DNA of 54,457 nucleotides, counting the filler, from Sluysia triapertura (taxonomy: Eukaryota), in the NCBI GenBank assembly GCA_046118255.1. It is 4 parts of 4 records of this genome, joined end to end, with 100 filler letters (N's around TTAATTAATTAA, not from the genome) between each part and the next. Parts side by side here need not be neighbours in the genome. Positions count along the whole stretch, not along the records: positions 1 to 12,243 come from JBJNIA010115641.1; positions 12,344 to 26,957 come from JBJNIA010253414.1; positions 27,058 to 41,961 come from JBJNIA010244654.1; positions 42,062 to 54,457 come from JBJNIA010099214.1. One strand, 5' to 3'. Below, piece after piece: positions 1 through 54,457 of this stretch. Position numbers and translations under genes: made by a program. Positions within the stretch are counted from its first letter, which is position 1; every line of letters begins with the position of its first letter. The notes beneath the pieces are model-generated. The model saw nothing but the letters and a program-made list of their open reading frames with translations, searched no databases and had not been told where the DNA came from.

Positions 1-529
1 TAATGTTATTACTATTATTATAAATAATAATACACTACTTAATGTTCAGGGAGTATACCTAGCCGCAATTTACTTGGATATGTCTTAGATTTCAGTTGTT
101 TATTCTGGGAAACGAACTGCGGTAAAACTGGATCGTGTTTGAGATATTCTAGCAATGGTCTCAAGTACACTGTCCTTGGAACATTAGTAATCCCTATGGT
201 GATTGAATTACTAGTTCTTTCATACACTTTGTATGTTAAAAGAAAGTGAGATGTAATTAAAAGATAAATCTTTGTATTTTCATTTCGTATTATTTAAATA
301 AAATTGCAACATCGTTATAAAACATGGAAGTTGTTAATATCTATTGTTATGAATTAGAGCTCAGAGAAGTACCCAAATGAATAAGGTCCTGTGTCATCTA
401 AAGTGAGTTAATATAGTTTGAATGCAATATTTAGATAGAATCATCTGAAATCCGGGATTGGCCCATTATCAAGTATATGAAAAACCATTTATACTGACAA
501 TATTAATCCCACAGACAATTTTTGGCTAT

Positions 530-531
<2 letters not shown>

Positions 532-568
<37 letters not shown>
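532..568. repeat. (AAT)n microsatellite
   Basis: About 12 AAT units seen directly; explains the poly-N/poly-L ORFs at 458 and 526. Confidence 0.95.
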
Positions 569-759
569 CCTATCATTAAATCGAACAAAAAACCCACAAA
601 ATTTAAAAAGTCATTAAGGTATTTTAGCAGAATCAAACTAAGGCGTTCCAACTTATCACTGGTACTGCCTTTCCTCCAATTACTTCTGAGATTTGTAACT
701 ATTACAGTTGTGGCACTATTCCTCATTTGACTTTTCACAGCTTGGTACGCCGCAATACT

Positions 760-1680
760 TCTTAGACACTTACACTCATGACTCTATCACGAAACCTGAG
801 ATTATGGCTTTTTTAATAAAATCCTCTGCATTGAAAAAATGCCACGAACTTGGAAAACTTTTACTACTTTACTTGTCATCAAGAAATTATTGCATCAGTT
901 AATCACAGGAAATCGAAGAAATTTGAATTCTATATAATTTTCCTCGACCTTTCGGTTCTGTTTCTTACTAACTTATCTGACACACCTTATCCCTTAAGGG
1001 GCTGAAGTAGCACACGCTCATCTTCTTAGGGATCTTATTACTGAACCTATCAAATACGGGGTGAAACAAGGTTGCCCTCTCTTTATGACCCTTTTCTGCT
1101 TGGCTATCGACTATCAGTTTCACAAGTTCACCAACTCTCGAGAAGACTACATTTCAATTAGTTGAATGTCATTTTCTCCCTATCTAGCGGATGACATAGC
1201 ACTAATTTCTATCTCACGCAAGGACTTGCAGCGCATGCTTACTTATATTGTTGAGCATGCAAAGTCTATTTTTACTTTCACAATATTTTGGACACCAACA
1301 CCAACACTCCTATTATCAATATGAAGAGTGGTGGCAATACGATGTATCTAGGGGTTCCTTTTGATGAACGAAAAAACGCAATATAACCGATCTCCTTGAA
1401 GAAAACTTAGTGCTCGCCGAGAAAGTGAAAGATTCTACTCTAAGTTATTGGAACAAATTCCTCATGTTTCGCAACTTCATCCACTCGCGCTTACCATTTC
1501 ATATGCGCAATCTCAATATAAACAATCAACCTTTGCCGTCCTCACACCAGAGAATCCTGGAACTTTTCGGGTTTTATGAGAAAATCAAAAATCTCTTCAG
1601 GGCCTTCTTAGGTTTGAATACTGATAGACTGAATAAAGTAGAAAATGATCATTCTCTACTGAGGGTTACATAACTATCTT
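760..1680 (+). mobile_element. Degenerate non-LTR retrotransposon reverse transcriptase, probably R2-group (NeSL/Utopia-like)
   Basis: Manual translation gives ordered RT motifs across frameshifts: IIFLDL..FGSVS (~935-965), GVKQGCPL.MTLFCLAID (from 1058), YLADDIAL (1181-1204), YLGVPF (~1345), then STLSYWNKFLMFRNFIHSRL, which resembles the post-RT 'L.PWQK...LK.F..P.L' block of RLE-type elements. Clade is an inference. Confidence 0.75.
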
Positions 1681-2570
1681 AGTCCTATTGGCATACTTCT
1701 TATTACTGAATTTACTTCTACTATTTACCTATTGGTTTTCCTAATTTCTTTTTCAATCTCATTTTTCTGTATATATATTTCTTGCAAAGAATTCGCTTTG
1801 GAGGATTTCCTTCTTTTTACCTTAGATCTCTCCAATGCCTTATTCTAACCATACATATATACAGCTTACCTATGAGGTCTTCTTGTCTTTTCTATTACTT
1901 TATTCTCTTCAATTGTTTCATGGGACAATTTTGGAAAAACTTTTTACCCTGGTCTTTTCAATTTGGTGACCTTTCTCTAGGGGGTTTCCTTCCGTACTTT
2001 TATTTGTAAATATTGTACATACATTTTTCTTTTACCTATGCAATGTTTTCTCGGACATCCCTAATTTTTCCAAATTACTTTTCCTTTTTTTACCTACTAC
2101 CTGTTAATTTTTTCCTCTATTGCGTGTCCGTATTTATTTTATTTTAATTCATATTTTCTCTTCTGGGTGTTTTATTTTTGTAATAAATAAAAAACAAAAA
2201 CACAAATCAAATTCTTTCCCTTTTTATTACAATAACAACAATTTTCCACTTACCTTTTTATTTGTATTCTCCAGTTCCATCTTATTTTCCCGTTGCAGCC
2301 TTCTTTTCTTTATTTTAAATTTAATATTTGTCTTCTTTCATTATCCCTCATTTTCATTGTTAATATTTGTTTTATTGCTTTATGTATTTATATTTTATCA
2401 TCATCCCCTAGCCATTTCAATCATTTGAGTTGTGTGTTTGTGTACGATGGCATGATTGTAATCCTAAAAGTCATTGTCCATTACTTTTTATGTAGCAGCA
2501 GTATTGAACATTTCACCATGTGTTTGGAAAACACTAACAATCACATAATTACTTGATCCCCATTATTTAT

Positions 2571-3948
2571 AAGGTGGACAACAGATAATTTTTTTGTTTT
2601 ATTTTAATTAATTATTAATGATATTTATTTCTGATGTTCTTATTAGAAGCATGTATGAAAACAATTAAAATATTATTAAAATAAGTACTTAATTACTGCG
2701 CGATACTTGAATTAAAAAATAAAATGTGATTTTTACATGTAACAAAATTATAACAACACTACTCTAAAGTTTAATACATTAATTAATTAGTCAATTTTAA
2801 TCAATCAAAGGGAATAAGAGAAATTGGGCGTCGCATTAACAGAGTTGCAAGCACAATCAATCGATTTCTTCAAGATACCGAGAATTATGGCAAGAAAATA
2901 AGAAGAGGGCTGAAACCAAAGTTGACATCGAGAGACAAAAGGATCATTCTTCGTGACATCACTGATAAAAATATGTCTCCAAAACAGATTAAATTGGTCA
3001 ATCAGCTTCCTTATTCAATAAGAACTGTCCAAAGGCAACTTCCAACACTTAAGATATGAGAAGAGGAAGCCCAAACCAAGTGTCGACACGGGTCACCTGG
3101 GCACAATTATACATATCATGGATTTTAAAATGGCATCAAATTATATTCAGTGGCGAGAAAAAATTTAATCTTGATGGCCTGATGGATGCCAGTTTTACAG
3201 GTATGACTTGAGGAAGAGTACGGAGTACTTCAAAAAACGTGGATTCGGAAGTGGTTCGGTGATGGTCTGGGCAGCATTTGGTTGGAATGGGAAAACAGAA
3301 ATTGTGTTCTTAGACGGTAAACAAAACTCACAGAAGTATATTCAAACACTCAATGACTTCCTCATCTCTGTAGCAGGTCAAACTGGAGGCCGAAACTTGA
3401 TCTTCTAACAAGACAATTGTTGAATTCATTGCTCCTCCTAGACAACTAAATGGTTTGAAGATAACCAGATTCGGGTTTTGAGTTGGCTATCTTGTAGCCC
3501 TGACTTAAACTCCATTGAGAATCTCTGGGGTTCACTCGTTCGGAAGGTTTAGCGGAATTGATGCCAATTTGACAATGTAAAGGATTTGAAAGCAGCCATT
3601 CTTTCTGCTTGTGAAGAAATTAGCCTTGAGGAAATGAAAAACCTAGTTAGCTCAATGCCTGAAAGACTTATTGAAGTCTTACAAAAGAATTGTGACTTTA
3701 TTGGCTATTAAAAAATTGTAATTTTAAAGTTAATTAATTAGTAAACTATGTGTTGTTATATTTCTGTCATACCCTAAAATTACTTTTTTTATTAAATGTC
3801 GTTTATGTAACAATTAAATATTTTTGTCATAATCAAATTAAAGGTTATAAACATTAATAAATTATATTAATTTTTAATAATTAATCAACAATTATTAAAT
3901 GAGATGCATTAAAAAACCTACTGTTGTTATATATCTGTCGTCTACCTG
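2571..3948 (+). mobile_element. Tc1/mariner (Tc3-like) DNA transposon with decayed transposase
   Basis: From ~2810: GIREIGRRINRVASTINRFLQDTENYGKK (Tc3-type HTH), [48 protein letters not shown], stop ~3710. Imperfect TIR: AGGTGGACAACAGATA (from 2572) vs the reverse complement of TATCTGTCGTCTACCT (3932-3947), 14/16. Inner repeats of the same site at ~2740-2760 and ~3750-3770. Confidence 0.9.
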
Positions 3949-3950
3949 AA

Positions 3951-4130
3951 TCATGTTTGGTAGTTATTCATGATGAAGGTTATGATGTTACAAAGTTTCT
4001 TGAACACCCTGGTGGTCATGAGGCTTTACTTGAATAATCTGGAAATTGTGCTACCTAAGAATTTGAAGATGAGAGTCATTCTAATGCAAGGACATTAAAG
4101 AAATCTTACAAAATTGGGCGAGTCAAGCTG
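3951..4130 (+). pseudogene. Cytochrome b5 heme-domain fragment, intronless, two in-frame stops
   Basis: SCLVVIHDEGYDVTKFLEHPGGHEALLE*SGNCAT*EFEDESHSNARTLKKSYKIGRV matches the b5 signature (VYDVTKFL.EHPGG..VL.E.AG.DAT..FED.GHS..AR....Y.IG). Confidence 0.85.
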
Positions 4131-4330
4131 AATACAAAGAAACAACAGATCGCTTCACTTCAACGGTTACTTTCGACGAAACAGATACATCAAGTTTTCT
4201 GAATAATTTTAAAAATATATTTTTTTATAATATCTTCATATCTTAGTTTATTTGTTTGTTACTATTATTAGTATTCAATTTTATTTTAATAATTCGATTT
4301 GTATTTATCATTTGTATAATGCATTATTAT

Positions 4331-4484
4331 TGTTAGACTTATTAAAATGGACTGCCCGGGTTCGAACCTGGGACATTTCGCTGCACAGTTTGATGCACAG
4401 TTTGAGTTATCAGCCCCGTCTAGCAATACTATTTTATTATAGTCAATATTACCATCATAGCACTTTCGGCCTTTTACTCCAACA
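4331..4484 (-). mobile_element. 154-bp TGTT...AACA element carrying a tRNA-derived sequence (copy 1)
   Basis: Begins TGTTAGAC, ends CTCCAACA, flanked by TTAT on both sides (4327-4330 and 4485-4488). B-box GGTTCGAACCC on the minus strand. Aligns end to end with 7392-7549. Confidence 0.85.
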
Positions 4485-4983
4485 TTATTAGTAAAGCAAA
4501 AGTTGGAGAATATAGAAAAGTTTTTTACTCAAAAGCCTGGGGCCAGTGAGTAATAAATGATTATTTATTTTTATAATTCTTAATCTTAAATTCGAATAAT
4601 ATTTATTAATTGCTTTAATAAAATAATTTAATTTTAATTTAGTCATAAATATACAAATTATAAATATTGTGTAATCAAACTTTAGGTAATTTTTTATTTT
4701 ATCGCTATAATGATAGAAATAAAGAACAAGATCTAGCGATCCATCTAATAATTAAAATTTAATAATATTAATAATAACAATAATTACTTTTAATTTTTAT
4801 TGATTTGACAAATTGGATTGTGTTAAAAGGTTTGTAGTAGCCATTTTATTACTCCAAAATCAAGCTATGCATCGGATCAGGAGCTACAAAAGACAGTTTC
4901 AAATTTAATCTCAACAGTTACTATGTCTTCAGTATCAGAATTTAACAAACATTTTTGATTTTTTAAGCATTAATATAGACAAT

Positions 4984-5120
4984 GATATAGATATTAAAAT
5001 TCGTAATGAATCACCTTTTATTTTTATTGTTTTTGATGATAAACATTATGCTCAAGATGCTGTACACGATCGTTATGATAATCATTTAGATGTATTTTCA
5101 GGAATTGAAATTTCTATTGA
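4984..5120 (+). pseudogene. SRSF1/9-like RRM fragment
   Basis: DIDIKIRNESPFIFIVFDDKHYAQDAVHDRYDNHLD aligns with SRSF1 RRM1 (DIDLK....PPFAFVEFED.RDA.DAV..RD.Y..DG); flanks are disrupted. Confidence 0.55.
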
Positions 5121-6309
5121 TTTTAAACGACTATTGATTTCTATAGTCGTCATAACTATGGAGATCTCAGATTTGATCACGATCTAGACAACAGACTTAG
5201 TATATACCAAATGTATATACCAAATTTTAATATTAGTAAAAGTGACCATTTAGTACTACACTAAATGTATGTACCAAAATCATTTAGATACTACTCATCC
5301 ATTCGTATTTATTACAATTATTATCGTAATATTGCTCGTATTCATAATTATAATAACATGAATTCTATCAATCAACATATTTATTATTCTATTCGTTATC
5401 ATTTATTATCAACACTTCCAGCTTTACTCGGCTCGTCAGACAATGTTTGTAAACGTCAAAATTTATCAAATTTTATATGTGTCATTAGTAAGCAATTTTA
5501 TTCTTTTGATTTTTATTCTGAAATTTTTGTCTAAAAGTTGTGTCGTATATAATAAATTAACCAAAACTTATTGTTTTATTTACCAATTTAATTTTGATAA
5601 AGTAAGGGTCTTTAAGACCCATTTTTATATTAAATATTTTAGTAATTTGTTAATTATATTATTAAAAATTAAAAATTTTATTTTCCTAAACGATAAAAAA
5701 GCTTTCATTAATAATCTTTCTTTCAAAATTTATAAACAACCAACAATACAACAATTTCAACATTTTATATTACAGCTATAAATAGACTGTTAATGTCACT
5801 AAATCAATAATTTTTAAACTTTGAAATTATATATTTGTGTAAATGTAGCGATTCACTATTTATAGTGTTTCTAAATAATGTTTTTAGTAGTTTTATAAAT
5901 AAAATAATGTTTAATAATTAAAACAATAATATTTTTTTAAATTAACATATTTTTTAATAATATATTTTTTAAATTTAATAATTTTTAATACATAAATACA
6001 TTAATAATTTTAATATTTAAATTTAATACATCAATAGTTCTAATATTTAAAATACCAAAAATAAAATATCAAAATAAAATATCAAATATACTTGATATAT
6101 TAATACGTAGGTTACAATTTTTTTATTATTTATTTATTATTACTTCAATTTTATTATTATTAATTTTATTTTAATATTGTTATTATTAGTATCATTATTT
6201 ATTATTATAATTATTAGCACATTATTCTCATTCTCATTATCAATTATCGTTGTTATTGGTTGTTATCATCATTAATTCGTCATATTACTTTAGAATGACA
6301 GTTTTGATT

Positions 6310-6430
6310 ATAAATTGCCACCAATGTTATGAAAATTTAATTTACAATTGTCATCAATTGACAGTTTTCGTTTGACACCAGTGTAGTGTTGACCAAGTGC
6401 TTTTCGTCAATTTTGTTGGCCAACCAACGA
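6310..6430 (+). repeat. Diverged copy of the paired inverted-repeat module
   Basis: Follows an ATT tract; shares TTAATTTACAA and TGTCA with the 10022 copy; has the IR GTTGACCAA...TTGGCCAAC; precedes a CCCH remnant. Confidence 0.4.
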
Positions 6431-6618
6431 GATATACAGTTTAGTATAATCTCAATTATTTGTGTACATGAGAACATATATACATACAAGTATATAATGC
6501 GAAATTTAATGTACTGACTCAATAAATAATTATTTTGAATGTAGTAATCAAACAAGCTGACGATTCAATTTATAGAACATCAACTAAGTATGTAAAACAT
6601 AATCACGATTTAGATCAT

Positions 6619-6699
6619 TATAAAACCGCACAATGTATGCACGGTATGTCGAATTTAGGCCTATGTCTTAGATATGGTCAACATTGCTCATAAGCCCAT
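6619..6699 (+). pseudogene. CCCH zinc-finger remnant (Cx9Cx6Cx3H), copy A
   Basis: YKTAQC-MHGMSNLGL-C-LRYGQH-C-S*A-H, with a TIS11-like YKT..C lead-in and one stop. Confidence 0.75.
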
Positions 6700-6819
6700 A
6701 ACGTCTCATTCCTCATAGGACAACAACGATTTCAATGCTAACCTGGATCGTATGTACAATCTTTTATCCTCATTACAAGCAAAATCAAGCACATCAAACT
6801 CTTCGATTAGTGAATGCAT

Positions 6820-7700
6820 TGTGGTGGCCAACCTATTTTCTTAATAAATTTTATTAAAAATTTACATTACATATTCTCAAAACACTCACCAAAAATATCC
6901 CTTTTACATAAGCTTTTGTTAACATAACATACACCATCAAAATTTACAAATTACATTCAAAAATTAACATAAAACAATAATAAAGTAAATCAGCACATCT
7001 TACATAAAACCATACTCTTAAACATTTTTACGTTTCCATATTTATCTTTTTTACATCCACTAAAAACATCTTCATCCGTTAAAATCAATTAAACCCACAA
7101 TCTCATAACAGTCAAACCACAAATATATTCAAAACCATCAATTTACATTAAAAAATTCATCTAAAATACTTTATTCTTCATTTCTTAACAATTCAAGAAC
7201 AATCACGTTCGAAATTAACTAACAGACATCTTCAAAGCAATCCAAACATTATAAATTCACGATATTTATCATTAAATCCTGACATCCAAACATGACTTTC
7301 TTTCAAAACACCAATGCACATTTACCACTCATTTTAACATTTATACTATCCTAAAGTACTTAAGTCATAACCATTTACACTTTAATGCATCTGTTAGACT
7401 TCGTAAAATAGACTGACTAGGGATCGAACCCGGGACTTTCGATGCGCAGTGCGAATGCTCTACCACTGAGCTATCAGCCCCGTCTAACAATTTCATTTTC
7501 AATATATTCAATTATACTACTTGGCACTTTTAGGCCTTTTACCCCAACACATCTTCAGTATAGGGAAGTCCCATAAAATTCATCACACTTCATCATATAA
7601 AAACATTTCATATATACACAGATCATTAAACAAACTACTAAACTCATTCAAAAAACAAACATAATCATTGCACATAATTATCATGAACTACTGCTATTAT
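6820..7700 (+). repeat. TG-initiated C/A-skewed leader of a dispersed element family
   Basis: Starts TGTGGTGGCCAACCTATTTTCTTAATAAATTTTATTAAAAA. Related ends on the minus strand at 27334 (TGTAGTGGTCAAC), 54285 (TGTGGTGACCAACCC) and ~48035 (AACCTATT..TTAACAAATTTTATTAAAAA), each followed by G-poor, C/A-rich sequence. Confidence 0.55.
7392..7549 (-). mobile_element. 158-bp TGTT...AACA element carrying a tRNA-Cys-derived Pol III unit (copy 2)
   Basis: CATC duplicated at 7388-7391 and 7550-7553. Minus strand 7481-7410 reads GGGGCTGATAGCTCAGTGGTAGAGCATTCGCACTGCGCATCGAAAGTCCCGGGTTCGATCCCTAGTCAGTCT, then ATTTT. Internal IR TGTTAGAC (7392-7399) / GTCTAACA (7482-7489). Confidence 0.9.
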
Positions 7701-8244
7701 TACTACAATTCAAATCGTATTAAACAATATATATAATGATTATTGTCATTATTGTTATATAATATTATTATCAAATAATAACTTTTATAATAAATTTTAC
7801 ATCAACATTAACAATGCCATTATTAATAAACATAATAACCACGTTATTGTTATCATTATTATTTCTTTTGTCCTTATTATCAATCTCTCTTCTTATTCTT
7901 TTATTTTTTCCAGTTTATACATTTATATATTTATGTATATATTTATTTTCGTACCGAGATTTACCATGCAAATCATTGATAAACCAGACTGCTCAGACTA
8001 ATCCACCCAAAACAAGTAATCACGTCTCAAATCGTTACTCGTGCGTCTTGAGTAAAATACTGCAAGGCCAACTATTTAATCATAATGTTTGCTGTCGAAT
8101 GAATCATTTATCAACAACATACGCCACATCGATGATGATTACGACAACATATTTATACCATCTTTTACACAAGATTACTAAGATTAATTCTAATTCGACA
8201 AATCAGAAATGCTGAAATTAATTTGAACCCTTCGAGCTACCGAC

Positions 8245-8490
8245 ACCGAAATGAGAAGTGTATCAGTTACTCTGAAGTCACTGGAATTAAGTGAATCCAA
8301 GGCTTCTGTGTGTGAAGAATTGTTAGAAATACAATTTCAGCAGTTGTCGGAGGACTTGGAAGTCGCAAATAAACGTTTAGAAATTGAAGAAAGTTGCTAC
8401 ACTATCTATACTAAAGAATTGGAACAGTTGGAAGATGGTACTGACTTAGAAAACGAAAAGGATAATCAATTGAAATTTGAATTAGACAGA
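8245..8490 (+). pseudogene. Tropomyosin C-terminal fragment, intronless and divergent
   Basis: EMRSVSVTLKSLELSESKASVCEELLEIQFQQLSEDLEVANKRLEIEES...KELEQLED...EK...ELD follows the tropomyosin pattern EL..V..NLKSLE.SE.KA..RE..YE.QI..L...L..A..RAE.AE......KE...LED.L..EK......ELD. Confidence 0.7.
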
Positions 8491-10021
8491 ATTCCAAGCA
8501 ATTTAACTTTTATTATAATCGTTTAAGAAAATCAAACATTTAATAAAATTATAACTTGATAAATAAAATATCGAAATTCCAAATTATTATTTTAATATTT
8601 TTTATACATACCATACGTGTGTTAAACACTTTATTTAATTTTGAAGTTCATTTTATTTAAATTTTGAATACTTTGTTATATTTTTAATATTTTTTTTCAA
8701 CGTTTCTTTTAGTTAGGTTTATCAATTTTTTGTATTACGCTTTATGAGAAATTTGAGCTACTTATTACAATAAATAGATTAAATTTGATAGTATTATCAA
8801 TAATACTTGACAAAATTTCAAGCTTATCGTTTATTGTAAGTATAGTTTTTGTAGCAGTTGTTATTATTGCTGGTTCTATATAAATTTTATGCATGTTAAA
8901 AATATTACTAAAAATAATATAAAAATTAATTACAAATTAAAAAGAAATCAATATTTACGATGTTTCTCATAGTCATGGTTAATTGTAGTTAACCATGACT
9001 TTAAATCACGTAATGTTTATATCGTTGTTATTTATTGCCTAATGTATATAATATATAATACGCCGGCCGAAAATTTGATATGCAACAATTGCAATGAACC
9101 ATCCAAACCTGACAATGTCACTACCGTCTCTAATTGTACGAGCTGTAGCAAGCGAATCATTGAATCTGTTCTGATGTAAAACGTTTTCGCATATCATCAC
9201 ATGGAGAGTATCCCATTGTCCGTCCTTCAGGGATTCTGGAAGATTTAAAACTGTCGAATGTGGCTACATTTCTGACTGAGGATTATTTTCTAAATCGTAA
9301 CTCCAGTGTTGAAAGCGTTTTTATATGTCTTTCTTCTATTTTATCTTTTTTTAATAAAAAAGGTTTTATTTTGTTGGTGTTAAAATATTATTCTTTAAAG
9401 GCCCTAAGCCTAGTTTGTTAATTCATAAATTTAATAGTTTTTAAATGTTTTTAAAATTAAACGTTAATTGTTGCTTTTTAATTAAATGTTTCATATTTCA
9501 CATTCAAAATATAAAACTAAATATTCATAAATATAATTCAGTAACATTTTTCAAGTAAAAGCGCCCCACATTCAGCTTGAAACATTATTTCATTCAGAAC
9601 ATTGAGGTATATTCTAACATCTACATAAAGCATTCATATTCTTTCAAAATATTTAACACCTAAAATTATTTTCACTTGAAATGAGCAGACAACATTAAAA
9701 TTTACACCGAAACGCCTTACGCATTATCCTACAACATCAGCGTCACTATTACACTTTGAAGTCTTATCCAGGACACTTAACATTAGGCTGAAGTATCATT
9801 AAGATTGGTAAATATATAAGAAAAATTAAAGATATAAGAAAAGATTGTGTTTCCTCTTTACTTTTAACTTTTAATGTTTAGAAATTAAAGAATAGAAAGA
9901 AAATTCATGTTTAATTTAGAGAACAAATAATTTATGTAATTTAATGATAATAATAATATTATATTATTATTATCATTACCATTTTTTAGTTTTATTTCTA
10001 ATTAAATTAATAAATTATTCA

Positions 10022-10188
10022 GTAACTACCACTACCAGTGGGCACTGCATTAATTTACAAAGATAGTCAATGTCACCACTGATAGTGGTTCACATATCAA
10101 TCATCCAGCTTTTGATCTTTATTATTGGTCGTCCAACCAGATTTAGTCTCATTACTATTTTTATATTCCTCTGGTTGGACGGCCAATC
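10022..10188 (+). repeat. Paired inverted-repeat module (IR-A + IR-B)
   Basis: ACCACTACCAGTGG (10028-41) / CCACTGATAGTGGT (10076-89); ATTGGTCGTCCAACCAGA (10124-41) / TCTGGTTGGACGGCCAAT (10170-87), 28-nt spacer. Homologous to 36977-37142 and 47108-47422. Confidence 0.9.
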
Positions 10189-10281
10189 AGGTTGATAATT
10201 GTAATAAAATTATAATTATTTTAAAATTTTTTATTATTATTGCAAAAGGAGAATAACATTAGAAATAGCTATTTTACATCA

Positions 10282-10810
10282 ATGGATATTTCTATGTCTT
10301 CATAGAGTACTGGTTATGATTTTTCTGAAAGTCATGATTTCCATTTAAAATCATTATTAAACCATTATTCCATTCAAGATGATAATTACAAATTTAATGA
10401 TAATAAAGGTTACGACTGCAAAGTTGAAGATTATAAACATGATGATTATAAAGAGTATAATGGCATATCTAACAATTCTAAACTTAATGATTACAAAGTT
10501 GATGATTATAATTGCAAAACTAACGAATATAAAGATGATAATTATCAAACTAACAATGATGAAGATGATGATAGCGAAGTTAACAATAATAAAGATAATG
10601 CTTACGAACTAAATGTTTATAAAATTAATGATTACAAACTTAGCGATGATAAAAATAATCATTACGAATTTAACGATTATAAAAATGCTAATTTATCTGC
10701 AACTAGACAAATGTGATTTCCATTTGTATATTCTCTACCGACAACAATGGATATGCCTAATGCACGGAATATACTGCCGCTACGCACATTCCGTTTACGA
10801 ATTAGAATTT
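10282..10810 (+). pseudogene. Decayed ORF: N/D/Y/K-rich repeats followed by CCCH remnant (copy B)
   Basis: ATG at 10282 with an early stop. The frame from 10378 to ~10715 is open and repeats NDYK-like units. C-LMHGIY-C-RYA-H-SVYEL starts at 10754. Confidence 0.6.
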
Positions 10811-11599
10811 AACAAAGAAAGCGAAACAAATTAAAATCACCTTAAACACAGAATTGTATAATTACTCGAGAGTATTGGAGTTACCTCGTCCAATTCGACT
10901 GGCAATAGTTATAATGATCAATAACCATAAAGTAAACAATTTTTACATTCACATTCTTAGTATTATGAATTCTTATTTTTTAGATGCTGAAACAGATAAA
11001 AGAAAAGTCATACATAGGAGCCAAAATTTTAAATTAAAAATCATAACGAATACATTTTTATGCAATTTTCGTCGTCTTTTCATTATTCAAAAGTTAATTG
11101 TACAATTTAATTTTCAAAATTCAAAATAAATACTTCTAATCTTGTTTAATAATATTATTAGTAAATGTAAAACAAAATACAAATTAAATTTTAATTTTGA
11201 TATAAAAATAAATAAACATTATAAGTCACACATGCATAAGTCTTTTTAATAACGATGATCGCGATTCAGACGATCCAAATACAAATGACAATACGAACCT
11301 TTGAGGTAAATCTCTTTATTTTGAAATTTTTATTTAATCACCATAGGATTATCATTCAACGCATAGTTTATGGCTTACTAAAACATAAGTCAATTATCAT
11401 TTTTATCCTATAAATTAATGTACAATAATGTGTTGATCAATCTTGTTTATGTCATAATAAATAAACATATTAGATTTCACTTTGCGAATTTTTATTCTAA
11501 CCAAACAGTAGAGAGAATAAATAAAGTTGATAAATTATTAAATTTATTAACAAATTAATCGATAATATAATATTTAATAATGTAACATTTTGTAATCTC

Positions 11600-11822
11600 C
11601 CATATATGTGTGTTTCGAGTGTAATCGAATCATATGGCTTTAAATACCACATATATGCTGATGACGTGCAAATATATACTGAATTTGAAATGAACAACAT
11701 AGAAAATACAATTTAAAGAACAGAAGAACTAATATTTGAATTGATAAAATGGCTTGGAGATAAATACAATTGAAAATCAATGAAGATAAGACAGAATTTA
11801 TAATTATCAGTAATAAAAGTAG
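11600..11822 (+). mobile_element. L2/CR1-type LINE RT fragment, interrupted by an LTR
   Basis: YGFKYHIYADDVQIY (YADD at 11654), then W..(fs)..LKINEDKTEFIII. Confidence 0.8.
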
Positions 11823-12243
11823 TGTTAGGTCTGCCTTCACGACCCTTTAAGTTAACATAAAATGTTTTAAAATTATTTATAAGTGTCAAAAAACACCTAA
11901 AAAATATTAATTTTCCAAAAAAGAAATTTTATTTTCCAAAAGAAAAAGTTATTTTCTAAAAAAGAAAATAAAATTTCTAAAATAGAAATTAAGTTTCTAA
12001 AAATAGATTAGAAGCTTCTAGAATGTTCTAGAATATATTAGAACATTCCATCGACTTTCATTGGATGATGACTAGTATATAAATTAGCATCTTACAATGA
12101 AAATCGCCATTTAATTTTTCATTAAAATCGTCGCCATCTTACTTCAGCTCATTTGGTTTTCTACGCTTTTTGGAATTTTACATTCATTTGGACGCGAATT
12201 CAAATCTATTTTCACAAATCCATGCAAGGGTAAAATATTTTAT
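11823..12243 (+). mobile_element. HSE-containing LTR, copy 1 (truncated by contig end)
   Basis: Starts TGTTAGGTCTGCCTTCACGACCCT like the 51795 copy; the HSE-CCAAT-TATA core (~12010-12112) is near-identical to 51990-52092. Confidence 0.8.
12009..12083 (+). promoter_or_regulatory. Heat-shock element, inverted CCAAT and TATA box
   Basis: aGAAg cTTCt aGAAt gTTCt aGAAt aTATt aGAAc aTTCc = 7 of 8 alternating nGAAn pentamers; ATTGG at ~12060; TATATAAA at ~12076. Confidence 0.8.
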
Positions 12244-12343
12244 NNNNNNNNNNNNNNNNNNNNNNNNNNNNNNNNNNNNNNNNNNNNTTAATTAATTAAN
12301 NNNNNNNNNNNNNNNNNNNNNNNNNNNNNNNNNNNNNNNNNNN
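12244..12343. other. Artificial contig linker N44-TTAATTAATTAA-N44
   Basis: Same 100-bp construct occurs three times; the 12-mer has stops in all six frames. Confidence 0.97.
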
Positions 12344-12699
12344 TGGTTCATTTGTAAATCGTATTTTATTTTGCTGTCTTGCTTTATTTAACTGATTTTG
12401 TCTTTTATTTCTAATAAATTATGTATTCTGCTTAAATTATTTCATGTTATTTTCAATACAGTTATTATTATAAATCTTCTGTCATTGTTAAAATGTACAT
12501 ATAATGTATATCATTTATTTAAAATTATTTTGATTATTCGAAAATTTATTCATTCGTCCATCTCTATGAGATACGAATTATAGGCTCATTGTTATTGTAC
12601 TAAATTGGTTCGTAATTCCTGTTATACATTCTATATTTGACGTTCTCTGTAACAAGTCTAAATTGTTAAATAGCATCAAAAGTTGTGTAATTATTCGTT

Positions 12700-12945
12700 C
12701 TTTACACCCATTAATAAATTTTTCAGTAATTAATTCAAATTTTTGTTTATATATAAAACTTGGGTAAGCCTTATTTGCTAATTGTTTTAAATCAAATAAA
12801 AATTGTGTGATCGTTTCTTTATTACCTTATGTCATGTTGAAGTTTTTAAAATTAACTATTTTAGAATCTTTAGGGGACATGTGATTCATAAAATCACTAA
12901 TTAAATTTTGCGACGTATTTTTATTGTCATCTGGAATATTCAAAT
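12700..12945 (-). mobile_element. Gypsy-type gag remnant
   Basis: Minus strand: NIPDDNKNTSQNLISDFMNHMSP...FNMT*GNKETITQFLFDLKQLANKAYP..(fs)..LITEKFINGC, matching the gag pattern Q...ES...F...L..LA..AYP...L...F..G. Confidence 0.65.
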
Positions 12946-14793
12946 AAGTGAAGTGCTCCGATTATACTGGATTACCGTCAAGGGAAGGAGAAAAGATCTA
13001 TTGACTCGATAATCAATTCTTTTTTCTTGTAATTCTTGACATATAATGTTAAATTTGAAATTATAAACTTATTTTCCGATTAAAACGTCAAAATGAAAAT
13101 TTACTGTGGCATCAAAATTTGTGCTGTGTCTTTAACCAAAATTATCAATGATAACTCAACAATTGGATTAACACGTAATCTAAATATATTTAAAATATCA
13201 CAAAAATGACAAATAATTGATTATTCTTTAATATCAATATACAAATTGAAAGTTATAAATCAATAAAAGACAAATCCAGAGGTGATACGAAAAATGTTGA
13301 CTCCCGCATTAAACTAAAATAAAATAATAAGAATGTGGATCACTAACTGCAATAATATTAGTACTCCTTATAAGGCTTCAAGGAGTAAATCTTCAAGCAC
13401 AATTTTTATCACAAATGTGTTGAGGCAGCTTTATTTTGTATTTCTTTTGATATTTCTTTTGTCAAGATATTGTTGTTCAAATTTTATTTCGAAAATACGA
13501 TAACTTATACAGTAGTTGGGTTATTGCTAAGAAGATTAAAAATGGGAAAATATAAGTAATTACTTCGTATTATTCATTCTTTTGAGTCTGTTTTAAGCCG
13601 ACCAATTTTAATAATTAAATTTCGACCATAATTTCTGTCGGCTTCCAATTTATTATCTCCTGCAATCTCATTATCTTTTTTAACATAATATAACCAGAAT
13701 TAAATATTATGCTTTTCAAATAATACATCAACTTAAAATAAAGATAAAAGTAATTACAAAACTATATTTATTTTCCATAAGAATTTTTAATGCAAACGAC
13801 ATACGTTAACCTTACTTTGCATATCGATTTCAATAACATGTCAGAATTGGTATCTTAGCGAGCATCAATTTAATATATACTTTAATTGTATTACAACATT
13901 TAAATTTAATTTTAGATTATAAAAATAATCAAAATAACTAATCTTTACGTTATCTGTGTCGGCGAGTTTCTTAATATTTCAATACTAGGAATACTAATAA
14001 AATTCAACATTATTTTACAGAAATTATTAAATTAAAGAATTTCTATTTAAATTAATCAATAAATGCGCTTTATATTTTAACAAGAAAAGGTACTGTTTTC
14101 GTACCTTTATTTCTTTTATTTTGTATATACATTTCATCAACGCAATTTGTCGTAGTGTTTTATCTTATGTTCTCATTAATTCTTATACTATAAGCTAAAA
14201 GTCCTTATATTCACTTCATCTTTAATCAAACCCAACAGTATGAATAATAATCTTATGCTGTAAAAATTGAGCCATCGCATTATTATTATTAATTATAATT
14301 ATTATCAACTTTATTTTGATATTATTATTTTCATAATTACCTTTTAATATTTTTGCAGACATTTTAAAATAATGTTTGATCATTTTCGGTCCTGACATCC
14401 TAATTATTTGAATTTGTTTGATTAAGTGGTAGAAAAAATTAGTGCATTAATCAATATAGTTCTTAGTTATTAGGTATCATAATCATGGTTCCTACTTTCA
14501 TCAACTTATTGTAACTAAAAATTCTGATACAAATTTTAAAATAATCTTTCTTAGTGGATTATCTTGATATGATACTGCAAGTATTCTTACCAAGTTAGAA
14601 CCTACTTACAAAAGATTGTTGTCTGGAGCTGAACTCGGCTGATTAGAAACGGTTTACGTCACTAGTCAACGACGGTGTAATCAGGCTTATAACGTGGCGA
14701 AGTAATACGCTTAACAAAGGAACTCCTAACAAAAATTTATATTAACTTGTATCAAAAACAAAATATTAGTAACAATACAAATTTAATAAATTG

Positions 14794-15097
14794 AGACAGC
14801 CTTTGTACGGTCTGTCAAATAGATAAATTATTTTTAAAAAATTGAATCGGCCTTTTTACGGTCTGATTATAGTTAATGAATGATTTTAGTTTAGAGAACA
14901 AATCGTAAGCAAAAGAATGTATATTAGATACAATGATGTATATACAATGACGTGCTATTATAAAAAAGGTTATACAATTCAACAAAAAATCGTTAAACAA
15001 TTATAATAATAGTAATAATAATAATACGGATTTTTCCTTAGCCTGAATTAGATTTTAAAATTAAAGTTAAGACAGCCTTTTTACGGTCTGTCAAATA
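14794..15097. repeat. Three copies of a short GACAGCC-TTTTTAC-GGTCTGTC hairpin
   Basis: AGACAGCCTTTGTACGGTCTGTCAAATA (14794), AATCGGCCTTTTTACGGTCTGATT (~14845), AGACAGCCTTTTTACGGTCTGTCAAATA (15070). Confidence 0.8.
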
Positions 15098-18000
15098 AAG
15101 ATATATATTAAGTCTGATTTTAAATCCTATCAATACAATTAGGATACTAAAAACTTAATGATTACAAAGTTACTTTTGCATGGAAACTGTTTTTGTCTAA
15201 TCCTTTTCTAAGATTTTAGATTCCTTATTTTCTTGTGTCTTGTAAGCTAAAAGTGTTTGTTATTTATATTAAAATTACTTACCTCCATATTTGTTTATTT
15301 TTTAATTTATTAAAACAATTTATTTCCTCTTTGGTTTAATAAAACAAAAGAATTTTCATATTATTAATTTATTTTATTTTATAATATTAATAATTATTTT
15401 ATAAATTATCAACATCATTATAATAAAAATAATTTTATAAAAACCAAAAATAAATAAATTAAATATTCAGATCATAAATAAATAAATTAAATATCCAAAT
15501 TATAAATATCAAGTTATCAATATAAATCAAATATCGTAATTTGCCAATTAAATATCACAATTAAGTCAATTGTTATTTTCAAGTCAAATATCATACACCA
15601 ATTGACACCAACACCAACAATACTGAATATGATTTGGTAATTTCGCGTTTACGTTTCCTTGGAAAGAAATATAATTGTAGATGGATTGAAAAAAGGTTAT
15701 TATTGCTTCATTTACGATTATGAGAATCATACAAAAATCTAATTAAAATTTGATTATAATACAATTATAAATATAAAATTATCTTATGTTGTTAACACTT
15801 TAATTATTATGCTCATTCGTAGAAATAGCGTGTCTGACAGTCACTAATCAAGTGTAATATGCAACAATGTATAAATAATAAATATTGGCACAACTATCTG
15901 GAACTCAATATACTTAATAAAAAGTATTAGTTTTGTAGGTAGATCATCTTTTATTAGTTGTAAAGTTTTTTCGGTGTTGATCTAATGTGTGATTCACGTG
16001 CAGAGTCTGATCTACAAAAAATAGTTTTAATAATTTTGTGATCTAAATTTAAAAAGTAATATTTCTATAAATGCATGAAATTTCAAATAAATGTTTAGGA
16101 TCACTGGAAACATGATTTATAGTGAAAGTATATTGTAATGCTACACTTAACATAGAACGTACTATAAACACATAGTTGTGCTTTCTGATAAGGGTTAGTC
16201 TGATTTTTTTATCTCGTCTTATCTAAAAATTTTCAAAACTGCATTTCATTTATTTGTCTTTCTCGTAGGTTGGAACGATAGCGGTACGTAATAAGCAAAT
16301 TTTATAGTCAAGATATTCATAATACGTTATATACGTTATATGTAAAAGATGGTGTTAGTGCTTCTGAAATCTCCTACAATTATAAAAATTAATTAAAACT
16401 TTAATTAAAAATAAACAATAATTAAGATAATTTTAAAATAAATAAAAAACAATTAAAAGACAATTAAACAAATTACAGAATAAACAAAATTCAATTAAAC
16501 AAATAGGAAATTCATTAAATTAAATTTATTATTTATTTTTGCAAGCAATAAAAAAGTAGTATATAAATTTTGCACAAGACAAAAACAAATCGGACAAAAT
16601 AACTATCAATTCCATACGAGTTATTATTAGTTCCATATGATTTGGCAATTATCATATTATTGTTGAAACAATACTCCATCTTTCTGTATTTGTAAGTTTA
16701 TTATTGATAAGGTTATTCTACTTTAGGGTAGAACCAAAATCAGCGTAAATTTTTAATTATTATCTACGATTAGTTTTAACTAAGTATAAAATTTATATTT
16801 GCAATAAATTATTTTATTGTAATAACACATTATTTTATTATTGAATTTAATTTGTTTTTGGTAATAAACCTTACCATCTTAGTCATTTTGATTTAAACTA
16901 GGTAAAAAAAGTTTTGAAAATAATTTTTAAAAGGTTTTGGTCTATCTGTACATACGTATCCCATTAGGTATAAAACGTATAGTATAGACGAACCCATTCT
17001 GATATTTTACTTAAATTAAGAAAATATTAATAGATATCAGAAAATAATCCAAAATCAAACATTAGACTATTACATATGATCTTTCAAAATCATAATGCAT
17101 TAAATTTGGTCGAAAAGTCTTTATAATTTTCTTGAAACATTTTTAAATGCTTTCTCAGTATCAAATGTAGTTAAATATTAGCAATTATGTGATAGATAGA
17201 TTGAATATCTGGTCGTTTCTAGATAAAAATAATAAATTACTGATTGATGTTCTATTAAAACTGAACATTTTAAGTAATTTTATTATATTTTATTTTAATA
17301 GGGACGTTTTAAAATGTAATTCAATTTTTAAACGTGCAGATCAAATAAATAATCAAAATTTTTTAATTAAATATTACGTAGTTTTTAAAGCAACTTTAAT
17401 ATTAATAAATACTTTTATCAACATAAATATTAATATATAATAAAGTATAAAATTTAAGCAAATGTATCTAATTTAAATTTATCATGGAATATCTATATTC
17501 TAATAAATCTTAATAAAAATTATATTTATGTATTATATTTATATATTTGAATTTTTCGTGCCTTATTTTGTATTTTCCAGTACGGCAAACCTAAAATATA
17601 TAATTACTGTGTATATTATAAAACTCAACAGTTATAATTACTATTTTATGGGTTCGCCTGTAATCCTGTGATTAATATCCCCATGGAAGACACGGTTTGC
17701 TGTCAGTTTACTACGTAAAGCGAGTCTTACAACGAAGCAAAAATATAAGTTTACTCGCTAAAAATTATGTAAATTACAAAATGATTGTTTATCTATTTTT
17801 TTTCGCTATGAACAAAACTAAGTTTTCTTAACAATATTAATTTGACTGTTACTCAATTTCAGTTTAATATTTTAATGACAAATGAAAAAATGTAAATCAT
17901 GACTAATTTTTTATTAAACAACCAATGTTTAATATAATATAGAAATATAAACACCAATTTTAATTCTGAAACTATGATTTAGACTTTTTATCGATTTTAA

Positions 18001-21000
18001 AAATAATATTAAGTCAGGAATTATTCTTTACTTTGAAAAATTATTAAGGATTTTAAGTAGGATTGTGATGCTAAAATAGTATAGCTAAATCTTTAATAAA
18101 AATAATTCACGACTTCATATCATGGAAAAATTGGTTGAAATAGTGTTAATTCATTAGTGTATAAATTTCTTGAATAGAAAATTTGATATAATTGACAGTT
18201 CAGCTATAGAAATCTTTGAAGGCTTACTACTTATTTGCTAACGTCTAATAGCAAGTCGTCTATAAACAGAGTATCAGCAACCAGATAACAAATAATTGTT
18301 GGAAATTTCGCTGAAGATAATAACAATACAACTTAATAATAAGCCCAATGCAGATGGCATAGATTTGAAAAAGAAATATCATATATTCTATGATATTTCA
18401 TCAAATAATAAGACATAACAGAATCGAAAATGTATTAAAATAAATGTCCCAATTGATACACAAATTTATAACATTGTTAAATATTGAAGCATGCTGCCCG
18501 CGTTGCATTCGCTTTCACATTAACGATGTCAAAACTCTTATTAATATAATGAAGAATATAGAAAAATAATAAGTTTTAAAAGCAAACAACAACACAATTA
18601 TAAATGTCAAGCAATTTTAGATATTTTTGTAGAATTATAGAATTACATAAAAATTAACAAAAAAAGCAATTGAATCGTTCAATTTATGTAAATATCACCC
18701 TGTACATATAAAAATAAGATTTTTAAAGTAGAGACTTGATTTTTATTTAATATAAATGTTTTAATATTAATTTATTTTGATTGCGGAGCGAGATTCCGGA
18801 TTTGAATAATATTTTCCATAAATTATTTATTATGTGATTGTTTGATCCAAGTTTCATGATTCATTAATGAATGAAATTAGAAAATCAAGTAGTCATAGAT
18901 GCTTCTATTATAAGATTGTCTATTATAATAATGTTTTGAACTGTAACAAAATAATAATAATAAACATTGTTTACAATTTTCCAATTGTCGAAACATTTTC
19001 TAACTCCAAATTTATCCACCATTTAACTACTGTTTTACTTATTGGCACATTGCGAACGGATCAAGAAAATTATCGTTTTTTTTCATTGTAACGTAACGGA
19101 AAATGCTGTAAGTACCACATGAAATTAAAAGTGATTAGTCATTTGTTCTTAGTAATAAAACTAACTTGATTTTTATACAAATTGGATGTTTGTGGAAAAC
19201 GACAAAAATATCCTCAATATGTTAAAATGCCTTGTCTGATTGATTAAATATTTAATAAATATAATTTTATTTAAGTTTTTGAATAAGGTTGTAAAAATGG
19301 TGAATTAAACATAAGGCTTAGTGTAGTAATATAAGAAATATATTTAAAAAGTATTTCTACTATTGATTTAGACCCAAATATTTAAGTCACTTGCGATATA
19401 TTATATAAAAATGATTTTAAAGTTTTCTTTTGGTTTATACATTTCTCTGACTTAGATTCTGTACAGTAGTATTTATTCAAATATTTGAGCCAGATCAATA
19501 AAAGACTGGAAAATATCAAATTTTATGTTAAAAAGAAATTTGAATTCAAAAATAGAGAATTTTATTAATTAAATAAACTAGTTAAATGATGATGGAAAAT
19601 TTCAGATAGAGTTTTCGAGTTTGTTATTTTTATATGATTTATATGGTCATTTTATAATATCCCGTTTAATATATTAAACATTTATTAAATTAAAAAATTA
19701 AGTCAATCAAATTATTTCCATTAGAAGCAATTATAGAATTTTAATGGTCCATACCTCAGTGTTATAATGATTATAAAATTAATAATTATAATAACAAAGC
19801 TAATATTAATAATAATAATAATTTTTACCATGTTTACAATACTTTTATAACAAAAGCTATCTTTATATCACAATAATCCATAACTTAGAGCTTTTTTAAT
19901 AGTCAATATTGTGTTGTATTGTTTCAAAGTTAAATTATTCTTGAAAGTTTTGTTTTTGAATCGCCTTGACATATTTCCTCCATCTATAATTATTAAAAAA
20001 TTAAATAATTTAATTCATAAAATATTTTAATATTTTTATTAAAAAAAGTAGGTTTTCCAGAAAACATCAAATATAAACTTCAATAAAAATTGTATTTATA
20101 CAATCTTCCAATGATGTGTAAAGGTCAAATATGGTTGTCCATAATTTATAAAATTATAAATTAGTACAAGTTGGTTTTGTTATTATAACTAATAGACATG
20201 ACAGAATTAAAACTGAGTGTATAACATATTTTACTTCTACAATGACGAAAAACAATTATTTTTAGAATTTTGTAGTTACATGAATACCAATAAGAGATAT
20301 CAGGTCAACTTCAAACTATAATTCGAGTAATAATTCAGGAAGACAATAGAACAACTTAATAGTACTGGAAAAATATCGACTATTTGATCAACCCCATGAT
20401 AATTGAGGAAATGAGTATAAAAAATGAAAGATTTAATGTATTAATAATCGATGTCTGACTGAAGCTTGTAAAAGAAATGAATGCTTTGGTAGAACATAGT
20501 GAATAACTGTCTTAACTAATTTTATAAATATTAATTATTTATAAATATTAATTATTGTTTTGTATAAATATTATTTAATGATTAATAAATTGATTTTTAA
20601 GCGGACATTTTTATCACTTAATTTTTCCTTAACCATTTGTGGTCCACTGATTTTATTAGAGTGCTGGTAGTCAAATCCAGATTAGGTTTTAGAACGAAAT
20701 AAATCAACTTGAATAAATAGAAAAGATACACAATATTAGTGAATGTATGTTAATGAAATATGTGCTACGTCCTCCAAGGGTTAAATAAGAATATTGTTAA
20801 AAACATTGAAATTTAAGAAACTAGCTAGCGTAATATTCGGAATGACGACTACTTTTTCAAAACTGTCAAAATTGGGACAAGACAACCAAAGCTCTGGTAA
20901 AGTAGAAAAATATCTAAGCTTAAGGTCATTTTGTAAACCAAGTTAAATATTTATTTTCGGTATTTATTTTTCCTGTTTTTTCTTTTTTTTGTTTCTAGCT

Positions 21001-22204
21001 TGTTAATGATAATAGCTTTTCCAAAAATGTTTCGATAGTAATAATCAATCCTTTATAGGTTCTTGTTTATCTGCTTTTAACTTTTCTTTTGTACGGCATC
21101 AGTTTCTACCATTGACGTTATTTCTTCAATTTCTTTGAGGATTCCATTTAAAATTTTAAAAAAGAAATATCTAAATAAACTCACAGAAAGAGCTTAAAAA
21201 TACAAAATTTAAAAGTGCCTCAGATTTGAGACGAAAAAAAATTGTAAGAATTTGAAATAGAACTCATACTTAATTAGCGATAATAATCTATGAATAAATC
21301 TGAGAACAAAAAAAGATGTAATGTTAATAAAATAGAAATAAAAAAAATGAAAATTAACAAAATGTTTACAAATAAATAAATTACATAGCTCGAGCGATAT
21401 TACTGAACAAAATTAATTGTTTTATTAACACCAAAAATGAGTTTTTACAAGTTTTCTAGCAAAAAAATATATATTCTACAGTTATGTTAATTGGTGAGTA
21501 AAATTGAAACGTATAATTACTTTAATGTCAAATAATAAAATAATAATTAATAATGGCGTGGCAACCTACAAAATTAATGAACGGCTTAACACCTTTTTTC
21601 ATTTTAATATAAAAATGCGACTTGTACAGTAAAGTAAGTAGTCATAGTTCCAAGCCAGATAACAATATAATGTTACAGTTATTAATTCGTAATAAGATCT
21701 CAATAAGACAAGATTACTCGTTGAAACTGACATAATTTTCCTTTTTGTTATCAATTGGCGATTTGTGTAAACCGCCACACAAATAATTGCTTGTGATACA
21801 GTCGGATTGTTGACAAATAATCATATATTTAACCGATTTATTCGTAAGTTTTATTAACATAAATTTTTTCCTTAAATAAATTAAGAAACTAAATCATGCG
21901 AAAATTATATTTTTGAAGCTAATTTATATCTAATTTATATCTAGTAAAATCTAGTTTAAAATTTACACGATATATATTGGATTAGTGTTTTTGTTTACTG
22001 AAAAAGATAACTAGAAGTAAACAATTAAAGCACATTGATAATTATTAGAGTTGCATTAATTTAAAGTAGATTTCACGATATTTTGAGAATTCGAGATCAT
22101 TTAAGTTACAAATTATTTATTCAACAATCTCGATTCATTCTTTCATGGGAATAATAAAAAAAGATATTAAAATTCAAAACGGAGTAATGAAAAAAAAATA
22201 AAAC

Positions 22205-22914
22205 CTTTCATTAATTTCATTAGAAGTTGCTTTTATACCATATTGGCATTTTGTTTGATGATCCCGTACAATGATCACAAAACTGCTGTCTTCAGGACAA
22301 ACAGATAAATGCATCAAATTTATGGGCACTAAATGATATTTGTCTTCTTTTCTTTCATAACAATACAACAAACAACTTAAAGTCAATACACAATATAATC
22401 GAAATTTTTGTTGATTTTGATTGGTTTTCACGTAATTTGATTTGGAATCTGTTGAACTGGTCTCATAGATTATTGTATCTAATTTAGTAAAATCCATATA
22501 ATCTTGAATATAACCGAATTTTCTGGATATTTTACGAAATTTTTGTATCTGTTTATCAAAAAATTCTGAATTCGAGTCAAACAAGCCTGATATATTCTGT
22601 TGACATAATAAATGATAGCATTCTTCACAAACCGGTCGATATTCATCACAATATTCCAAATATACATTATATCTATTGCTTATGCAATCTGTGCAATACA
22701 AAAGACCGTCTGAACAACAATGTACACGTTTATCGAATGATTCAAAACGTTTCTGACATGAAAATCCATTACAAAAACTTGTATCGGATACTTTCTGCCA
22801 TTTAGGAGCTTCTAGACCAAGCAACTTCATAGTTTCTAATTCTTGGTAATTGATTTTACTGTTTAAATTAACTATTTGTTCAAAGACATCATTTTCTTGG
22901 CAACTTTGGTTATG
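22205..22914 (-). CDS. Internal exon encoding FYVE plus a C-terminal PH domain; FGD-family RhoGEF-like
   Basis: Open 236-codon exon between a tttcag acceptor and an AG|gtttt donor. LG..APKW, C...C..F....R.HC..xG..YC..C, RPVC..CY, then PH-like CVLT..CLLYCY...ED. The FYVE-then-PH order is typical of FGD proteins. Confidence 0.7.
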
Positions 22915-23791
22915 CTGAAATTATTAATTATTATTTTTAATAATATTTCATCCATAAATTTGTAAAAAGTTAAAAAATATCGGCACTAATTCATTGATTT
23001 CTAGAGTAAACATATTTTAAAAATATTTTGTGTACTATAAATATAGTTTAAAATGATTTTAAAATAAAAGTACATAATATTATGTTCCACTTTACATCTA
23101 AAACGCACAAATACTCACGTTACAACTAAAAAATGGTTAAAAACTCACAAAATATCTTTATAAACCAAAATTAGGAGCCAGAAATCAATAGGCAAATGTG
23201 AAAGAAGAAAACAAGAATCTACACATTTAATTAGCATCTACACAATTTTACAAATCGAACGTTGACGTCACTAAAACATGAAAAGTCCACTTAAAGTGAA
23301 TACCAACAGTCACAAACAAATACTAACTAGCAAAGCGGATATAAATGAAGTACATATTGAGGAAAATAATATATCACCAAAACGAAATTATATAGTTTAA
23401 TTTACAAATACATGAATAAAATTTGCTATGCAGCCATAATACGAACTATTATAAAATTTAATTGGTCAGAAAGAGAAAAATTGAATAAATGGATGTTGAC
23501 TATAGAGAGAATCTTATACGGTGAAAATTGAATAATTAATGGTATATTTATTTTTCATATTCGCATCTTATTGATCTTATTATGAGTTCAGAGATTTAAT
23601 CTCTTTAAATGACTCAATTAAGGTCTAACAATTTAATTCTGTTCTACAAATTAATTTCACATAATGGTCCGTTCTTTGATTCGTTTATTAATTAACTTTA
23701 CCTTAGTACAGAATGTTTAAATTTATCATTTTTAATTTCCTCTTTTAGCTATCGATGAATTTATTAAGTACTTAACAATGTCGAATTTGTC

Positions 23792-24360
23792 TGTAATGTT
23801 ATTTTTCGAAAAAAGAAAAAGAAAAGAAAATTTGCTTCTAAAAATAGAACATTCTAGAATATTCCACCGATTCCAATCGGCAGATGACTAGTACATAAAC
23901 TAATAATCGTTTTGCAGTTAGTTTGTAACAGTATTTCAATTTTCAAAATTGCTTGGAGTCATTCAGTCAAATCTTGTTTATTTTAATTATTAGTCCGCGA
24001 TATATTGAGGTGTAAACTCTTAAAGTTTTAATTTTAAATTATTTTCTTTTTTATCATCTTACGCTTTTATACTTAATTCTTGTTATTAACACATTTATTT
24101 ATTCATTTTGTAAAACAAAAAGTTATAGTCTTAGTTTCATTTTATTGAATAAACGTTTTACTAAGAGTTGTAAATTAAATTAATAAATTTTGAGACAATT
24201 AAATATATATATTTAATTTGTTAAATGAGCATTTAATGCGACCCTCATTGAGGAGTACTGCTATTTTGATAATGTATTACAAGAGCACCCTCTTTATGAC
24301 ATAATTGAACCCTTCTCAAAAGTATTTTGCCGTAGGTTAATTGTTAGAAAAACCACAGCA
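23792..24360 (+). mobile_element. HSE-containing solo LTR, copy 2 (569 bp)
   Basis: TGTAA...AAAACCACAGCA with TGTC duplicated (23788-91, 24361-64). AGAACATTCTAGAATATTCC, CCAAT and TACATAAA at ~23846-23899. GATATATTGAGG.GTAAA and the 3' end are shared with copy 3. Confidence 0.85.
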
Positions 24361-26875
24361 TGTCTGATTAGTTCTGATTCATGAAGCTATATTGGTTCTA
24401 ACTTCTATTTACTCTTCTTGATTACAAAATTTTTAGCTTTATTTGGCTAAATTATTTTCGTTTATTTCTTGAAAGGTGTTATTGTACATTGAATGCAACA
24501 AATTATTACAATTCATTTTCTCACTAAAATTTAATACCAAAACACAATAAAAGAAAAGTACAACAAATAAAATAAGTTATTACAAAGGTTATCACCTCAT
24601 TGCCATTCTTTTAAATTTTGTTTAAGATTTTGTTACTAGCGTATGTATATTTTATCTTTTCGCTTAAGGAAGAGTAAACCTTAACTATAAAAAGCTTAGG
24701 TAATTACTGACACTGGATGAAGAAAAAATGTTAATAATTTACAAGAAAGGTATTATTAAAATCGTGACCTTAAGTAGTTCATAAATGATATATTGTCGGT
24801 GTTTTTTGGTACAATATCTTCAGTACCATTTAGCTCTGGATAAATAATAATAACGAATTTGATATTTTAATATATTTAATCGAAATTAACTCAAGCTTGC
24901 GTGTGTAGTTTTAGTTAATTTGCCTATTACTTTAATATTCATTTTTATTATTTTGTGATTATCTGGATTTATTAGTATTTGTGCTTTCTAGGCAATTAAA
25001 ACCAATTTATTCATATTATTATTATCATTATTATTATTATTAATTTTATTATTATTAATTTAAAGTGTTGCTTTAAAATGTTATTATACATGCCAGGACG
25101 TATATGTTTGAATGAATCTTTCAATTTAAAAAAAAATAATAAACTAAAAAATAAAATAAATCATAAAATCCCGGTACATCTCTTAATAAATGTGACACAT
25201 TTTTACTTACCTTTGTTATTAATTGTATTAGCTAATAAATATTATATAAAAGTTTTATTTAGATTTTTAGGAGAATATTAGACTCACTCATACTCAATTT
25301 AGCATTTCTATATATACATGCCAATCAAGAGACGAGTTATAGTTTTGGAAAAAATATATACAAAATTTATAAATTAAAATCAGAGAATAAAGAAAGTTAA
25401 ACATTAAAATCTTCAAAAAATTTGGTAATATTAATAAATAACTTCACATTTTATAGATAAAACCTACAATAACATTACTTTCAAATGTTGATATTGAAAA
25501 ATGCCTACATGCACATACAAATTCACATAAAACTGATTAAATGACTAACTTCAGACTGATTGTCAATTCCATTTAACCAATGATTTAAATAATATCGTTA
25601 TTCAAATGTAATATTTTATTTTTATTAAGAATTACTAAATTTCTAAAAAGAAATATTTTAAAAGACGCTGTTTATGTTAGTTAGTTGTATAGAAAAATTT
25701 TGATTTTCTCGATTTCACAAACTTTTATAAGATAGAAGTTTTAGCATGTGTACTAAAATTTTGAATTCTGCGAAATTTAAGATTGTTTATTCTCAGTCTA
25801 AGAGTTTTATGTAATACAAGTCAAAGTTCCTATATAAACTGATAAAATATTTAAATATTTGTTAATTTTGGTAAATATTAATAAATTTTTAAAGACACGA
25901 ATAATATCATTTAACTTTAATCTTTAAATGTGTTACTGATCTGCATCATTCCATTTGTTTTAATTTATGATTTTAAATATTACAAATTTAATGAATGTGC
26001 TGTGTATTTTATTTAGTTTTATCTACCTTTGCAAAATAATTTCGAAGGGCTAGCCTAGAGTAAACTTCCTAAAAAGAGAGGAGTCTATGGGATTTAAAGA
26101 GGTAATTGTAAGAATAATTGTACTAAAGATTGATACTATGGTCAGATCAGATCAGTATAATACTAAATTGTAATATATGTTTTCAACAATGAATGTGTTT
26201 CACAATGTATAAGTCTTGGCTCTATTAACTCAAATTCTTTTTATCCTATAAAGTAACTAAATGAAGATGTAAATGATTGAATAAGTAAAATCGGAAAACT
26301 AATATATTATACTTAATGTAACATAAGTACTTCAATAATTACACACATAGAATACATAATGTTTAAAAAATATTAAGATTACCCTTAATATTGACTTTGT
26401 AATTTTAACAGGATTTTAATGCTACCAATAAAATAGCAAAACAAATAAGGTAAATACTTATAAAATGCGCGAAAATAGAATCAATGTTGTTCCACATCAA
26501 TCTTGAGAGAAAATCTACAAAATTTAGTAGTAGAATTTCGAATAATATTGAGTCAATTAATTTCTACTATTTTCTATTGTCTCGTTACTTTATATACTAT
26601 TCCACAAAAATTATATTACTACAATAATGATATCTAAAACAATTATTTCTTTTATTATTTCAAAACCATTATTTCTATAATAATAATTAAATGATCATTT
26701 CAATAATTATTCCAGATATTACAACAATTAAAATAATTATAATATTCGTAATTAAAACTTTAATATTTTGAAAATAATTATTTTTTTACAATTGTTTTAA
26801 TACTTTACAAATGTTTTAAAGACAGCGTATTTAACTACTGTATACTCATACAGATTTATTTATATTTGTTTTATA

Positions 26876-26957
26876 CTCCATCTGTCCGAAAATAAGAGTC
26901 CCATTTCATGCAAAAATTTGTCCGAAAATAAGAGTCCCATTTCAATTTTACTGTGAT
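26876..26957 (+). mobile_element. End of a Tc1/mariner-type element with a Stowaway-like TIR
   Basis: TA|CTCCATCTGTCCGAAAATAAGAGTCCC, with a perfect 26-bp direct repeat (26883-26908, 26919-26944); runs into the contig end. Confidence 0.6.
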
Positions 26958-27057
26958 NNNNNNNNNNNNNNNNNNNNNNNNNNNNNNNNNNNNNNNNNNN
27001 NTTAATTAATTAANNNNNNNNNNNNNNNNNNNNNNNNNNNNNNNNNNNNNNNNNNNN
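26958..27057. other. Artificial contig linker
   Basis: N44-TTAATTAATTAA-N44. Confidence 0.97.
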
Positions 27058-27689
27058 ATGGTTATTAGCATTATTTGAATATTATTATGTTTATGATTTA
27101 TGAGATTTATGTTGTGCTTATGACTTGTTTGATGGAGTATTTAGTAAATAATTGTTATAAATTGTTTGGAATGAATGTAGTGGTTTATTGAGTTGGAATT
27201 GTTTGAGATATAGTTTGTTTTGTTTTTGAATATAAGTTGATGAAATGTTATAATTGTTGGAAAAATGTATTTTAATGAGATTTGGTTTGCAGCTGTTGTA
27301 TGTAAATTTTGCGTTATAAATGTTGACCACTACAGTACAAACGTTCCAAACAATACAATCATTAATCTAACAAATTTTAATCTATGTATTTTTCATGATT
27401 AAAATATTTTGTAATAAATTTATGTTTGTATCATGATGTTCTTAAAAAAAGAAACTAATCACGATTTATTAAAATTAAATTTATTTAATTTGATAAATAG
27501 TTTAAAGATAAATTTTAATTCAACTCTCATCAATTTTGATAAACTTAATGAAAATGTGAATCAAATAAAAACAACTATATTTCATTTACTTCCAAGCTTA
27601 TAACATGTGCTATAATATGCTATAATTCGTTTTCTCAAAAAATGAAACTATTAATCATAAAAAATAAGTATAATTTACAAATTTTTTAG

Positions 27690-28184
27690 TCTTCTAAAAG
27701 CGAGCAAGTGCAACCAGTAAATCAAAGTGAAAATACACCAAAAGGTGATGATCAATCTACTGCAAATACAAATAGAATATTTGAAGATGAATCAATTCGT
27801 CAACATTTAGATTTTATTGTTGAACTAGGATTTTCTAGAGAAGTTGCACAACAAGCATTAGAAATGAATGATTATGATCCTACTCAAGCTGTAACTTCTT
27901 TGTTTAATTCTGATACTCCAACAGGCCACTTGTTTGGTGAAGGTATTCTTAATTCAGGTACTGTACCTGTTGTTACACCTTTGATTTCGAGAACTGGTAC
28001 AACACAAAATAAAAACGATACAAATGATAATCCGAATATTTCCGAATATTTTAAAGTAATGATAAATGAAAAAAAAGAGCAAGAGGTAGATGAAATTGAG
28101 AAGGATAATGAAATTATAAAACAAGAGATGCGAAAGAATTTTCTTATCAATTTATTTAGTTTACATAAAGATAAAGGTGTAGGG
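27690..28184 (+). CDS. HUWE1: HUWE1 exon (UBA domain)
   Basis: tttttag acceptor, gttagt donor, 165 codons, phase 0/0; LDFIVELGFSREVAQQALEMNDYDPTQAVTSLF is a UBA domain. Confidence 0.75.
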
Positions 28185-28227
28185 GTTAGTTTATTAATAT
28201 ATTGATTTATTCAATTTCTTTTTACTA

Positions 28228-28758
28228 CCGTGTTTCTTCGAAAATAAGATGATTTAAATTTAAGACTACTAAAATAAGCCTAAAATAAGTCAATGAGACG
28301 GCGTTCAATGTATTCTGGTTCATTTTCTGACTGTGACTGACTATAACAAGATTCTGATTGTGATTCACTTTCAGACAATCCTTCATATAAGATTTTATTA
28401 GCAATTACCAAAGCATTTCTCCCTTGTCACATAATATCCTTGAGAATTACTTAAAATAATGAAATTAGTTAAATGAAAACTTTGGAATCCAGTGACTTGC
28501 AAAAGATATTCCAGAGGATGATGATATGGCCATTTTTGAATGATTTTTAGTTAGTGGTTTTTAAACATAAAACGTGTATTCATTAGTAAATGTAGATTTG
28601 TTTTCATGTTCTTTGTATATTTAGAAATTTCATAATTCTTTACTTTGTAACATTGTTTTTTGATAGATGAAAATAGGACACAGTCAAAAAATAGGCCCTG
28701 GTGTCATAGTTTGGAATGAAAATTAATATAAGCTTTGTCCTATTTTCGGGAAACCCGG
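28228..28758. mobile_element. Non-autonomous pogo/Tc2-like element in a HUWE1 intron
   Basis: TA on both sides; left CCGTGTTTCTTCGAAAATAAGA vs right (reverse complement) CCGGGTTTCCCGAAAATAGGA. Confidence 0.7.
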
Positions 28759-29478
28759 TATTGATCGATATTTTATTATTTAATCGTTAGCATATTTTAA
28801 CCAAATCACGAAAATCAATCAAAATATAAATTTTATAGCCAGATTCAAGTTTTGTTTCATTTAGTTTAATAAGATAATTGTTACATTTACTGTAAATATT
28901 GCAAGTAAAATATTGACATCAGTTTTAATGAATGGATTAATATTCCTACTAAACAGCAATATTTTCACTAATTTTATAATCTTGCTTGAGATTCAAGACT
29001 GAAGTAGTTTTAGTTTTATTTATAACTTTTTAATCAATTCCTAATTTTTCAATGTCAACGATTATTTTATTGCGGCTTGCTGAAAAATATATTAACTGCA
29101 TAGGAAAGACCAATGTTTATTTGATCCCTTGTGTATTGAATATTTGGCTATTTAATAAAAGTAAAAAATGTTATCTTTTTGTGATATATTGCATAACAAA
29201 TATCTATGGCATTATTTACTTAATAAGTGTACTAACATCTGTCATTTATTTATGCATTAAGTAATTGTATTTACAGCGTTAATGAATGAGAAATGTGACA
29301 CAATGCATAAATCAGTCAATTTTTAAAATGTATTACTGTTGCTTATTGTTATGGAAATAATATGTTATATTTATAGCGTTTTGGTGCGGTATTAAATTAA
29401 ATGCGTCAAGTGCATATTGCTTCTACTAAATATTTTTCATTAGCTTACAAAAACATGAATGATTTCATTTTAATTTAG

Positions 29479-30000
29479 ATATTTGGTAGAATGGTTGATA
29501 TTTTATTATTAACTGGTGAAATAGAAGAATTTCTACAAAAAATTCTCTCAGAAGATAGTTGCTATTTCTTATTACCAAAGGATGATGATTATTTGGCATC
29601 GTTGCGATTATTATCGAAATCAGTCGATGCATTCTCATCAGATGGTAATAATGAGAATTGTTGTAAAACAATTTCCGGTGGTAACATTGAACATTCCCCA
29701 ATCGGTTTACATTTGCTCACTTTATTGTACAGCAAAATTCGTTTCCAATTAACATGCTGTTTCGATCAACATAATATCGTAACAAGATTACTTAAAATGA
29801 CTCACACTTTATTAAAATGTCTTTTTGTACCAGACAGTTTACAATCACAAACGTCAAATACCGTTCCCATTACTTCTACTTCTACTTCATCTACTGTGCC
29901 AAATGTTTATAATTTTATGTCTGAAAATATTAAAAATACAATTATCAAACATTTAACTCAATTGTGGTTAATTTTGGATCAATATCACCGTAATTCTGAA
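29479..30000 (+). CDS. HUWE1: HUWE1 exon (between UBA and WWE)
   Basis: aatttag acceptor, gtatgt donor, 174 codons, phase 0/0, in frame with both neighbours. Confidence 0.7.
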
Positions 30001-31616
30001 GTATGTTATTTATTTTCAATCATAGATATAAAATTCAAAAATTTAATGTAGATGAATGAGATGCATAAATTTAAGTCTCAAACTATAAAATATACTTTAG
30101 AACGAAGTTTAAATTAATAAGTCAAGCAGTGAAATAAATGAAGTAAAAGTAATATTCAAAGCTCAAAAAATCATTTAAACATTATTTAGTTATTATCACT
30201 AATAACATATTTTACTATCGTAGACAGTTTTTATCATGTTTTGAGATACAATTATGTCTGCATAATTGCATAATTATTCTTTATATTAATTATAGCTTAC
30301 GTTTATATTTTGTTTTAATCCCGAAGCATAACTACATAAGTTATATCAAATGTGATTATTATATCAGTTATTTATGTAAGGAATGTAACATTTTTCGATG
30401 GAATTTTAAACAATCAACTTGAGCCACGTACACTTTAATTTCATCTAAAATTGTTCTTTTACCTAAGTCACTTGCTGGATATTAAATATTTCATAATTTT
30501 TTAGCACCAATCAAATTTTGAGATTTTGTCTTAAAATAGACAGGTTTACTAAAATAATGAAAATATATCAAAACTCGTTGGATATTGTTATAATAATCAT
30601 ATAACAAGATAATTTTCCAAATTTTTCAGTATTTTAAGAACATCCTGTTTTGGATTATGAAAAATTAAATTATAAATGCACTTCAACTTGAAATTAATAA
30701 AATAAATATTTTGTTGAAAATTGTTGATCATTTTTCAAAACCACAAATAATGAAGTTTATTGCAATCAGGAGATAATAATTTGTTATTGCACTATATTCG
30801 ATATTAGAAACTTATTTTTACAAAATATCATGGACATGCTACGCATATCCTAAACAATACAATTTTTCTTGAAAGAAACATCATTATCCATAAAATTTTC
30901 ATTAATATTCTTTCTGTATTTAAATATTGAAGTTTATGGGATTTAATCAAATGATTTCCGATTCTTATTAAAAGTTAATTATGCTTATGCTTATGATTAT
31001 ATGGTATCATAAAACAGTATACGCATATAAGTTTTCATTTCGAACACATTAAATCACATTCAATATCTACCATCATATAACACCTAAATCACTTACTAAA
31101 TCCTATACTATTCTATAAAACATTCAATATAACTTACAAAATGTGTCGTCATCGTTATCATTATCAGTGCCATATTATTGCATAATTTGTTCACTTCCGT
31201 AGCTTGAGAAGAAAATCTTGTACCGCAGTCAATAGAAATTTTTCTTATGAAATAACTTTAAATGGCATTGGTTTTTTTAACTGCGAAAAAGTACTGCAAC
31301 ACCTTATCGAAAACTGATAAGGTAGACACGCCACACATTTTCAAAGCCTACTACTGATAAATGTATTTTATGTATTTACTACATATAAACCTTATTCATC
31401 AACATTATTTTTAAATTGATAAAATTTATTTTCCTTTTATTGCATGGTAAAGTCTACGTGCAAAATTGGAACTCATCGGTCACAAGTGATGAATTTACTT
31501 TCAGATCACCAAATGGACGTTATTTTAAGTTGAATAACGAAAATAGTCCTTGTAACATGGTTAAAGTTTATATGAACATATCAATTAAAAAGCGTTTCAA
31601 CTATTGTTATTTTTTT

Positions 31617-31669
31617 TCAACTTCTAGTTCTCTTTCAGGGTTTGGGTTCAAATCCCACTTCTAAGACCA
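31617..31669 (+). pseudogene. 3' half of a tRNA-Leu(CAA)-like sequence ending in CCA
   Basis: TCAACTTCTAG...GGGTTCAAATCCCACTTCTAAGACCA resembles tRNA-Leu TCAAGTTCTGG...GGGTTCGAATCCCACTTCTGACA(CCA); no recognisable D-arm. Confidence 0.55.
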
Positions 31670-32866
31670 TTTTAGTGACTTGTAGTCAGTGTTTTAAATC
31701 TTAATGTTACTAATTTTGTTGAAAAGATTGATGACGCCTTGATGATGTTGAAAATTATTCATTTGATTGTTTAATTTATAATTTTGAATTATTTCTCGAA
31801 TTTACATCATTTAATCTATAATAGTATTTAAGGCATTTTAAATTATTGTATGTTTAAGTATAAGATATTGTGTTGGATTTTCGAAACTTACATTTTGTAA
31901 CTTATTTTCAAACGTTAGAGAGTATTACATTCAAACATTCAACATTTTTTCTAATACTTTGTATTTTAAACATTTTCTAACCATAAAGAACATTACATTG
32001 TATTTTTTAAGAATCATTTATTATTTAATATCTGATTACCATTTCGATTATTTTCAAATATGTGATTAATGTATTTTCAATCACTTATAAACAAACATTT
32101 CATTAAGATAAAGTATAATATTATTCCTATTAGAGCATTATTAAATATGTCCAAACATTTGATTTATTCGGACATTCGATTGTAACAAGAATTTAAAGAG
32201 ATGTTAATTAAAGAATAGTTAATATTAACATTGAGTATTTTATTGCTTTACACTATCATTCAGTTTAACTCCCGCATTTATATTCAAATCGTGATGAACA
32301 AAACAATATAAAACATTAATATATTCGACCAGTTCATACAAAAATAATTTTTACTTGAGGTGTTACTATGCGATAGAAAAAATATCCCATCGTATAGTTA
32401 TGAATATCACGAATCATGCTGTTTTTTAAAGTTAGCAATGTTTATAAATGTTTATAGTTAATTCAAATTAATATTTGAATTTTTTTATCAATCATATATA
32501 AATAGTTAATTGTTAACAGGAAATTACTATTCGAATGTTACGAAATTTATAATATTAAATATAATATGCATATTATAACATTAAATATAATATGCATGTA
32601 ATATATTAAATGTTTTTTTATACGCCTATATGTAAATATTTTTAAAATACTTATACGAACTGTTTTTTATTTTTGAAACTAATCAATTTTATTAATAAAG
32701 TATTATTGAAATAATTTTCATTCTATATTAAGTAGGTTTAAAGCTTTGATACTTATTATGATATTTCCACAAAATAATAATCTGAGTTTATAGTATTTAC
32801 TTATAAGTCAACGAAAACACTTATAAATATGAAAAGTTCAATAAGTACTTATTACTTTATGTTTAG

Positions 32867-33127
32867 GCTCTGCGTCTTCGAAGAGATGTGATATTAGAAT
32901 ATCGAGGTAGCAATACGTGGTTTTGGTTAGATGAACATCGCGGTAGTTGGAATTCTTGTAGTTTATCAGTTATAAATCGTAACTATCGAGACGGACATTT
33001 TAAGTCAACTTTCAGGCTAGGTGGTCACCAGTATTCAGTAAATTTTATGACAATGATTAAGAAAAATGAAAATAGTTCCATAGAACATCCCGTGATGTTG
33101 TTGCCGTCATCATATCAACAACGAGAA
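32867..33127 (+). CDS. HUWE1: HUWE1 exon (WWE domain)
   Basis: WFWLDEHRGSW...FRLGGHQYSVNFMTMIKKNENSSIEHPVML matches the HUWE1 WWE (WRWFDDRSGRW...F.AG.R.Y.V.F.TM.Q.NE.....RPVML); 87 codons, phase 0/0. Confidence 0.85.
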
Positions 33128-34558
33128 GTTCGTTCATTAATGCTTTTCTTAAAAAAATTCAGCTAAATTAAAAAAGCGATATTTTTAATGTGCTTTTTGC
33201 TTAATCACATTTGAAGAATAATGTAATTTTGTAAATTTCTTAATTAATTTTTATTTTGATTAAAATTCAAATACAATTATCTAGTTAACGTCTTTGAACA
33301 TTACAATTGTTTTTAAAAATTTTTCTATTAAATAATTGTTAAAAATTAAAAATTAATTAACAAGATGTATTGATTTTTAAATTATTTTGTTTCGGCCAAG
33401 CCTAACTAATAAGGCGAAGGTTTTGGAGTTGATCGATTTTACTATTATAATATTATTGATTATCATTATTAAAATTGTTTGACATTGTTATTTTATTAAT
33501 TTTTTAATTATTACAAAATTATTATATTGTTATTTTGCATTATTGAGTCGTTATTACAGTCGCACTATTAACAAATGCATTTTACAATGGACATTATTTA
33601 AATAATTTTTATATTAGAGAATTTCAAAAATCATGTCAAATTAAAGTGACAAAAAATTTTTAATTTTCTAAAAAATTAGTTCATATATTTTACGGAAATA
33701 ATTTATACATTTAAACATATAAAATTCAAATGATGCAATAATTTGCTAGAAAATGTAATGAATTTTAACTTTTGCAACGCTATTTCCTATCACAATTTTG
33801 TTTATACCTATTTGGACCAAAAAGTGTTTATTTAGATTTAGGATGAACTGAAAAAAAGTCAAAAAATGAATTGAGAAAAAAATAATTAAACTTAGAAAAT
33901 AATTTCAAATTAAATGTTAAAAGAAACCGATTCATCGGACGAAGAAGAAACATAACTTACAGTGAAGGGAAAAAAATACATGATTGGAAAAGTTTTGAGT
34001 TTTTATTTCCTGGAAAAATAGCTGTCCGAGTTTAACTAAAACATCATTGTTAACTAAATAAAAAAAGAAGTAAAATTTATTCTTAAAATTGTAACAATTT
34101 ATTTATGCTAATATTTTTTTAATGAATTATTTTTTTACCTTATTTTAAATTTTAATGATTTATTCATATTAGCTAGTAAGTCAAACTGACTCAATAATTA
34201 AATTTTCTCAATCTCACCAATTTAATGAAATCATTTATGTTAAGGTCAAGTCAATGAATCATGATTATGAAATCGCATTTTCATATTATGATACTACATT
34301 GTAGCTTATACTTCAATTTAGTATTTATTTAATCATTATATTTTTTTATTAAAAAGTATCTACACTTTATCTTTAATAAACCTTTAACTATAAAACCTGT
34401 TTTCTTCAAGTACTACTCGAAAACTGAAGTATAGTGGAAATTGAAATATTCAATGATTTCGAATATATTAATAGGTTCGATAAATTTAATGTCACAAAAA
34501 TCTACTGATACAATGTTTATTTAAATAATATGTTCATTTGATATTTCTATTATTTCAG

Positions 34559-34963
34559 CTAGAGCAGCAGGCAGCATTAACACCCTATGAACACAGAATC
34601 TTACTTAACATACCAAAAGGTATCAATTATGACAAATGTCATTGCATTATCCATGATCTTATTTTATTTTTAACTCATATTGATCTTATTGATTCTGATC
34701 CATATTGGGAATGTGTACAAGCAGCCTGTTGCTTTCTCATACGGTTATGTAATCGTAATCAATGTACCAAACAAGTAACAACATCAACAACAGTTAAAAC
34801 GGAATTATCAAAAGAAGTACCGCAAATTACATATGAAATACCAAATATTAGTTCCTATTCATATCCTGATTTTCGGAAAGTCATACCAGCTTTATGTTGT
34901 TTGCCACATATGGAAAAGTATAGGTCTCATTTGATGACGTATATTATGATACTAATTAGACAA
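34559..34963 (+). CDS. HUWE1: HUWE1 exon
   Basis: atttcag acceptor, gttcgt donor, 135 codons; A...L.RL motif; ends ILIRQ, joining the next exon to give the HUWE1-like L.R...E....LRHT..K. Confidence 0.7.
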
Positions 34964-35869
34964 GTTCGTAGATTTTTTATTTCAATAATATTTCTTATTT
35001 ATATTGTTTATTTGAAACTCTGAAACAATAGTGCTTATAACTGATGATGTAAACTGTTTATTTAACGTTAATATGATATTATAATTTTTAATTTAAATCG
35101 TTTATGGGAATATCTTTTCTAAGTATTTATGTGCGATTTTAACACTTTGATATCTTGCATTTTTCAGACGTTCAAATTCAAAATCAAATCTTTTGCATTC
35201 ATATAAATTGTTTTCGTGAAATATTGATCACTTTTTGAAATGAATTTTTAGGAAAAAATTGAAAATTTCTTTTTATTTTAAGAATTTAAGTCGATTGCTT
35301 ACTGTATGTTTTAAATTTAAGGTAAAGCAATAAAAGAAATAAGCCATAGTCGAACAAGCTTTGCGATATTTAACAGGACTGGGCAAATTACATGCCTGCA
35401 TTATTTTTCTGTTTGAACGTATTTTCGGTTTATATTTGAAAAGCATTTTTGAATGTACGAGAATTATAAAATTTATAAATTTATGTTGCATTTCAATTCG
35501 TAATTTATTTTTTAAAATAAAAAATCAAAATTTATTAAGTTTTTTCAAAATTATGAAATATAAGGTTTGTTGATTGAGATTATTTGTGAACATTCCTTTT
35601 AAATTAATTAAAATGAATAAAAATTCACAAAAACTCCTTAATCTATTTACAATTAACACGATTATATTAAATAATTTTAAATTTTCCATAATATACCATT
35701 GCATACAGTTGCAGGTCCCAAGATCTAAATCAAAATACATAAATGATAACAATTCGTTGTAAAATTTATAATTATTACTTTATTTGATTCAGCGTCATTA
35801 ATTTCTCGCGTTGACTTTGTATTCGAGTAATTGTCGGTCTTGAGTTGTTATACTGGATAATAATGCTGG

Positions 35870-36911
35870 TTCCTGAAGTTGATTGATAGTATGCGCGAAT
35901 CTACACCTATTTCCAAATTTTAGGCATTGTCCATTCTGATGAGATCTGTAAGCGCAGAGTATGTGATACATATTGACAGCACGGGTAATGTTGATTTCGA
36001 GATTAAATTGCTAATTTGTACATTGTCATTATTTTGATCATCAGTGGTTGACTCGTGCACATAATTCACCACCATTCTGTCCTGCATTGATTTTTGTTTT
36101 AGCTTTTTAGATATAATTTCTTTTGAAACATCATAGATCTTTTCGTCGAAAATATGTGAATAAATATAATTGAGAATCTCATCAATTTTTTTAGCATATT
36201 TACGTACAGGTATTTCTATGGTTCATTGTTATAATCGTTGTTTGGTCTATCAATTTTAATCCATTTAAATTGAAAATCATATCGATATCGCAAAGTGAAT
36301 TAGACAAATTATCGAAGACATACTTAGTTGTAACACTATCATCTAACATTTCTTGACTTACCAAAACAGATCAATTACAGTCATTTGTGCACATTATTAT
36401 GCTGTCTTGTTAAAACTAGATAAACATTATCTTTAGATTTATCCATTTTTAATTTAAAACTGCCTTGCTTGCAAGGACTTATAGAATCTCTTAAATTGCT
36501 AAGCTGATATCTAGTAACTTAACCATCTCATCAGAAACCGAGCAATGAATACTCCCAAATTATGTTTGAGATTATAGCCTTCATAATTGATATTTTTAGT
36601 AAAATATTGCTTCTAATTTTCAGTACTAGAATCATTAATATCATGTTCTTGATCATTGTTATCTGAATTTAACAAAATATTTTCGTTTGGTGGACAGGTA
36701 ATTACCATTTTTGTTATATTTATATTTATAAATTTGACTATTTGAGAAATGTAGTTCACTGTTGAGAATCGTTTTACGAAACGTTTGTCTTTTATGAAGT
36801 CTAGATAATCTCTATACTTTATCGATTTAATCATAAATAGCTCGCCTTTGGTATCATCTCGTTTGTTTAAAGATAAAATATTAATAGCCATCAAATTTGT
36901 TTCTGTTTCAT
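35870..36911 (-). pseudogene. Decayed ORF ending in an intact Cx9Cx6Cx3H finger (copy C), in a HUWE1 intron
   Basis: YHIL-C-AYRSHQNGQ-C-LKFGNR-C-RFA-H-TINQL with Cys1 to His at 35956-35891. The upstream part (including ORF 36894-36613) is broken and unrecognised. Confidence 0.7.
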
Positions 36912-36976
36912 AACAATAATAATGCTATTTTTATTTAATTGTTAATTTCTACTGCTATTGTAATTGTAACGATTTT

Positions 36977-37142
36977 TGAGTGGCTGTCCAACCAGAAGTA
37001 TAAAAATGATGAAAGTGATCACTCTGGTTGGACAGATATTAGTAAGACAAAAATTAATAGAATTGACAGACAAGCCACTATCAATGGTGACGAGAATTCG
37101 TACATAGTAATCACTAATGTCATCATTGATAGTGGTAATTAC
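36977..37142 (-). repeat. Paired inverted-repeat module
   Basis: CTGTCCAACCAGA (36984-96) / TCTGGTTGGACAG (37023-35), 26-nt spacer; CCACTATCAATGGTGAC (37075-91) / GTCATCATTGATAGTGG (37119-35), 27-nt spacer. Confidence 0.9.
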
Positions 37143-37790
37143 TGGTTAAGTGATAGAAATAAAAATTAAAAGTAATGAAAGAATAAAAATAATAATAATA
37201 ACAATGCTATTATTATTGTTATAAATACATAAATTTTTTCTACTTAAAAGAACACGATCGTTCTTTATATTCTTGACATATTAGAAGTTACGGGAATTAA
37301 AGAATTGTGATGTTATATATATATATATGCCACTAAAGCTTTGTTAATTTTAAACGAAGTAATGAAAAATTTAAAATATTTTAACGTACGCACTTGCGTT
37401 ATATAAATTAATATAGTATATAATATGACATAATGTCCATATAAATATTAAAAAATGATTGTTATTAATTACCAGTAGTCTTTGGGTTATTTGAACATTG
37501 AGTTACATGACTGTCATTTTTGTGCATTATTAATATTATATATTCGTATTTAAATCCCCAAAGCACAAATAACTCAATGATATTAATATGTGCGAAATTG
37601 TGCTACCATAATACTACGTTCTAATACCTGATTAGATTCTATTTCGACCTCACTTTCAATTTTGACATAGGTGTCATTGTTTTCTCACATATAATAATAT
37701 TATTATTATTAATTATAATTATAATCATTATTATATTTGTATAAATTTTGTACTAAATATGAAAATACAAATTATTTTTTATTTATTCAG

Positions 37791-38132
37791 CAATTCGAAA
37801 CCGATAAACTAATCCGTCATACAATAAGTAAAATATTAGACAAAGATATTTCTCGACTTAATGCCAACGATAAAAAGAACAGTGATCTATTTTATTTTGT
37901 ATGGGAAAATATTCCCCTTTTATGTCGTTCATTTGATAATACAGTAGATTTAATATTGGATAAATTAGAACTAACACAATCACCAGATTCTTTGACTACA
38001 TATCGTTGTGTAAAATCTAAAAAAGAATCAAACCTTACCAATGTTGCCAATCGTTATCCACCACTAGAAATGCTACAAATAGCTATTGTGCGTTATTTAG
38101 TCGAAAATGCTTTGTTTCATTTTATTGAAAAG
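37791..38132 (+). CDS. HUWE1: HUWE1 exon
   Basis: ttattcag acceptor, AG|gtttgt donor, 114 codons, phase 0/0; begins QFETDKLIRHTISKIL. Confidence 0.7.
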
Positions 38133-39949
38133 GTTTGTATCATATTTAAATTGAACATTGATATAGTAAAGTTAATAATTGTATTATTTTGTAAAACTTT
38201 CGTAAAATTAAATGTGATCATAATGAATCAAAATTTTGTAAATTTTGAAAATAATTTTAAAACTAAATCAAATCTGGCATCATAGACTAGAATTTTCCCT
38301 AGTACGTAACCGCGCAAACTTATTCAAACTAGTGAACATTTGTTATCGAAGTTGAATTTGTGACAATATTTTTTTGAATATTAAATTGTTTACTGTACTT
38401 TTTCTAAATTCAATAGTCTGCATATAATGGTAGGAAAGTTTTGTGACTCACCTTATCTTATTAAATTTATGAATCAATATTTTAAAATTTTCAATAAAGT
38501 ATAAATTGTTTTATTTAATGAGATTTTGAGATTGTTTTGATTTTAATGGTTCCTTAATTTGTAGTTTTGTTATTGACGAAACATATTTAAATCGTCTTGC
38601 TTTAAAAAAATTTGGCGATCCTAAGATCGAGGTCATTTTCGAATAGAGAATACAAAGTTTGTATTAAAGTGGTTATTGTTCACTAGACGAATGTCAAATT
38701 AGTCCACTATTTTATAAAATAAATGTAAGTGAAGTTATCAACATCTAGTGAACGGTATTGTCATAGAATTGATCTCGTTATTGTGCCATTTTCTTTGACG
38801 TTTTATTTGCGTATCATTATTATTGTCGTTTATGGTGCTATTAATTTATCAATATTAATGTTATTGTTATTGACATTATTGTGACTAATGTGTTTCTCAT
38901 GTTTATTTCGTCGAAAGGTATTCAAACCCTTTTATATCAATAAGCATACGTCCAATTTGGCATTATTTATGTTACAAGTCTGTAATTAAATTAATAACTT
39001 AATTTAAAGACAATTACTCTTTTAATACTTTAATATATTTAACACTTTTCTGTTACGTTTTTAAAACTACTTATTGCTTAACAATTTAAAACTAAGTACA
39101 AGCAATTAAAAGTGGCCTAAAATGCGATTCACATCAATATAAATACAGTTTAGCTTGTAATTAACATTTATACTTGAATAATATTTTGTAATAAAGATGT
39201 ATATAGATATGCAACTTTTATTGACACCTATCTAGTGTGGACTGAAATAATTGTAAAAACATGTTTATCCATTAAATATTTATCTTATACTCATACAAGT
39301 GACCTTAGTAGTCGTGGGTTAAAAGATCAATAGATTAAAACTTACTTTTCCTTCAATGAAGTTGGTTATCTTAAGTGAAATTTTGAAATGTGTGTTAATC
39401 TTAACAATATTAATGTTTTCTTTCGATAACAGAATATTTAATTTATAATACAATTTCTTCATATCTTCCGATTTAAAGCTAAATTTAATATTGTTTTTAA
39501 ATAATTAATGTTTACACGAATAAGCCTTTTAATAAATTGTAGTTTTTAAGTTTGATAATAACGAGTCATAAAGACTAATATGAACAATCGATAAATCTTT
39601 GAACATACATTTGGCTAATTTTGATTATTATTACGTTTTAATATTTATGTTTTATGAATGTTTTCTTAAATTTTGCAAATAGTATGATCTTGTATAATTG
39701 TATGATTTCTCTAAAATTATGAAATAACTATATTTAGAATGGTAAAATATTCTAAGTATTCTATGTAAAATGAGAATATTCAAATTTTACGCTTATTTAA
39801 TTGTGTTAATATGTTCACTGCCAATGCATCATATATGAATAATGAATGTGAATACTGAAATAATGAAAAAGCTGCACAGACTTCATATTACAAAAGTAAT
39901 CATTATATAGAAAAGTAATTCCAAAAGAATAAATCCATATGCTGAAGTA

Positions 39950-40910
39950 CCAAGACTTTATTATCTGTCAGATTTTAAAAACTATCAGGTATATGATAAG
40001 CTTATGATCGAATTGAATTAAATGATTAAAAACGTTTTACAATCTTGGAATTGCATTAAATAGTCTGGGAACAAACAATGACCTCTTAATGAGAACTTGG
40101 AAGTAAGGATATTAAGAAACATTTCGTAATACGTGAAACAAATTTGCAGTTGAAAATATAATTAGGAATAAATTCATGAAAGATGATGAAAATAAGATTA
40201 GAATCGTGATTATTACCGAAGATTAATCATTTAAAAACCCATTACATAATGCTAAATAAATGTCTGATCGATTTGATATAACGTATAAAATTAAAACGTT
40301 TTTTTGAATCCCAAGGTTATTTTAAAAGTAAAAGACGGAATAAAATTAAAAATATAATACAAGAAACTTGCTACTTGTAGAGAATATTACGAATAAGATA
40401 GTAGCACTAAAGCAATAAAAATGTCTGATTTTATTAAAATAGAAATGAAAAAACGAAAATTAGAAAGTATAAAATGATTGCATATGAATGTAATAATGAA
40501 TAATAATAATATGACCAAACTAATATTCTAGATTATTTATGTATAGTTAAATCAGCTACAATACATGTATTAGAATCATGATATTAACTGTAGAATGAGA
40601 TTGGCCTTACAATAGAAATTAATTATCAAAGGAATTAACCAGAGAAGAGTTACGGAATGAAATAAAGTATTGGGCATATTACAATATCAATAGAAAACAT
40701 TTTATAAAGACGTATTTTTAAGATAAAAACTAGGGAGATAAAATAACGTCCAAGTTTATTTGAATTGGATAAATTTGGTAACTGGTAAATTTGAGTCACT
40801 ATTTGATTTGTTAAATTTTAGCGACTAATGATGAGAATATTATTATACATTATTATTTGATTTGATTAATTCTAATAGTTATTTGGTTTGGAGGTTCCTA
40901 ATAATTATCT
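39950..40910 (+). mobile_element. Highly decayed L1/Tx1-like LINE ORF2 remnant
   Basis: Only scattered motifs in the expected order: AYDRIE (~40000), IKY(fs)LGI (~40662), GLEVPN (~40885); A-rich strand. Confidence 0.35.
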
Positions 40911-41887
40911 AGATGGGTTTAGCCTTTGATTAACTCCAATAACAAATCAATGGGACTTTCCAATAATAATTATTATTTTAAAGTAAGATTCAATAAAGAC
41001 AATATGAAATTAAAATTTATAAATACTAAATCTTACTATTATAGTTAAGAAATTATCTTAAAATAAGAATTAATAATAACAGTATGAAATCAAACGTTAA
41101 CACCATAAAACTCTATCAAAATTATATTAAAACATGATTCAGGATATTATTAAATCATATTAAATTTAGATTGAATAGAATTATTATATAATTGAAAATA
41201 AATAACATTACTCTCGAACAAAATTAACTTAAAGTGTAATTTAAAAGCATTATAATCGAATAAACTCATTTTAAACTAAGAATTAATAACAGTAATATAA
41301 TCATCGTTTAATAAAACATTATATTAATCGAGATTAGATATAAATCATTTTTAATATTATAAATTGATTAGCTGGAAATAGTTATTATTTGTGTAATTAT
41401 TTTAATATGATTACAAATTAATATATGCAGTCAACATTATTTGTGTGAATATTATAATAAATGATTTAATAGTAACATATAGTCAATATTTATTCGTATA
41501 ATTTCATCATATAATCGCACAATTAATGGTTTTGTGTAATTCATTGTGTTATTGATAATAATTTCGGTTTTAATAATTAAAATTAGTATAAATTTACAGT
41601 ATAATTAATCCGAAATATACCTTGAATCATAAAATTAAATCCCCGTAATACTTACATTAAAGTAATTGTATTATAACGATAAAATATTACAACCGAAATA
41701 AAATTATCATTCTTTATTGAAAATACATAATTTTGATAAATTTAGCAAGGTTTTACCAAAGTAAAACAAAGTATATTTAATAAATAATAAAAATATTACA
41801 ATACTTAACACTAATTAAAAATTAACACTAATTAATATCTGTAAAACTAAGAAATATGCGCAAAACGTAAATTGTAATTTTAATATA

Positions 41888-41961
41888 CAGTCGGACCCCG
41901 TATAACGCGACCCCCAATTACGCGATTTCGTTATCAATATATGTTTGTTAATTCTTTTTTC
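41888..41961 (+). mobile_element. End of a pogo/Tigger-like element
   Basis: TA|CAGTCGGACCCCGTATAACGCG with a repeated ACGCG site; runs into the contig end. Confidence 0.6.
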
Positions 41962-42061
41962 NNNNNNNNNNNNNNNNNNNNNNNNNNNNNNNNNNNNNNN
42001 NNNNNTTAATTAATTAANNNNNNNNNNNNNNNNNNNNNNNNNNNNNNNNNNNNNNNNNNNN
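41962..42061. other. Artificial contig linker
   Basis: N44-TTAATTAATTAA-N44. Confidence 0.97.
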
Positions 42062-42716
42062 TACTTCTACTTCTACTATTACGACTACCACTACTGCTGT
42101 AAGCATGAAATTCACAACATCGGCATTTTATCGAGGGATTTGACTGTCTGAATCTTGTTCCGATCTCTGTCAATGATTATTTACATCCAAATTGTACAGT
42201 GTGCTGGATAGGTTGAACTTGAGATATTCATTACACACTTTTAGTGGTAAAAATTTTTTTGTTATAGTTTTTCCAGGATTTATCTTTCTGATGTGAATAT
42301 GTGCCTGTCAGGTCTGTATAGAGCCATTCAATTTGTCCTTAAAGACAAAGATGATTTTAAATTTTATATTTCCTCATACCATTGTGACTCTAGTTAATTT
42401 AACAAGCTTTCCCTCGTCAATTTCAGATAATTCACTCTAGACCTAGTTCTAAACATCTGGACGGCATCAGCTTGTTACTATGTGTATGTATTATTTTCAC
42501 ATAAATCAACTCAAAAATCATATCTAATAAGTGCCCTAAGTGCAACTTAATTTACTGTTCGAGTGAGAAATGTGTTAATTTCAAAGTAAATATTAAATAA
42601 ATTATGCGAAAAGATTATTGAAGTAGTGCTGATAAAATATTAATGTGGTATTATCACTACTACTATTATTATTATTACTACTATTTAAAAATAAGTAACA
42701 TATTCACTGTGTGCAG

Positions 42717-43025
42717 GTATGTTTGTGGGTGCACTATGTGCAGTAACTGGGGTACTAACTATTTCGCTTCCTGTTCCGGTAATTGTGTCGAATTTTTCTA
42801 TGTTTTATTCGCACACGCAAGCTCGCAGCAAGTTGCCTAAGAAACGAAGGCGAGTGTTACCAGTTGAAGCCGTGCGTCCCAAATTAAAGTTGGCGGCTGC
42901 AGCAACAGCCAATCACAGTCGACTTGTTATTAGTCACAGTCCTCAGAGATTGTCCAATCATCAAACGGCCTTGGGTGTTACAGAAAGGCTTTTGTCCAAT
43001 TACAAGAGTCCTGCTATCATAACTG
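42717..43025 (+). CDS. Shaw: Shaw/Kv3 voltage-gated K+ channel exon (S6 and proximal C-terminus)
   Basis: [51 protein letters not shown]. tgcag acceptor; either a G|gttaga donor after 43025 or read-through to the TAG ending at 43030. Confidence 0.92.
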
Positions 43026-44165
43026 GTTAGATTTATTCATCAAATAATTAACCAATACTTTTTATTTCACGTTTCTATTTCAAGGTAGAATATTATTCGA
43101 TATTCGATTAATATTCGATTTATTGGTATTTCGACTACTGAACCATCCACCTAATTATTCTGACAGCAGATTTGAACAACATAATTTAATTAATTAAGAG
43201 CGAATGTACAATCGAAAAGAGATATTATTTCTGTAATTGCTTCAACAAAATATCCATTAATATTCTTTTGCACTTGAATTTCCATCTGTAAGATACATAA
43301 TATGATTTGTATTAATACATAATCCAATTAGATTTAGTACATTATCCTACCATATCGGCCATATTTCCTGAATATCCCTGGGTCTGCGGAGCCTTCTCTT
43401 TGATACATTTAATTTATTTAATACATTTATTTATTTGTAATTTATTTAAGAGTATTACGGAGTGATTGGGTGTGCTGGAGACGTAATGAATTCCGAATTT
43501 GATATTTATTTAATCAAAAAGCGTAACATTGACGTATGATTTGACAATGATTTTCATATTAAAGAAAATCCTGTCATAATTTATGCTGACGATTTTATGA
43601 GGAAATAATGCATTACAAAATGTTATTTTGAAGTCAGACATGTGCTTATTGGAAAATGTAAAGGAACCTACAATATTAAGTTAGTCAAATCAGTCATTTT
43701 TAGAAGATTTAGAACTTGACAAGTCATATCTATTTATTAATTATAGATTACATGGATGAATGTCATTAAAATATAATCCAGTTGATTAGCCATGAATTAG
43801 ATATCGTCTAACATCATTGAGCGAAAAGTCGTGCGTATATACGAGTGGTATTATTGGGGGATAATTGTTTGTGATACCACTTCGCTCTAAATTGATTATA
43901 TTTATTTAATTTTTGGGGACATTACAATTTTGGTTGAGTCCATTTTCATAATTGCGTAGTTTTTATGTTATTAGTGTTCAATAGTTAATTATTTATTTAC
44001 AATTATTTTAACATTTATTTGGGGTATTTAATGTTTATTCGCGATAATTGATTATCTGTTTTATTGTAAAACAGAGAATGTAATTGAAGGTAGATCTTAT
44101 TTTGATTCTCTGAGTTCTGAATTTAAAATTATTCGAAAGTTAAATCAAACTATTTATAAAATGCG

Positions 44166-44280
44166 CATCATTATCATCATATTTTTATTCTTCATCATCA
44201 TTGTCATCATAATCACCATCATCATCATTATCATCATATTTTTAGTCTTCATCATCATTGTCATCATCATCACTATCACC
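44166..44280. repeat. CAT-rich 57-bp tandem duplication
   Basis: CATCATTATCATCATATTTTTA.TCTTCATCATCATTGTCATCAT at 44166 and 44223. Confidence 0.85.
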
Positions 44281-45617
44281 ACTTTCATATCTTTTTGATC
44301 TTATTATTACTTAAACTTACCCTGATCAAAGAATGAGTTATGTTATGAGTTCGCTTACGATTCTAGTCTTACAAGAAGTGGCTTGGTATGATTTTAAAAG
44401 AATCTATTTCTTTCATGCAAGTTCCAAGGTTATTTTGAGGAATGCATTGAAAATTAAAGAATGGTTCCGCCTTAGGCGAGTTTAATAAAATTTAACTTAC
44501 ATAATAATAGGATTGTTTTCCGCTTTATAGCGAGATTATTAATAAAAAGTTAAACTGAACCGTTGAAAAGCTTCATTTTATAGTTCGGTATTATGCACGA
44601 AATGTTTAGAATGTTTTTAATGTGTTGAAGCCGTGTAATTTAGATTTTGATAGTACTTTCGATTCAAATCAAAGGGATCGATAAAATGTAAATCACAAAT
44701 TTAAGACAAAAAATTATATTATGATAACCTAACAGAAATTTAAGACAACGTAACTTATTTAGAAGCAATAATTAAAAAAATTTAATAAATTAAATGTGCA
44801 GTTTACTGAATTATTATTATTAATTTTAATCGGATTTTGAAAGATGAATGGAAACAAATACAAAACTAACGCGTACCGAAGTAAAAATGATCTCTGTAGA
44901 AATAGCCGATGAAAAAGTCTTTTGTTTTTTCTTCGGATATATCGATATTAGAATCTCTTTTATTAATTTACTTCTAGACAATTGCTTTCTAACTTTAAGA
45001 AAACAACTCAGAAATTTTATACTTACCAATAGTTGATTTTCTGTGGCTGTTGATACTCCTTCTTCAAAATTTATTTTATGACTAATAAAAAGAACATTAA
45101 AATTTGTCTAAAATATCAATAAGAATTTTCTTTTAACCTATTAATGTTTTTATTTTTGAATAATTTATAAATAATTTAAAATAATTTATTTTATGATATT
45201 TTATTAATGTGATTATGAGTTGATTGCTTTTAGAAGATTTTATTTGATTTTAAAACTTGGTAGTGTAAAATTACTTTTTATTAAATGTAAGCAAAATGAT
45301 AAAATGGGAAGTTTGCAGACAGTAAATGAGAATCTGTAGATAAAATAATATTTTATTTATTAAATCGAATTTAAAAAATTCAATGTTTATAAAGTTCGGT
45401 TTGTATATATTGTTTTCTGACAGCCACGTTTCACTATCTGAAAAAGAATCAAAAGTCAAGTATCTTTAATGTAATCGTAAAAAATATTTACCCTATTATT
45501 ACCATTAGTACTGTTGTTATCAAGCATTTCCGGAGTTGGTACACCGATGCTTACGAATAAATCTGAGAGTCTAACGAGATGATCCGTTCGGAAAGCACAG
45601 TTGACTTTATAGTCCAG

Positions 45618-45712
45618 CAATTGATTAACAGTGTGTACATGCACGCATTTAGTTCCGAAGTTTGTACATTCGCATCTTAGTAAACTGTATAAGGACAAAG
45701 TACTGGTTTATT
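45618..45712 (-). pseudogene. CCCH remnant (copy D) downstream of the primase fragment
   Basis: KPVLCPY..(1-nt loss)..EC-TNFGTK-C-VHV-H-TVNQL; first Cys to His spans 65 nt vs 66 nt in copy C. Confidence 0.7.
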
Positions 45713-46319
45713 TGCGACGAACTGAATTAACAGTAACCGATCAAACGGGCATTAAATTCTTGAACATATTATTTGCGTTTTGTTCATTAGGGGAATCGGT
45801 ATAATGATATACTGAGCACTTCTCCAAGCCATTTTTATCTTTATTGTCCTTGTTTAACTCAGATGAGTTAATTGGTGGGGCTTTATTTGGCATTCACTTT
45901 ACTCTTAAATTCATTGTCAGAATCTCAAAAAGTTTAATCTTTTCTATATTCAAGACACAATTTTATTTAGCTATTGCAGCGGCTGCAAAAACTCTCTTAT
46001 ATAGTTTAGAGTAATCATGAATATACTAGTAACTATTGGAGGGAACTTCAAATTTTGATTTAGATCACTCATATTAATACGACTCATTATATCTCTTCTT
46101 ATTCGAAAACTCAGCATCTTTTGAATCATCTCAAATTTATCTTTACTATTTTCAATTAATTCTGTACGAGTTCGCATCATGAATTCATAAAGGGCATCTT
46201 CTTTTAAATTTTCGGGTAATCTTTTAACTTCTAAAGTTGAATGACATTGAGAAAATATTCCAATAGAGTTGTTAAAGCTTAATCTAGTTTTGTTACTGAC
46301 ACTGGTGATGAGAATGAAT

Positions 46320-47007
46320 TAGGTAAAATATCCAAAATATATTTGATTCTTCCAGGATTTTCTAGCATTTTTTAAAAGCAAATCTTTTAAAATTATTTGT
46401 AAATATCGCTATACTAGCTCTTAACATCTTTCCATTTATTATTTATTTTAATTCTATTTTGCCTTGTTTATAACGACTTATAAAACCAACCAGATTACTA
46501 CACTAATTGACATAATAACTTTACCACATCATCAAAAGCCTCTTCTTCCAGAAAACACCCACCAAATATGTTTGAAATCAAAGTCTTCAGTTAGAATACG
46601 ATGCAGTTATTCCTGCAGTTATCAAAGTCTAACTATTTTTTTTACAAACATCTGCCTTTGAGCAACAATTTCGAAAATCATCATAATCTTTTATGTGAAT
46701 AGCAAACACTAAATCTTTAGAAACCGGCTGAAGTAAATAAGACAAATGATTTATTGGTATTGGGAGGCATGATAAAAATGATACCAATGTCAATTTTATA
46801 CGGATTCTTTTTAATCAACTCGGTTTTTAATTCATTTGCATTACGAAACGACAAATAACATACATAAATATTATCCTTCAATGTAAAACTAAATTCTCGT
46901 TTAGCAAAATTCTCCTCATTATTTTTAGATAACCATTTAAAAAATAATTGATATGGAAATACATTAACATAAATATTTCTTAAATTTGCTTTAAATTCTA
47001 ATGTCAT
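46320..47007 (-). pseudogene. PRIM1: DNA primase small (catalytic) subunit, intronless decayed copy of the N-terminal part
   Basis: FPYQLFFKWL...FAKREFSFTLKDNIY.Y.SF....LK.E...KNPYKIDIG, then across stops and frameshifts KDLVF.I..DYDDFRNCCSKADVC and L.EDF.FKH.WWVFSGRRG. Confidence 0.92.
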
Positions 47008-47107
47008 ATATATATATATATATATATTGTCTTTAAAAACATTTTTGGTTTCTAAATATGCTATTAATAAAAATGAATTTAATAGGTTAATTACTATTCT
47101 GACTGTC

Positions 47108-47422
47108 CAGATTGGTTGTTCAACCAGAGTGATGCAAATAATGAAAAGAGCTACTCTGGTTGGTCAACCATTAATACACTGAAAAATGTCTCACATGGAG
47201 AAGCCAACCATTATCTATTATGACAAGAATTTATACATGAAATGATTAAGTGTGTAATGAACTGTCATCAGTCGACAGTTAGTAAAAGAACACCTTATTG
47301 ATTTCGACTGATGGTAGGTTAACAGCAATTAAATTTTTGTGCGCTATAAATACAGCTACCATCAGTGGTGACAATAATTGTAATTGTGAATTAATGGTGT
47401 CTCCACTGGTAGTGGTAGTTAC
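47108..47422 (-). repeat. Paired inverted-repeat module with an extra IR pair
   Basis: TGGTTGTTCAACCAGAGT (47113-30) / ACTCTGGTTGGTCAACCA (47153-70); CATCAGTCGA (47266-75) / TCGACTGATG (47304-13), 28-nt spacer; CCATCAGTGGTGACA / TGTCTCCACTGGTAG (~47359-47412). Lies ~100 bp upstream of the primase ATG. Confidence 0.9.
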
Positions 47423-49042
47423 AAAGTTGGTCGATAGAAATTCTTTAAATAAAAATAATAAAAATAAAAATAATAATAATAATAATAATATTATTATTGA
47501 AAATTTAATTCGCTTAAATCTTTTGATTTGTCTTATTAATAACACGATCTTCCTTAATATGTATATTTCTTTTTCTTAACATATTTATAATATCTTTGTT
47601 TGCTGTAATGTTAGTTCTTTTTCCATTACTATGTCTTAAATTGATTTTATAATGTAACTTTAATATTTTTCGATGATCTATATGATTGAATGTTGAAAAA
47701 TTATGAACTTGAAATGTTTTGGATTAGTTTGGTGTATGTGTATTAATGATTTTGGATGTTAGTATGGTATTGATATAAGATTGTGAACTTAAAATGTATT
47801 GAAAAGAGAGTGGTTTAGTGAATGTAAAGAAGATAAATTATAGTCTAGATTTTGGTACATTCTAAAAATTATGCGATATTGAAAAATATGATTTTGATTA
47901 TGTTGAAATGGAACTATGTATAAAAATGTTTTTAATGCGTTTTAAAAATATACATTGTAGACTTTGAAAGTGAATATGGTTTTGTTGTATTCAAAAGAAA
48001 ATTTTTTAATAAAATTTGTTAAAAGTAATAGGTTAAATGATAAATATATGAAATTAAATTAAATTTTAATCTAAGAAGATTTACGCAATATGAAAAGGGC
48101 AGTTGAGTAACAATCCAGATTATAAATTTAAAGAATGCATGGAATGAAACTGGTACTAAGGCAGTGAGTGAATATTTATAGTAATGTTTGAGGTAACAAA
48201 ATTGTTAAAAATAATAAATTGTTAAATCGAAGAAATGTTTCTTTTCAATAATTCAAACAAAACCACGTAAATTTAAATATCGTTCAAACGTACAGGAGCC
48301 GTATACAGCGATGTTAGTTTTAAAATAAGTAATGTTTATAGTGCAAAAATTGACTGGAACATCGGTCTTTAAACATCGGTCAAATTTTGCCTAAGTGGCC
48401 AACGCTGATATTTCAGCTCTAGGTCAGAACAATGATTAGAAATTATTTTATTAGAAAATGATTTAAAATTATTTTGTAAATAAAATCTTTATGTAAATAA
48501 AATAAACTATTCAACATATTAATTTTGTGAAATAAAATATTAATAAAATAAAATAATAAATTTAAAATTAAATATTGAATTTAATATATTAAAAAATTGT
48601 AATAAATTTAAATTTAAATTTTAAGTATGAATAAATTTAATAAATTAGAAAAGTTTTGTTTTATCGGATCAATTTTTGCCTTATGGCTTTATATTGAAAA
48701 ATTAATATTATTTTTTATATTAACTGAGTATTGCCTATTTCACAAGTGAACAATAAGTTTTAACTTAAAATTAATCACATACGCAATTACACCCACATTA
48801 CAAATTTGTAATGATTATTGAACGCTATTTAACCGAATAAGTAGTAATACCTTCTACTAGTTATAAAAAATCCTAATAATACGTCCTACAGAAATAAATG
48901 TAAATCATGCTTATTAGGCAGACTGACTCTCGGATTATTTTGTAAGTATAAAATTATGTTGAGATTAAGCTTTAATAAAGAAAAACACTTGCAATAATTT
49001 AGAAATTTTGCTATAATATTTTAAATTATTTTAATTAATTAG

Positions 49043-49701
49043 GTAGTTCTAGTATTTGGAGGCTGGACAGATGGCGAAGGTCCTCGGGCAGCTGCCCAAG
49101 TATACGATCCACGAGCTGATAATTGGACGTTATGGACTGAATTTTCTACAGATATTAATTTACTTGGTGAAATACCAAGACGTGTTTATGCCGGTTGTGT
49201 GTTGGTTAATAAACGAGTTTATTTGATTGGTGGATTTGATGGAACAAATGCACTAAAATCAACGTTATGTTATGACTTCGATATTGATTCTGGTTGGTAT
49301 GAAATCAGTTGTATGTATGAAAAACGATACTACGTAAGTGTAGCATATTACAATAAATTCATTTATGCACTTGGTGGACATAATGGTGAAAATCAGGGTC
49401 GCTTAGATACAGCAGAAAGATTTAATTTAGAACAAAATTTATGGCATCCAATTGCATCTATGCGTCGTGTACGTTCTGATGCTTCAGCTGCTGAATTGCG
49501 AGGTAAAATTTACATTTGTGGTGGTTTTGAAGGTCGTCATTATCATGATTCAGCGGAATACTATGATCCTGATATCAATCAATGGACACTAGTAAATCGT
49601 ATGTCGTCACCTAGAGGAGGCGTGAGCTTGGTTCGACATGATAACTATATATACGCAATAGGGGGAAACGATGGACATAGTCGATTAAGATCTATTGAGC
49701 G
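49043..49701 (+). CDS. Kelch-repeat exon, KLHL10-like
   Basis: aattag acceptor, CG|gttagt donor; VLVFGGW...YDPRADNW then GG-type kelch repeats; MYEKRYYVSV and RSDASA motifs resemble KLHL10. Confidence 0.88.
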
Positions 49702-51734
49702 GTTAGTTTTTATATTGTTGAAAAATCTCAGATAAGTTAGAATTATTTTGTTACTCTTTTTGTGAAGTAACAGTTCGAGTAGTCAGAGTAGTGTATAGTG
49801 GTGTTAAAATGTAGAAAATTTTAGTGCATTCGCAGTCTTCAACATAACTTAATTCATGTTGGTAATTTAATTTATCATAGTCTGAAGTGTAATACAAGTT
49901 CATTAAGTCTTTACGTGTCATTCAGATTTTAAATCAGTTTTAAATTGATACCAAATTAATCACACACTTTCAATTATTAATTAAAACAAATTATTTTTTT
50001 CTATTAGTGAATAAATAATAAATAAATACTGTATATCTTTTGAAATTTTGAGATTGTCGTTTATTATGAACTTCTTCAACATAAATCTTATAATTTTAAA
50101 ATGACAAAAGAAAATATTAATTAATTGAATTCTTCATTATCATCTTTATAAGTCAGAATTTGCTACAATGGATAGCAAAATAGGCAATTGTATACAGCAA
50201 AACAATCCAATAAATTATTATTGTAAAATCTTGGGAGTAAAGGAATGTTGACATTAGAACTTTATTTAAATTTTGTTTATGAATTTGAACGTTGATATAA
50301 TTTTTATGGAATATTTTATATGAATTATTATTGAATTATATGGATTATATTTATTTTTATGAGATTTATAAAATTACTTTATGGAATATTTAAAGGTATG
50401 ATTTTTATTATAAATTCTTAGTATAATTTTAAATTTTATTACACAGTGAATTAACGTGATTAATAGAAAATTGAATTAAATTATTTTTAAATTAAAATCT
50501 TAAAAATTAAATTCGTTTAAAATGCAACCAAGGTCAATCAAATCAAATAACACAATTTTGTTCACCAACTCGCAATAAATGTACACATTAATACACATAT
50601 TTTGACAATTGCAAATTTATTATCAGCTCCCTCTCTTTAATAGTTGTTACAAGTCTCTTGGAGCCAATTCGATTTTCTATTGTTTGACAAATTAATTTTT
50701 TTTGATTTAAATATTTTATTTTATTTTGATTTAAAGGATGACGTTAGTTTAATTATTTTAAGATTTGATATATCTATATCGCACGTAAAATCTATTAATC
50801 TATTAAAATCTTTTAAATCATTTTAGGATCCAACGAAAAATATTTCAATAAAATCCTTTATATTATTCATTAACTCAAAGAATTAATTATTGTAATTCTT
50901 ATTACTAGCCATTTGTACACTTCTAAGCAAACGTTTCTAAATAAATCATTCATAGTTAATTTTTGTTTACAATTTACATAGTTTTACATAAAATTTATCG
51001 CTTCGAAAAGATTTCCCAAAGTTAGAATTTAAATCTAACAAAGCAAAATAAATTTATAGATTACATTTCAAGGAATCAAGGAAAAATCACCCAATTAACA
51101 TTATTATTACTTTTGATAAAATAATTCAATTAATATTTCTGACTTACCTCCAGACAGTTAAAAGTATAAATTAGGCATTTTTTGAGCATCATTTGAGACT
51201 TTTTGATTTACAAAATCCAACAGCTGGCCCTACCGGTAAGCCCAGTACGTTGGTGAACTCACATAAAACTATCTCTTTATTCTATTATTTTACTTTAAAT
51301 TACTCACTTTTACACAGGTACATCAAAATTTATTTAGGCAATAATAACAATAATTTAATATGATTGTAGAAAATATAATAATGAAAAAAATAGTAAACCA
51401 AGTTTGCTTGCGGTTTTCCACATTTCAATAGCTTCAAATTTTATAAAGCAATAAGGATGTCCATTATATTTATCTAAACCTTGGTCATAATTGATAAATT
51501 CTGATGCATGTCTATAGCTATTACCAATCCATTTATATTTTTCTTTGAAAATTTTATTATGTTCTTTGCAAATGTATTATTATATTTATCATTTTTATAC
51601 CACTAGAATCCACTGTTATTATTACTATAACAAGAATAGAACATAAGTATAATAAAAATAAATTTCCACATAAATCCTTGTTTGTAAAACAATTTATTGA
51701 TTTTTTCATAATTTTTATTTTTATAATTTCAGAT

Positions 51735-53057
51735 GATATCGTGGCAACAGCGGTTGGGGTAATAACTAAATAAATACTTTCAGGATGAGAAAATTGTTAG
51801 GTTGCCATCACAACCCTACGAAATAATTTTAAGATGTCATAATGACACCTTAAAATTATTTAATACTATTTAAAATTACAAAAAATCATTCAAAACTATA
51901 GAAAATGTTTAAAATGATTTATTAATCCTTAAAATTATTTTAAAAAAGTATTTTCCAAAAAAAGAAAATTAGCTTCTATAAATAGCAGAGAAGCTTCTAG
52001 AATGTTCTAGAATATTTTAGAACATTCCATCGATTTTCATTGGATGCTGATTAGTATATAAACTTGCATCAGTACAATGAAAATCGCCATTTTTATAATC
52101 TTTATTAGTCAGTCGCTAAAAAATGAAAAATTTATCACGTGACGCAGTTATTGGCATTCGTAAAAAAGCAGTTCGAAATAAATCAACAGTAAACGCCATT
52201 CAAATCTACACTGGTTAAATATTCAAAGGATATTGAAAAAATTATTCATTCGGGTTTTTTGATCAGTTACAATCCATGCTAAAAGTAATTTGTTTATGTT
52301 AGGATTGGTATTAGTTTTTCTTAAGGAAAGTAATATCACAAAATACACTTAAAATCATATTCTGTTAATCTTAAGGTTCCCGATATATTGAGGGGTAAAA
52401 TCCAGTGTAAATTAATAACCAGTTTTTATTAAAGACTCAAAAGAGTTTTAATATTAAAATTCGCAATTAATTTTTAACTCTTGATTCTTTTATATCTTGT
52501 CTATAATTTAGTTGTTCATTTTTTATTTAATTGTTTTTGAAATAAAAATTTTTATTAGTCGATTGTGAATTTAATTAAATTAAATAGACCCTCTAATTAT
52601 AAGATTATAATTTTAAGTTACTGTAGTTATTTTAACTTATATTGTTACAGAAGTGCCTTCTTTACAACGTAAGAAGCTTACCGTAACCGGACCCTGCTCA
52701 ATTTTCTATTTTTCCTTAGGTTTAGACTTAAGTATCAATAAAAACCACAGCAAAATCTAGGATCAAATTCCATGATTCTACACCCTTCATCCGATATTTT
52801 TCTGAAAATTTCAAGTACGCGTTCAGCACTAGTTGTTTATTTTCAACTTCATGTTCATCACTTTTAAAAGTAACAAAATAATCTAATCCATTTTTCTTAT
52901 ATTTTGGCTGAACAGAACCACATCCAATTCTAACGCTTATAAGTTGATTTTGTCCATCTCAATCTTTATTTCCTTCCGTAACGGGAGTTGGAGCACAACT
53001 GTTTTTCTTTTTATATAATTCATAAATTAATTCCAACCGTTTTCCTGGCAGAATATT
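51735..53057 (-). pseudogene. RPB1: RNA polymerase II largest-subunit fragment (clamp region), split by a solo LTR
   Basis: KRLELIYELYKKKNSC...GCGSVQPKYKK(fs)GLDYFVTFK...(fs)SAERVLEIFRKISDEGCRIMEFDPRF. Removing 51795-52752 and one AAAT restores an in-frame DPRFSHPES, followed by an LP.P-like segment. Confidence 0.8.
51795..52752 (+). mobile_element. HSE-containing solo LTR, copy 3 (958 bp)
   Basis: TGTTAGG...AAAACCACAGCA with AAAT duplicated (51791-94, 52753-56); HSE at ~51990-52029, ATTGG, TATATAAA at ~52055. Confidence 0.9.
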
Positions 53058-53191
53058 TCAAAATGTACTTTTAGTAGTAGTACTAGTAAAATGGTTATCA
53101 TTCTACGTGAATAAGATGTTTTTAACTTCAGTATTCTAATTTATTATTTTACTTTAACCAGAAATTTTGAAAATATAGTTACTTTCCAATA

Positions 53192-53193
<2 letters not shown>

Positions 53194-53250
<57 letters not shown>
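53194..53250. repeat. (AAT)n microsatellite
   Basis: About 19 units seen directly. Confidence 0.95.
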
Positions 53251-53899
53251 GCAGTAATAATGGTAATAGTAATCGTAATAGTAGTAACTTGTGTTATCGT
53301 TCTTCGTGAATAAGATATTCAATAATGTCAACACCAGAAAGTTGAAGAAAGAGAGTTAGAAAGAAAGTTAAAAGCAATAAAATCTTGATAACAACACATA
53401 CATAAATATATACATAAACATACAATTATACAAACAAGAGGATAATATAAAAATTAATTGTGAAAATAACAAAGTAATATCGACAACAATGTCGTTTATA
53501 TTTTTGTCATGTCTTATTTTAGGTTTATAAGAAATAGATGTCTTAATTAACAAAATTGTAGTACTTGATTTATTACTTGATTTATAAAATTAAATTTTAA
53601 ATTTATATTATAATTATGCTTTATTAATACTTTATTTACTAAAATCAGATTAATTTCCTTAAATATAAAGTAAAAACAAAAATAGCTAGTTAATAGATTA
53701 ATGTTTCTAAATTTATGATCTAAAAATATTAAAATTTTGCCTAATTTACATAATTCCTGGATGTACCCCCAAGTTGATTTCCTTAGAATCATAAAAGAAT
53801 ATAAATAAAAGTTTTGATTTATCATAAAACATATAAATGTAAATGTAGTATTAACTTTTAAGTCATTATGGAACACAGGATCAAATAATGTTAAATTAG

Positions 53900-54014
53900 A
53901 TATAATGGAATTGAGTCGATCGTAATGATCATTACAGTTTATTGGTGGATTAAAAACATATCGGGAACATTCGCCAGTCTGTGTGGTTCCATATAAACTC
54001 ATAACGTTCTTGTA
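53900..54014 (-). pseudogene. Truncated CCCH remnant (copy E)
   Basis: YKNVM-S(agt, one change from tgt)-LYGTTQTGE-C-SRY keeps the x9 spacing. Downstream DRLNSIISNL resembles DRMYNLLSSL after copy A and VRLSDLFVSI after copy D. Confidence 0.5.
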
Positions 54015-54457
54015 TTTCTCTTCATTATCGTATATACGCGAATATGTACACAAAAGCTTGCTGCTGGTATGTAAGAACAATGAATAGACGGTTCTTGATT
54101 TTAACTTGGACGTATTCTCCACTATTGAAGTTGTTTGATGATTTTCAGTATTGAATGTGAATCTGATGCTAGTTGATTTTATGTTTAGAATGTTTGGAAA
54201 TGTTAAGAATTATGAAATGTTCTGAATGGAGATTTTATTGTGTATTATTGAAATAAATCTTTAACATATTGGGTTGGTCACCACAAACAATAATAGAATT
54301 AAATTTATGATAGGTGTATTATGTACTTTAGTACGTTAATATTAATATTGCGATATTATTACAAGAATTATTAAATGAAAGTACTGCTGGGTTCTTTTTT
54401 AACCTAAAAGCTTCCCTACAGCAAAATAATTAATATTTATGAGTCCGTTTACAGTAT

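Follow-up and report, generated by a model that had tools for sequence, protein, structure and literature searches.

The question raised by this locus is whether it carries a mobile element with a constant frame and swappable captured genes, as originally predicted, or copies of one element with largely fixed content. The window (the whole stretch of DNA analysed, 54,457 bases) consists of four pieces; the repeat is seen on three of them, which suggests a high copy number. The host is a flatworm that falls outside the clades of tapeworms and flukes sampled. Raw identity says nothing in gapped alignments of this sequence, where the background is 63–71%. The results support a repeat family that is dispersed and co-oriented, has several parts and keeps a constant frame; it is real, decayed mobile DNA.

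Anatomy of the units

A unit runs from a TG-start leader through a short motif, an ATT tract and two or three hairpins of ~60 nt to a reading frame derived from PRIM1, which is followed by an Unkempt-ZnF3-type finger, a tail and, at E1 and weakly at E2, a CA end with a 5-bp duplication. Module, finger, leader and tail come back in fixed order across the copies. A co-oriented finger lies downstream of all three clear modules (at 0.54, 1.03 and 1.41 kb), in agreement with the predicted order. The features are located as follows.

6120–6700, plus strand: 6k unit, with ATT tract, faint remnant of hairpin 1 (HP1; 6309–6373) and Unkempt ZnF3 piece; cut by the start of E1
6820–11232, plus strand: E1, a 4.4-kb span with TG...CA ends and a 5-bp target duplication (6815–6819 = 11233–11237)
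6820–7700, plus strand: C/A-skewed leader, starting TGTGGTGGCCAAC
8242–8511, plus strand: decayed intronless tropomyosin piece, 90 residues ungapped (Pfam E 9.8e-8, PDB E 0.0075)
9371–9830, plus strand: second, weaker leader of E1, start uncertain
9837–10021, plus strand: AAGA..GATTGTGTT motif with a partial duplicate near 9897, then a conserved spacer and an ATT tract
10028–10187, no strand given: hairpin module of the 10k unit (HP1 10028–10089, HP2 10124–10187)
10376–10693, plus strand: minisatellite giving the NDYK reading
10727–11040, plus strand: frameshifted Unkempt-type finger and conserved post-finger tail
27058–27334, minus strand: further leader, starting TGTAGTGGTCAAC (rank 2 of 1736 tiles); cut by the piece end
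35801–35956, minus strand: in-frame Unkempt-type finger (35956–35891) and tail
36290–36600, minus strand: PRIM1-derived block common to this unit and the 47k unit
36984–37265, minus strand: motif, ATT tract and hairpins of the 37k unit (HP1 37075–37135, HP2 36984–37035)
45135–45700, minus strand: frameshifted finger (~45697–45633) and tail
46300–47007, minus strand: decayed intronless PRIM1
47098–47555, minus strand: motif, ATT tract and three hairpins of the 47k unit (HP1 ~47354–47418, its paralogue HP1b 47266–47313, HP2 ~47110–47171)
47600–48200, minus strand: C/A-skewed leader of the 47k unit, homologous to the 6820 leader; start not fixed
53490–54285, minus strand: E2, a 796-bp unit with the start of a leader, a remnant resembling a finger (near 54000), TG...CA ends and a 5-bp duplication

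Hairpin module

A strong hairpin was defined by a stem of at least 11 bp with at least five GC pairs and a loop of 15–45 nt. Seven were found in the 54,457 bases, all within 10028–10187, 36984–37135 and 47266–47408, and six Markov-resampled control windows gave 0, 1, 0, 0, 0 and 0. The folding z values of the three modules are −6.0, −3.4 and −6.0. The 37k module sits in an intron-like gap between two plus-strand host exons. The diverged module predicted in the 6k unit (~6310) folds no better than shuffles (z −1.3); the remnant there is a weak match to the hairpin-1 model (E 0.1), with position and strand as expected.

The pairing of HP1 is kept through change: 96.7% of 61 cells are paired (24 of 500 shuffles as high), and three pairs carry two-sided changes. 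In four of four cases an HP1-type hairpin has its better fold on the strand opposite to that of the reading frame. On this opposite strand the one-sided changes of HP1 are all G-U, and HP1b folds into a stem of 23 pairs closed by a loop of 9 nt. HP2 shows no strand preference in folding. Counted over all seven hairpins, A.C occurs 11 times versus 3 for G.T. The loops are 24–34 nt in most copies, and the stability as DNA is −9 to −17 kcal/mol. The Rfam search at E<=1 gave the hairpins no match, neither a known microRNA family nor a ribozyme. Five viral sequences matched the hairpin patterns, and the two inspected are coding and lack the module context. Metagenome searches gave no match in one case and one in another; this single match is coding and matches neither model. 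Transcription by Pol III was considered and rejected: U-runs are absent from the opposite strand in two of the three modules, an absence estimated to be within chance.

Motif and leaders

The motif AAGA..GATYGTGTT, predicted on three pieces ahead of an ATT tract, was located at 9837, 37265 (minus) and 47555 (minus) with the tract next to it; the pattern is post hoc, and at chance level with three mismatches. A short AAGAAC..GAT motif with an ATT tract also lies upstream of the SRSF1 and RPB1 pieces (five matches, 4 of 100 shuffles).

The 6820 leader, interrupted at 7392–7549 by a tRNA-bearing solo LTR, was compared with the leaders of the 47k unit (z 6.4), at 54285 (z 3.5–4.2) and at ~9370 (z 3.4), with controls at or below 1.7. 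The predicted recurrence of related leaders thus holds by z scores, but it is method-dependent, because earlier local-alignment and leave-one-out HMM tests mostly missed the leaders. A mitochondrial origin of the leader was rejected, as translation with code 9 gave no long frame.

Finger and tail

Four C-x9-C-x6-C-x3-H fingers are present (6634, ~10727, and on the minus strand 35956 and ~45697), and each exceeded the top score of 20 shuffled windows in one or more cross-matches. They are called the 6k, 10k, 36k and 45k fingers. The UNK-like CCCH family of Pfam is matched by the 6k finger (E 6.9e-10) and the 36k finger (E 7.2e-7). The gathering cut-off of PF25427 is 31.1 bits; the 6k finger (39.1) lies above it and the 36k finger (29.5) just below. 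The 10k and 45k fingers, both frameshifted, have no Pfam match. The 6k finger (6634–6699) is the best-preserved Unkempt ZnF3 piece and corresponds to residues 81–124 of PDB 5elh (E 7e-4). The likeness to ZnF3 of Unkempt (UNK; PF25427, PDB 5elh) lies in the C-x9-C-x6-C-x3-H spacing and the YKT lead-in, and 45 residues align. The Unkempt protein has six N-terminal fingers and a RING, whereas the element has a single finger that ends a chimeric frame, in multiple, broken copies.

The post-finger tails are homologous between some copies: the 10k tail matches the 45k tail (z 5.7, 0 of 200), and the latter aligns with E1 up to the E1 end (z 5.2). The fingers near 8050 and 54000 are alike by eye and not above controls. 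The finger search for relatives gave none among six candidates. A 31-position finger profile found 61 generic CCCH proteins (none of the 13 inspected has the family tail), and the Atlas finger search found generic CCCH clusters and one viral cluster at 0.85, which is a lead only. Leave-one-out DNA HMMs did not recover the left-out fingers or leaders.

Middle of the units

PRIM1 had been proposed for the body of the 47k unit (47007, minus), and this is confirmed by an intronless, collinear match over about 155 residues, significant at 46998–46535. By eye, the copy probably continues to about 45950. It is of the cellular type, at 42–56% to the best eukaryotic matches; the catalytic DxD positions are not aspartate, and no named flatworm PRIM1 was found among the 18 matches examined.

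According to the original prediction, the body differs each time. The 37k body, then called unknown, shares with the 47k PRIM1 a 310-bp block (36290–36600 versus 46300–46610; z 12.8, 0 of 200 shuffles, rank 1 of 1046 tiles), contrary to that claim. The best PRIM1-profile match of this block is at the collinear positions 191–221, and taken by itself it is weak (equalled in 2 of 30 shuffles). Three other in-register blocks of the 37k and 47k middles are not significant (z 0.5, −0.1 and 1.6). The opening 360 bp of the 37k middle fail to align with the PRIM1 start (z 0.5). The NDYK body of the 10k unit, taken for captured cargo, is a 15/30-bp tandem array (by TRF, about 20 copies of 15 bp) with no recognisable captured gene. 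Its link to the pre-finger motif is weak (37 of 1000 shuffles), and PRIM1 signal was not found in the 10k middle.

Among the gene pieces, only PRIM1 is shown within a module–finger frame. The constant frame with recurring co-oriented parts stands; swappable cargo is mostly not supported, because two of the three clear units are PRIM1-derived and the third holds a local minisatellite. The supposedly swappable part is largely one gene in different decay states.

Ends and surroundings

TG...CA ends with a duplication of 4–6 bp are the signature of LTR integrases. LTR-mediated retrocopies are further marked by intronless host sequence with microsimilarity at the junctions, and a non-autonomous LTR element by an autonomous partner with the same termini. 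E1 contains two leaders, the tropomyosin piece, the module, the minisatellite, the finger and the tail. In simulations its duplication alone arose in 44 of 400 cases; combined with the gapped 8/8 inverted end, a criterion set post hoc, it arose in 0 of 400. E2 is weak by simulation (duplication alone 174 of 400, with the 5/6 inverted end 27 of 400). Both testable leader starts close with CA and a 5-bp duplication, and none with 4 or 6 bp (post hoc). The candidate end pair of the 47k unit does not rise above chance (1 of 475), and its register does not agree with the end of E1; no end pair was found for the 37k and 6k units. The ends with 5-bp duplications at E1 and, weakly, E2 favour an LTR-type element that took up mRNA, the first alternative named in the original prediction.

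An LTR pair was not found in or around the units. The two leaders of E1 are weakly alike (z 3.4), and the rest of the two halves is not alike (z −0.3 to 1.6); this could mean one long solo repeat, or decay that has gone too far. In five scanned stretches nothing resembling a primer-binding site was present at the leader end. No polypurine tract was found at the TG start, and the purine run before CGTGTT lacks a following TG start in two of three copies. Mobility enzymes had been suggested as something to look for, and no family match to RT, integrase, Gag, RepHel or tyrosine recombinase was found within or beside the units. In the Pfam sweep, 102 of 312 frames of at least 42 residues had been removed beforehand as AT-rich or low-complexity.

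The units are flanked by spliced host exons. Five decayed host pieces (cytochrome b5, SRSF1, tropomyosin, PRIM1 and RPB1) each run in the same direction as the unit closest to them, and the window piece without units yielded no such host piece. The PRIM1 and tropomyosin pieces are collinear without introns. The tropomyosin piece is within the duplication-bounded E1 and outside any module–finger frame; RPB1, cytochrome b5 and SRSF1 are outside the units. Of the leader, finger and RPB1 region grouped in the original prediction, the leader start at 54285 is retained, and the finger near 54000 and RPB1, which lies outside the duplication-bounded 54285–53490, are not.

Origin of the units

We give an even chance to the view that the units descend from a single non-autonomous family of chimeric retroelements, now old and decayed, which was mobilised by an LTR-type integrase. 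An LTR-type reverse transcriptase would have switched template onto host mRNAs (PRIM1 and Unkempt), giving a putative chimera of processed PRIM1 and an Unkempt piece behind a structured RNA signal. The chimera would have kept the cis signals through which an autonomous partner could package, copy and integrate it, and would have multiplied into a family whose content stayed largely the same. The hairpins may be the conserved cis signal, acting as single-stranded nucleic acid. The copies would later have diverged by deletion, hairpin duplication (HP1b) and minisatellite growth, perhaps with occasional further uptake, such as tropomyosin in E1. In its account of retrocopies, PMC5131818 describes template-switch chimeras of two genes that keep spreading as non-autonomous elements, and LTR-mediated capture is expected there to show both LTRs. 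The missing LTR pair, primer-binding site, polypurine tract, RT/integrase/Gag and named flatworm PRIM1 count against this view, as do the post hoc nature of the end tests, the weakness of E2 and the 47k end pair at chance level, and the better HP1 fold opposite the reading frame is awkward for a signal on the sense genomic RNA.

The arrangement first proposed, in which the frame stays constant and the gene lying between module and finger is exchanged routinely, seems unlikely. The 10k middle without PRIM1 signal and the start of the 37k middle would fit it, as would tropomyosin inside E1, the clustering of host pieces near units, and the motif and ATT tract before SRSF1 and RPB1. However, the same gene occupies two of the three clear frames, the third holds a minisatellite, and no second gene is identifiable in them. 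We assign a similarly low probability to the hairpins being a lineage-specific microRNA-like cluster transcribed opposite the reading frame, with the unit as a small-RNA cassette, encoded by the element or domesticated by the host, through which transcripts of the unit itself or of related ones could be silenced. In their size of ~60 nt, their spacing of 30 nt and their duplication into paralogues, the hairpins resemble compact miRNA clusters, and the opposite-strand HP1b stem and G-U changes of HP1 point the same way. On the other hand, Rfam gave no match, the stems are short for Drosha, most loops are long, and HP2 lacks a strand preference. The same asymmetry could come from G>A drift on the strand with the C/A skew, and the counted structure was itself derived on the opposite strand.

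It is quite unlikely that the units are relics of a self-priming DNA element or virus, with a primase fused to a nucleic-acid-binding finger beside hairpins as priming origins. Initiator-plus-origin cassettes (RSF1010 RepB'/ssi, PrimPol) do show a primase and then a C-terminal zinc finger beside hairpins, an order found here with adjoining hairpins stable as DNA. But the PRIM1 is cellular-type and lacks the catalytic DxD in the 47k copy, helicase, polymerase and capsid are absent, and in-frame fusion is not demonstrable in the broken copies. The large DNA virus named in the original prediction would bring viral hallmark genes in a gene-dense intronless block and is not favoured: the units lie amid spliced host exons and the viral scans were blank for hallmarks (one 25-residue PRIM1 match, none for the finger; two weak PHROGs matches). 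Capture by a Helitron/Helentron or a Penelope/Terminon-like element is very unlikely. Helentrons have subterminal inverted repeats plus a microsatellite, which the units recall, and piece 1 looks head-to-tail with a co-oriented gene-piece chain. Yet Helitrons and Helentrons carry RepHel and insert in AT or TT with no duplication, and here the ends are TG...CA with 5-bp duplications at two units, the pieces are intronless, and no RepHel, GIY-YIG or PLE RT match, hammerhead core near the modules or Rfam ribozyme was found. DIRS/Ngaro elements have a tyrosine recombinase and split or inverted terminal repeats without duplication; they were rejected, with no recombinase match in the units and a supposed CCCH link unsupported in the literature searched, where the term does not occur. 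In its passage on Terminons, PMC6431247 describes arrays of such co-oriented pieces.

If the chimeric retroelement is the right reading, an mRNA chimera has turned into a long-lived repeat family, with a folded cis signal conserved across 25–35% divergence, and this in a lineage of flatworms from which few elements have been described. The hairpin module would then be a ready probe for the partner element. It is improbable that an undescribed animal element has active members in which a primase of host origin is fused with an RNA-binding finger of the Unkempt type, which use their own hairpin cluster as priming sites or as a small-RNA cassette, and which still take up mRNA cargo. Intact primase–finger copies or hairpin-derived small RNAs, if they exist, would show an animal element priming its copying, or regulating itself, by a new route. 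No eukaryotic element with a captured PRIM1 was found in the literature searched.

Comparison with known systems

The giant planarian Gypsy Burro/GYPSM1 is, like the present family, a flatworm LTR-type case with host-derived domains, but it is autonomous and over 30 kb, with Gag CCHC knuckles, PR-RT-RH-IN, BIR, BCL2 and TRAF, as given in the Burro section of PMC6431247. A primase, a CCCH finger and a hairpin cluster go unmentioned in that section, and 'CCCH' does not occur in the paper. None of these Burro features has a Pfam match in or near the units. Terminons, Helentrons and Pack-type capturers have in common with the units co-oriented captured pieces of variable length; the units differ in lacking a hammerhead, a telomeric cap, RepHel and long inverted termini, and in their intronless pieces and 5-bp duplication. 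The Penelope-like/Terminon features (hammerhead in a terminal repeat, PLE RT) were not found in the units. With LTR-mediated chimeric retrocopies, as far as PMC5131818 describes them, the element shares intronless partial host genes, two genes joined together, the lack of poly(A), and further non-autonomous spread, here with TG...CA and a short duplication. Compared with that description, it lacks a recognisable LTR pair and retrotransposon ORF remnants, and it differs from young one-off retrocopies in having a conserved hairpin cluster, a fixed PRIM1 and Unkempt core, and a diverged family.

Hairpin modules and CCCH fingers

All structure was inferred within the four pieces of the window (1-12243, 12344-26957, 27058-41961 and 42062-54457). 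According to an unbiased scan, seven strong hairpins are present, all within the three clear modules near 10.0, 37.0 and 47.3 kb (10k, 37k and 47k), against at most one in each of six resampled control windows. The modules have two, two and three hairpins, respectively; the extra hairpin of 47k, HP1b, is a paralogue of the module hairpin HP1, and the two also cross-pair. The module copies are 62-76% identical to one another. HP1 pairing is kept despite change (96.7% of 61 cells paired, three two-sided changes), a level reached by 24 of 500 shuffles in a lenient control on four related rows. Opposed mismatches in hand-set hairpin arms are A.C (11), G.T (3) and other (14), and strand-biased drift could be the source of the A.C versus G.T imbalance. 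The diverged module originally proposed at 6310 fails as a full module and is at best a remnant.

The recurring CCCH finger of the original prediction was recovered: four fingers (6k, 10k, 36k and 45k) cross-match above shuffled windows. The cross-matches of the finger-like sites near 8050 and 54000 do not exceed them. The finger is of the Unkempt ZnF3-like type (PF25427, E 6.9e-10 for 6k and 7.2e-7 for 36k; PDB 5elh residues 81-124, E 7e-4). The module-finger order also holds, with a co-oriented finger within 1.5 kb of each clear module (by chance, roughly 2 in 10,000). The constant part extends beyond the finger, as the 10k and 45k tails align with z 5.7 (0/200 shuffles; maximum 1.9 in 38 random pairs), the 45k tail ranking only 5th of 1746 fixed tiles. 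Alignment is marginal for the 36k tail (z 2.6) and not significant for those of 6k, 8k and 54k. Compared with the 6990 leader, the C/A-skewed 3' tail of the 47k unit, 45061-45370 (-), comes 5th among 1736 tiles; composition alone may explain this likeness, or the tail may be a terminal direct repeat that has decayed.

Middle regions

The PRIM1 assignment at 47007 (-) was confirmed by matches to eukaryotic primase small subunits (PDB E 3e-18); the copy is collinear over residues ~43-197 in 460 bp and three frames. The 37k body, supposedly unknown and part of a cargo differing each time, aligns to this copy (z 5.3, 5.8 and 3.9 overall; at most 3.1 in nine control sequences). One 310-bp block drives the alignment (z 12.8; first among 1046 tiles, 166 versus 112), and three further blocks do not reach significance. 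The top match of the PRIM1 profile in the 37k body is collinear, and weak alone. The NDYK repeats of the 10k body are a 15-bp minisatellite and not a recognizable captured gene. Judged by sequence likeness, it has perhaps grown out of the pre-finger motif (37/1000 shuffles), the protein-level comparison being negative (278/1000). Two of the units therefore carry one and the same cargo, marked by the shared PRIM1 block, and that of the third, the minisatellite, arose locally.

Leaders and ends

The exact 13-base leader start, a post hoc pattern, has three matches (6820, 27334- and 54285-). The leaders proved related in semi-global alignments (z 6.4, 4.2 and 3.4 relative to shuffles of local composition), and the tile rank agrees; earlier local-alignment and HMM tests did not recover this relatedness. 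Ends were searched from the two testable starts, 6820 and 54285. The former pairs with an end at 11232 that reads CA, shows a 5-bp duplication and repeats the start in inverted, gapped form (simulations: duplication 44/400, with inverted copy 0/400). For the latter, the matching end is at 53490, where a 5-bp duplication is accompanied by 5/6 inverted bases (174/400 and 27/400, respectively). The 47k tail aligns with the 6820-11232 span up to the end of the latter, near 45135; the sole 47k duplication candidate lies 30 bp off this end, at chance level. Within the same span, 8969-8998 forms a perfect inverted repeat (12-bp arms, 6-nt loop) that overlaps a CA-TGG junction.

Host and other features

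The window (GC ~25%) also contains the following.

43-246 (+), OATP piece
2700-3930, Tc1-like relic
3945-4130, 4970-5130 (+), cytochrome b5 piece and SRSF1-like piece (SRSF1 match, E 0.005); decayed, intronless, co-oriented with the piece-1 units
7392-7549, 4331-4484, a pair of TG...CA elements, each ~155 bp long with a tRNA-like sequence inside and a 4-bp target duplication
42678-42793 (+), Shaw-type exon matched by the Rfam K-channel editing model, probably owing to similarity of the coding sequence
53050-52740 (-), decayed RPB1 piece (E 0.005; human residues 137-217 and slightly past), after an ATT microsatellite and outside the 54285-53490 span

From motifs recognized by eye, we take 400-1700 and 11640-11800 to be non-LTR RT relics, with no family match. 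An unrelated short repeat occurs at 11979-12112, 51958-52092 and 23819-23902, the first two copies being 88% identical. Spliced host exons encode Kv channel, kelch, FYVE-PH, UBA and WWE sequences. Over its C-terminal part, the kelch exon matches fluke and one tapeworm protein at 79-81% identity; identity to a monogenean protein is 55%. In a 21-row tree, the exon groups neither with the supported tapeworm clade nor with the fluke rows, its only supported sister being a 92-94% relative. These identities and this placement indicate that the host is a flatworm, no class being assigned. The two ~155-bp elements are Helenus-like solo LTRs; animal Helenus makes 4-bp duplications, according to the available parts of PMC10886601, in which flatworms or Platyhelminthes have no mention. 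Flatworms are thus possibly a new host phylum for Helenus.

Origin and comparison with known systems

The units have a fixed order, a PRIM1 block shared by two of them, conserved pairing and intronless pieces, and their ends are suggestive of the LTR-integrase type. We give about an even chance to the proposal that the family arose when template switching took up the mRNAs of PRIM1 and Unkempt and was then spread in trans, the hairpins serving as a cis signal. The decayed cytochrome b5, SRSF1, tropomyosin, PRIM1 and RPB1 pieces are all five co-oriented with the nearest unit, and no such piece was seen in piece 2, which has no units, but only PRIM1 lies inside the module-finger frame. As two units share it and the third has its own minisatellite, true cargo swapping is unlikely. 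We consider it equally doubtful that the hairpins are a small-RNA cassette: the HP1-type hairpins fold as RNA 6-7 kcal/mol better opposite the reading-frame strand (4/4), but HP2 does not, and the module has no match in Rfam.

A self-priming DNA element, which would make use of the primase, is slightly less probable again, as the DxD positions of the 47007 (-) copy are not aspartate. Helitron- or Penelope-type capture is the most improbable, since searches in and beside the units found neither a hammerhead nor a mobility enzyme. Compared with template switching, all of these are disfavoured.

The family is real and decayed. No relatives were found in viral contigs, metagenome contigs or protein libraries, collections with so little flatworm DNA that these negatives weigh little, and no such element in the literature searched, including parts of PMC6431247, PMC5131818 and PMC10886601; it is apparently undescribed in this literature. 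As the LTR-pair and primer-site tests failed or left the matter open, it is not filed under a named family. It differs from the LTR-mediated chimeric retrocopy described in the available part of PMC5131818 in that no LTR pair or primer site was found in the window, and resembles it in its way of working.

Follow-up and report, generated by a model that had tools for sequence, protein, structure and literature searches.

Broken copies of Unkempt zinc finger 3 in the long terminal repeats of a Gypsy-type retrotransposon of Sluysia triapertura

Results

Finger remnants and their surroundings

The window, i.e. the whole analysed stretch of 54,457 nucleotides from the Sluysia triapertura genome, consists of four pieces joined by N-linkers, hence the finger copies described here are not neighbours on one chromosome stretch. 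Copies A and B are situated on G000:C115641, copy C on C244654, and the fourth piece holds copies D and E. All five sites that had been predicted to encode a CCCH finger (6619, 10754, 35956, 45697 and 54014) are genuine and all are broken; copies A to D were recognized by profile or motif and copy E by its family match. The exact Cx9Cx6Cx3H spacing is found in copy A (first Cys at 6634), which has a YKTAQC lead-in and one internal stop, and in copy C, which retains 4/4 ligands inside a 70-codon open frame. The original prediction had read the full spacing also in copy D, with a 1-nt loss, and had called copy B partial. D and B are alike in showing a whole finger only when a frameshift is crossed in three-frame translations; copy D contains a stop in addition, and the first finger half of copy B lies in a different frame.

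The profile used to scan the window was made from natural genome copies and gave 64.8 bits for copy C, 40.9 for A, 15.4 for D and 11.9 for B, the scores of A and C being inflated because both are among the seed sequences. Among 40 simulated windows no score exceeded 2.2 bits, and the complete finger motif turned up 0.075 times per simulated window. Copy E was not picked up by this profile, yet it is a genuine remnant that matches a family copy (E 2e-13) behind an LTR start. As predicted it is partial, comprising the lead-in (54014) and the first finger half with a substituted first Cys, while the second half is absent.

Table 1. Features of the window related to the finger-bearing long terminal repeats (LTRs)
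Feature	Position	Strand	Remarks
Copy A finger, Unkempt-ZnF3-type	6619..6699	+	part of A-type LTR remnant
Solo LTR B	6820..11232	+	TGT...ACA; nested in tail of copy A
Putative later insertion(s) within LTR B	7393..9570	+	TGT start, CCCCACA end
Cargo of LTR B	10306..10716	+	Asp/Asn-rich frame, 15/30-nt tandem repeats; same in L329
Copy B finger	10725..10789	+	start approximate
3' tail of LTR A	11233..11602	+	resumes past nested LTR B, reaches A-type LTR end
LTR C remnant	35500..37300	-	ends approximate, both termini lost
Copy C finger	35891..35956	-
PRIM1 (primase small subunit)-derived cargo, LTR C	36213..36551	-	72% to L188, a host gene
Dyad of CCAAT-like boxes (conserved), LTR C	36974..37045	-	upstream of cargo frame
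LTR D remnant	45170..48034	-	about 10 nt of 5' end missing; 3' limit approximate
Copy D finger	45633..45697	-	across frameshift and stop
PRIM1-derived cargo, LTR D	46314..47007	-	begins with the start codon of the host gene (L188, 81%)
CCAAT-like dyad, LTR D	47106..47177	-	about 100 nt upstream of captured PRIM1 start codon
LTR E remnant	53960..54285	-	start at 54285, internal deletion, half-finger at 54014-53960

Each of these fingers sits within an LTR of 1.5-3 kb that belongs to a Gypsy-type retrotransposon, in agreement with the earlier view that they are element-encoded. An exact 5-bp target duplication borders LTR B on both sides (6815-6819 and 11233-11237), and the LTR parts 6820-7392 and 9571-10780 share homology with the 3' LTR of locus L329, which is linked to pol; the putative intervening insertion(s) partly resemble the LTR of L268, a related Gypsy element. 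The tail of LTR A reached 31.3 bits with the end profile and 83% to locus L063. In the primase cargo of LTR D, a 35-nt host intron is missing and the first Asp of the DxD motif is substituted.

Identity of the finger

The five fingers are broken copies of finger 3 of the host protein Unkempt (PF25427, PDB 5ELH). The Cx9Cx6Cx3H arrangement, initially regarded as non-canonical, is the ordinary spacing of this finger, and the match rules out a new finger type. The curated PF25427 cut-off was passed by 150/150 scored genome matches, while window copy C falls slightly short of it (29.4 against 31.1). Locus L085 aligned with fingers 2-3 of 5ELH (E 6.6e-15); the fold search gave nothing at E <= 0.001, its best hit being 5ELH at 0.06. 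A search for relatives elsewhere with the finger alignment, among proteins of 62-541 aa, recovered only 10 Unkempt-type proteins or fragments at 15-24% coverage, which does not imply that others are absent. Membership in TIS11/ZFP36, which requires tandem Cx8Cx5Cx3H fingers, was rejected, because the spacing differs, the finger is single and the similarity is only weak and local; the source is the host CCCH gene unkempt and not a TIS11 gene. The copies hold finger 3 alone or fingers 1-3, with homology to the host ending before finger 4, and lack the six tandem CCCH fingers of a whole Unkempt; fingers 1-2 were lost from most subfamilies. The host unkempt locus (L186) displays fingers 3-5 with introns present.

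The retrotransposon family

The LTRs of the family end with TGT...ACA/AAA. An exact 5-bp target duplication surrounds 13 of the 19 copies with both ends (0.33 expected from shuffles) and is inexact in the other 6, with every one of these copies carrying its own duplication. Genome-wide, 4,339 exact LTR starts (control 3), 36 polypurine-tract (PPT) junctions (control 0), several of them behind gag-pol, and 255 primer-site junctions (control 0) were counted. Reverse transcriptase (RT), RNase H and integrase are encoded in this order upstream of the PPT-LTR junction, and in L323, L329 and L259 the finger is located on the downstream side of it. At the other side, the finger LTR L073 leads into the primer site and an internal leader frame (E 4.5e-17); it is the sole finger-bearing LTR with a primer site, 1/62 finger-LTR 3' ends. 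The gag CHCC motif (Cx2Hx9Cx3C) is exact in L331 (twice) and L323 and degenerate in L330, L333 and L334. Since gag has its own CHCC motifs and the finger is located in the LTR, the suggested nucleocapsid-like function was abandoned. Identity to the nearest Pol proteins, most of which are unnamed, is 45-51%.

Most family copies are solo LTRs, and finger-bearing LTRs probably occupy over a thousand genome sites. The finger is present at 3/21 junction loci, many of which are cut short, and absent from 14/14 primer-site loci having at least 700 nt upstream. Among LTRs picked by their start, only 8/20 carry a finger and 12/20 have no detectable one, hence it is not essential. No element in which gag-pol is enclosed by a matching LTR pair was recovered from the 21 junction loci, where contigs are short.

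The primer site TGGTGTCAGGA is presumably of the tRNA-Leu type; a search for a matching tRNA gene with ARAGORN and Rfam gave no confirmation. A tRNA-Trp primer had 0 matches after the A-type end, and sites of this type elsewhere were no more frequent than in the control and not at these LTR ends. Searching the PPT as an uninterrupted purine run yielded 6 matches without shared adjacent sequence, the actual tract being interrupted. The reversed LTR orientation produced 145 matches, and among the 100 listed no common primer site was seen. A DNA transposon with terminal inverted repeats (Ginger, Pack-type) was also rejected, because end similarity is only weak, introns are lost and the ends join PPT and primer sites.

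Captured host sequences

The LTR frame is composed of a variable, host-derived front piece, the fixed finger and a conserved helix. Front pieces were identified as primase PRIM1 and as Unkempt fingers 1-2. BTB-BACK and EF-hand pieces are probably among them as well: the ESM Atlas points to BTB-BACK for the L004 cargo (0.90-0.93), which is a lead only, and the EF-hand matches score below the cut-off. One further cargo may be PX-like. No relatives of the segment following primase were found among proteins of 137-438 aa and the search for relatives of the L039 cargo elsewhere was likewise blank, neither of which implies absence. The 35-nt PRIM1 intron is missing in 13/13 PRIM1 copies and the unkempt intron is missing at the join of fingers 2 and 3, therefore the capture passed through spliced RNA. 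In the least diverged copies fingers 1-2 (PF18384) are present with about 80% DNA identity to the host unkempt exon. In this genome, primase gives 131 matches and the Unkempt finger thousands of candidates; apart from the host genes, the ones examined are LTR cargo. The DxD motif, which is catalytic in AEP primases, is intact in 3/24 PRIM1 copies after exclusion of 2 spurious regex matches, and by this measure the cargo does not represent an active AEP primase.

Behind the finger follows a segment predicted to be helical, in which positions are 97-100% hydrophobic among 32 copies; this amphipathic helix is conserved as strongly as the ligands. Two sites in the finger, which we take by comparison with TIS11 fingers to be base-stacking positions, are F/Y in 24/32 and 28/32 copies. 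Each solo LTR possesses a promoter-like dyad, the frame and AATAAA close to its end. U-G and C-A pairs are about equally frequent in the dyad, which disfavours an RNA hairpin and fits a DNA dyad; its CCAAT-like boxes suggest a promoter role.

Selection on finger and cargo

The finger has a dN/dS of 0.31 (0.21-0.47) for changes shared between copies, whereas private changes in the same copies gave 0.86. Overall, dN/dS was 0.70 for shared and 0.99 for private changes; the cargo gave 0.90 and shifted frames 0.98 and 1.05. In two subfamilies the value for shared changes is above 1, but few events underlie it (2.54 from 34 events, 1.34 from 23). Most copies were chosen by finger similarity, which lowers dN, and the unbiased check with primase-picked copies (0.29) rests on few events, namely 14. 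Synonymous sites are saturated between subfamilies and the ligands are kept. The difference between the shared finger value on one side and private changes near 1 and the cargo on the other indicates that the finger was selected during element spread and decayed later, as had been proposed. The counter-explanation given with that proposal, neutral divergence from one host CCCH gene, is right in its origin, unkempt, but not in its neutrality.

It appears improbable to us that the captured pieces are neutral passengers and the conservation of the finger an artefact of picking finger-like sequences. The cargo value, the rarity of an intact DxD and the start-picked LTRs without finger would agree with such a scenario; however, private and shared changes of the finger differ within the same copies, and primase-picked as well as start-picked copies retain the ligands at saturated dS. 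Selection could also have acted on the host side, if some solo LTRs were domesticated mini-genes of a diversified host family and the remainder pseudogenes, which we consider quite improbable. The complete set of dyad, frame and terminal AATAAA in each solo LTR and frames of at least 300 codons through the finger at 3/167 loci would be in line with domestication, but private changes are neutral, every copy retaining both ends is flanked by a target duplication of its own, and an intact orthologous locus was not identified.

Discussion

Collectively, we favour with moderate confidence the view that Unkempt finger 3 survives here as decayed copies in Gypsy-type LTRs, and that the reading frame terminated by each finger likely encoded an RNA-binding accessory protein of the element. 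Initially, reverse transcription would have brought the 5' part of a spliced unkempt mRNA, encoding fingers 1-3, into an LTR. Later lineages would have retained finger 3 and the following helix, with pieces of other mRNAs taking the place of the front part, and recombination between LTRs would have left mainly solo LTRs to neutral decay. The CCAAT-like LTR promoter might have driven the frame, the finger might have bound U/A-rich RNA, and the helix might have recruited a partner or dimerized. Past selection on the finger points to a likely RNA-binding helper of the element, the most likely effect of which would be that translation or stability of element RNA or host mRNAs was steered to the benefit of the element. 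The front cargo would then be a replaceable leader, providing start codon and bulk, rather than an enzyme.

Unkempt itself binds RNA through three-finger clusters, with a Kd of 5 uM for fingers 1-3 (PMC4358403), hence a lone finger may bind weakly. Its effector-binding region lies within the disordered part (PMC11009413), which was not found in the copies. The finger and helix might therefore be regarded as a protein-binding module that acted as adaptor or dominant-negative decoy for an Unkempt partner, an option that the loss of fingers 1-2 in most subfamilies, the need for finger clusters to achieve good affinity (PMC4358403) and a helix conserved like the ligands make worth considering. We nevertheless judge it unlikely, because the aromatics at the two base-stacking sites were kept or gained, resulting in TIS11-like loops. 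Very doubtful is the option that the captured sequence works as RNA and gives rise to small RNAs that hit genes of the host, among them unkempt and PRIM1, and blunt silencing. Pieces of piwi, aub and nxf2 in Drosophila telomeric elements provide a precedent (PMC13534243), captures occurred repeatedly, and one subfamily is still about 80% identical to host unkempt; however, selection acted on amino acids, synonymous sites are saturated relative to the host in most subfamilies, the captured genes identified here are not piRNA genes, and according to PMC13534243, piRNAs targeting the host were nearly lacking where identity was about 79-82%.

Going beyond an accessory protein, we tentatively propose that the LTR could have been a gene-fusion machine, in which a fixed promoter and the selected Unkempt finger-helix as "RNA tag" were combined with host mRNA pieces swapped in front. 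Solo LTRs would then be complete mini-genes, giving over a thousand different RNA-tethered fusion genes, part of which would counteract RNA control by the host and part of which might still be expressed.

Descriptions of host genes captured by animal LTR elements usually present them as passengers within the internal region. In the present family, the LTR itself contains an RNA-binding domain of host origin, which was under purifying selection long enough to saturate synonymous sites and was amplified with changing partners. Accessory genes in the LTR are known from retroviral nef and MMTV sag. With the family described here, a putative accessory protein of a retrotransposon becomes accessible to tests, and the many natural variants allow the capability of a single CCCH finger to be explored; the family also warns annotators that primase and Unkempt-finger matches in this genome can be LTR cargo.

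Compared with finger 3 of Unkempt/UNKL, the element copies share the spacing and the YKT lead-in, but they are usually lone fingers without fingers 4-6 or the remaining protein, and they are intronless, placed in an LTR, and joined to foreign front parts and a conserved helix that stems from the host's own linker. Regarding the retrotransposon, the element works like a relative of the CsRn1 clade of Ty3/Gypsy (PwRn1, AgCRs; PMC2582038) without being assigned to it. The gag CHCC, the RT-RH-IN order, the GPY motif, the polypurine tract and TGT...AAA ends are shared, whereas target duplications have 5 bp here and 4 bp there, the primer site is TGGTGTCAGGA instead of tRNA-Trp, and the LTRs, which include a cargo frame, measure 1.5-3 kb here and 381 bp in PwRn1. 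Captured accessory genes on LTR elements are also represented by the bdelloid ORF3s (PMC5408684) and planarian Burro (PMC6431247). In the literature compared, we found neither an Unkempt finger in extra ORFs of LTR elements nor a fixed C-terminal domain with swappable N-terminal host pieces in an LTR; an LTR-borne captured unkempt cassette was likewise not found in the mainly open-access literature searched. LTR-mediated retrocopies (Tan et al. 2016, PMC5131818) are likewise intronless partial mRNA copies that include multi-parent chimeras and undergo renewed retroposition, but they replace part of the internal ORFs and represent young polymorphic loci. In contrast, the sequence captured here lies within the LTR, persists in high-copy solo LTRs and contains one domain under purifying selection.

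Identity of the finger and its copies in the window

Sequence similarity identifies the finger as the third of Unkempt: copy C matched PF25427 (E 7e-7), and a less diverged copy aligned with the second and third fingers of the mouse protein (PDB 5ELH; E 6.6e-15) with identical spacing, hence the spacing regarded as non-canonical in the original prediction is that of a known protein. Finger 1 (PF18384) is also present in other copies. The five predicted Cx9Cx6Cx3H copies were recovered in different states: A and C match exactly, the former interrupted by a stop, the whole finger of B and D is readable only when a frameshift is crossed, and E is half a finger. Using a profile from natural copies, with A and C in its seed, copies A-D scored 11.9-64.8 bits, whereas none of 40 simulated windows exceeded 2.2. 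Genome queries with copy C and with copy A gave at least 150 scored matches each, and PF25427 found 5,489 unscored candidates, while all 150 scored ones exceeded the cut-off.

The source assembly comprises 619 Mb in 263,945 contigs (GC about 25%), and its genes look animal-like. It contains a host unkempt locus with introns (L186, fingers 3-5) and a second intron-containing unkempt-like locus (L187); the element copies are closer to L186 (about 82%) than to L187 (71%). The linkers in the window connect pieces of different origin in the assembly, so spacing measured across a linker has no physical meaning.

Features located in the window
Feature	Position	Strand	Remark
Finger copy A	6619	+	exact match at 6634
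LTR B	6820-11232		inside tail of copy A; exact 5-bp target duplication
Finger copy B	10754	+	
Other short dispersed repeat	11965-12112, 23819-23902, 51944-52092		present in other loci too
N-linkers	12244-12343, 26958-27057, 41962-42061		identical, 100 nt each; join four pieces
Host exon, FYVE-PH	22174-22920	-	
Host exon, UBA-like	27690-28205	+	
Finger copy C	35956	-	exact match
Host exon, ion-channel-like	42695-43030	+	
Finger copy D	45697	-	
Host exon, Kelch	49043-49735	+	
Finger copy E	54014	-	

The LTR and its link to gag-pol

The vehicle of the finger is a long terminal repeat (LTR). Homology between copies is sharply bounded; the LTR starts with TGTGGTGGCCAAC in every subfamily examined and ends in ...TTACA or ...CCCAAA. 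Both ends were detected in 19 of 167 distinct finger loci, and in 13 of these 19 the 5-bp target duplication is exact, 12 of them lying at offset 0, versus 0.33 in shuffles. The exact start occurs 4,339 times genome-wide (control, 3). Among 20 LTRs chosen by start only, 8 contained the finger (6 with at least 18 bits), which extrapolates to roughly 1,300-1,700 finger-bearing LTRs among exact starts alone. Most finger copies are solo LTRs. Nearest-neighbour identity among 143 copies is 67-91% (median 83%), indicating that the sampled copies are old. At L374, L375, L385, L389 and L390, LTR end plus primer-site-like sequence form short tandem repeats.

Upstream of the frame, at a distance of 650-1,150 nt from where the LTR begins, lies a dyad of CCAAT-like boxes, a candidate promoter with possible NF-Y sites, with 33 matches in 202 kb within elements versus 0 in 74 kb of flank. 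Covariation was found in 6 of its 11 pairs, and since C-A and U-G are about equally frequent, a DNA dyad fits better than an RNA stem. AATAAA clusters located 40 nt (C-type subfamily) or 70-120 nt (A-type) before the LTR end are a weak hint of a 3' signal, given that the DNA is AT-rich.

One LTR start lies behind an integrase and is preceded by the same motif as in a related Gypsy element; this motif plus a polypurine tract precedes the LTR start 36 times (control, 0). Gag-pol pieces occur upstream in most of 21 such junction loci read further, where reverse transcriptase, RNase H and integrase pass Pfam cut-offs. The attached LTR contains the finger at three of the 21 (L323, L329, L259), many others ending too early, and L329 and LTR B belong to one subfamily. 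Downstream, 255 LTR-type ends adjoin the primer site TGGTGTCAGGA against 0 in the control; finger LTR L073 has this site too, with the internal leader frame after it. Three results speak against the link: the site was found at just one of 62 finger-LTR ends; the 14 primer-site loci that extend 700 nt or more upstream showed no finger; and an element with two LTRs was not recovered among the 21 junction loci, whose contigs are short.

Beyond the primer site, L372, L382, L384, L392, L395 and L396 contain long Asn/Thr/His/Lys-rich frames of low complexity, which resemble the frame before gag in L331 and seem to represent an extended gag leader. A related subfamily (L322, L327, L328, L331) has TGTGGTGGCCC/T starts, the same polypurine-tract motif and LTR frames of no assigned family. 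A second Gypsy-like group (L260, L263-L266, L272-L274) has extra frames next to pol, some with hydrophobic envelope-like stretches. Long frames at L267, L269 and L270, which we take to resemble vertebrate-type retroviral genes, are possibly DNA of another organism within the assembly.

Capture of host cargo

The sequence before the finger differs between copies, and this cargo is derived from spliced host mRNA. One such piece is PRIM1, the primase small subunit (131 PF01896 matches in the genome; PDB match, E 2e-12); other cargo comprises Unkempt fingers 1-2, an EF-hand-like piece below cut-off, Asp/Asn repeats in copy B, a tentatively BTB-BACK-like piece, and sequences without assigned identity. 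A related pol-linked 3' LTR of the same family, in which the finger was not detected, has a Ski/Sno-like frame of 326 codons (L319:7207-8184, +; PF08782, E 8e-9). Host PRIM1 (L188) has a 35-nt intron that all 13 aligned copies lack, 12 of them precisely, and PRIM1 homology runs from the host start codon to a host splice donor. The Unkempt homology opens at a host exon boundary and continues into finger-2 coding sequence without an intron. This pattern fits acquisition during reverse transcription, the route set out in Tan et al. 2016 (PMC5131818), and the stop at a splice donor suggests that splicing was also involved. The DxD motif is intact in only 3 of 24 PRIM1 copies, hence the cargo is no active primase.

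Selection and possible function

Variants were classed column by column in 119 copies of six subfamilies, drawn from 151 with sufficient flank. Private variants gave a dN/dS of 0.99 (0.89-1.10), indicating that copies decayed neutrally once inserted. Where at least three copies share a variant, the ratio is 0.70 (0.60-0.82) for the whole frame; by region it is 0.31 (0.21-0.47) for the finger, 0.70 for the tail and 0.90 (0.72-1.16) for the cargo. Shifted-frame controls gave 0.98 and 1.05, and two subfamilies exceeded 1 on small counts. Because finger similarity had picked most copies, the analysis was repeated on primase-picked ones (14 of 25 aligned, plus reference), giving 0.29 on 14 shared events and 0.83 for private variants. 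Compared between distant subfamilies, rows that had to hold 4 of 6 marker residues show nearly saturated synonymous sites (pS about 0.7-0.8) and retained Cys, Gly and His positions.

In a set of 32 stop-free copies, selected by ligands and not by helix, four helix positions after the finger hold hydrophobic residues in 97-100% of cases. AlphaFold predicted a helix at 43-59 (pLDDT 71, pTM 0.38), and the fold search gave no significant match. Aromatic residues occupy two finger sites in 24 and 28 of the 32 copies, the first being Asn in the host. According to PMC4358403 and PMC11009413, Unkempt recognizes a UAG plus U/A-rich motif with its fingers arranged in two clusters, and it acts via CCR4-NOT to repress translation. 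When still active, the element would have expressed a fusion protein encoded in its LTR; of Unkempt it retained only finger 3 and a helix. The reading considered most likely, at somewhat better than even confidence, is an accessory role in which the protein binds RNA to the benefit of the element; its rivals are a protein-binding module, neutral carriage of the captured pieces, a small-RNA decoy (PMC13534243) and host domestication. The structural history alone is considered highly probable.

Comparison with known systems

Extra ORFs in LTR elements are described in PMC5408684 and PMC6431247, with further context in PMC12471100. An LTR-borne Unkempt cassette was not found in the literature searched, nor a similar fusion in protein searches within the protein length ranges covered. 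The element shares a CHCC gag, the GPY motif and TGT...AAA ends with the CsRn1 clade as characterized in PMC2582038, but lacks that clade's 4-bp duplication and tRNA-Trp site; hence, it is CsRn1-like and not classed as a member. The finger type itself is already known, and the novelty lies in a variant of LTR gene capture.

Follow-up and report, generated by a model that had tools for sequence, protein, structure and literature searches.

According to the available parts of the published descriptions, Helitrons capture genes, end in hairpins and leave no target-site duplication (PMC11417382, PMC4067079), and repeated 5' termini have been reported for Fusarium Helitrons (PMC5148889). The accessible text on other mobile elements describes tyrosine-recombinase sites in which a 6-8-bp spacer separates arms of 11-13 bp (PMC3212892), and Pack-TIRs that carry host genes in animals (PMC8277862). 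No description of the element considered here was found in the literature searched, which was available in part and did not extend to Repbase or most subscription papers.

The window (the whole stretch of DNA analysed, 54,457 nucleotides) consists of four joined contigs with N-linkers between them, from an AT-rich neodermatan flatworm. Sequence comparison identified three homologous modules, each on its own contig (M1 at 10022, plus strand; M2 at 37142 and M3 at 47422, both minus strand), sharing the order AT palindrome, inverted repeat IR-A, inverted repeat IR-B, ATG, variable cargo, Unkempt-type finger, GT-AG-bounded segment and short last exon. A mobile DNA element not described before likely has its conserved start in these modules, which are not proven recombination sites. 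In the preferred reading, which is given a probability of about 0.45, slightly short of even odds, decayed CCCH-finger gene cassettes make up a dispersed family whose conserved 5' module is formed by the paired inverted repeats. On this reading the repeats would serve as the left end, recognised by protein, and as the promoter of a DNA element that is non-autonomous, captures genes and is moved in trans by rolling-circle (Helitron-like) machinery.

Comparison with known transposon classes

The likeness to Helitron2/Helentron elements (HINE, DINE-1) comprises an asymmetric hairpin-rich end, duplicated 5' termini, gene capture and AT-rich surroundings (PMC4067079, PMC5148889, PMC11417382, available text), and the palindromic arms recall the palindromic subterminal repeats described there for HINE-Mo. 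The 5' hairpin or palindrome of these elements is also present, with loops much longer than in the published examples available. Unlike Helentrons as those sources present them, both inverted repeats here lie at one end, with 26-28-nt spacers, and a CCCH gene predicted to be spliced makes up the body. The 12-16-nt subterminal inverted repeat that Helitron2/Helentron elements carry at both ends has no counterpart, as the 3' side of the four copies (M1-M3 and the probable fourth copy M0, described below) yielded neither a copy of an arm nor an inverted 12-mer match scoring 19 bits or more. Terminal inverted repeats are likewise absent from M0-M3, and the module is, on its sequence, one-ended. 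Helitron2/Helentron elements have a short 3' stem-loop and insert between T and T; no shared 3' stem-loop was found in the copies, and the 3' end is taken as undefined.

HLE1 Helitrons show the same one-ended conservation, lack of terminal inverted repeats and amplification of captured gene pieces together with upstream DNA (PMC11417382, PMC4067079), whereas stacked long-spacer inverted repeats are not described for HLE1 in the available parts of these sources. In none of the four copies did the 3' flank, or the sequence past the AT tract, contain a stem of at least six pairs followed by CTRR, although old copies may have lost this HLE1 signature. The 5' boundary is only rough (9888 in M1, 37274 in M2), leaving the 5' TC of HLE1, which inserts between A and T, without placement.

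Pack-TIRs and Pack-MULEs resemble this family as dispersed multi-copy elements with host-gene cargo in chimeric reading frames (PMC8277862, available text), but no terminal inverted repeats or target-site duplication were found here and the element ends are undefined. That animal Pack-TIRs carry host genes, and that CACTA opens IR-A in M1, M2 and M3, would suit a cut-and-paste Pack-TIR (MULE, CACTA or Foldback-like) with a decayed right end, the module being its left terminal inverted repeat or its subterminal array. This origin is nevertheless extremely unlikely, with a right-end match in none of the four copies and with the bases beside CACTA conserved and arm-internal, not a variable target-site duplication.

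Cryptons share the absence of terminal inverted repeats and the symmetric sites (PMC3212892, available text), but the spacers here are far longer than 6-8 bp and no recombinase is established. For the recombination sites proposed by the initial annotation, the classical tyrosine-recombinase type is not supported, given 26-28-nt spacers and no 3' partner site. As judged from sequence, none of the end definitions tested for Helitrons, Helentrons, Pack-TIRs and Cryptons suits the module, apart from the Helentron-type 5' hairpin; as the end structure lies outside the Helitron, Pack-TIR and Crypton definitions tested, discovery of the mobiliser could widen a known transposon class.

Paired inverted repeats

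The M1 module has an AT-rich leader (9888-10021), in which 9942-9978 form a perfect (AAT)n/(ATT)n palindrome, followed by IR-A (10028-10089; arms 10028-10045 and 10072-10089) and IR-B (10124-10187; arms 10124-10141 and 10170-10187). The corresponding features in M2 are a leader at 37143-37274 (palindrome 37188-37220), IR-A at 37074-37136 (arms 37119-37136 and 37074-37091) and IR-B at 36979-37040 (arms 37023-37040 and 36979-36996). In M3 the leader (47423-47510; palindrome about 47466-47498) precedes IR-A (47355-47416; arms 47399-47416 and 47355-47372), which is separated from IR-B (47111-47172; arms 47155-47172 and 47111-47128) by an expansion of about 150 nt (47207-47354) in which further arms resembling IR-A alternate in orientation (47307-47317; 47304-47313, pairing with 47266-47275; and a degenerate arm at 47207-47226). 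M3 has two additional pairs, with spacers of 38 and 28 nt. A word quoted by the initial annotation at 37081 exists, but it is the reverse complement of the M2 right arm, M2 and M3 lying on the minus strand.

With 18-bp arms, the alignments give spacers of 26/27/26 nt in IR-A and 28/26/26 nt in IR-B (M1/M2/M3), which bears out the near-fixed spacing of about 26-28 nt first reported. The axis of the AT palindrome lies 68/68/69 nt from the start of IR-A, arm centres are 44/45/44 apart in IR-A and 46/44/44 in IR-B (summary range for both across the modules, 44-52 bp), and IR-B is followed by the ATG after about 95/89/104 nt. The geometry is constant to within a few bases, and these steady distances agree with the earlier proposal of a constrained module just 5' of variable cargo. 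Each module opens a decayed CCCH-tailed gene 89-104 nt downstream, which is a new finding of this analysis.

The inverted repeats are present where they were initially placed and exceed chance expectation. With spacers of 18-45 and 30 block-wise dinucleotide shuffles as the null, the window holds nine inverted repeats of at least 20 bits (mean 0.37 in shuffles) and five of at least 24 bits (0.07 in shuffles); seven of the nine lie inside modules and the other two in a separate repeat family. Identity between copies is 78-85% in the arms and 53-54% in the spacers, although apparent conservation is inflated both for the arms, which were delimited by pairing, and for the finger core, which was delimited by amino-acid likeness.

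Of 36 pair columns, 21 are invariant, three change on both sides (IR-A 17/59, from G:C to A:T, and IR-B 11/62 and 10/63), one has a single-sided change that leaves a wobble, and the remaining 11 have only pair-breaking changes. The observed number of double changes, in three sequences only, was reached in 170/500 and 123/500 shuffles. The two double changes quoted by the initial annotation exist (IR-A 17/59 and IR-B 11/62, the third being IR-B 10/63), but its statement that the arms differ yet stay complementary is therefore overstated, and covariation is not significant.

These data also bear on whether the stems act in RNA, either in the 5' region of a transcript, perhaps bound by its own CCCH finger, or as stem-loops at the 3' end of an antisense retroposon whose tail would be (AAT)n. 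The three modules fold strongly (DNA folding z-scores -5.58, -6.62 and -3.28), and of the 11 transition-type departures from pairing, nine would form G-U on the non-gene strand alone and two on the gene strand. This strand bias falls to about 7 to 2 once shared departures are merged and is not significant, and the three sequences do not covary significantly. M1-M2 homology runs about 50 nt beyond the AT tract (starting at about 9888 and 37274) and the predicted intron is retained, neither of which suits an RNA route. An Rfam scan to E 5 gave four matches, none in the modules, with no hammerhead ribozyme found of the sort that marks retrozymes or Penelope-like terminal repeats; minimal ribozymes can escape Rfam. 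A role in RNA is, on balance, very unlikely.

Of a pure structure and symmetric protein sites, both originally suggested, the latter are the better fit, since the arms show conserved sequence in place of covariation. A promoter alone could have such sites, if the module consisted of symmetric transcription-factor sites ahead of fast-evolving Unkempt-derived CCCH host genes that segmental or transposon-assisted duplication had spread and that had mostly become pseudogenes. Consistent with this are the fixed distance to the ATG, the roughly palindromic nature of each arm, the CCAAT that closes IR-B in M1 and M3 (CCACT in M2) and the coding-type conservation pattern of the finger. For a host gene family, however, it would be unusual to have three to four dead copies within 54 kb that lie on different contigs and carry swapped cargo, and 18-bp mirror arms are longer than usual factor sites. 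Protein searches with the finger returned no close relatives, only generic multi-finger CCCH proteins (39 matches, eight of which were looked up), and a further search returned none. A promoter-only module is considered rather unlikely.

Cargo, finger and predicted intron

The cargo between start codon and finger comprises a primase small subunit (PriS) piece in M3, part of a PriS piece in M2 and low-complexity repeats in M1. In M1 (10282-10716), the ATG at 10282 and one in-frame stop are followed by a D/N/K/Y-rich reading frame of 15/30-nt repeats. The M2 cargo (35930-36891, ATG at 36891) has an unrecognised N-terminus, which scored 0.80 or less against the ESM Atlas, and several stops and frameshifts; a 155-nt piece (36429-36583) is 66% identical to M3 46426-46589, its first 55 nt or so falling within the M3 primase match. 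In M3 (45672-47007, ATG at 47007), an intronless match to the eukaryotic PriS (46535-46998, E 3e-18) extends over three frames and is followed by decayed reading frames without assignment. Animal PRIM1 genes normally bear introns. The sequence identifies this primase as cellular-type, and its DxD motif reads AxH; the captured primase in the window is dead and not the engine of the element.

The finger core lies at 10751-10807 in M1 (decayed, in a frame different from that of the cargo; zf-CCCH_UNK E 0.068, below cut-off), at 35873-35929 in M2 (E 7.2e-7, 29.5 bits against a cut-off of 31.1) and at 45615-45671 in M3 (decayed, and alone without a Pfam match). The Pfam family PF25427 is the Unkempt CCCH zinc finger, of which a single finger occurs here with the rest of Unkempt absent; Unkempt fingers are RNA binders. 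Identity in the core, inflated as stated above, is 54%, 58% and 33% (38/114) at first, second and third codon positions. With third-position identity this low, the copies are therefore old lineages, and arms and finger both look constrained. The same CCCH gene tail closes every cargo, an observation absent from the initial annotation. For M2, a Roquin-like assignment of the finger region was dropped after the Unkempt-type matches (zf-CCCH_UNK; Unkempt 5elh in M0), and a search prompted by the guess that M2 lies inside a HUWE1 intron gave no confirmation.

A GT-AG intron of 52-54 nt is predicted at the same place in M1 (10932-10983, 52 nt), M2 (35725-35778, 54 nt) and M3 (45438-45491, 54 nt), followed by predicted last exons of 17, 15 and 16 codons, so that intron and exon together span 10932-11037, 35677-35778 and 45387-45491. 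The alignment of the M1 and M3 3' tails runs across the predicted intron and scores 26.1, with 21.3 as the highest value in shuffles, whereas M1-M2 (19.0 against 20.0) and M2-M3 (18.3 against 24.6) gave no alignment above shuffles.

A fourth, more decayed copy is probably present near 6100-6720 on the plus strand (M0), which would bring the homologous copies, on separate contigs or places, to three and probably four. Its module (6120-6447), comprising an AT-rich tract at 6120-6215 and a degenerate IR-B at about 6370-6447, scored 15.4 bits against a null maximum of 12.0 and 27.3 against a maximum of 21.6 (40 shuffles), but was missed by the covariance models. The M0 Unkempt-type finger (6571-6717, one in-frame stop) is above the zf-CCCH_UNK cut-off (E 2.1e-10), and with its upstream linker matches residues 81-123 of mouse-type Unkempt 5elh (E 0.0013); no intron was recognised in this copy. 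The family differs from Unkempt in that the single finger is fused to unrelated cargo and is broken in every copy; all of M1-M3 and the probable M0 are broken.

Relatives, mobilisation and significance

Pattern scans for the module found it in none of the loci recovered from viral contigs (six for IR-B alone, none for IR-A) or from metagenomes (12 loci), the best profile E-value among them being 0.18. With the IR-B covariance model, three distinct viral loci scored nowhere but at the word used to select them, and a primase scan of viral contigs gave a single 25-residue match, stop included. Scans for tRNAs and for sigma-70 promoters, the latter with a model unsuited to a eukaryote, returned nothing for the modules. 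Among the public sequencing runs listed, one contains 0.63 of sampled words and none is an RNA run.

It is quite unlikely that the arms belong to a replicon, excisable or virus-like, that integrates in the flatworm genome, and serve it as sites of recombination or resolution or as its replication origin. An AT-rich tract with evenly spaced symmetric sites does resemble origin anatomy, two copies contain primase-derived sequence, and an ESM Atlas search with a 115-aa M3 frame gave integrase-SAM-like, core-binding and ALOG clusters at 0.93-0.94, though with a recognition score of 2147, under the 2300 mark, and only 104-139 of 256 features shared. The same frame had no match in Pfam or PDB, however, the primase is cellular-type without the DxD motif, and no relative was found in the viral or metagenome contigs scanned. 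The 26-28-nt spacers also misfit tyrosine-recombinase sites as the available text describes them (PMC3212892).

In the preferred reading of a gene-capturing element moved in trans, the arms would be sequence-specific symmetric binding sites able to fold back on a peeled-off strand, and the unit would spread as DNA, because upstream sequence and the predicted intron are kept. Cargo would enter between start codon and finger, the intronless PriS piece probably deriving from an mRNA-derived copy, and the mobilising enzyme would be encoded elsewhere. Homologous dispersed modules, fixed geometry, stronger conservation of arms than of spacers, one-endedness and the multiplied IR-A arms within M3 argue for this reading; against it stand the lack of a defining Helitron end, the absence of a Rep/helicase (RepHel) among the 28 ORFs scanned with Pfam (of 73 listed) and a fixed distance before the ATG that is equally promoter-like. 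A bolder version appears distinctly improbable, namely that a stacked-hairpin origin-and-promoter drives a spliced cassette in a new flatworm mobile replicon, whose Unkempt-derived CCCH finger would bind its own RNA or single-stranded DNA, and which would repeatedly take in mRNA-derived host genes as N-terminal fusions, including a primase that once served second-strand synthesis.

If the density of three to four copies per 54 kb holds genome-wide, these cassettes would make up a major repeat family, not described before, in the genome of a parasitic flatworm. The spread of a promoter-plus-gene cassette would, if true, shuffle host coding sequence onto an RNA-binding finger and offer a route to new chimeric genes. 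The present value is limited, as all copies in the window are dead and the mechanism is a proposal.

Other repeats in the window

A second repeat family (11965, 23819 and 51944) was considered as the element's 3' end and rejected, as it follows M1 only. A G-poor block occurs after M0 and before M3 (score 45 against 20). Head-to-tail arrays are not claimed, as the block is found behind none of M1-M3 and another like it, at 27058, has no module.

Architecture of the inverted-repeat modules

Three homologous modules, one per contig, lie at 10022-10190 (M1, +), 36977-37142 (M2, -) and 47107-47422 (M3, -). In each, an AT-rich palindrome of the (AAT)n/(ATT)n type precedes two inverted repeats, IR-A and then IR-B. 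The inverted repeats reported in the initial annotation are real: the window contains nine of at least 20 bits with spacers of 18-45 nt, where 30 shuffles averaged 0.37, and seven of the nine fall within the modules. The near-fixed spacers also hold, the 18-bp arms in M1, M2 and M3 being separated by 26, 27 and 26 nt in IR-A (arm-centre separations 44, 45 and 44) and by 28, 26 and 26 nt in IR-B (46, 44 and 44). The palindrome axis lies 68, 68 and 69 nt from IR-A, and IR-A lies 52 nt from IR-B in M1 and 51 nt in M2; in M3 this interval contains about 150 nt of extra sequence consisting of additional IR-A-like arms.

Between copies the arms are 78-85% identical and the spacers 53-54%, in agreement with their description as poorly conserved. 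The compensatory arm changes proposed with them stand only as an observation, since three of 36 pair columns change on both sides but covariation is unproven, as many double changes arising in 170 of 500 and 123 of 500 shuffles; 21 columns are invariant, one moves to a wobble pair and 11 vary only by pair breakage. The 108 pair cells comprise 91 Watson-Crick pairs, two G-U pairs on the gene strand, nine G-U pairs only on the opposite strand and six other mismatches. Together these data point to conservation of a symmetric sequence more than to a compensatory structure, three copies being too few to decide, and arm-to-arm copying could also give rise to a few double changes. The folding z-scores of the modules are -5.58, -6.62 and -3.28. 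That the stems act as RNA is quite improbable.

Downstream gene and cargo

The modules were correctly placed 5' of variable cargo, the sequence between an ATG about 95 (M1; 10282, +), 89 (M2) and 104 nt (M3) past IR-B and a CCCH finger, which differs from copy to copy. The M3 ATG opens a match to eukaryotic primase small subunit (PriS; E 3e-18 to human PriS), which has no introns, covers residues 20-167 of a mollusc PriS and runs over three frames; in it the DxD motif, catalytic in primases, is replaced by AxH. M2 retains a 155-nt segment with 66% identity to M3 46426-46589, which begins within the PriS match, plus further colinear patches, and M1 carries D/N/K/Y-rich repeats in place of primase sequence. 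Downstream of M3, a (CAT)n-rich duplicated repeat of 57 nt (44166-44278) resembles the M1 cargo in composition and, read on the minus strand, gives an Asp-rich frame.

The finger following the cargo is homologous in M1, M2 and M3, which also share, at the same place, a GT-AG segment of 52-54 nt, predicted to be an intron, and then a frame of 15-17 codons ending in TAA. Among the 3' tails, only M1 and M3 align above shuffles. A probable fourth copy, M0 (+), is more decayed, with an AT tract, a degenerate IR-B that covariance models did not recover, and the best-kept finger of all copies. This finger scores above the zf-CCCH_UNK cut-off in Pfam (E 2.1e-10) and has a PDB match to Unkempt (5elh). 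The M0 finger gene is bracketed by a 12-nt near-direct repeat of the IR-B arm (6414-6425 and 6822-6833, +) of borderline significance, which was not found in M1-M3. Finger-core identity across the four copies is 54%, 58% and 33% by codon position (of 114 each), a pattern consistent with old lineages whose finger was kept under selection, though biased by the choice of the core on amino-acid likeness.

Relationship to known elements

Homology between M1 and M2 begins about 135 nt ahead of IR-A. No terminal inverted repeat, 3'-side arm copy or hairpin with CTRR was found in the four copies. As far as the accessible text of the sources goes, the family did not show the end features sought that define canonical Helitrons (HLE1) and Helitron2/Helentrons (HLE2; PMC11417382, PMC4067079, PMC5148889) or the terminal repeats of Pack-TIRs, TIR elements carrying host genes (PMC8277862), and its inverted repeats differ in arm and spacer geometry from tyrosine-recombinase sites (PMC3212892); the family is therefore placed in none of these groups. 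PMC6431247, PMC10288648 and PMC8293314 were also consulted. A one-ended Pack-TIR is highly improbable. The modules are unlikely to be the recombination sites or origin of a virus-like replicon. Atlas gave the only recombinase hint, a weak lead for a single frame of M3 that drew no support from Pfam or PDB; viral and metagenome collections yielded no more copies. That the modules are simply the promoter array of a family of host genes is somewhat unlikely.

The anatomy of the copies, their homology and their decay are established. Because upstream DNA and the predicted intron are kept, the copies are dispersed, one end is conserved and the cargo is swapped, we favour, at a probability of about 0.45, a non-autonomous gene-capturing DNA element. 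Its stacked symmetric sites would be bound by protein as a left-end recognition region and serve as promoter, rolling-circle machinery would be the mobiliser acting in trans, and genes would be captured, the primase piece presumably from mRNA. Such working would resemble that of gene-carrying non-autonomous Helitrons and Helentrons. A literature search, with repeat databases and most subscription papers outside its range, returned no description of the element, and the accessible part of an S. mansoni review lists no family of this kind; the family, with its unusual end module and captured RNA-binding finger, is apparently undescribed, and the feature is thus richer than first described.

Genomic context and other repeats

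The window (GC about 25%) consists of four contigs; the linkers that join them, at 12244-12343, 26958-27057 and 41962-42061, each hold a 12-base spacer between two runs of 44 N. It carries animal-gene exons for kelch, FYVE, WWE, tropomyosin and potassium channel. For the kelch exon, identity is 78-79% with the best cestode and trematode matches, 62-70% with Schistosoma proteins and 60% with Cichlidogyrus, which places the host among the neodermatan flatworms. M2 is antisense to two long flanking plus-strand frames that look like exons of a single host gene; weak UBA and clear WWE matches in exon-like frames around it (27690-38285, +) suggest a HUWE1-like gene, not confirmed on follow-up. An Rfam K_chan_RES match over the potassium-channel exon (42678-42793, +) barely exceeds the gathering score and probably reflects coding similarity.

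A second dispersed repeat family occurs at 11965-12112, 51944-52092 and 23819-23902 (all +), the first two copies being 85% identical. It has an nGAAn/nTTCn word array, which we take to resemble heat-shock elements, and a TATA-like box within its own inverted repeat. The family may be a heat-responsive transposon end. Between M1 and this family, a YADD-motif frame spotted by eye (about 11560-11800, +) probably represents the remains of a LINE reverse transcriptase. Blocks 300-500 nt long, poor in G and rich in C and A, lie at 6860-7390 (+), after M0, at 47520-48060 (-), before M3, and at 27058-27330 (-); the first two align across about 150 nt, scoring far higher than shuffles. Two tRNA-like copies with common flanks (4331-4484 and 7392-7549, -; 76% identical) are likely a tRNA-derived SINE, and a broken Tc1/mariner-type transposase remnant (2787-3408, +) has HTH_38 and weak Tc3 matches. 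A short GC-richer word, about 30-40 nt long and in part palindromic, occurs in three copies at 14788-14865 and 15064-15104 (+).

Follow-up and report, generated by a model that had tools for sequence, protein, structure and literature searches.

Three LTR-like copies in the DNA of Sluysia triapertura, a parasitic neodermatan flatworm, are probably solo LTRs left by an abundant lineage of LTR retrotransposons that is proposed to be HSF-driven and to belong to Ty3/Gypsy or to be a non-autonomous partner. Within the copies, a block consisting of an HSE, a CCAAT-like box and a TATA box stays alike while the remaining LTR diverges. The window, that is, the whole stretch of 54,457 nucleotides that was analysed, consists of four contig pieces with N-spacers between them, and the copies lie on three separate pieces. 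A phylogenetic tree of a kelch exon (18 of its 40 matches used) gave no class-level placement of the host.

Termini and insertion sites of the three copies

Copies 2 and 3 are complete and bounded by TG...CA; copy 1 supplies its 5' end alone, and it stops at the contig end (12,243) with its 3' end and TSD outside the piece, so the solo reading rests on copies 2 and 3. The elements and the features of their ends and bodies are as follows.

11,823..12,243, + strand: copy 1, LTR-like element, 5' 421 bp, the rest cut by the contig end (N-spacer from 12,244)
23,788..23,791, + strand: copy 2 left TSD, TGTC
23,792..24,360, + strand: copy 2, complete solo-LTR-like element, 569 bp, short-HSE type (TG...CA, TSD, homology to copy 3)
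23,998..24,010, + strand: copy 2 13-nt internal block, exact match in copy 3, 363 nt before the 3' end
24,148..24,153, + strand: copy 2 putative poly(A) signal, 213 nt before the 3' end, suggestive only
24,348..24,360, + strand: copy 2 terminal 13-mer, same as that of copy 3 and nowhere else in the window
24,361..24,364, + strand: copy 2 right TSD, TGTC
51,791..51,794, + strand: copy 3 left TSD, AAAT (empty-site contig and TSD check)
51,795..52,752, + strand: copy 3, complete solo-LTR-like element, 958 bp, long-HSE type (shared boundary, empty-site contig, TSD)
52,381..52,393, + strand: copy 3 13-nt internal block common to copy 2, 372 nt before the 3' end
52,541..52,546, + strand: copy 3 putative poly(A) signal at the position aligned with the copy 2 signal, 212 nt before the 3' end
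52,740..52,752, + strand: copy 3 terminal 13-mer, same as that of copy 2 and nowhere else in the window
52,753..52,756, + strand: copy 3 right TSD, AAAT (empty-site contig and TSD check)

The TSDs of copies 2 and 3 are 4 bp long, and among lengths of 2 to 7 bp no other fits. The preliminary description had placed three copies on three contig pieces, two of them complete with TG...CA ends and 4-bp TSDs, and its coordinates, lengths and TSDs are all confirmed. The 5' end of copy 2 is defined by TG and the TSD alone, the chance of one such site per 300 bp being ~0.05, and its promoter block plus last 100 nt are homologous to copy 3 (z 6.5; 0/300 shuffles), with which it is collinear across the last 360-370 nt (z 8.0). 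Copies 1 and 3 are identical at 21/25 of their first 25 nt. A U3-R-U5 layout is at most suggested: all three copies have a TATA, and in copies 2 and 3 an AATAAA precedes the end by 212-213 nt, though this motif is common in the window (3.4 per kb). An nhmmer search of the window for further weak copies with nine segment queries returned only the three copies and self-palindromic matches, and exact pattern scans of metagenome contigs and viral contigs gave no match.

Contigs of the public run X1 extend the evidence for insertion. At 51,795, the 5' boundary covered by this test, 81 contigs begin whose flanks are unrelated (agreement 0.43). One contig spans the copy 3 site with a single AAAT (short side 42 letters), so copy 3 is a true insertion, and a second contig over the right flank begins matching only at 52,752. 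X1 differs from the window at 18 of 176 letters in the right flank, and the empty site may therefore belong to a paralog or to the allele of a relative. Together with the TSDs, these contigs support insertion of an integrase type, in many dispersed copies built like solo LTRs, and bear out the preliminary interpretation in part. An origin as duplicated host hsp promoters was rejected, as no hsp family is present in 136/136 frames and the TSD and empty site indicate insertion; a SINE or RNA-derived element was likewise rejected, given that none of the matches to Rfam (two) or ARAGORN (one) lies inside the copies.

No gag, RT or integrase was found among the 136/136 reading frames of at least 55 aa in the window, no PBS or PPT adjoins the copies, and no internal region or full-length form lies beside them; LTR identity thus rests on the ends, the TSD and the anatomy. 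Membership of Ty3/Gypsy is likely. The 5' ends of all three copies fit TGTNR, the pattern of most Gypsy elements, whereas the 3' ends (...AGCA) read TGCTG on the other strand (pattern from PMC2836005). Ty3/Gypsy elements of neodermatans, solo LTRs included, make 4-bp TSDs (PMC12471100; PMC4558846, 63/65 for lennie). The ...AGCA end counts against this assignment, differing from the ...ACA of Se_Saci2 (PMC12471100). Descent from a non-Gypsy superfamily (Bel/Pao, Copia) or a TRIM is unlikely: no coding region was found that would classify the element, LTR TSDs range from 4 to 6 bp (PMC8220671), cestode ta-TRIM solo LTRs mostly have 4-bp TSDs (52/57, PMC4558846), and two Copia families of Macrostomum lignano contain HSEs (PMC12801592), but the TGTNR starts and the dominance of Ty3/Gypsy in cestode genomes (PMC12471100) argue against it. 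Ginger elements, too, have TGTNR starts and TSDs of 4 bp (PMC2836005), yet a non-autonomous DNA transposon of this type with integrase-like ends is very improbable, because Ginger TIRs measure 40-270 bp (PMC2836005), whereas in the copies no terminal inverted repeat extends past the end bases, their ends matching at 5/10 and 16-19/40 positions and their termini differing in sequence. A Ginger or MITE identity was rejected for want of a TIR.

The HSE promoter block

The predicted HSE arrays, with the boxes that follow them, are located as below.

11,906..12,003, + strand: copy 1 degenerate A/T-tract tandem repeat upstream of the HSE, 20-21 bp, 4.8 units (Tandem Repeats Finder score 101)
12,010..12,049, + strand: copy 1 HSE, 7/8 phased nGAAn/nTTCn units perfect
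12,060..12,083, + strand: copy 1 reversed CCAAT (12,060-12,064) and TATA box (12,076-12,083)
23,846..23,865, + strand: copy 2 HSE, 4/4 units
23,873..23,899, + strand: copy 2 forward CCAAT (23,873-23,877) and TATA-like TACATAAA (23,892-23,899)
51,989..52,028, + strand: copy 3 HSE, 7/8 units perfect
52,039..52,062, + strand: copy 3 reversed CCAAT (52,039-52,043) and TATA box (52,055-52,062)

The first five units are contiguous in the arrays of copies 1 and 3. All eight perfect three-unit HSE matches in the window lie inside the copies (mean of 0.75 in 200 dinucleotide shuffles), as do 5/5 perfect four-unit matches (shuffle mean 0.025, again from 200), and the unit counts given previously hold. 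Overlapping three-unit matches, under the definition used for M. lignano (PMC12801592), number 3, 2 and 3 per copy. In each copy the TATA box is preceded by at least three alternating nGAAn units, the arrangement that characterizes heat-inducible HSE-LTRs of the ONSEN and M. lignano type. One other site, at 22,500-22,505, attains 4/8 units and is inside a coding exon. Core hairpins (z -1.8 to -2.6) arise because the HSE is palindromic and are otherwise uninformative.

Copies 1 and 3 are identical at 39/40 positions of the HSE and at 57/64 of the CCAAT-to-start region, over which the excess of the HSE has p=0.15. Across the whole promoter block they match at 96/104, versus 164/238 in their bodies, which is the level of shuffled AT-rich DNA (69%). 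The preliminary description had regarded the HSE as the best-conserved part, followed by CCAAT and TATA, and had named an HSE no more conserved than the rest of the LTR as grounds for abandoning its reading. The HSE does stand above the bodies, along with the whole block, but not significantly above the adjacent promoter, and the CCAAT varies in orientation and place: it is on the forward strand in copy 2 only, copies 1 and 3 having ATTGG at a different aligned position. The conserved unit is the entire promoter block with the termini, rather than the HSE by itself.

The array might instead be a by-product of the tandem duplication of A/T-tract units in U3, spread among subfamilies by recombination or conversion without selection for HSF binding. 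The 20-21 bp repeat of copy 1, which has TTC and GAA out of phase, reaches the HSE; unit number varies (4 versus 8); individual X1 contigs omit part or all of the array (joints 51,982-52,019, 51,985-52,029 and 51,985-52,038); and core and spacer letters are conserved equally between copies 1 and 3. This origin is nonetheless improbable, as the upstream repeat aligns between copies 1 and 3 no better than shuffles (z 1.1), whereas the phased array attains z 14, and the array-to-TATA distance is fixed. Copy 2 differs from the last four units of copy 3 at three positions, small numbers of which two fall in spacers and the third perfects a unit of copy 2.

Summed X1 contig depth along copy 3 is 89,807 at 51,820, 283,755 at 51,988, 417 at 52,153, 45,091 at 52,682 and 42 at 52,784. 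It is greatest in the HSE-to-TATA block (~284,000 versus ~40 in the right flank), although depth is not equal to copy number. A short flank repeat at 51,204-51,279 also occurs at a summed depth of 131,850. From the alignment, 83 X1 contigs diverge at 52,093 into dissimilar sequence, so that the block is common to many subfamilies. The copies are dispersed and high-copy, with rough signs of hundreds to thousands.

Proposed mechanism and activity of the dispersed copies

Parasitic flatworms face changing temperatures in hosts and waters. In the favoured explanation, integrase would have made the insertions and recombination between paired LTRs would have left solo copies. Under heat or protein-damaging stress, HSF trimers would occupy the 4-8 phased units, which lie ~25 bp ahead of the TATA, and the LTR promoter would fire. 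Selection acting on the transposing lineage may have retained the block, since transcription timed to stress would aid the element's own copying. The switch would pass to the solo copies, a minority of which, lying in open chromatin, may yield heat-induced short or read-through RNAs. In M. lignano, 4/6 HSE-bearing LTR families are strongly heat-induced and 2/6 are not, and mutation of the HSE abolishes reporter activity (PMC12801592).

It is also quite conceivable, if somewhat short of an even prospect, that the dispersed solo LTRs are inert, the HSE having worked in source elements only and the solo copies lying in closed chromatin, a reading that departs from the favoured one in its last step and in its importance. 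Most strong HSE motifs in Drosophila remain unbound, with <15% (107/815) bound by HSF after heat shock (PMC2936546), and just two solo LTRs of M. lignano are no more than 2 kb away from mildly induced genes (PMC12801592). The surroundings of the copies also fit inertness: the nearest exon found to copy 2 is a FYVE frame on the minus strand, 872 bp off, from which the copy points away; copy 3 adjoins a decayed gene fragment on the opposite strand; and copy 1 seems to be embedded in the remains of an old LINE, for which no Pfam match was found. An RPB1 reading of the right-flank fragment was not confirmed in a search of 1.84 billion proteins, whose five matches are all repeat-rich and unrelated to RPB1. 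On the other side, copies 1 and 3 keep intact arrays and TATA boxes, neodermatans lack PIWI (PMC8191739), and 38 loci in Echinococcus are transcribed from solo LTRs, 22 with read-through (PMC4558846).

Relation to known heat-responsive transposons

The closest precedent for the proposed HSF control of these LTRs is the set of HSE-LTR families of M. lignano (Mlig-id115 Mag, id36/id55 CsRN1 and id38 Gmr1/Osvaldo; PMC12801592), examined by RNA-seq and HSE-mutant reporter and not named in the preliminary description, which cites ONSEN and the C. elegans Helitrons; it lowers the novelty of the present family and raises the odds of the mechanism. In both cases LTRs of a flatworm have canonical HSEs ahead of the start, a likeness based on the HSE definition and not on sequence alignment. 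The M. lignano families, however, have 4-20 counted copies, internal regions and tested induction, whereas the copies here are of solo type only, come from a parasitic lineage, and have a predicted HSE role. ONSEN, a Ty1/Copia element of Brassicaceae, likewise carries HSE-like units in its LTR, with five cores in a 49-bp stretch (PMC13602373), but is a plant Copia element with demonstrated HSF control, and the present array exceeds it in length and is phased throughout. Cestode ta-TRIM and lennie/Saci2 solo LTRs share TG...CA ends and 4-bp TSDs with the copies, and some are host-gene promoters (PMC4558846 and PMC12471100); HSEs are not mentioned in the passages covered, "heat shock" occurring 0 times in PMC12471100 and "heat" only as heatmap in PMC4558846.

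Caenorhabditis Helitrons supply 61.4% of C. elegans HSEs (PMC6927752), a figure set here beside the 8/8 perfect three-unit matches of this window only. They are rolling-circle DNA transposons with tandem HSE clusters and demonstrated binding and nearby induction, unlike the one predicted array and own TATA per copy found here. An LTR counterpart of this Helitron rewiring, in which one HSE/CCAAT-like/TATA cassette would have spread through many otherwise unalignable LTR subfamilies, with thousands of intact solo copies supplying most strong HSEs of the genome and driving heat-induced RNAs and alternative host-gene starts, is a rather doubtful but not negligible prospect.

HSE-LTRs have previously been described from a plant and from a free-living flatworm; judging from the contigs, they look far more numerous here. 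Capture of HSEs by LTRs has been tested in two lineages only, and others are predicted (PMC12801592); parasitic flatworms, with their lack of PIWI, are a likely further case, which stands out by its apparent copy number. Should the copies be silent, this would be an ordinary repeat family with a promoter of known kind. If they number in the thousands, the questions become how the cell handles so many HSF sites acting as a large sink, and whether host genes are drawn into the stress response by solo LTRs.

Heat-shock arrays and the promoter block

The contig pieces, joined by N-spacers, and the copies that they hold are as follows.

1-12243: contig piece with copy 1 (11823-12243), truncated at the contig end
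12344-26957: contig piece with copy 2 (23792-24360, 569 bp)
27058-41961: contig piece
42062-54457: contig piece with copy 3 (51795-52752, 958 bp)

Each copy carries a heat-shock element (HSE) of phased nGAAn/nTTCn units, and the arrays were found as in the preliminary description: seven of eight units are perfect in copies 1 and 3, the first five being contiguous (12010-12049 and 51989-52028), and all four are present in copy 2 (23846-23865). Every perfect three-unit (8/8), four-unit (5/5) and five-unit (2/2) match in the window lies inside the three copies; the mean counts over 200 dinucleotide shuffles were 0.75, 0.025 and 0, respectively, and G+C is ~25% over the whole window. CCAAT and TATA boxes had been described downstream of the HSE. 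The TATA box does follow the array, at a spacing of 26-27 nt (TACATAAA in copy 2), but CCAAT is forward in copy 2 only; in copies 1 and 3 it is reversed and aligns elsewhere. CGCCATnT motifs lie ~30 nt past the TATA box, two in copy 1 (12085-12140) and one in copy 3 (52063-52093), and we take them to resemble a YY1/initiator-type site; the motif is absent from copy 2.

The HSE had also been described as the best-conserved part of the element, which holds against the LTR bodies but not significantly against the adjacent promoter stretch. Copies 1 and 3 are identical at 39 of 40 HSE positions and at 57 of the 64 positions that run on from the HSE through the TATA box and slightly beyond (difference, p=0.15), and their bodies, at 164 of 238 (69%), are at the level of shuffled sequence. 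The conserved unit is therefore the whole promoter block, from HSE to TATA box, together with short termini; this holds in the window as well as among contigs of the public run X1. In copy 1 the array is preceded by an A/T-tract repeat of 20-21 bp, in which TTC and GAA are out of phase, and our guess is that the HSE grew out of such units.

Boundaries, insertion and dispersal

As claimed earlier, copies 2 and 3 are flanked by 4-bp target-site duplications (TSDs), and among lengths of 2 to 7 bp only 4 fits. The 5' end of copy 2 is defined by its TSD alone (chance ~0.05); copies 1 and 3 share 21 of their first 25 nt. At the 3' end, copies 2 and 3 have the final 13 nt in common, which are absent elsewhere in the window. 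Both also contain a 13-nt internal block, 363 nt (copy 2) and 372 nt (copy 3) before that end, and AATAAA, 213 and 212 nt before it; their last 360-370 nt align with a z of 8.0 (0/300 shuffles as high). No terminal inverted repeat (TIR) was found in the copies, and no PBS-like sequence after either of the two available 3' ends; nor did a G-rich purine tract precede any of the 5' ends. A Ginger DNA transposon was rejected, as the copies lack TIRs.

The combination of TG...CA ends and a short TSD of constant length is a product of integrase. By its ends, TSD and dispersal the element fits membership of the solo LTRs, which are described as products of LTR-LTR recombination (PMC4558846). The Gypsy superfamily is tentatively favoured, because the copies' 5' ends show the TGTNR start reported for Gypsy (PMC2836005) and copies 2 and 3 have 4-bp TSDs, as in cestode Saci2/lennie (PMC12471100; PMC4558846). 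However, the copies end in AGCA, and this TSD length is equally reported for TRIM solo LTRs (PMC4558846), including animal Helenus (PMC10886601).

X1 contigs (9,030) were aligned to 50900-53150 at 80% likeness, giving 824 loose-end rows and 49 joints; counts are from the minority of these rows that were listed, which include no 3'-end row. X1 contains 0.53 of sampled words from 46000-53150. Among the matches listed, 81 contigs start exactly at 51795 after unrelated sequence, which has a median of 255 letters and an agreement of 0.43. In one contig (depth 18) the left flank runs straight into 52752 with a single AAAT at the joint, and in a second (5,601 letters, depth 24) the match starts only at 52752. 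The element is missing from both contigs listed over the right flank, and copy 3 is therefore an insertion with a 4-bp duplication. These two contigs differ by ~10% from the window there, and so may be paralogs or alleles of a relative.

Summed X1 depth, which is not a copy number, is 89,807 at 51820, 283,755 at 51988, 188,270 at 52051, 417 at 52153, 45,091 at 52682 and 42 at 52784. Dividing by ~20 as the depth per copy, and again by up to 31 to allow for contig overlap, gives rough bounds of ~460 to 14,000 copies for the promoter block; for the 5' end of copy 3 they are 145 to 4,500, with the junctions at 51795 (at least 81) as a firmer floor. Density in the window is 3 copies in 54 kb. Depth peaks are not unique to the element, since a short, high-copy flank repeat outside it (51204-51279) reaches 131,850; an imperfect GC-rich palindrome lies within that repeat, near 51224-51245. 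Among the matches listed, 83 contigs pass into dissimilar sequence at 52093, and two groups, of 53 and 57 contigs, have shorter, copy-2-like arrays.

Genomic surroundings and host

Among 136 reading frames of at least 55 aa in the window, none matched gag, RT, integrase or any hsp family, and none of the three copies was found in a host-gene promoter position there. The distance from copy 2 to a FYVE-domain frame, which is on the opposite strand, is 872 bp. Copy 3 starts 2,060 bp past a kelch exon, and the right flank of copy 3 holds the following.

52753-53190, minus strand: decayed fragment resembling domain 1 of the RNA polymerase II largest subunit, broken by stops and a frame change and reaching as far as the right boundary of copy 3

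The fragment has weak matches only, with Pfam E-values of 0.0008 and 0.014 in two frames and a PDB E-value of 0.01, the latter match ending at 52753; a wide protein search with it did not confirm the resemblance. The stretch ending at the start of copy 1 (11594-11822) resembles a decayed LINE reverse-transcriptase remnant in its motifs, and had no Pfam match.

Other sequences were also observed in the window. A Tc3-like transposase helix-turn-helix remnant lies at 2787-3059. A tRNA-like sequence whose anticodon loop is defective (7409-7480, minus strand) is possibly a tRNA-derived SINE, because 7392-7549 is 76% like 4331-4484. Another dispersed family has three copies of ~74% identity (9924-10086, 37073-37218, 47354-47525), and unkempt-like CCCH zinc-finger matches in two short frames on different pieces (6526-6690, 35801-36010) are possibly a repeated fragment. 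The open frame 10306-10716 is a degenerate 15/30-bp repeat coding an N/D/K/Y-rich stretch. The potassium-channel exon 42678-42793 attains the Rfam K_chan_RES score (51.6 vs 51), probably through coding similarity.

The kelch-like exon (49043-49735) exhibits 78-81% identity over 181-182 residues with trematode and cestode proteins, 63-71% with Schistosoma, 59% with a monogenean and 54% with Macrostomum, which makes a neodermatan flatworm the most likely host. A tree of the exon including 18 of 40 matches did not place it in a class.

Heat-shock capture and its possible reach

HSE capture by transposons is already known, from ONSEN (PMC13602373), M. lignano LTRs (PMC12801592) and Caenorhabditis Helitrons, within which 61.4% of C. 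elegans HSEs lie (PMC6927752); in listings of open-licence PMC and bioRxiv papers, none was found to report LTRs with an HSE from a parasitic flatworm. Insertion with a TSD, dispersal and a conserved HSE-TATA block are observed directly. Under stress, HSF would bind the array and the LTR promoter would fire, and selection on the transposing lineage would maintain the promoter block. In support of this mechanism, expression of four of six HSE-bearing families in M. lignano rose ~250-fold at 37 C, and a reporter with a mutated HSE lost its activity (PMC12801592). Function of solo copies should not be assumed, because the other two M. lignano families showed no induction, no more than two solo LTRs there were close to genes with mild induction (PMC12801592), and <15% of strong Drosophila HSEs were bound (PMC2936546). 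Neodermatans are reported to lack PIWI (PMC8191739). A genome-wide rewiring by the family, with the block spread over many LTR subfamilies and thousands of intact solo copies that supply most strong HSEs and drive heat-induced RNAs and alternative host-gene starts, appears unlikely.

What the first reader, a model, noticed from the sequence alone, without database searches (positions are those of the whole stretch)
45450..48035. Best exemplar: IR module, then primase, unknown segment and CCCH in one chimeric unit
Seen on the minus strand: skewed leader, ATT tract, triple IR module, (TA)n, ATG and ~230 codons of intronless PRIM1, then non-primase sequence (TLEVKRLPENLKEDALYEFM, weakly RRM-like), then the finger. 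I do not see the primase C-terminal YPRLD/KSPF motifs. Inference: either captured cargo or a primase once used by the element itself, which would suggest a self-replicating or virus-like unit with the IRs as origin.
Basis: partly seen in the sequence, partly recalled or inferred. Interest (0 to 1): 0.75.

Follow-up and report, generated by a model that had tools for sequence, protein, structure and literature searches.

The report
Dead primase copy beside conserved hairpins
In a parasitic flatworm, a broken copy of the cell's DNA primase gene sits next to a broken zinc-finger gene in a unit repeated at least three times, and the best-kept parts of that unit are small hairpins that likely make microRNAs, so it is likely a decayed gene family with a small-RNA cluster and not a self-copying element.

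Summary
The layout is real, but the primase is dead. Strong PRIM1 homology covers about 155 codons (46998-46538). It has two frameshifts and a stop, both catalytic Asp of the DxD are replaced, and 27 of 35 conserved columns are kept (homologue median 97%). The 'unknown segment' is probably the eroded PRIM1 C-terminal half (moderate support), not an RRM. The finger is a frameshifted CCCH; its paralogues match the Unkempt type. The host is a neodermatan flatworm.

The unit has two clear paralogues in the window (about 37.2-35.7 kb and 9.9-11.2 kb) and one remnant (6.1-6.7 kb). Three copies share a 52-54 nt GT-AG intron-like stretch, which points to DNA-level duplication. Hairpin arms are 77-85% identical between copies, against 52-54% for loops, finger and intron. 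G-U pairs fall 11 to 2 on the strand opposite the primase.

Best reading (0.5): a decayed PRIM1/CCCH gene family whose constrained part is a lineage-specific microRNA-like cluster. Cargo of a non-autonomous element: 0.25. Element-owned primase or virus-like unit: 0.03. No genome or small-RNA data were available.

The parts
47626..47997 (-). C-rich/G-poor skewed block ('leader'); homologous to the block at 6913-7254; no protein family found
   Evidence: (z 6.4, above all 60 shuffles)
47425..47570 (-). AT-rich stretch with ATT tract, shared by U3, U4, U5 (65% pairwise identity)
47354..47420 (+). Hairpin H1, predicted to fold on the strand opposite the primase; 20 nt of its 3' side are identical in U3
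47262..47317 (+). Hairpin H2, found only in this copy; resembles H1 (likely a tandem duplicate); predicted 23-pair stem with 9-nt loop
   Evidence: model R1 does not detect it
47113..47170 (.). Hairpin H3, shared by U3, U4, U5; strand not decided
47008..47026 (-). (TA)n microsatellite directly before the ATG; not present as such in U3 or U4
46538..47007 (-). PRIM1 pseudogene, 5' part (about 155 codons, no intron): 2 frameshifts, at least 1 stop, DxD replaced, SGRRG kept
45770..46537 (-). The 'unknown segment': likely the eroded middle and C-terminal part of the same PRIM1 copy; 46589-46311 aligns with U4 at DNA level
   Evidence: for; not significant
45630..45715 (-). CCCH zinc-finger remnant split by a frameshift; Unkempt type in paralogues U1 and U4
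45438..45491 (-). 54-nt GT-AG intron-like stretch, matched by 54 nt in U4 and 52 nt in U3
45114..45437 (-). Tail shared with U3
   Evidence: 45732-45114 vs 10686-11251, 0 of 200 shuffles reach the score
35725..37282 (-). Paralogue U4: ATT tract, H1, H3, older PRIM1 remnant, intact-looking CCCH finger, short intron
9874..11251 (+). Paralogue U3: ATT tract, H1, H3, low-complexity 15-bp-repeat ORF (possibly PRIM1-derived at its start), degenerate finger, short intron, tail
6130..6720 (+). Remnant U1: ATT tract, eroded hairpin region, Unkempt-type finger with a stop; no PRIM1

Best explanation
This is a broken PRIM1 copy next to a broken CCCH zinc-finger gene in a unit present at least three times, and its best-kept parts are hairpins that likely form a lineage-specific microRNA cluster, likely read from the strand opposite the primase. 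Step 1 (inferred): a spliced PRIM1 mRNA was copied into DNA and landed between the hairpin cluster and an intron-containing Unkempt-type CCCH gene. Step 2 (paralogy shown, DNA-level route inferred from the shared intron): the block was duplicated several times and dispersed in both orientations. Step 3 (shown): the coding parts decayed. Step 4 (conservation shown, cause inferred): the hairpin arms stayed constrained because they are processed into small RNAs, and one hairpin was tandemly duplicated in this copy. The primase plays no part in replicating the unit.
For: Dead primase: DxD replaced; 27 of 35 columns conserved in 90% or more of 53 homologues are kept, leave-one-out median 0.97 (lowest 0.75, a 5'-truncated protein, then 0.86); GC at codon positions 0.25/0.24/0.22, against 0.52/0.43/0.20 in the KLHL10 exon and the same GC1,2 > GC3 pattern in 4 other host exons. 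Paralogy: colinear DNA matches to U4 and U3. Shared GT-AG stretch in U3, U4, U5. Hairpin constraint: arms 77-85% pairwise identity, loops 54%, finger 52%, intron region 53%, ATT region 65%; invariant columns 27 of 38 and 26 of 36 in arms, 9 of 25 and 9 of 28 in loops; 94% and 93% of stem cells pair. Strand: with a strand-neutral stem definition 11 G-U against 2 A-C oppositions favour the antisense strand (p 0.011, copies not independent); 6 of 7 hairpins have lower energy on it. Size about 60 nt; H1-to-H3 spacing 94-97 nt in U3 and U4, within the 71-101 bp given for flatworm miR-71/2 clusters (PMC4405270, passage). Lineage-specific miRNAs and long hairpins are reported in flatworms (PMC3840308, passages).
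Against: No small-RNA or expression data. Covariation is not significant with 3 sequences (169 and 89 of 500 shuffles reach it). H1 and H3 loops (25-28 nt) are long and lower stems are short. H3 does not settle its strand, and the seed-like conserved 5' ends also fit 3p arms on the primase strand. No Rfam family matches. A GTAA..YAG pair of this size occurs in 279 of 2000 random 150-nt stretches, and U1 lacks it. The PRIM1 origin of the tail is moderate only: 2 of 60 other window stretches scored as high and all single-piece tests failed. Retroposition rests on lack of introns; the host PRIM1 gene structure is unknown and no poly(A) or TSD was found.
Confidence: 0.5

Rival explanations
1. The unit is an old non-autonomous mobile element (Helitron/Helentron-, Pack-TIR- or LTR-type) that captured host gene pieces; the hairpins would be cis signals for a transposase or for packaging, and PRIM1 would be passive cargo.
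For: Copies are dispersed in both orientations. The skewed block recurs before a different intronless-looking gene (tropomyosin) and weakly elsewhere. Five decayed host-gene copies lie co-oriented in the first 11 kb. G-T bias would also suit single-stranded DNA. LTR-mediated multi-gene retrocopies are known in animals (PMC5131818, abstract).
Against: No second copy of H1 or H3 at the far end. No TSD. The blocks up- and downstream of U5 do not align with each other above z 2.5. No transposase, helicase or RT next to U5. An LTR route would not keep the intron.
Confidence: 0.25
2. Everything is neutral: old segmental duplicates of a dead locus, with IRs that persist through arm-to-arm copying or slower decay of GC-richer sequence.
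For: All coding parts decay. Only 4 double-sided changes in 36 pairs, not above the shuffles.
Against: Arms are far better kept between copies than loops or the finger, which copying within one hairpin does not explain. G-U strand bias 11 to 2 in a region with little skew (82 C, 67 G).
Confidence: 0.2
3. One reading: a self-replicating or virus-like unit that used its own primase with the IRs as origin; the unknown segment could then be a tyrosine-recombinase core-binding domain.
For: The PRIM1 remnant is in at least two copies at the same place. The ESM Atlas feature search gave core-binding, QRICH1, ALOG and integrase-SAM clusters at 0.93-0.94 for the unknown ORF.
Against: The Atlas recognition value 2147 is below the 2300 that the tool sets for strong evidence. 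The primase is cellular PRIM1, with no fused helicase. No viral relative beyond a 25-aa match. No polymerase, helicase, integrase or capsid hit. The unit holds an intron-like stretch and an Unkempt-type finger.
Confidence: 0.03

Closest known systems
Chimeric processed pseudogenes / retrogenes inserted into another gene (jingwei-like; recalled)
   Same: Intronless copy of a housekeeping gene beside an intron-containing gene; later duplication and decay.
   Different: Both partners are dead in all window copies, no poly(A) or TSD is left, and the constrained part is non-coding.
Flatworm polycistronic miRNA clusters such as miR-71/miR-2 (PMC4405270 passages, PMC3840308 passages)
   Same: About 60-nt hairpins at 94-97 nt spacing, arms better kept than loops, tandem hairpin duplication, several cluster copies.
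   Different: No Rfam match; my short arm motifs hit no mature miRNA in the parts of four papers that I could search; arms differ by about 20% between copies; tied to a pseudogene; processing untested.
LTR-mediated retrocopies (PMC5131818, abstract)
   Same: Multi-gene chimeras with intronless inserts and repeated flanking DNA.
   Different: No LTR pair or retrotransposon sequence around U5; an intron-like stretch is kept.
Primase-encoding self-synthesising elements and viruses (Polinton-like, AEP-D5 helicase; recalled)
   Same: Only the presence of an archaeo-eukaryotic primase fold and of inverted repeats.
   Different: Cellular PRIM1, catalytically dead; no helicase, polymerase, integrase or capsid; IRs internal.

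Membership tests
Functional PRIM1 / element primase | Catalytic DxD, His after SGRRG, open frame | tested here: not met
   DxD reads AIH, the VHCW motif is missing, 2 frameshifts and a stop
Processed pseudogene | No introns across the copied CDS | tested here: met
   155 codons align to PRIM1 without large insertion; whether the host gene has introns is unknown
Processed pseudogene | Poly(A) tail and TSD | tested here: inconclusive
   No repeat of 8 nt or more between 47000-47100 and 45720-46050; copies are too old for a negative to count
Processed pseudogene | Sister to the host PRIM1 in a tree | tested here: inconclusive
   Quick tree with 80 of 168 proteins: long branch, unresolved; none of 20 looked-up proteins was named as flatworm
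miRNA cluster | About 60-nt hairpins with 16 or more paired positions, clustered | tested here: met
miRNA cluster | Arms more conserved than loop | tested here: met
   77-85% vs 54%
miRNA cluster | Significant covariation | tested here: inconclusive
   3 sequences only; 169 and 89 of 500 shuffles reach the observed value
miRNA cluster | Mature and star reads with 2-nt 3' overhangs | not testable with these tools
   No small-RNA data could be examined
Known miRNA family | Match to a described family | tested here: not met
   Rfam; motif searches in papers, with some supplements not searched
Self-replicating / virus-like element | Terminal IRs plus helicase, polymerase, integrase or capsid genes | tested here: not met
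LTR-mediated retrocopy | Insert flanked by LTR retrotransposon sequence | tested here: not met
   Flanking blocks of U5 do not align with each other; no RT or integrase hit beside U5
Helitron/Helentron or Pack-TIR element (features recalled) | Matching sub-terminal IR at both ends, fixed termini or TSD | tested here: inconclusive
   No second arm at the far end, but ends may have eroded and only one window is available
Penelope/Terminon unit (features recalled; searches found no paper) | Hammerhead ribozyme and Penelope-type RT | tested here: not met
   No hammerhead in the Rfam scan; no RT next to the unit

The most novel reading that the evidence does not exclude
A gene-capturing mobile cassette in a Piwi-less flatworm: a hairpin (microRNA-like) module that spreads through the genome, picks up processed host mRNAs (PRIM1, tropomyosin, SRSF1, cytochrome b5, Unkempt) and is transcribed antisense to them, giving both new microRNAs and silencing RNAs against host genes.
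Probability: 0.1. Interest if true: 0.7.

Novelty: new member of a known kind. Interest (0 to 1): 0.33.

Why it matters
Under the best reading it is a modest find: a candidate lineage-specific microRNA family in a poorly sampled flatworm, found from conservation alone, that travels with a dead PRIM1/Unkempt block. It shows how small-RNA clusters can multiply by local duplication while the neighbouring genes die. Neodermatans lack Piwi proteins (PMC8191739, passages), so an amplified hairpin cassette antisense to captured host genes would bear on how they use small RNAs. The proposed self-replicating primase element is not supported.

Tried and rejected
No whole genome is held, so genome-wide copy number and the host PRIM1 could not be studied. 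Run search: one holder, no RNA holder listed; no reads were laid. RRM reading of the unknown ORF: no RRM in Pfam, no PDB hit (only YibX at E 0.02). Core-binding-domain lead from the Atlas: weak by the tool's own measure; a single-sequence AlphaFold model had pTM 0.28, so no fold search was run. HHalign of 5 single pieces against 51 PRIM1 sequences: all probability 0.5% or less. PRIM1 tree unresolved. Hammerhead ribozyme: none in Rfam. NUMT or LINE origin of the skewed blocks: longest open frame 82 codons, no Pfam hit. Pattern scans gave 4 metagenome and 4 viral loci; all 8 score at chance level (13-19 bits) and share no other homology. Viral relatives of the primase piece: 1 of 17 candidates, a 25-aa match. 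Homologue search with the U1 finger found no candidate. The KLHL10 5' exons were not found in the window, so I cannot say that U5 lies in its intron. PRIM1 origin of the U3 ORF start: 5 of 200 shuffles reach the score, and the U5-U4 5' parts do not align (130 of 200), so this stays open. Three look-ups in earlier findings returned nothing. Paper searches returned no paper; two returned general papers only.
Full report
SETTING. The window is AT-rich, 19-37% GC per kb, with three scaffold gaps. Its longest stop-to-stop frame is 248 aa. The kelch exon at 49043 is 79-81% identical to trematode and cestode KLHL10, 55% to Cichlidogyrus and 53% to Macrostomum, so the host is a neodermatan flatworm; a monogenean is my guess, not a result. 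No genome is held. I call the finding U5.

THE PRIMASE. The first 96 codons match human PRIM1 at E 3e-18; 805 library proteins match at E 0.001 or better, and the best are about 50% identical. All 18 longer hits but one carry the eukaryotic small-subunit domain PF01896. Frameshift-aware alignment gives a strong match from 46996 to 46538, ending at SGRRG, with two frameshifts and at least one stop. I used 53 of the 168 primase hits, those of 365-500 aa with GRRG. Of 35 columns conserved in 90% or more of them, U5 keeps 27. The losses include both Asp of the DxD, the preceding Glu, an Arg and a Trp; real homologues keep a median 97%. The His-Cys-Trp motif after SGRRG is missing. GC is flat across codon positions, unlike five host exons. 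The copy is dead. A quick tree of 80 proteins left U5 on a long unresolved branch, and none of 20 looked-up proteins was a named flatworm, so host origin is inferred, not shown.

THE UNKNOWN SEGMENT. Against a PRIM1 origin: a local profile score after SGRRG is within the shuffles (12.5, maximum 14.9), and HHalign of single pieces is not significant. For it: pairwise z above 2 for 14 of 53 and 11 of 53 homologues in the middle and tail (12 shuffles each). An end-anchored alignment of 46537-45740 to the C-terminal half beats 60 of 60 shuffles and 58 of 60 other window stretches. The length fits a full PRIM1 ending near 45770. In U4 the homologous DNA (185 matches in 301 columns) still reads IHCSVSD where PRIM1 has VHCWVCD, and beats all 120 controls. 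I put the PRIM1 origin at about 70%. The Atlas lead to recombinase core-binding domains is weak by the tool's own measure, and the fold prediction was uninformative.

THE FINGER AND THE FAMILY. Four CCCH-like motifs occur in the window. Those of U1 and U4 hit Pfam zf-CCCH_UNK, and U1's best PDB match is Unkempt (E 0.0017); U4's best is a TTP-like finger. Those of U3 and U5 get no Pfam hit, but they align with U4 by tblastx. U5 is colinear with U4 over the hairpins, the PRIM1 middle and the finger, and with U3 over the hairpins and 600 bp from the finger on. U1 keeps an eroded hairpin region (0 of 200 shuffles). U3, U4 and U5 each have a 52-54 nt GTAA..YAG stretch at the aligned place after the finger. 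Such a pair occurs in 279 of 2000 random stretches, and U1 has none. I read it as an intron, hence DNA-level duplication of a spliced gene. Whether U3 once held PRIM1 is open (5 of 200 shuffles). The skewed block of U5 is homologous to 6913-7254 (z 6.4), which precedes a tRNA-like repeat and a tropomyosin remnant; other skewed blocks match at z 2.6-3.5 only, which composition could give.

THE HAIRPINS. H1 and H3 occur exactly three times in the window at high score, in U3, U4 and U5; these are the sequences the models were built from, and the next independent hits have E 0.07 or worse. H2 is only in U5 and resembles H1. In a scan of 2692 windows of 80 nt, all seven rank among the 19 best by z, but other hairpins score as well. 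Between copies the arms are 77-85% identical, against 54% for loops, 52% for the finger region and 53% for the intron region. 94% and 93% of stem cells pair, but covariation is not significant with three rows. With stems defined by Watson-Crick pairs alone, 11 of 13 transition-type oppositions are G-U on the strand opposite the primase; consensus energies are -24.5 vs -17.1 for H1 and -25.4 vs -24.0 for H3. Twenty bases on the 3' side of H1 are identical in U3 and U5 while the partner arm differs, as a mature arm would behave. Size and spacing fit flatworm clusters (PMC4405270). No Rfam family matches. G-T preference would also fit single-stranded DNA, so RNA is inferred.

MECHANISM AND RIVALS. 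The most economical history is this: a hairpin cluster lay head to head with a CCCH gene, a processed PRIM1 copy entered between them, the block was duplicated, and the coding parts died while the arms were kept (0.5). A non-autonomous element with captured cargo explains dispersal and the cluster of decayed host genes in the first 11 kb, but shows no termini, TSD, LTR pair or enzyme (0.25). Neutral persistence does not explain arm conservation between copies (0.2). A unit replicating with its own primase has no support (0.03).

PAPERS SEEN. PMC3840308: passages, 4 of 5 supplements searched, with the file holding the miRNA structures not searchable. PMC8016320: passages of the mature-miRNA table. 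PMC4405270: passages, 12 of 20 supplements searched. PMC10822868: 5 supplements searched. PMC8191739: passages. PMC5131818: abstract and outline. The unseen supplements could hold a matching miRNA. Searches found no description of this unit; the library lacks most subscription journals. Jingwei, Polinton, Helentron and Terminon features are recalled and come from no call.

VERDICT. Observation partly confirmed; the primase-driven element is not supported. This is a decayed PRIM1/Unkempt-type gene family with a candidate new microRNA cluster. Interest 0.33.

Noticed in passing
window 3945-4125 (+), 4909-5184 (+), 8227-8523 (+): Decayed, intronless-looking copies of cytochrome b5 (E 1.5e-13), an SRSF1-like RRM (E 0.005) and tropomyosin (E 1e-7), all on the same strand as U1 and U3 within 11 kb.
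   Followed up: partly
window 4331-4484 and 7392-7549: Duplicated tRNA-derived stretch on the minus strand with shared flank, 76% identical; each precedes an ATT tract and a decayed gene.
   Followed up: partly
window 7913-8046 and 9015-9177 (+): Weakly similar Cys-rich stretches, possibly a duplicated finger remnant; no Pfam or convincing PDB hit.
   Followed up: partly
window 27060-27400 (-), 54060-54300 (-), 9484-9750 (+), 31033-31240 (+): Further C-rich/G-poor blocks; those at 6819 and 54286 start with a near-identical 15-nt motif; the 54 kb block leads into a 220-aa frame with no Pfam hit.
   Followed up: partly
window 2787-3700 (+), 1040-1270 (+), 11590-11830 (+): Tc3-like transposase remnant, non-LTR RT remnant (RVT_1 E 0.007) and a second RT-like remnant with a YADD motif seen by eye (no Pfam hit).
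   Followed up: no
window 11979-12112 and 51958-52092: 135-nt repeat, 88% identical, with short hairpins; possibly a MITE end.
   Followed up: no
window 51781-51860: Near-perfect 18-bp palindrome with a 3-nt loop followed by a second small hairpin.
   Followed up: no
window 49043-49705 (+): KLHL10 kelch exon; its BTB/BACK exons are not detectable upstream in the window.
   Followed up: partly
window 42695-43030, 22174-22920, 27690-28205, 32867-33166: Host exons: potassium channel, FYVE, UBA-like and WWE domains.
   Followed up: no
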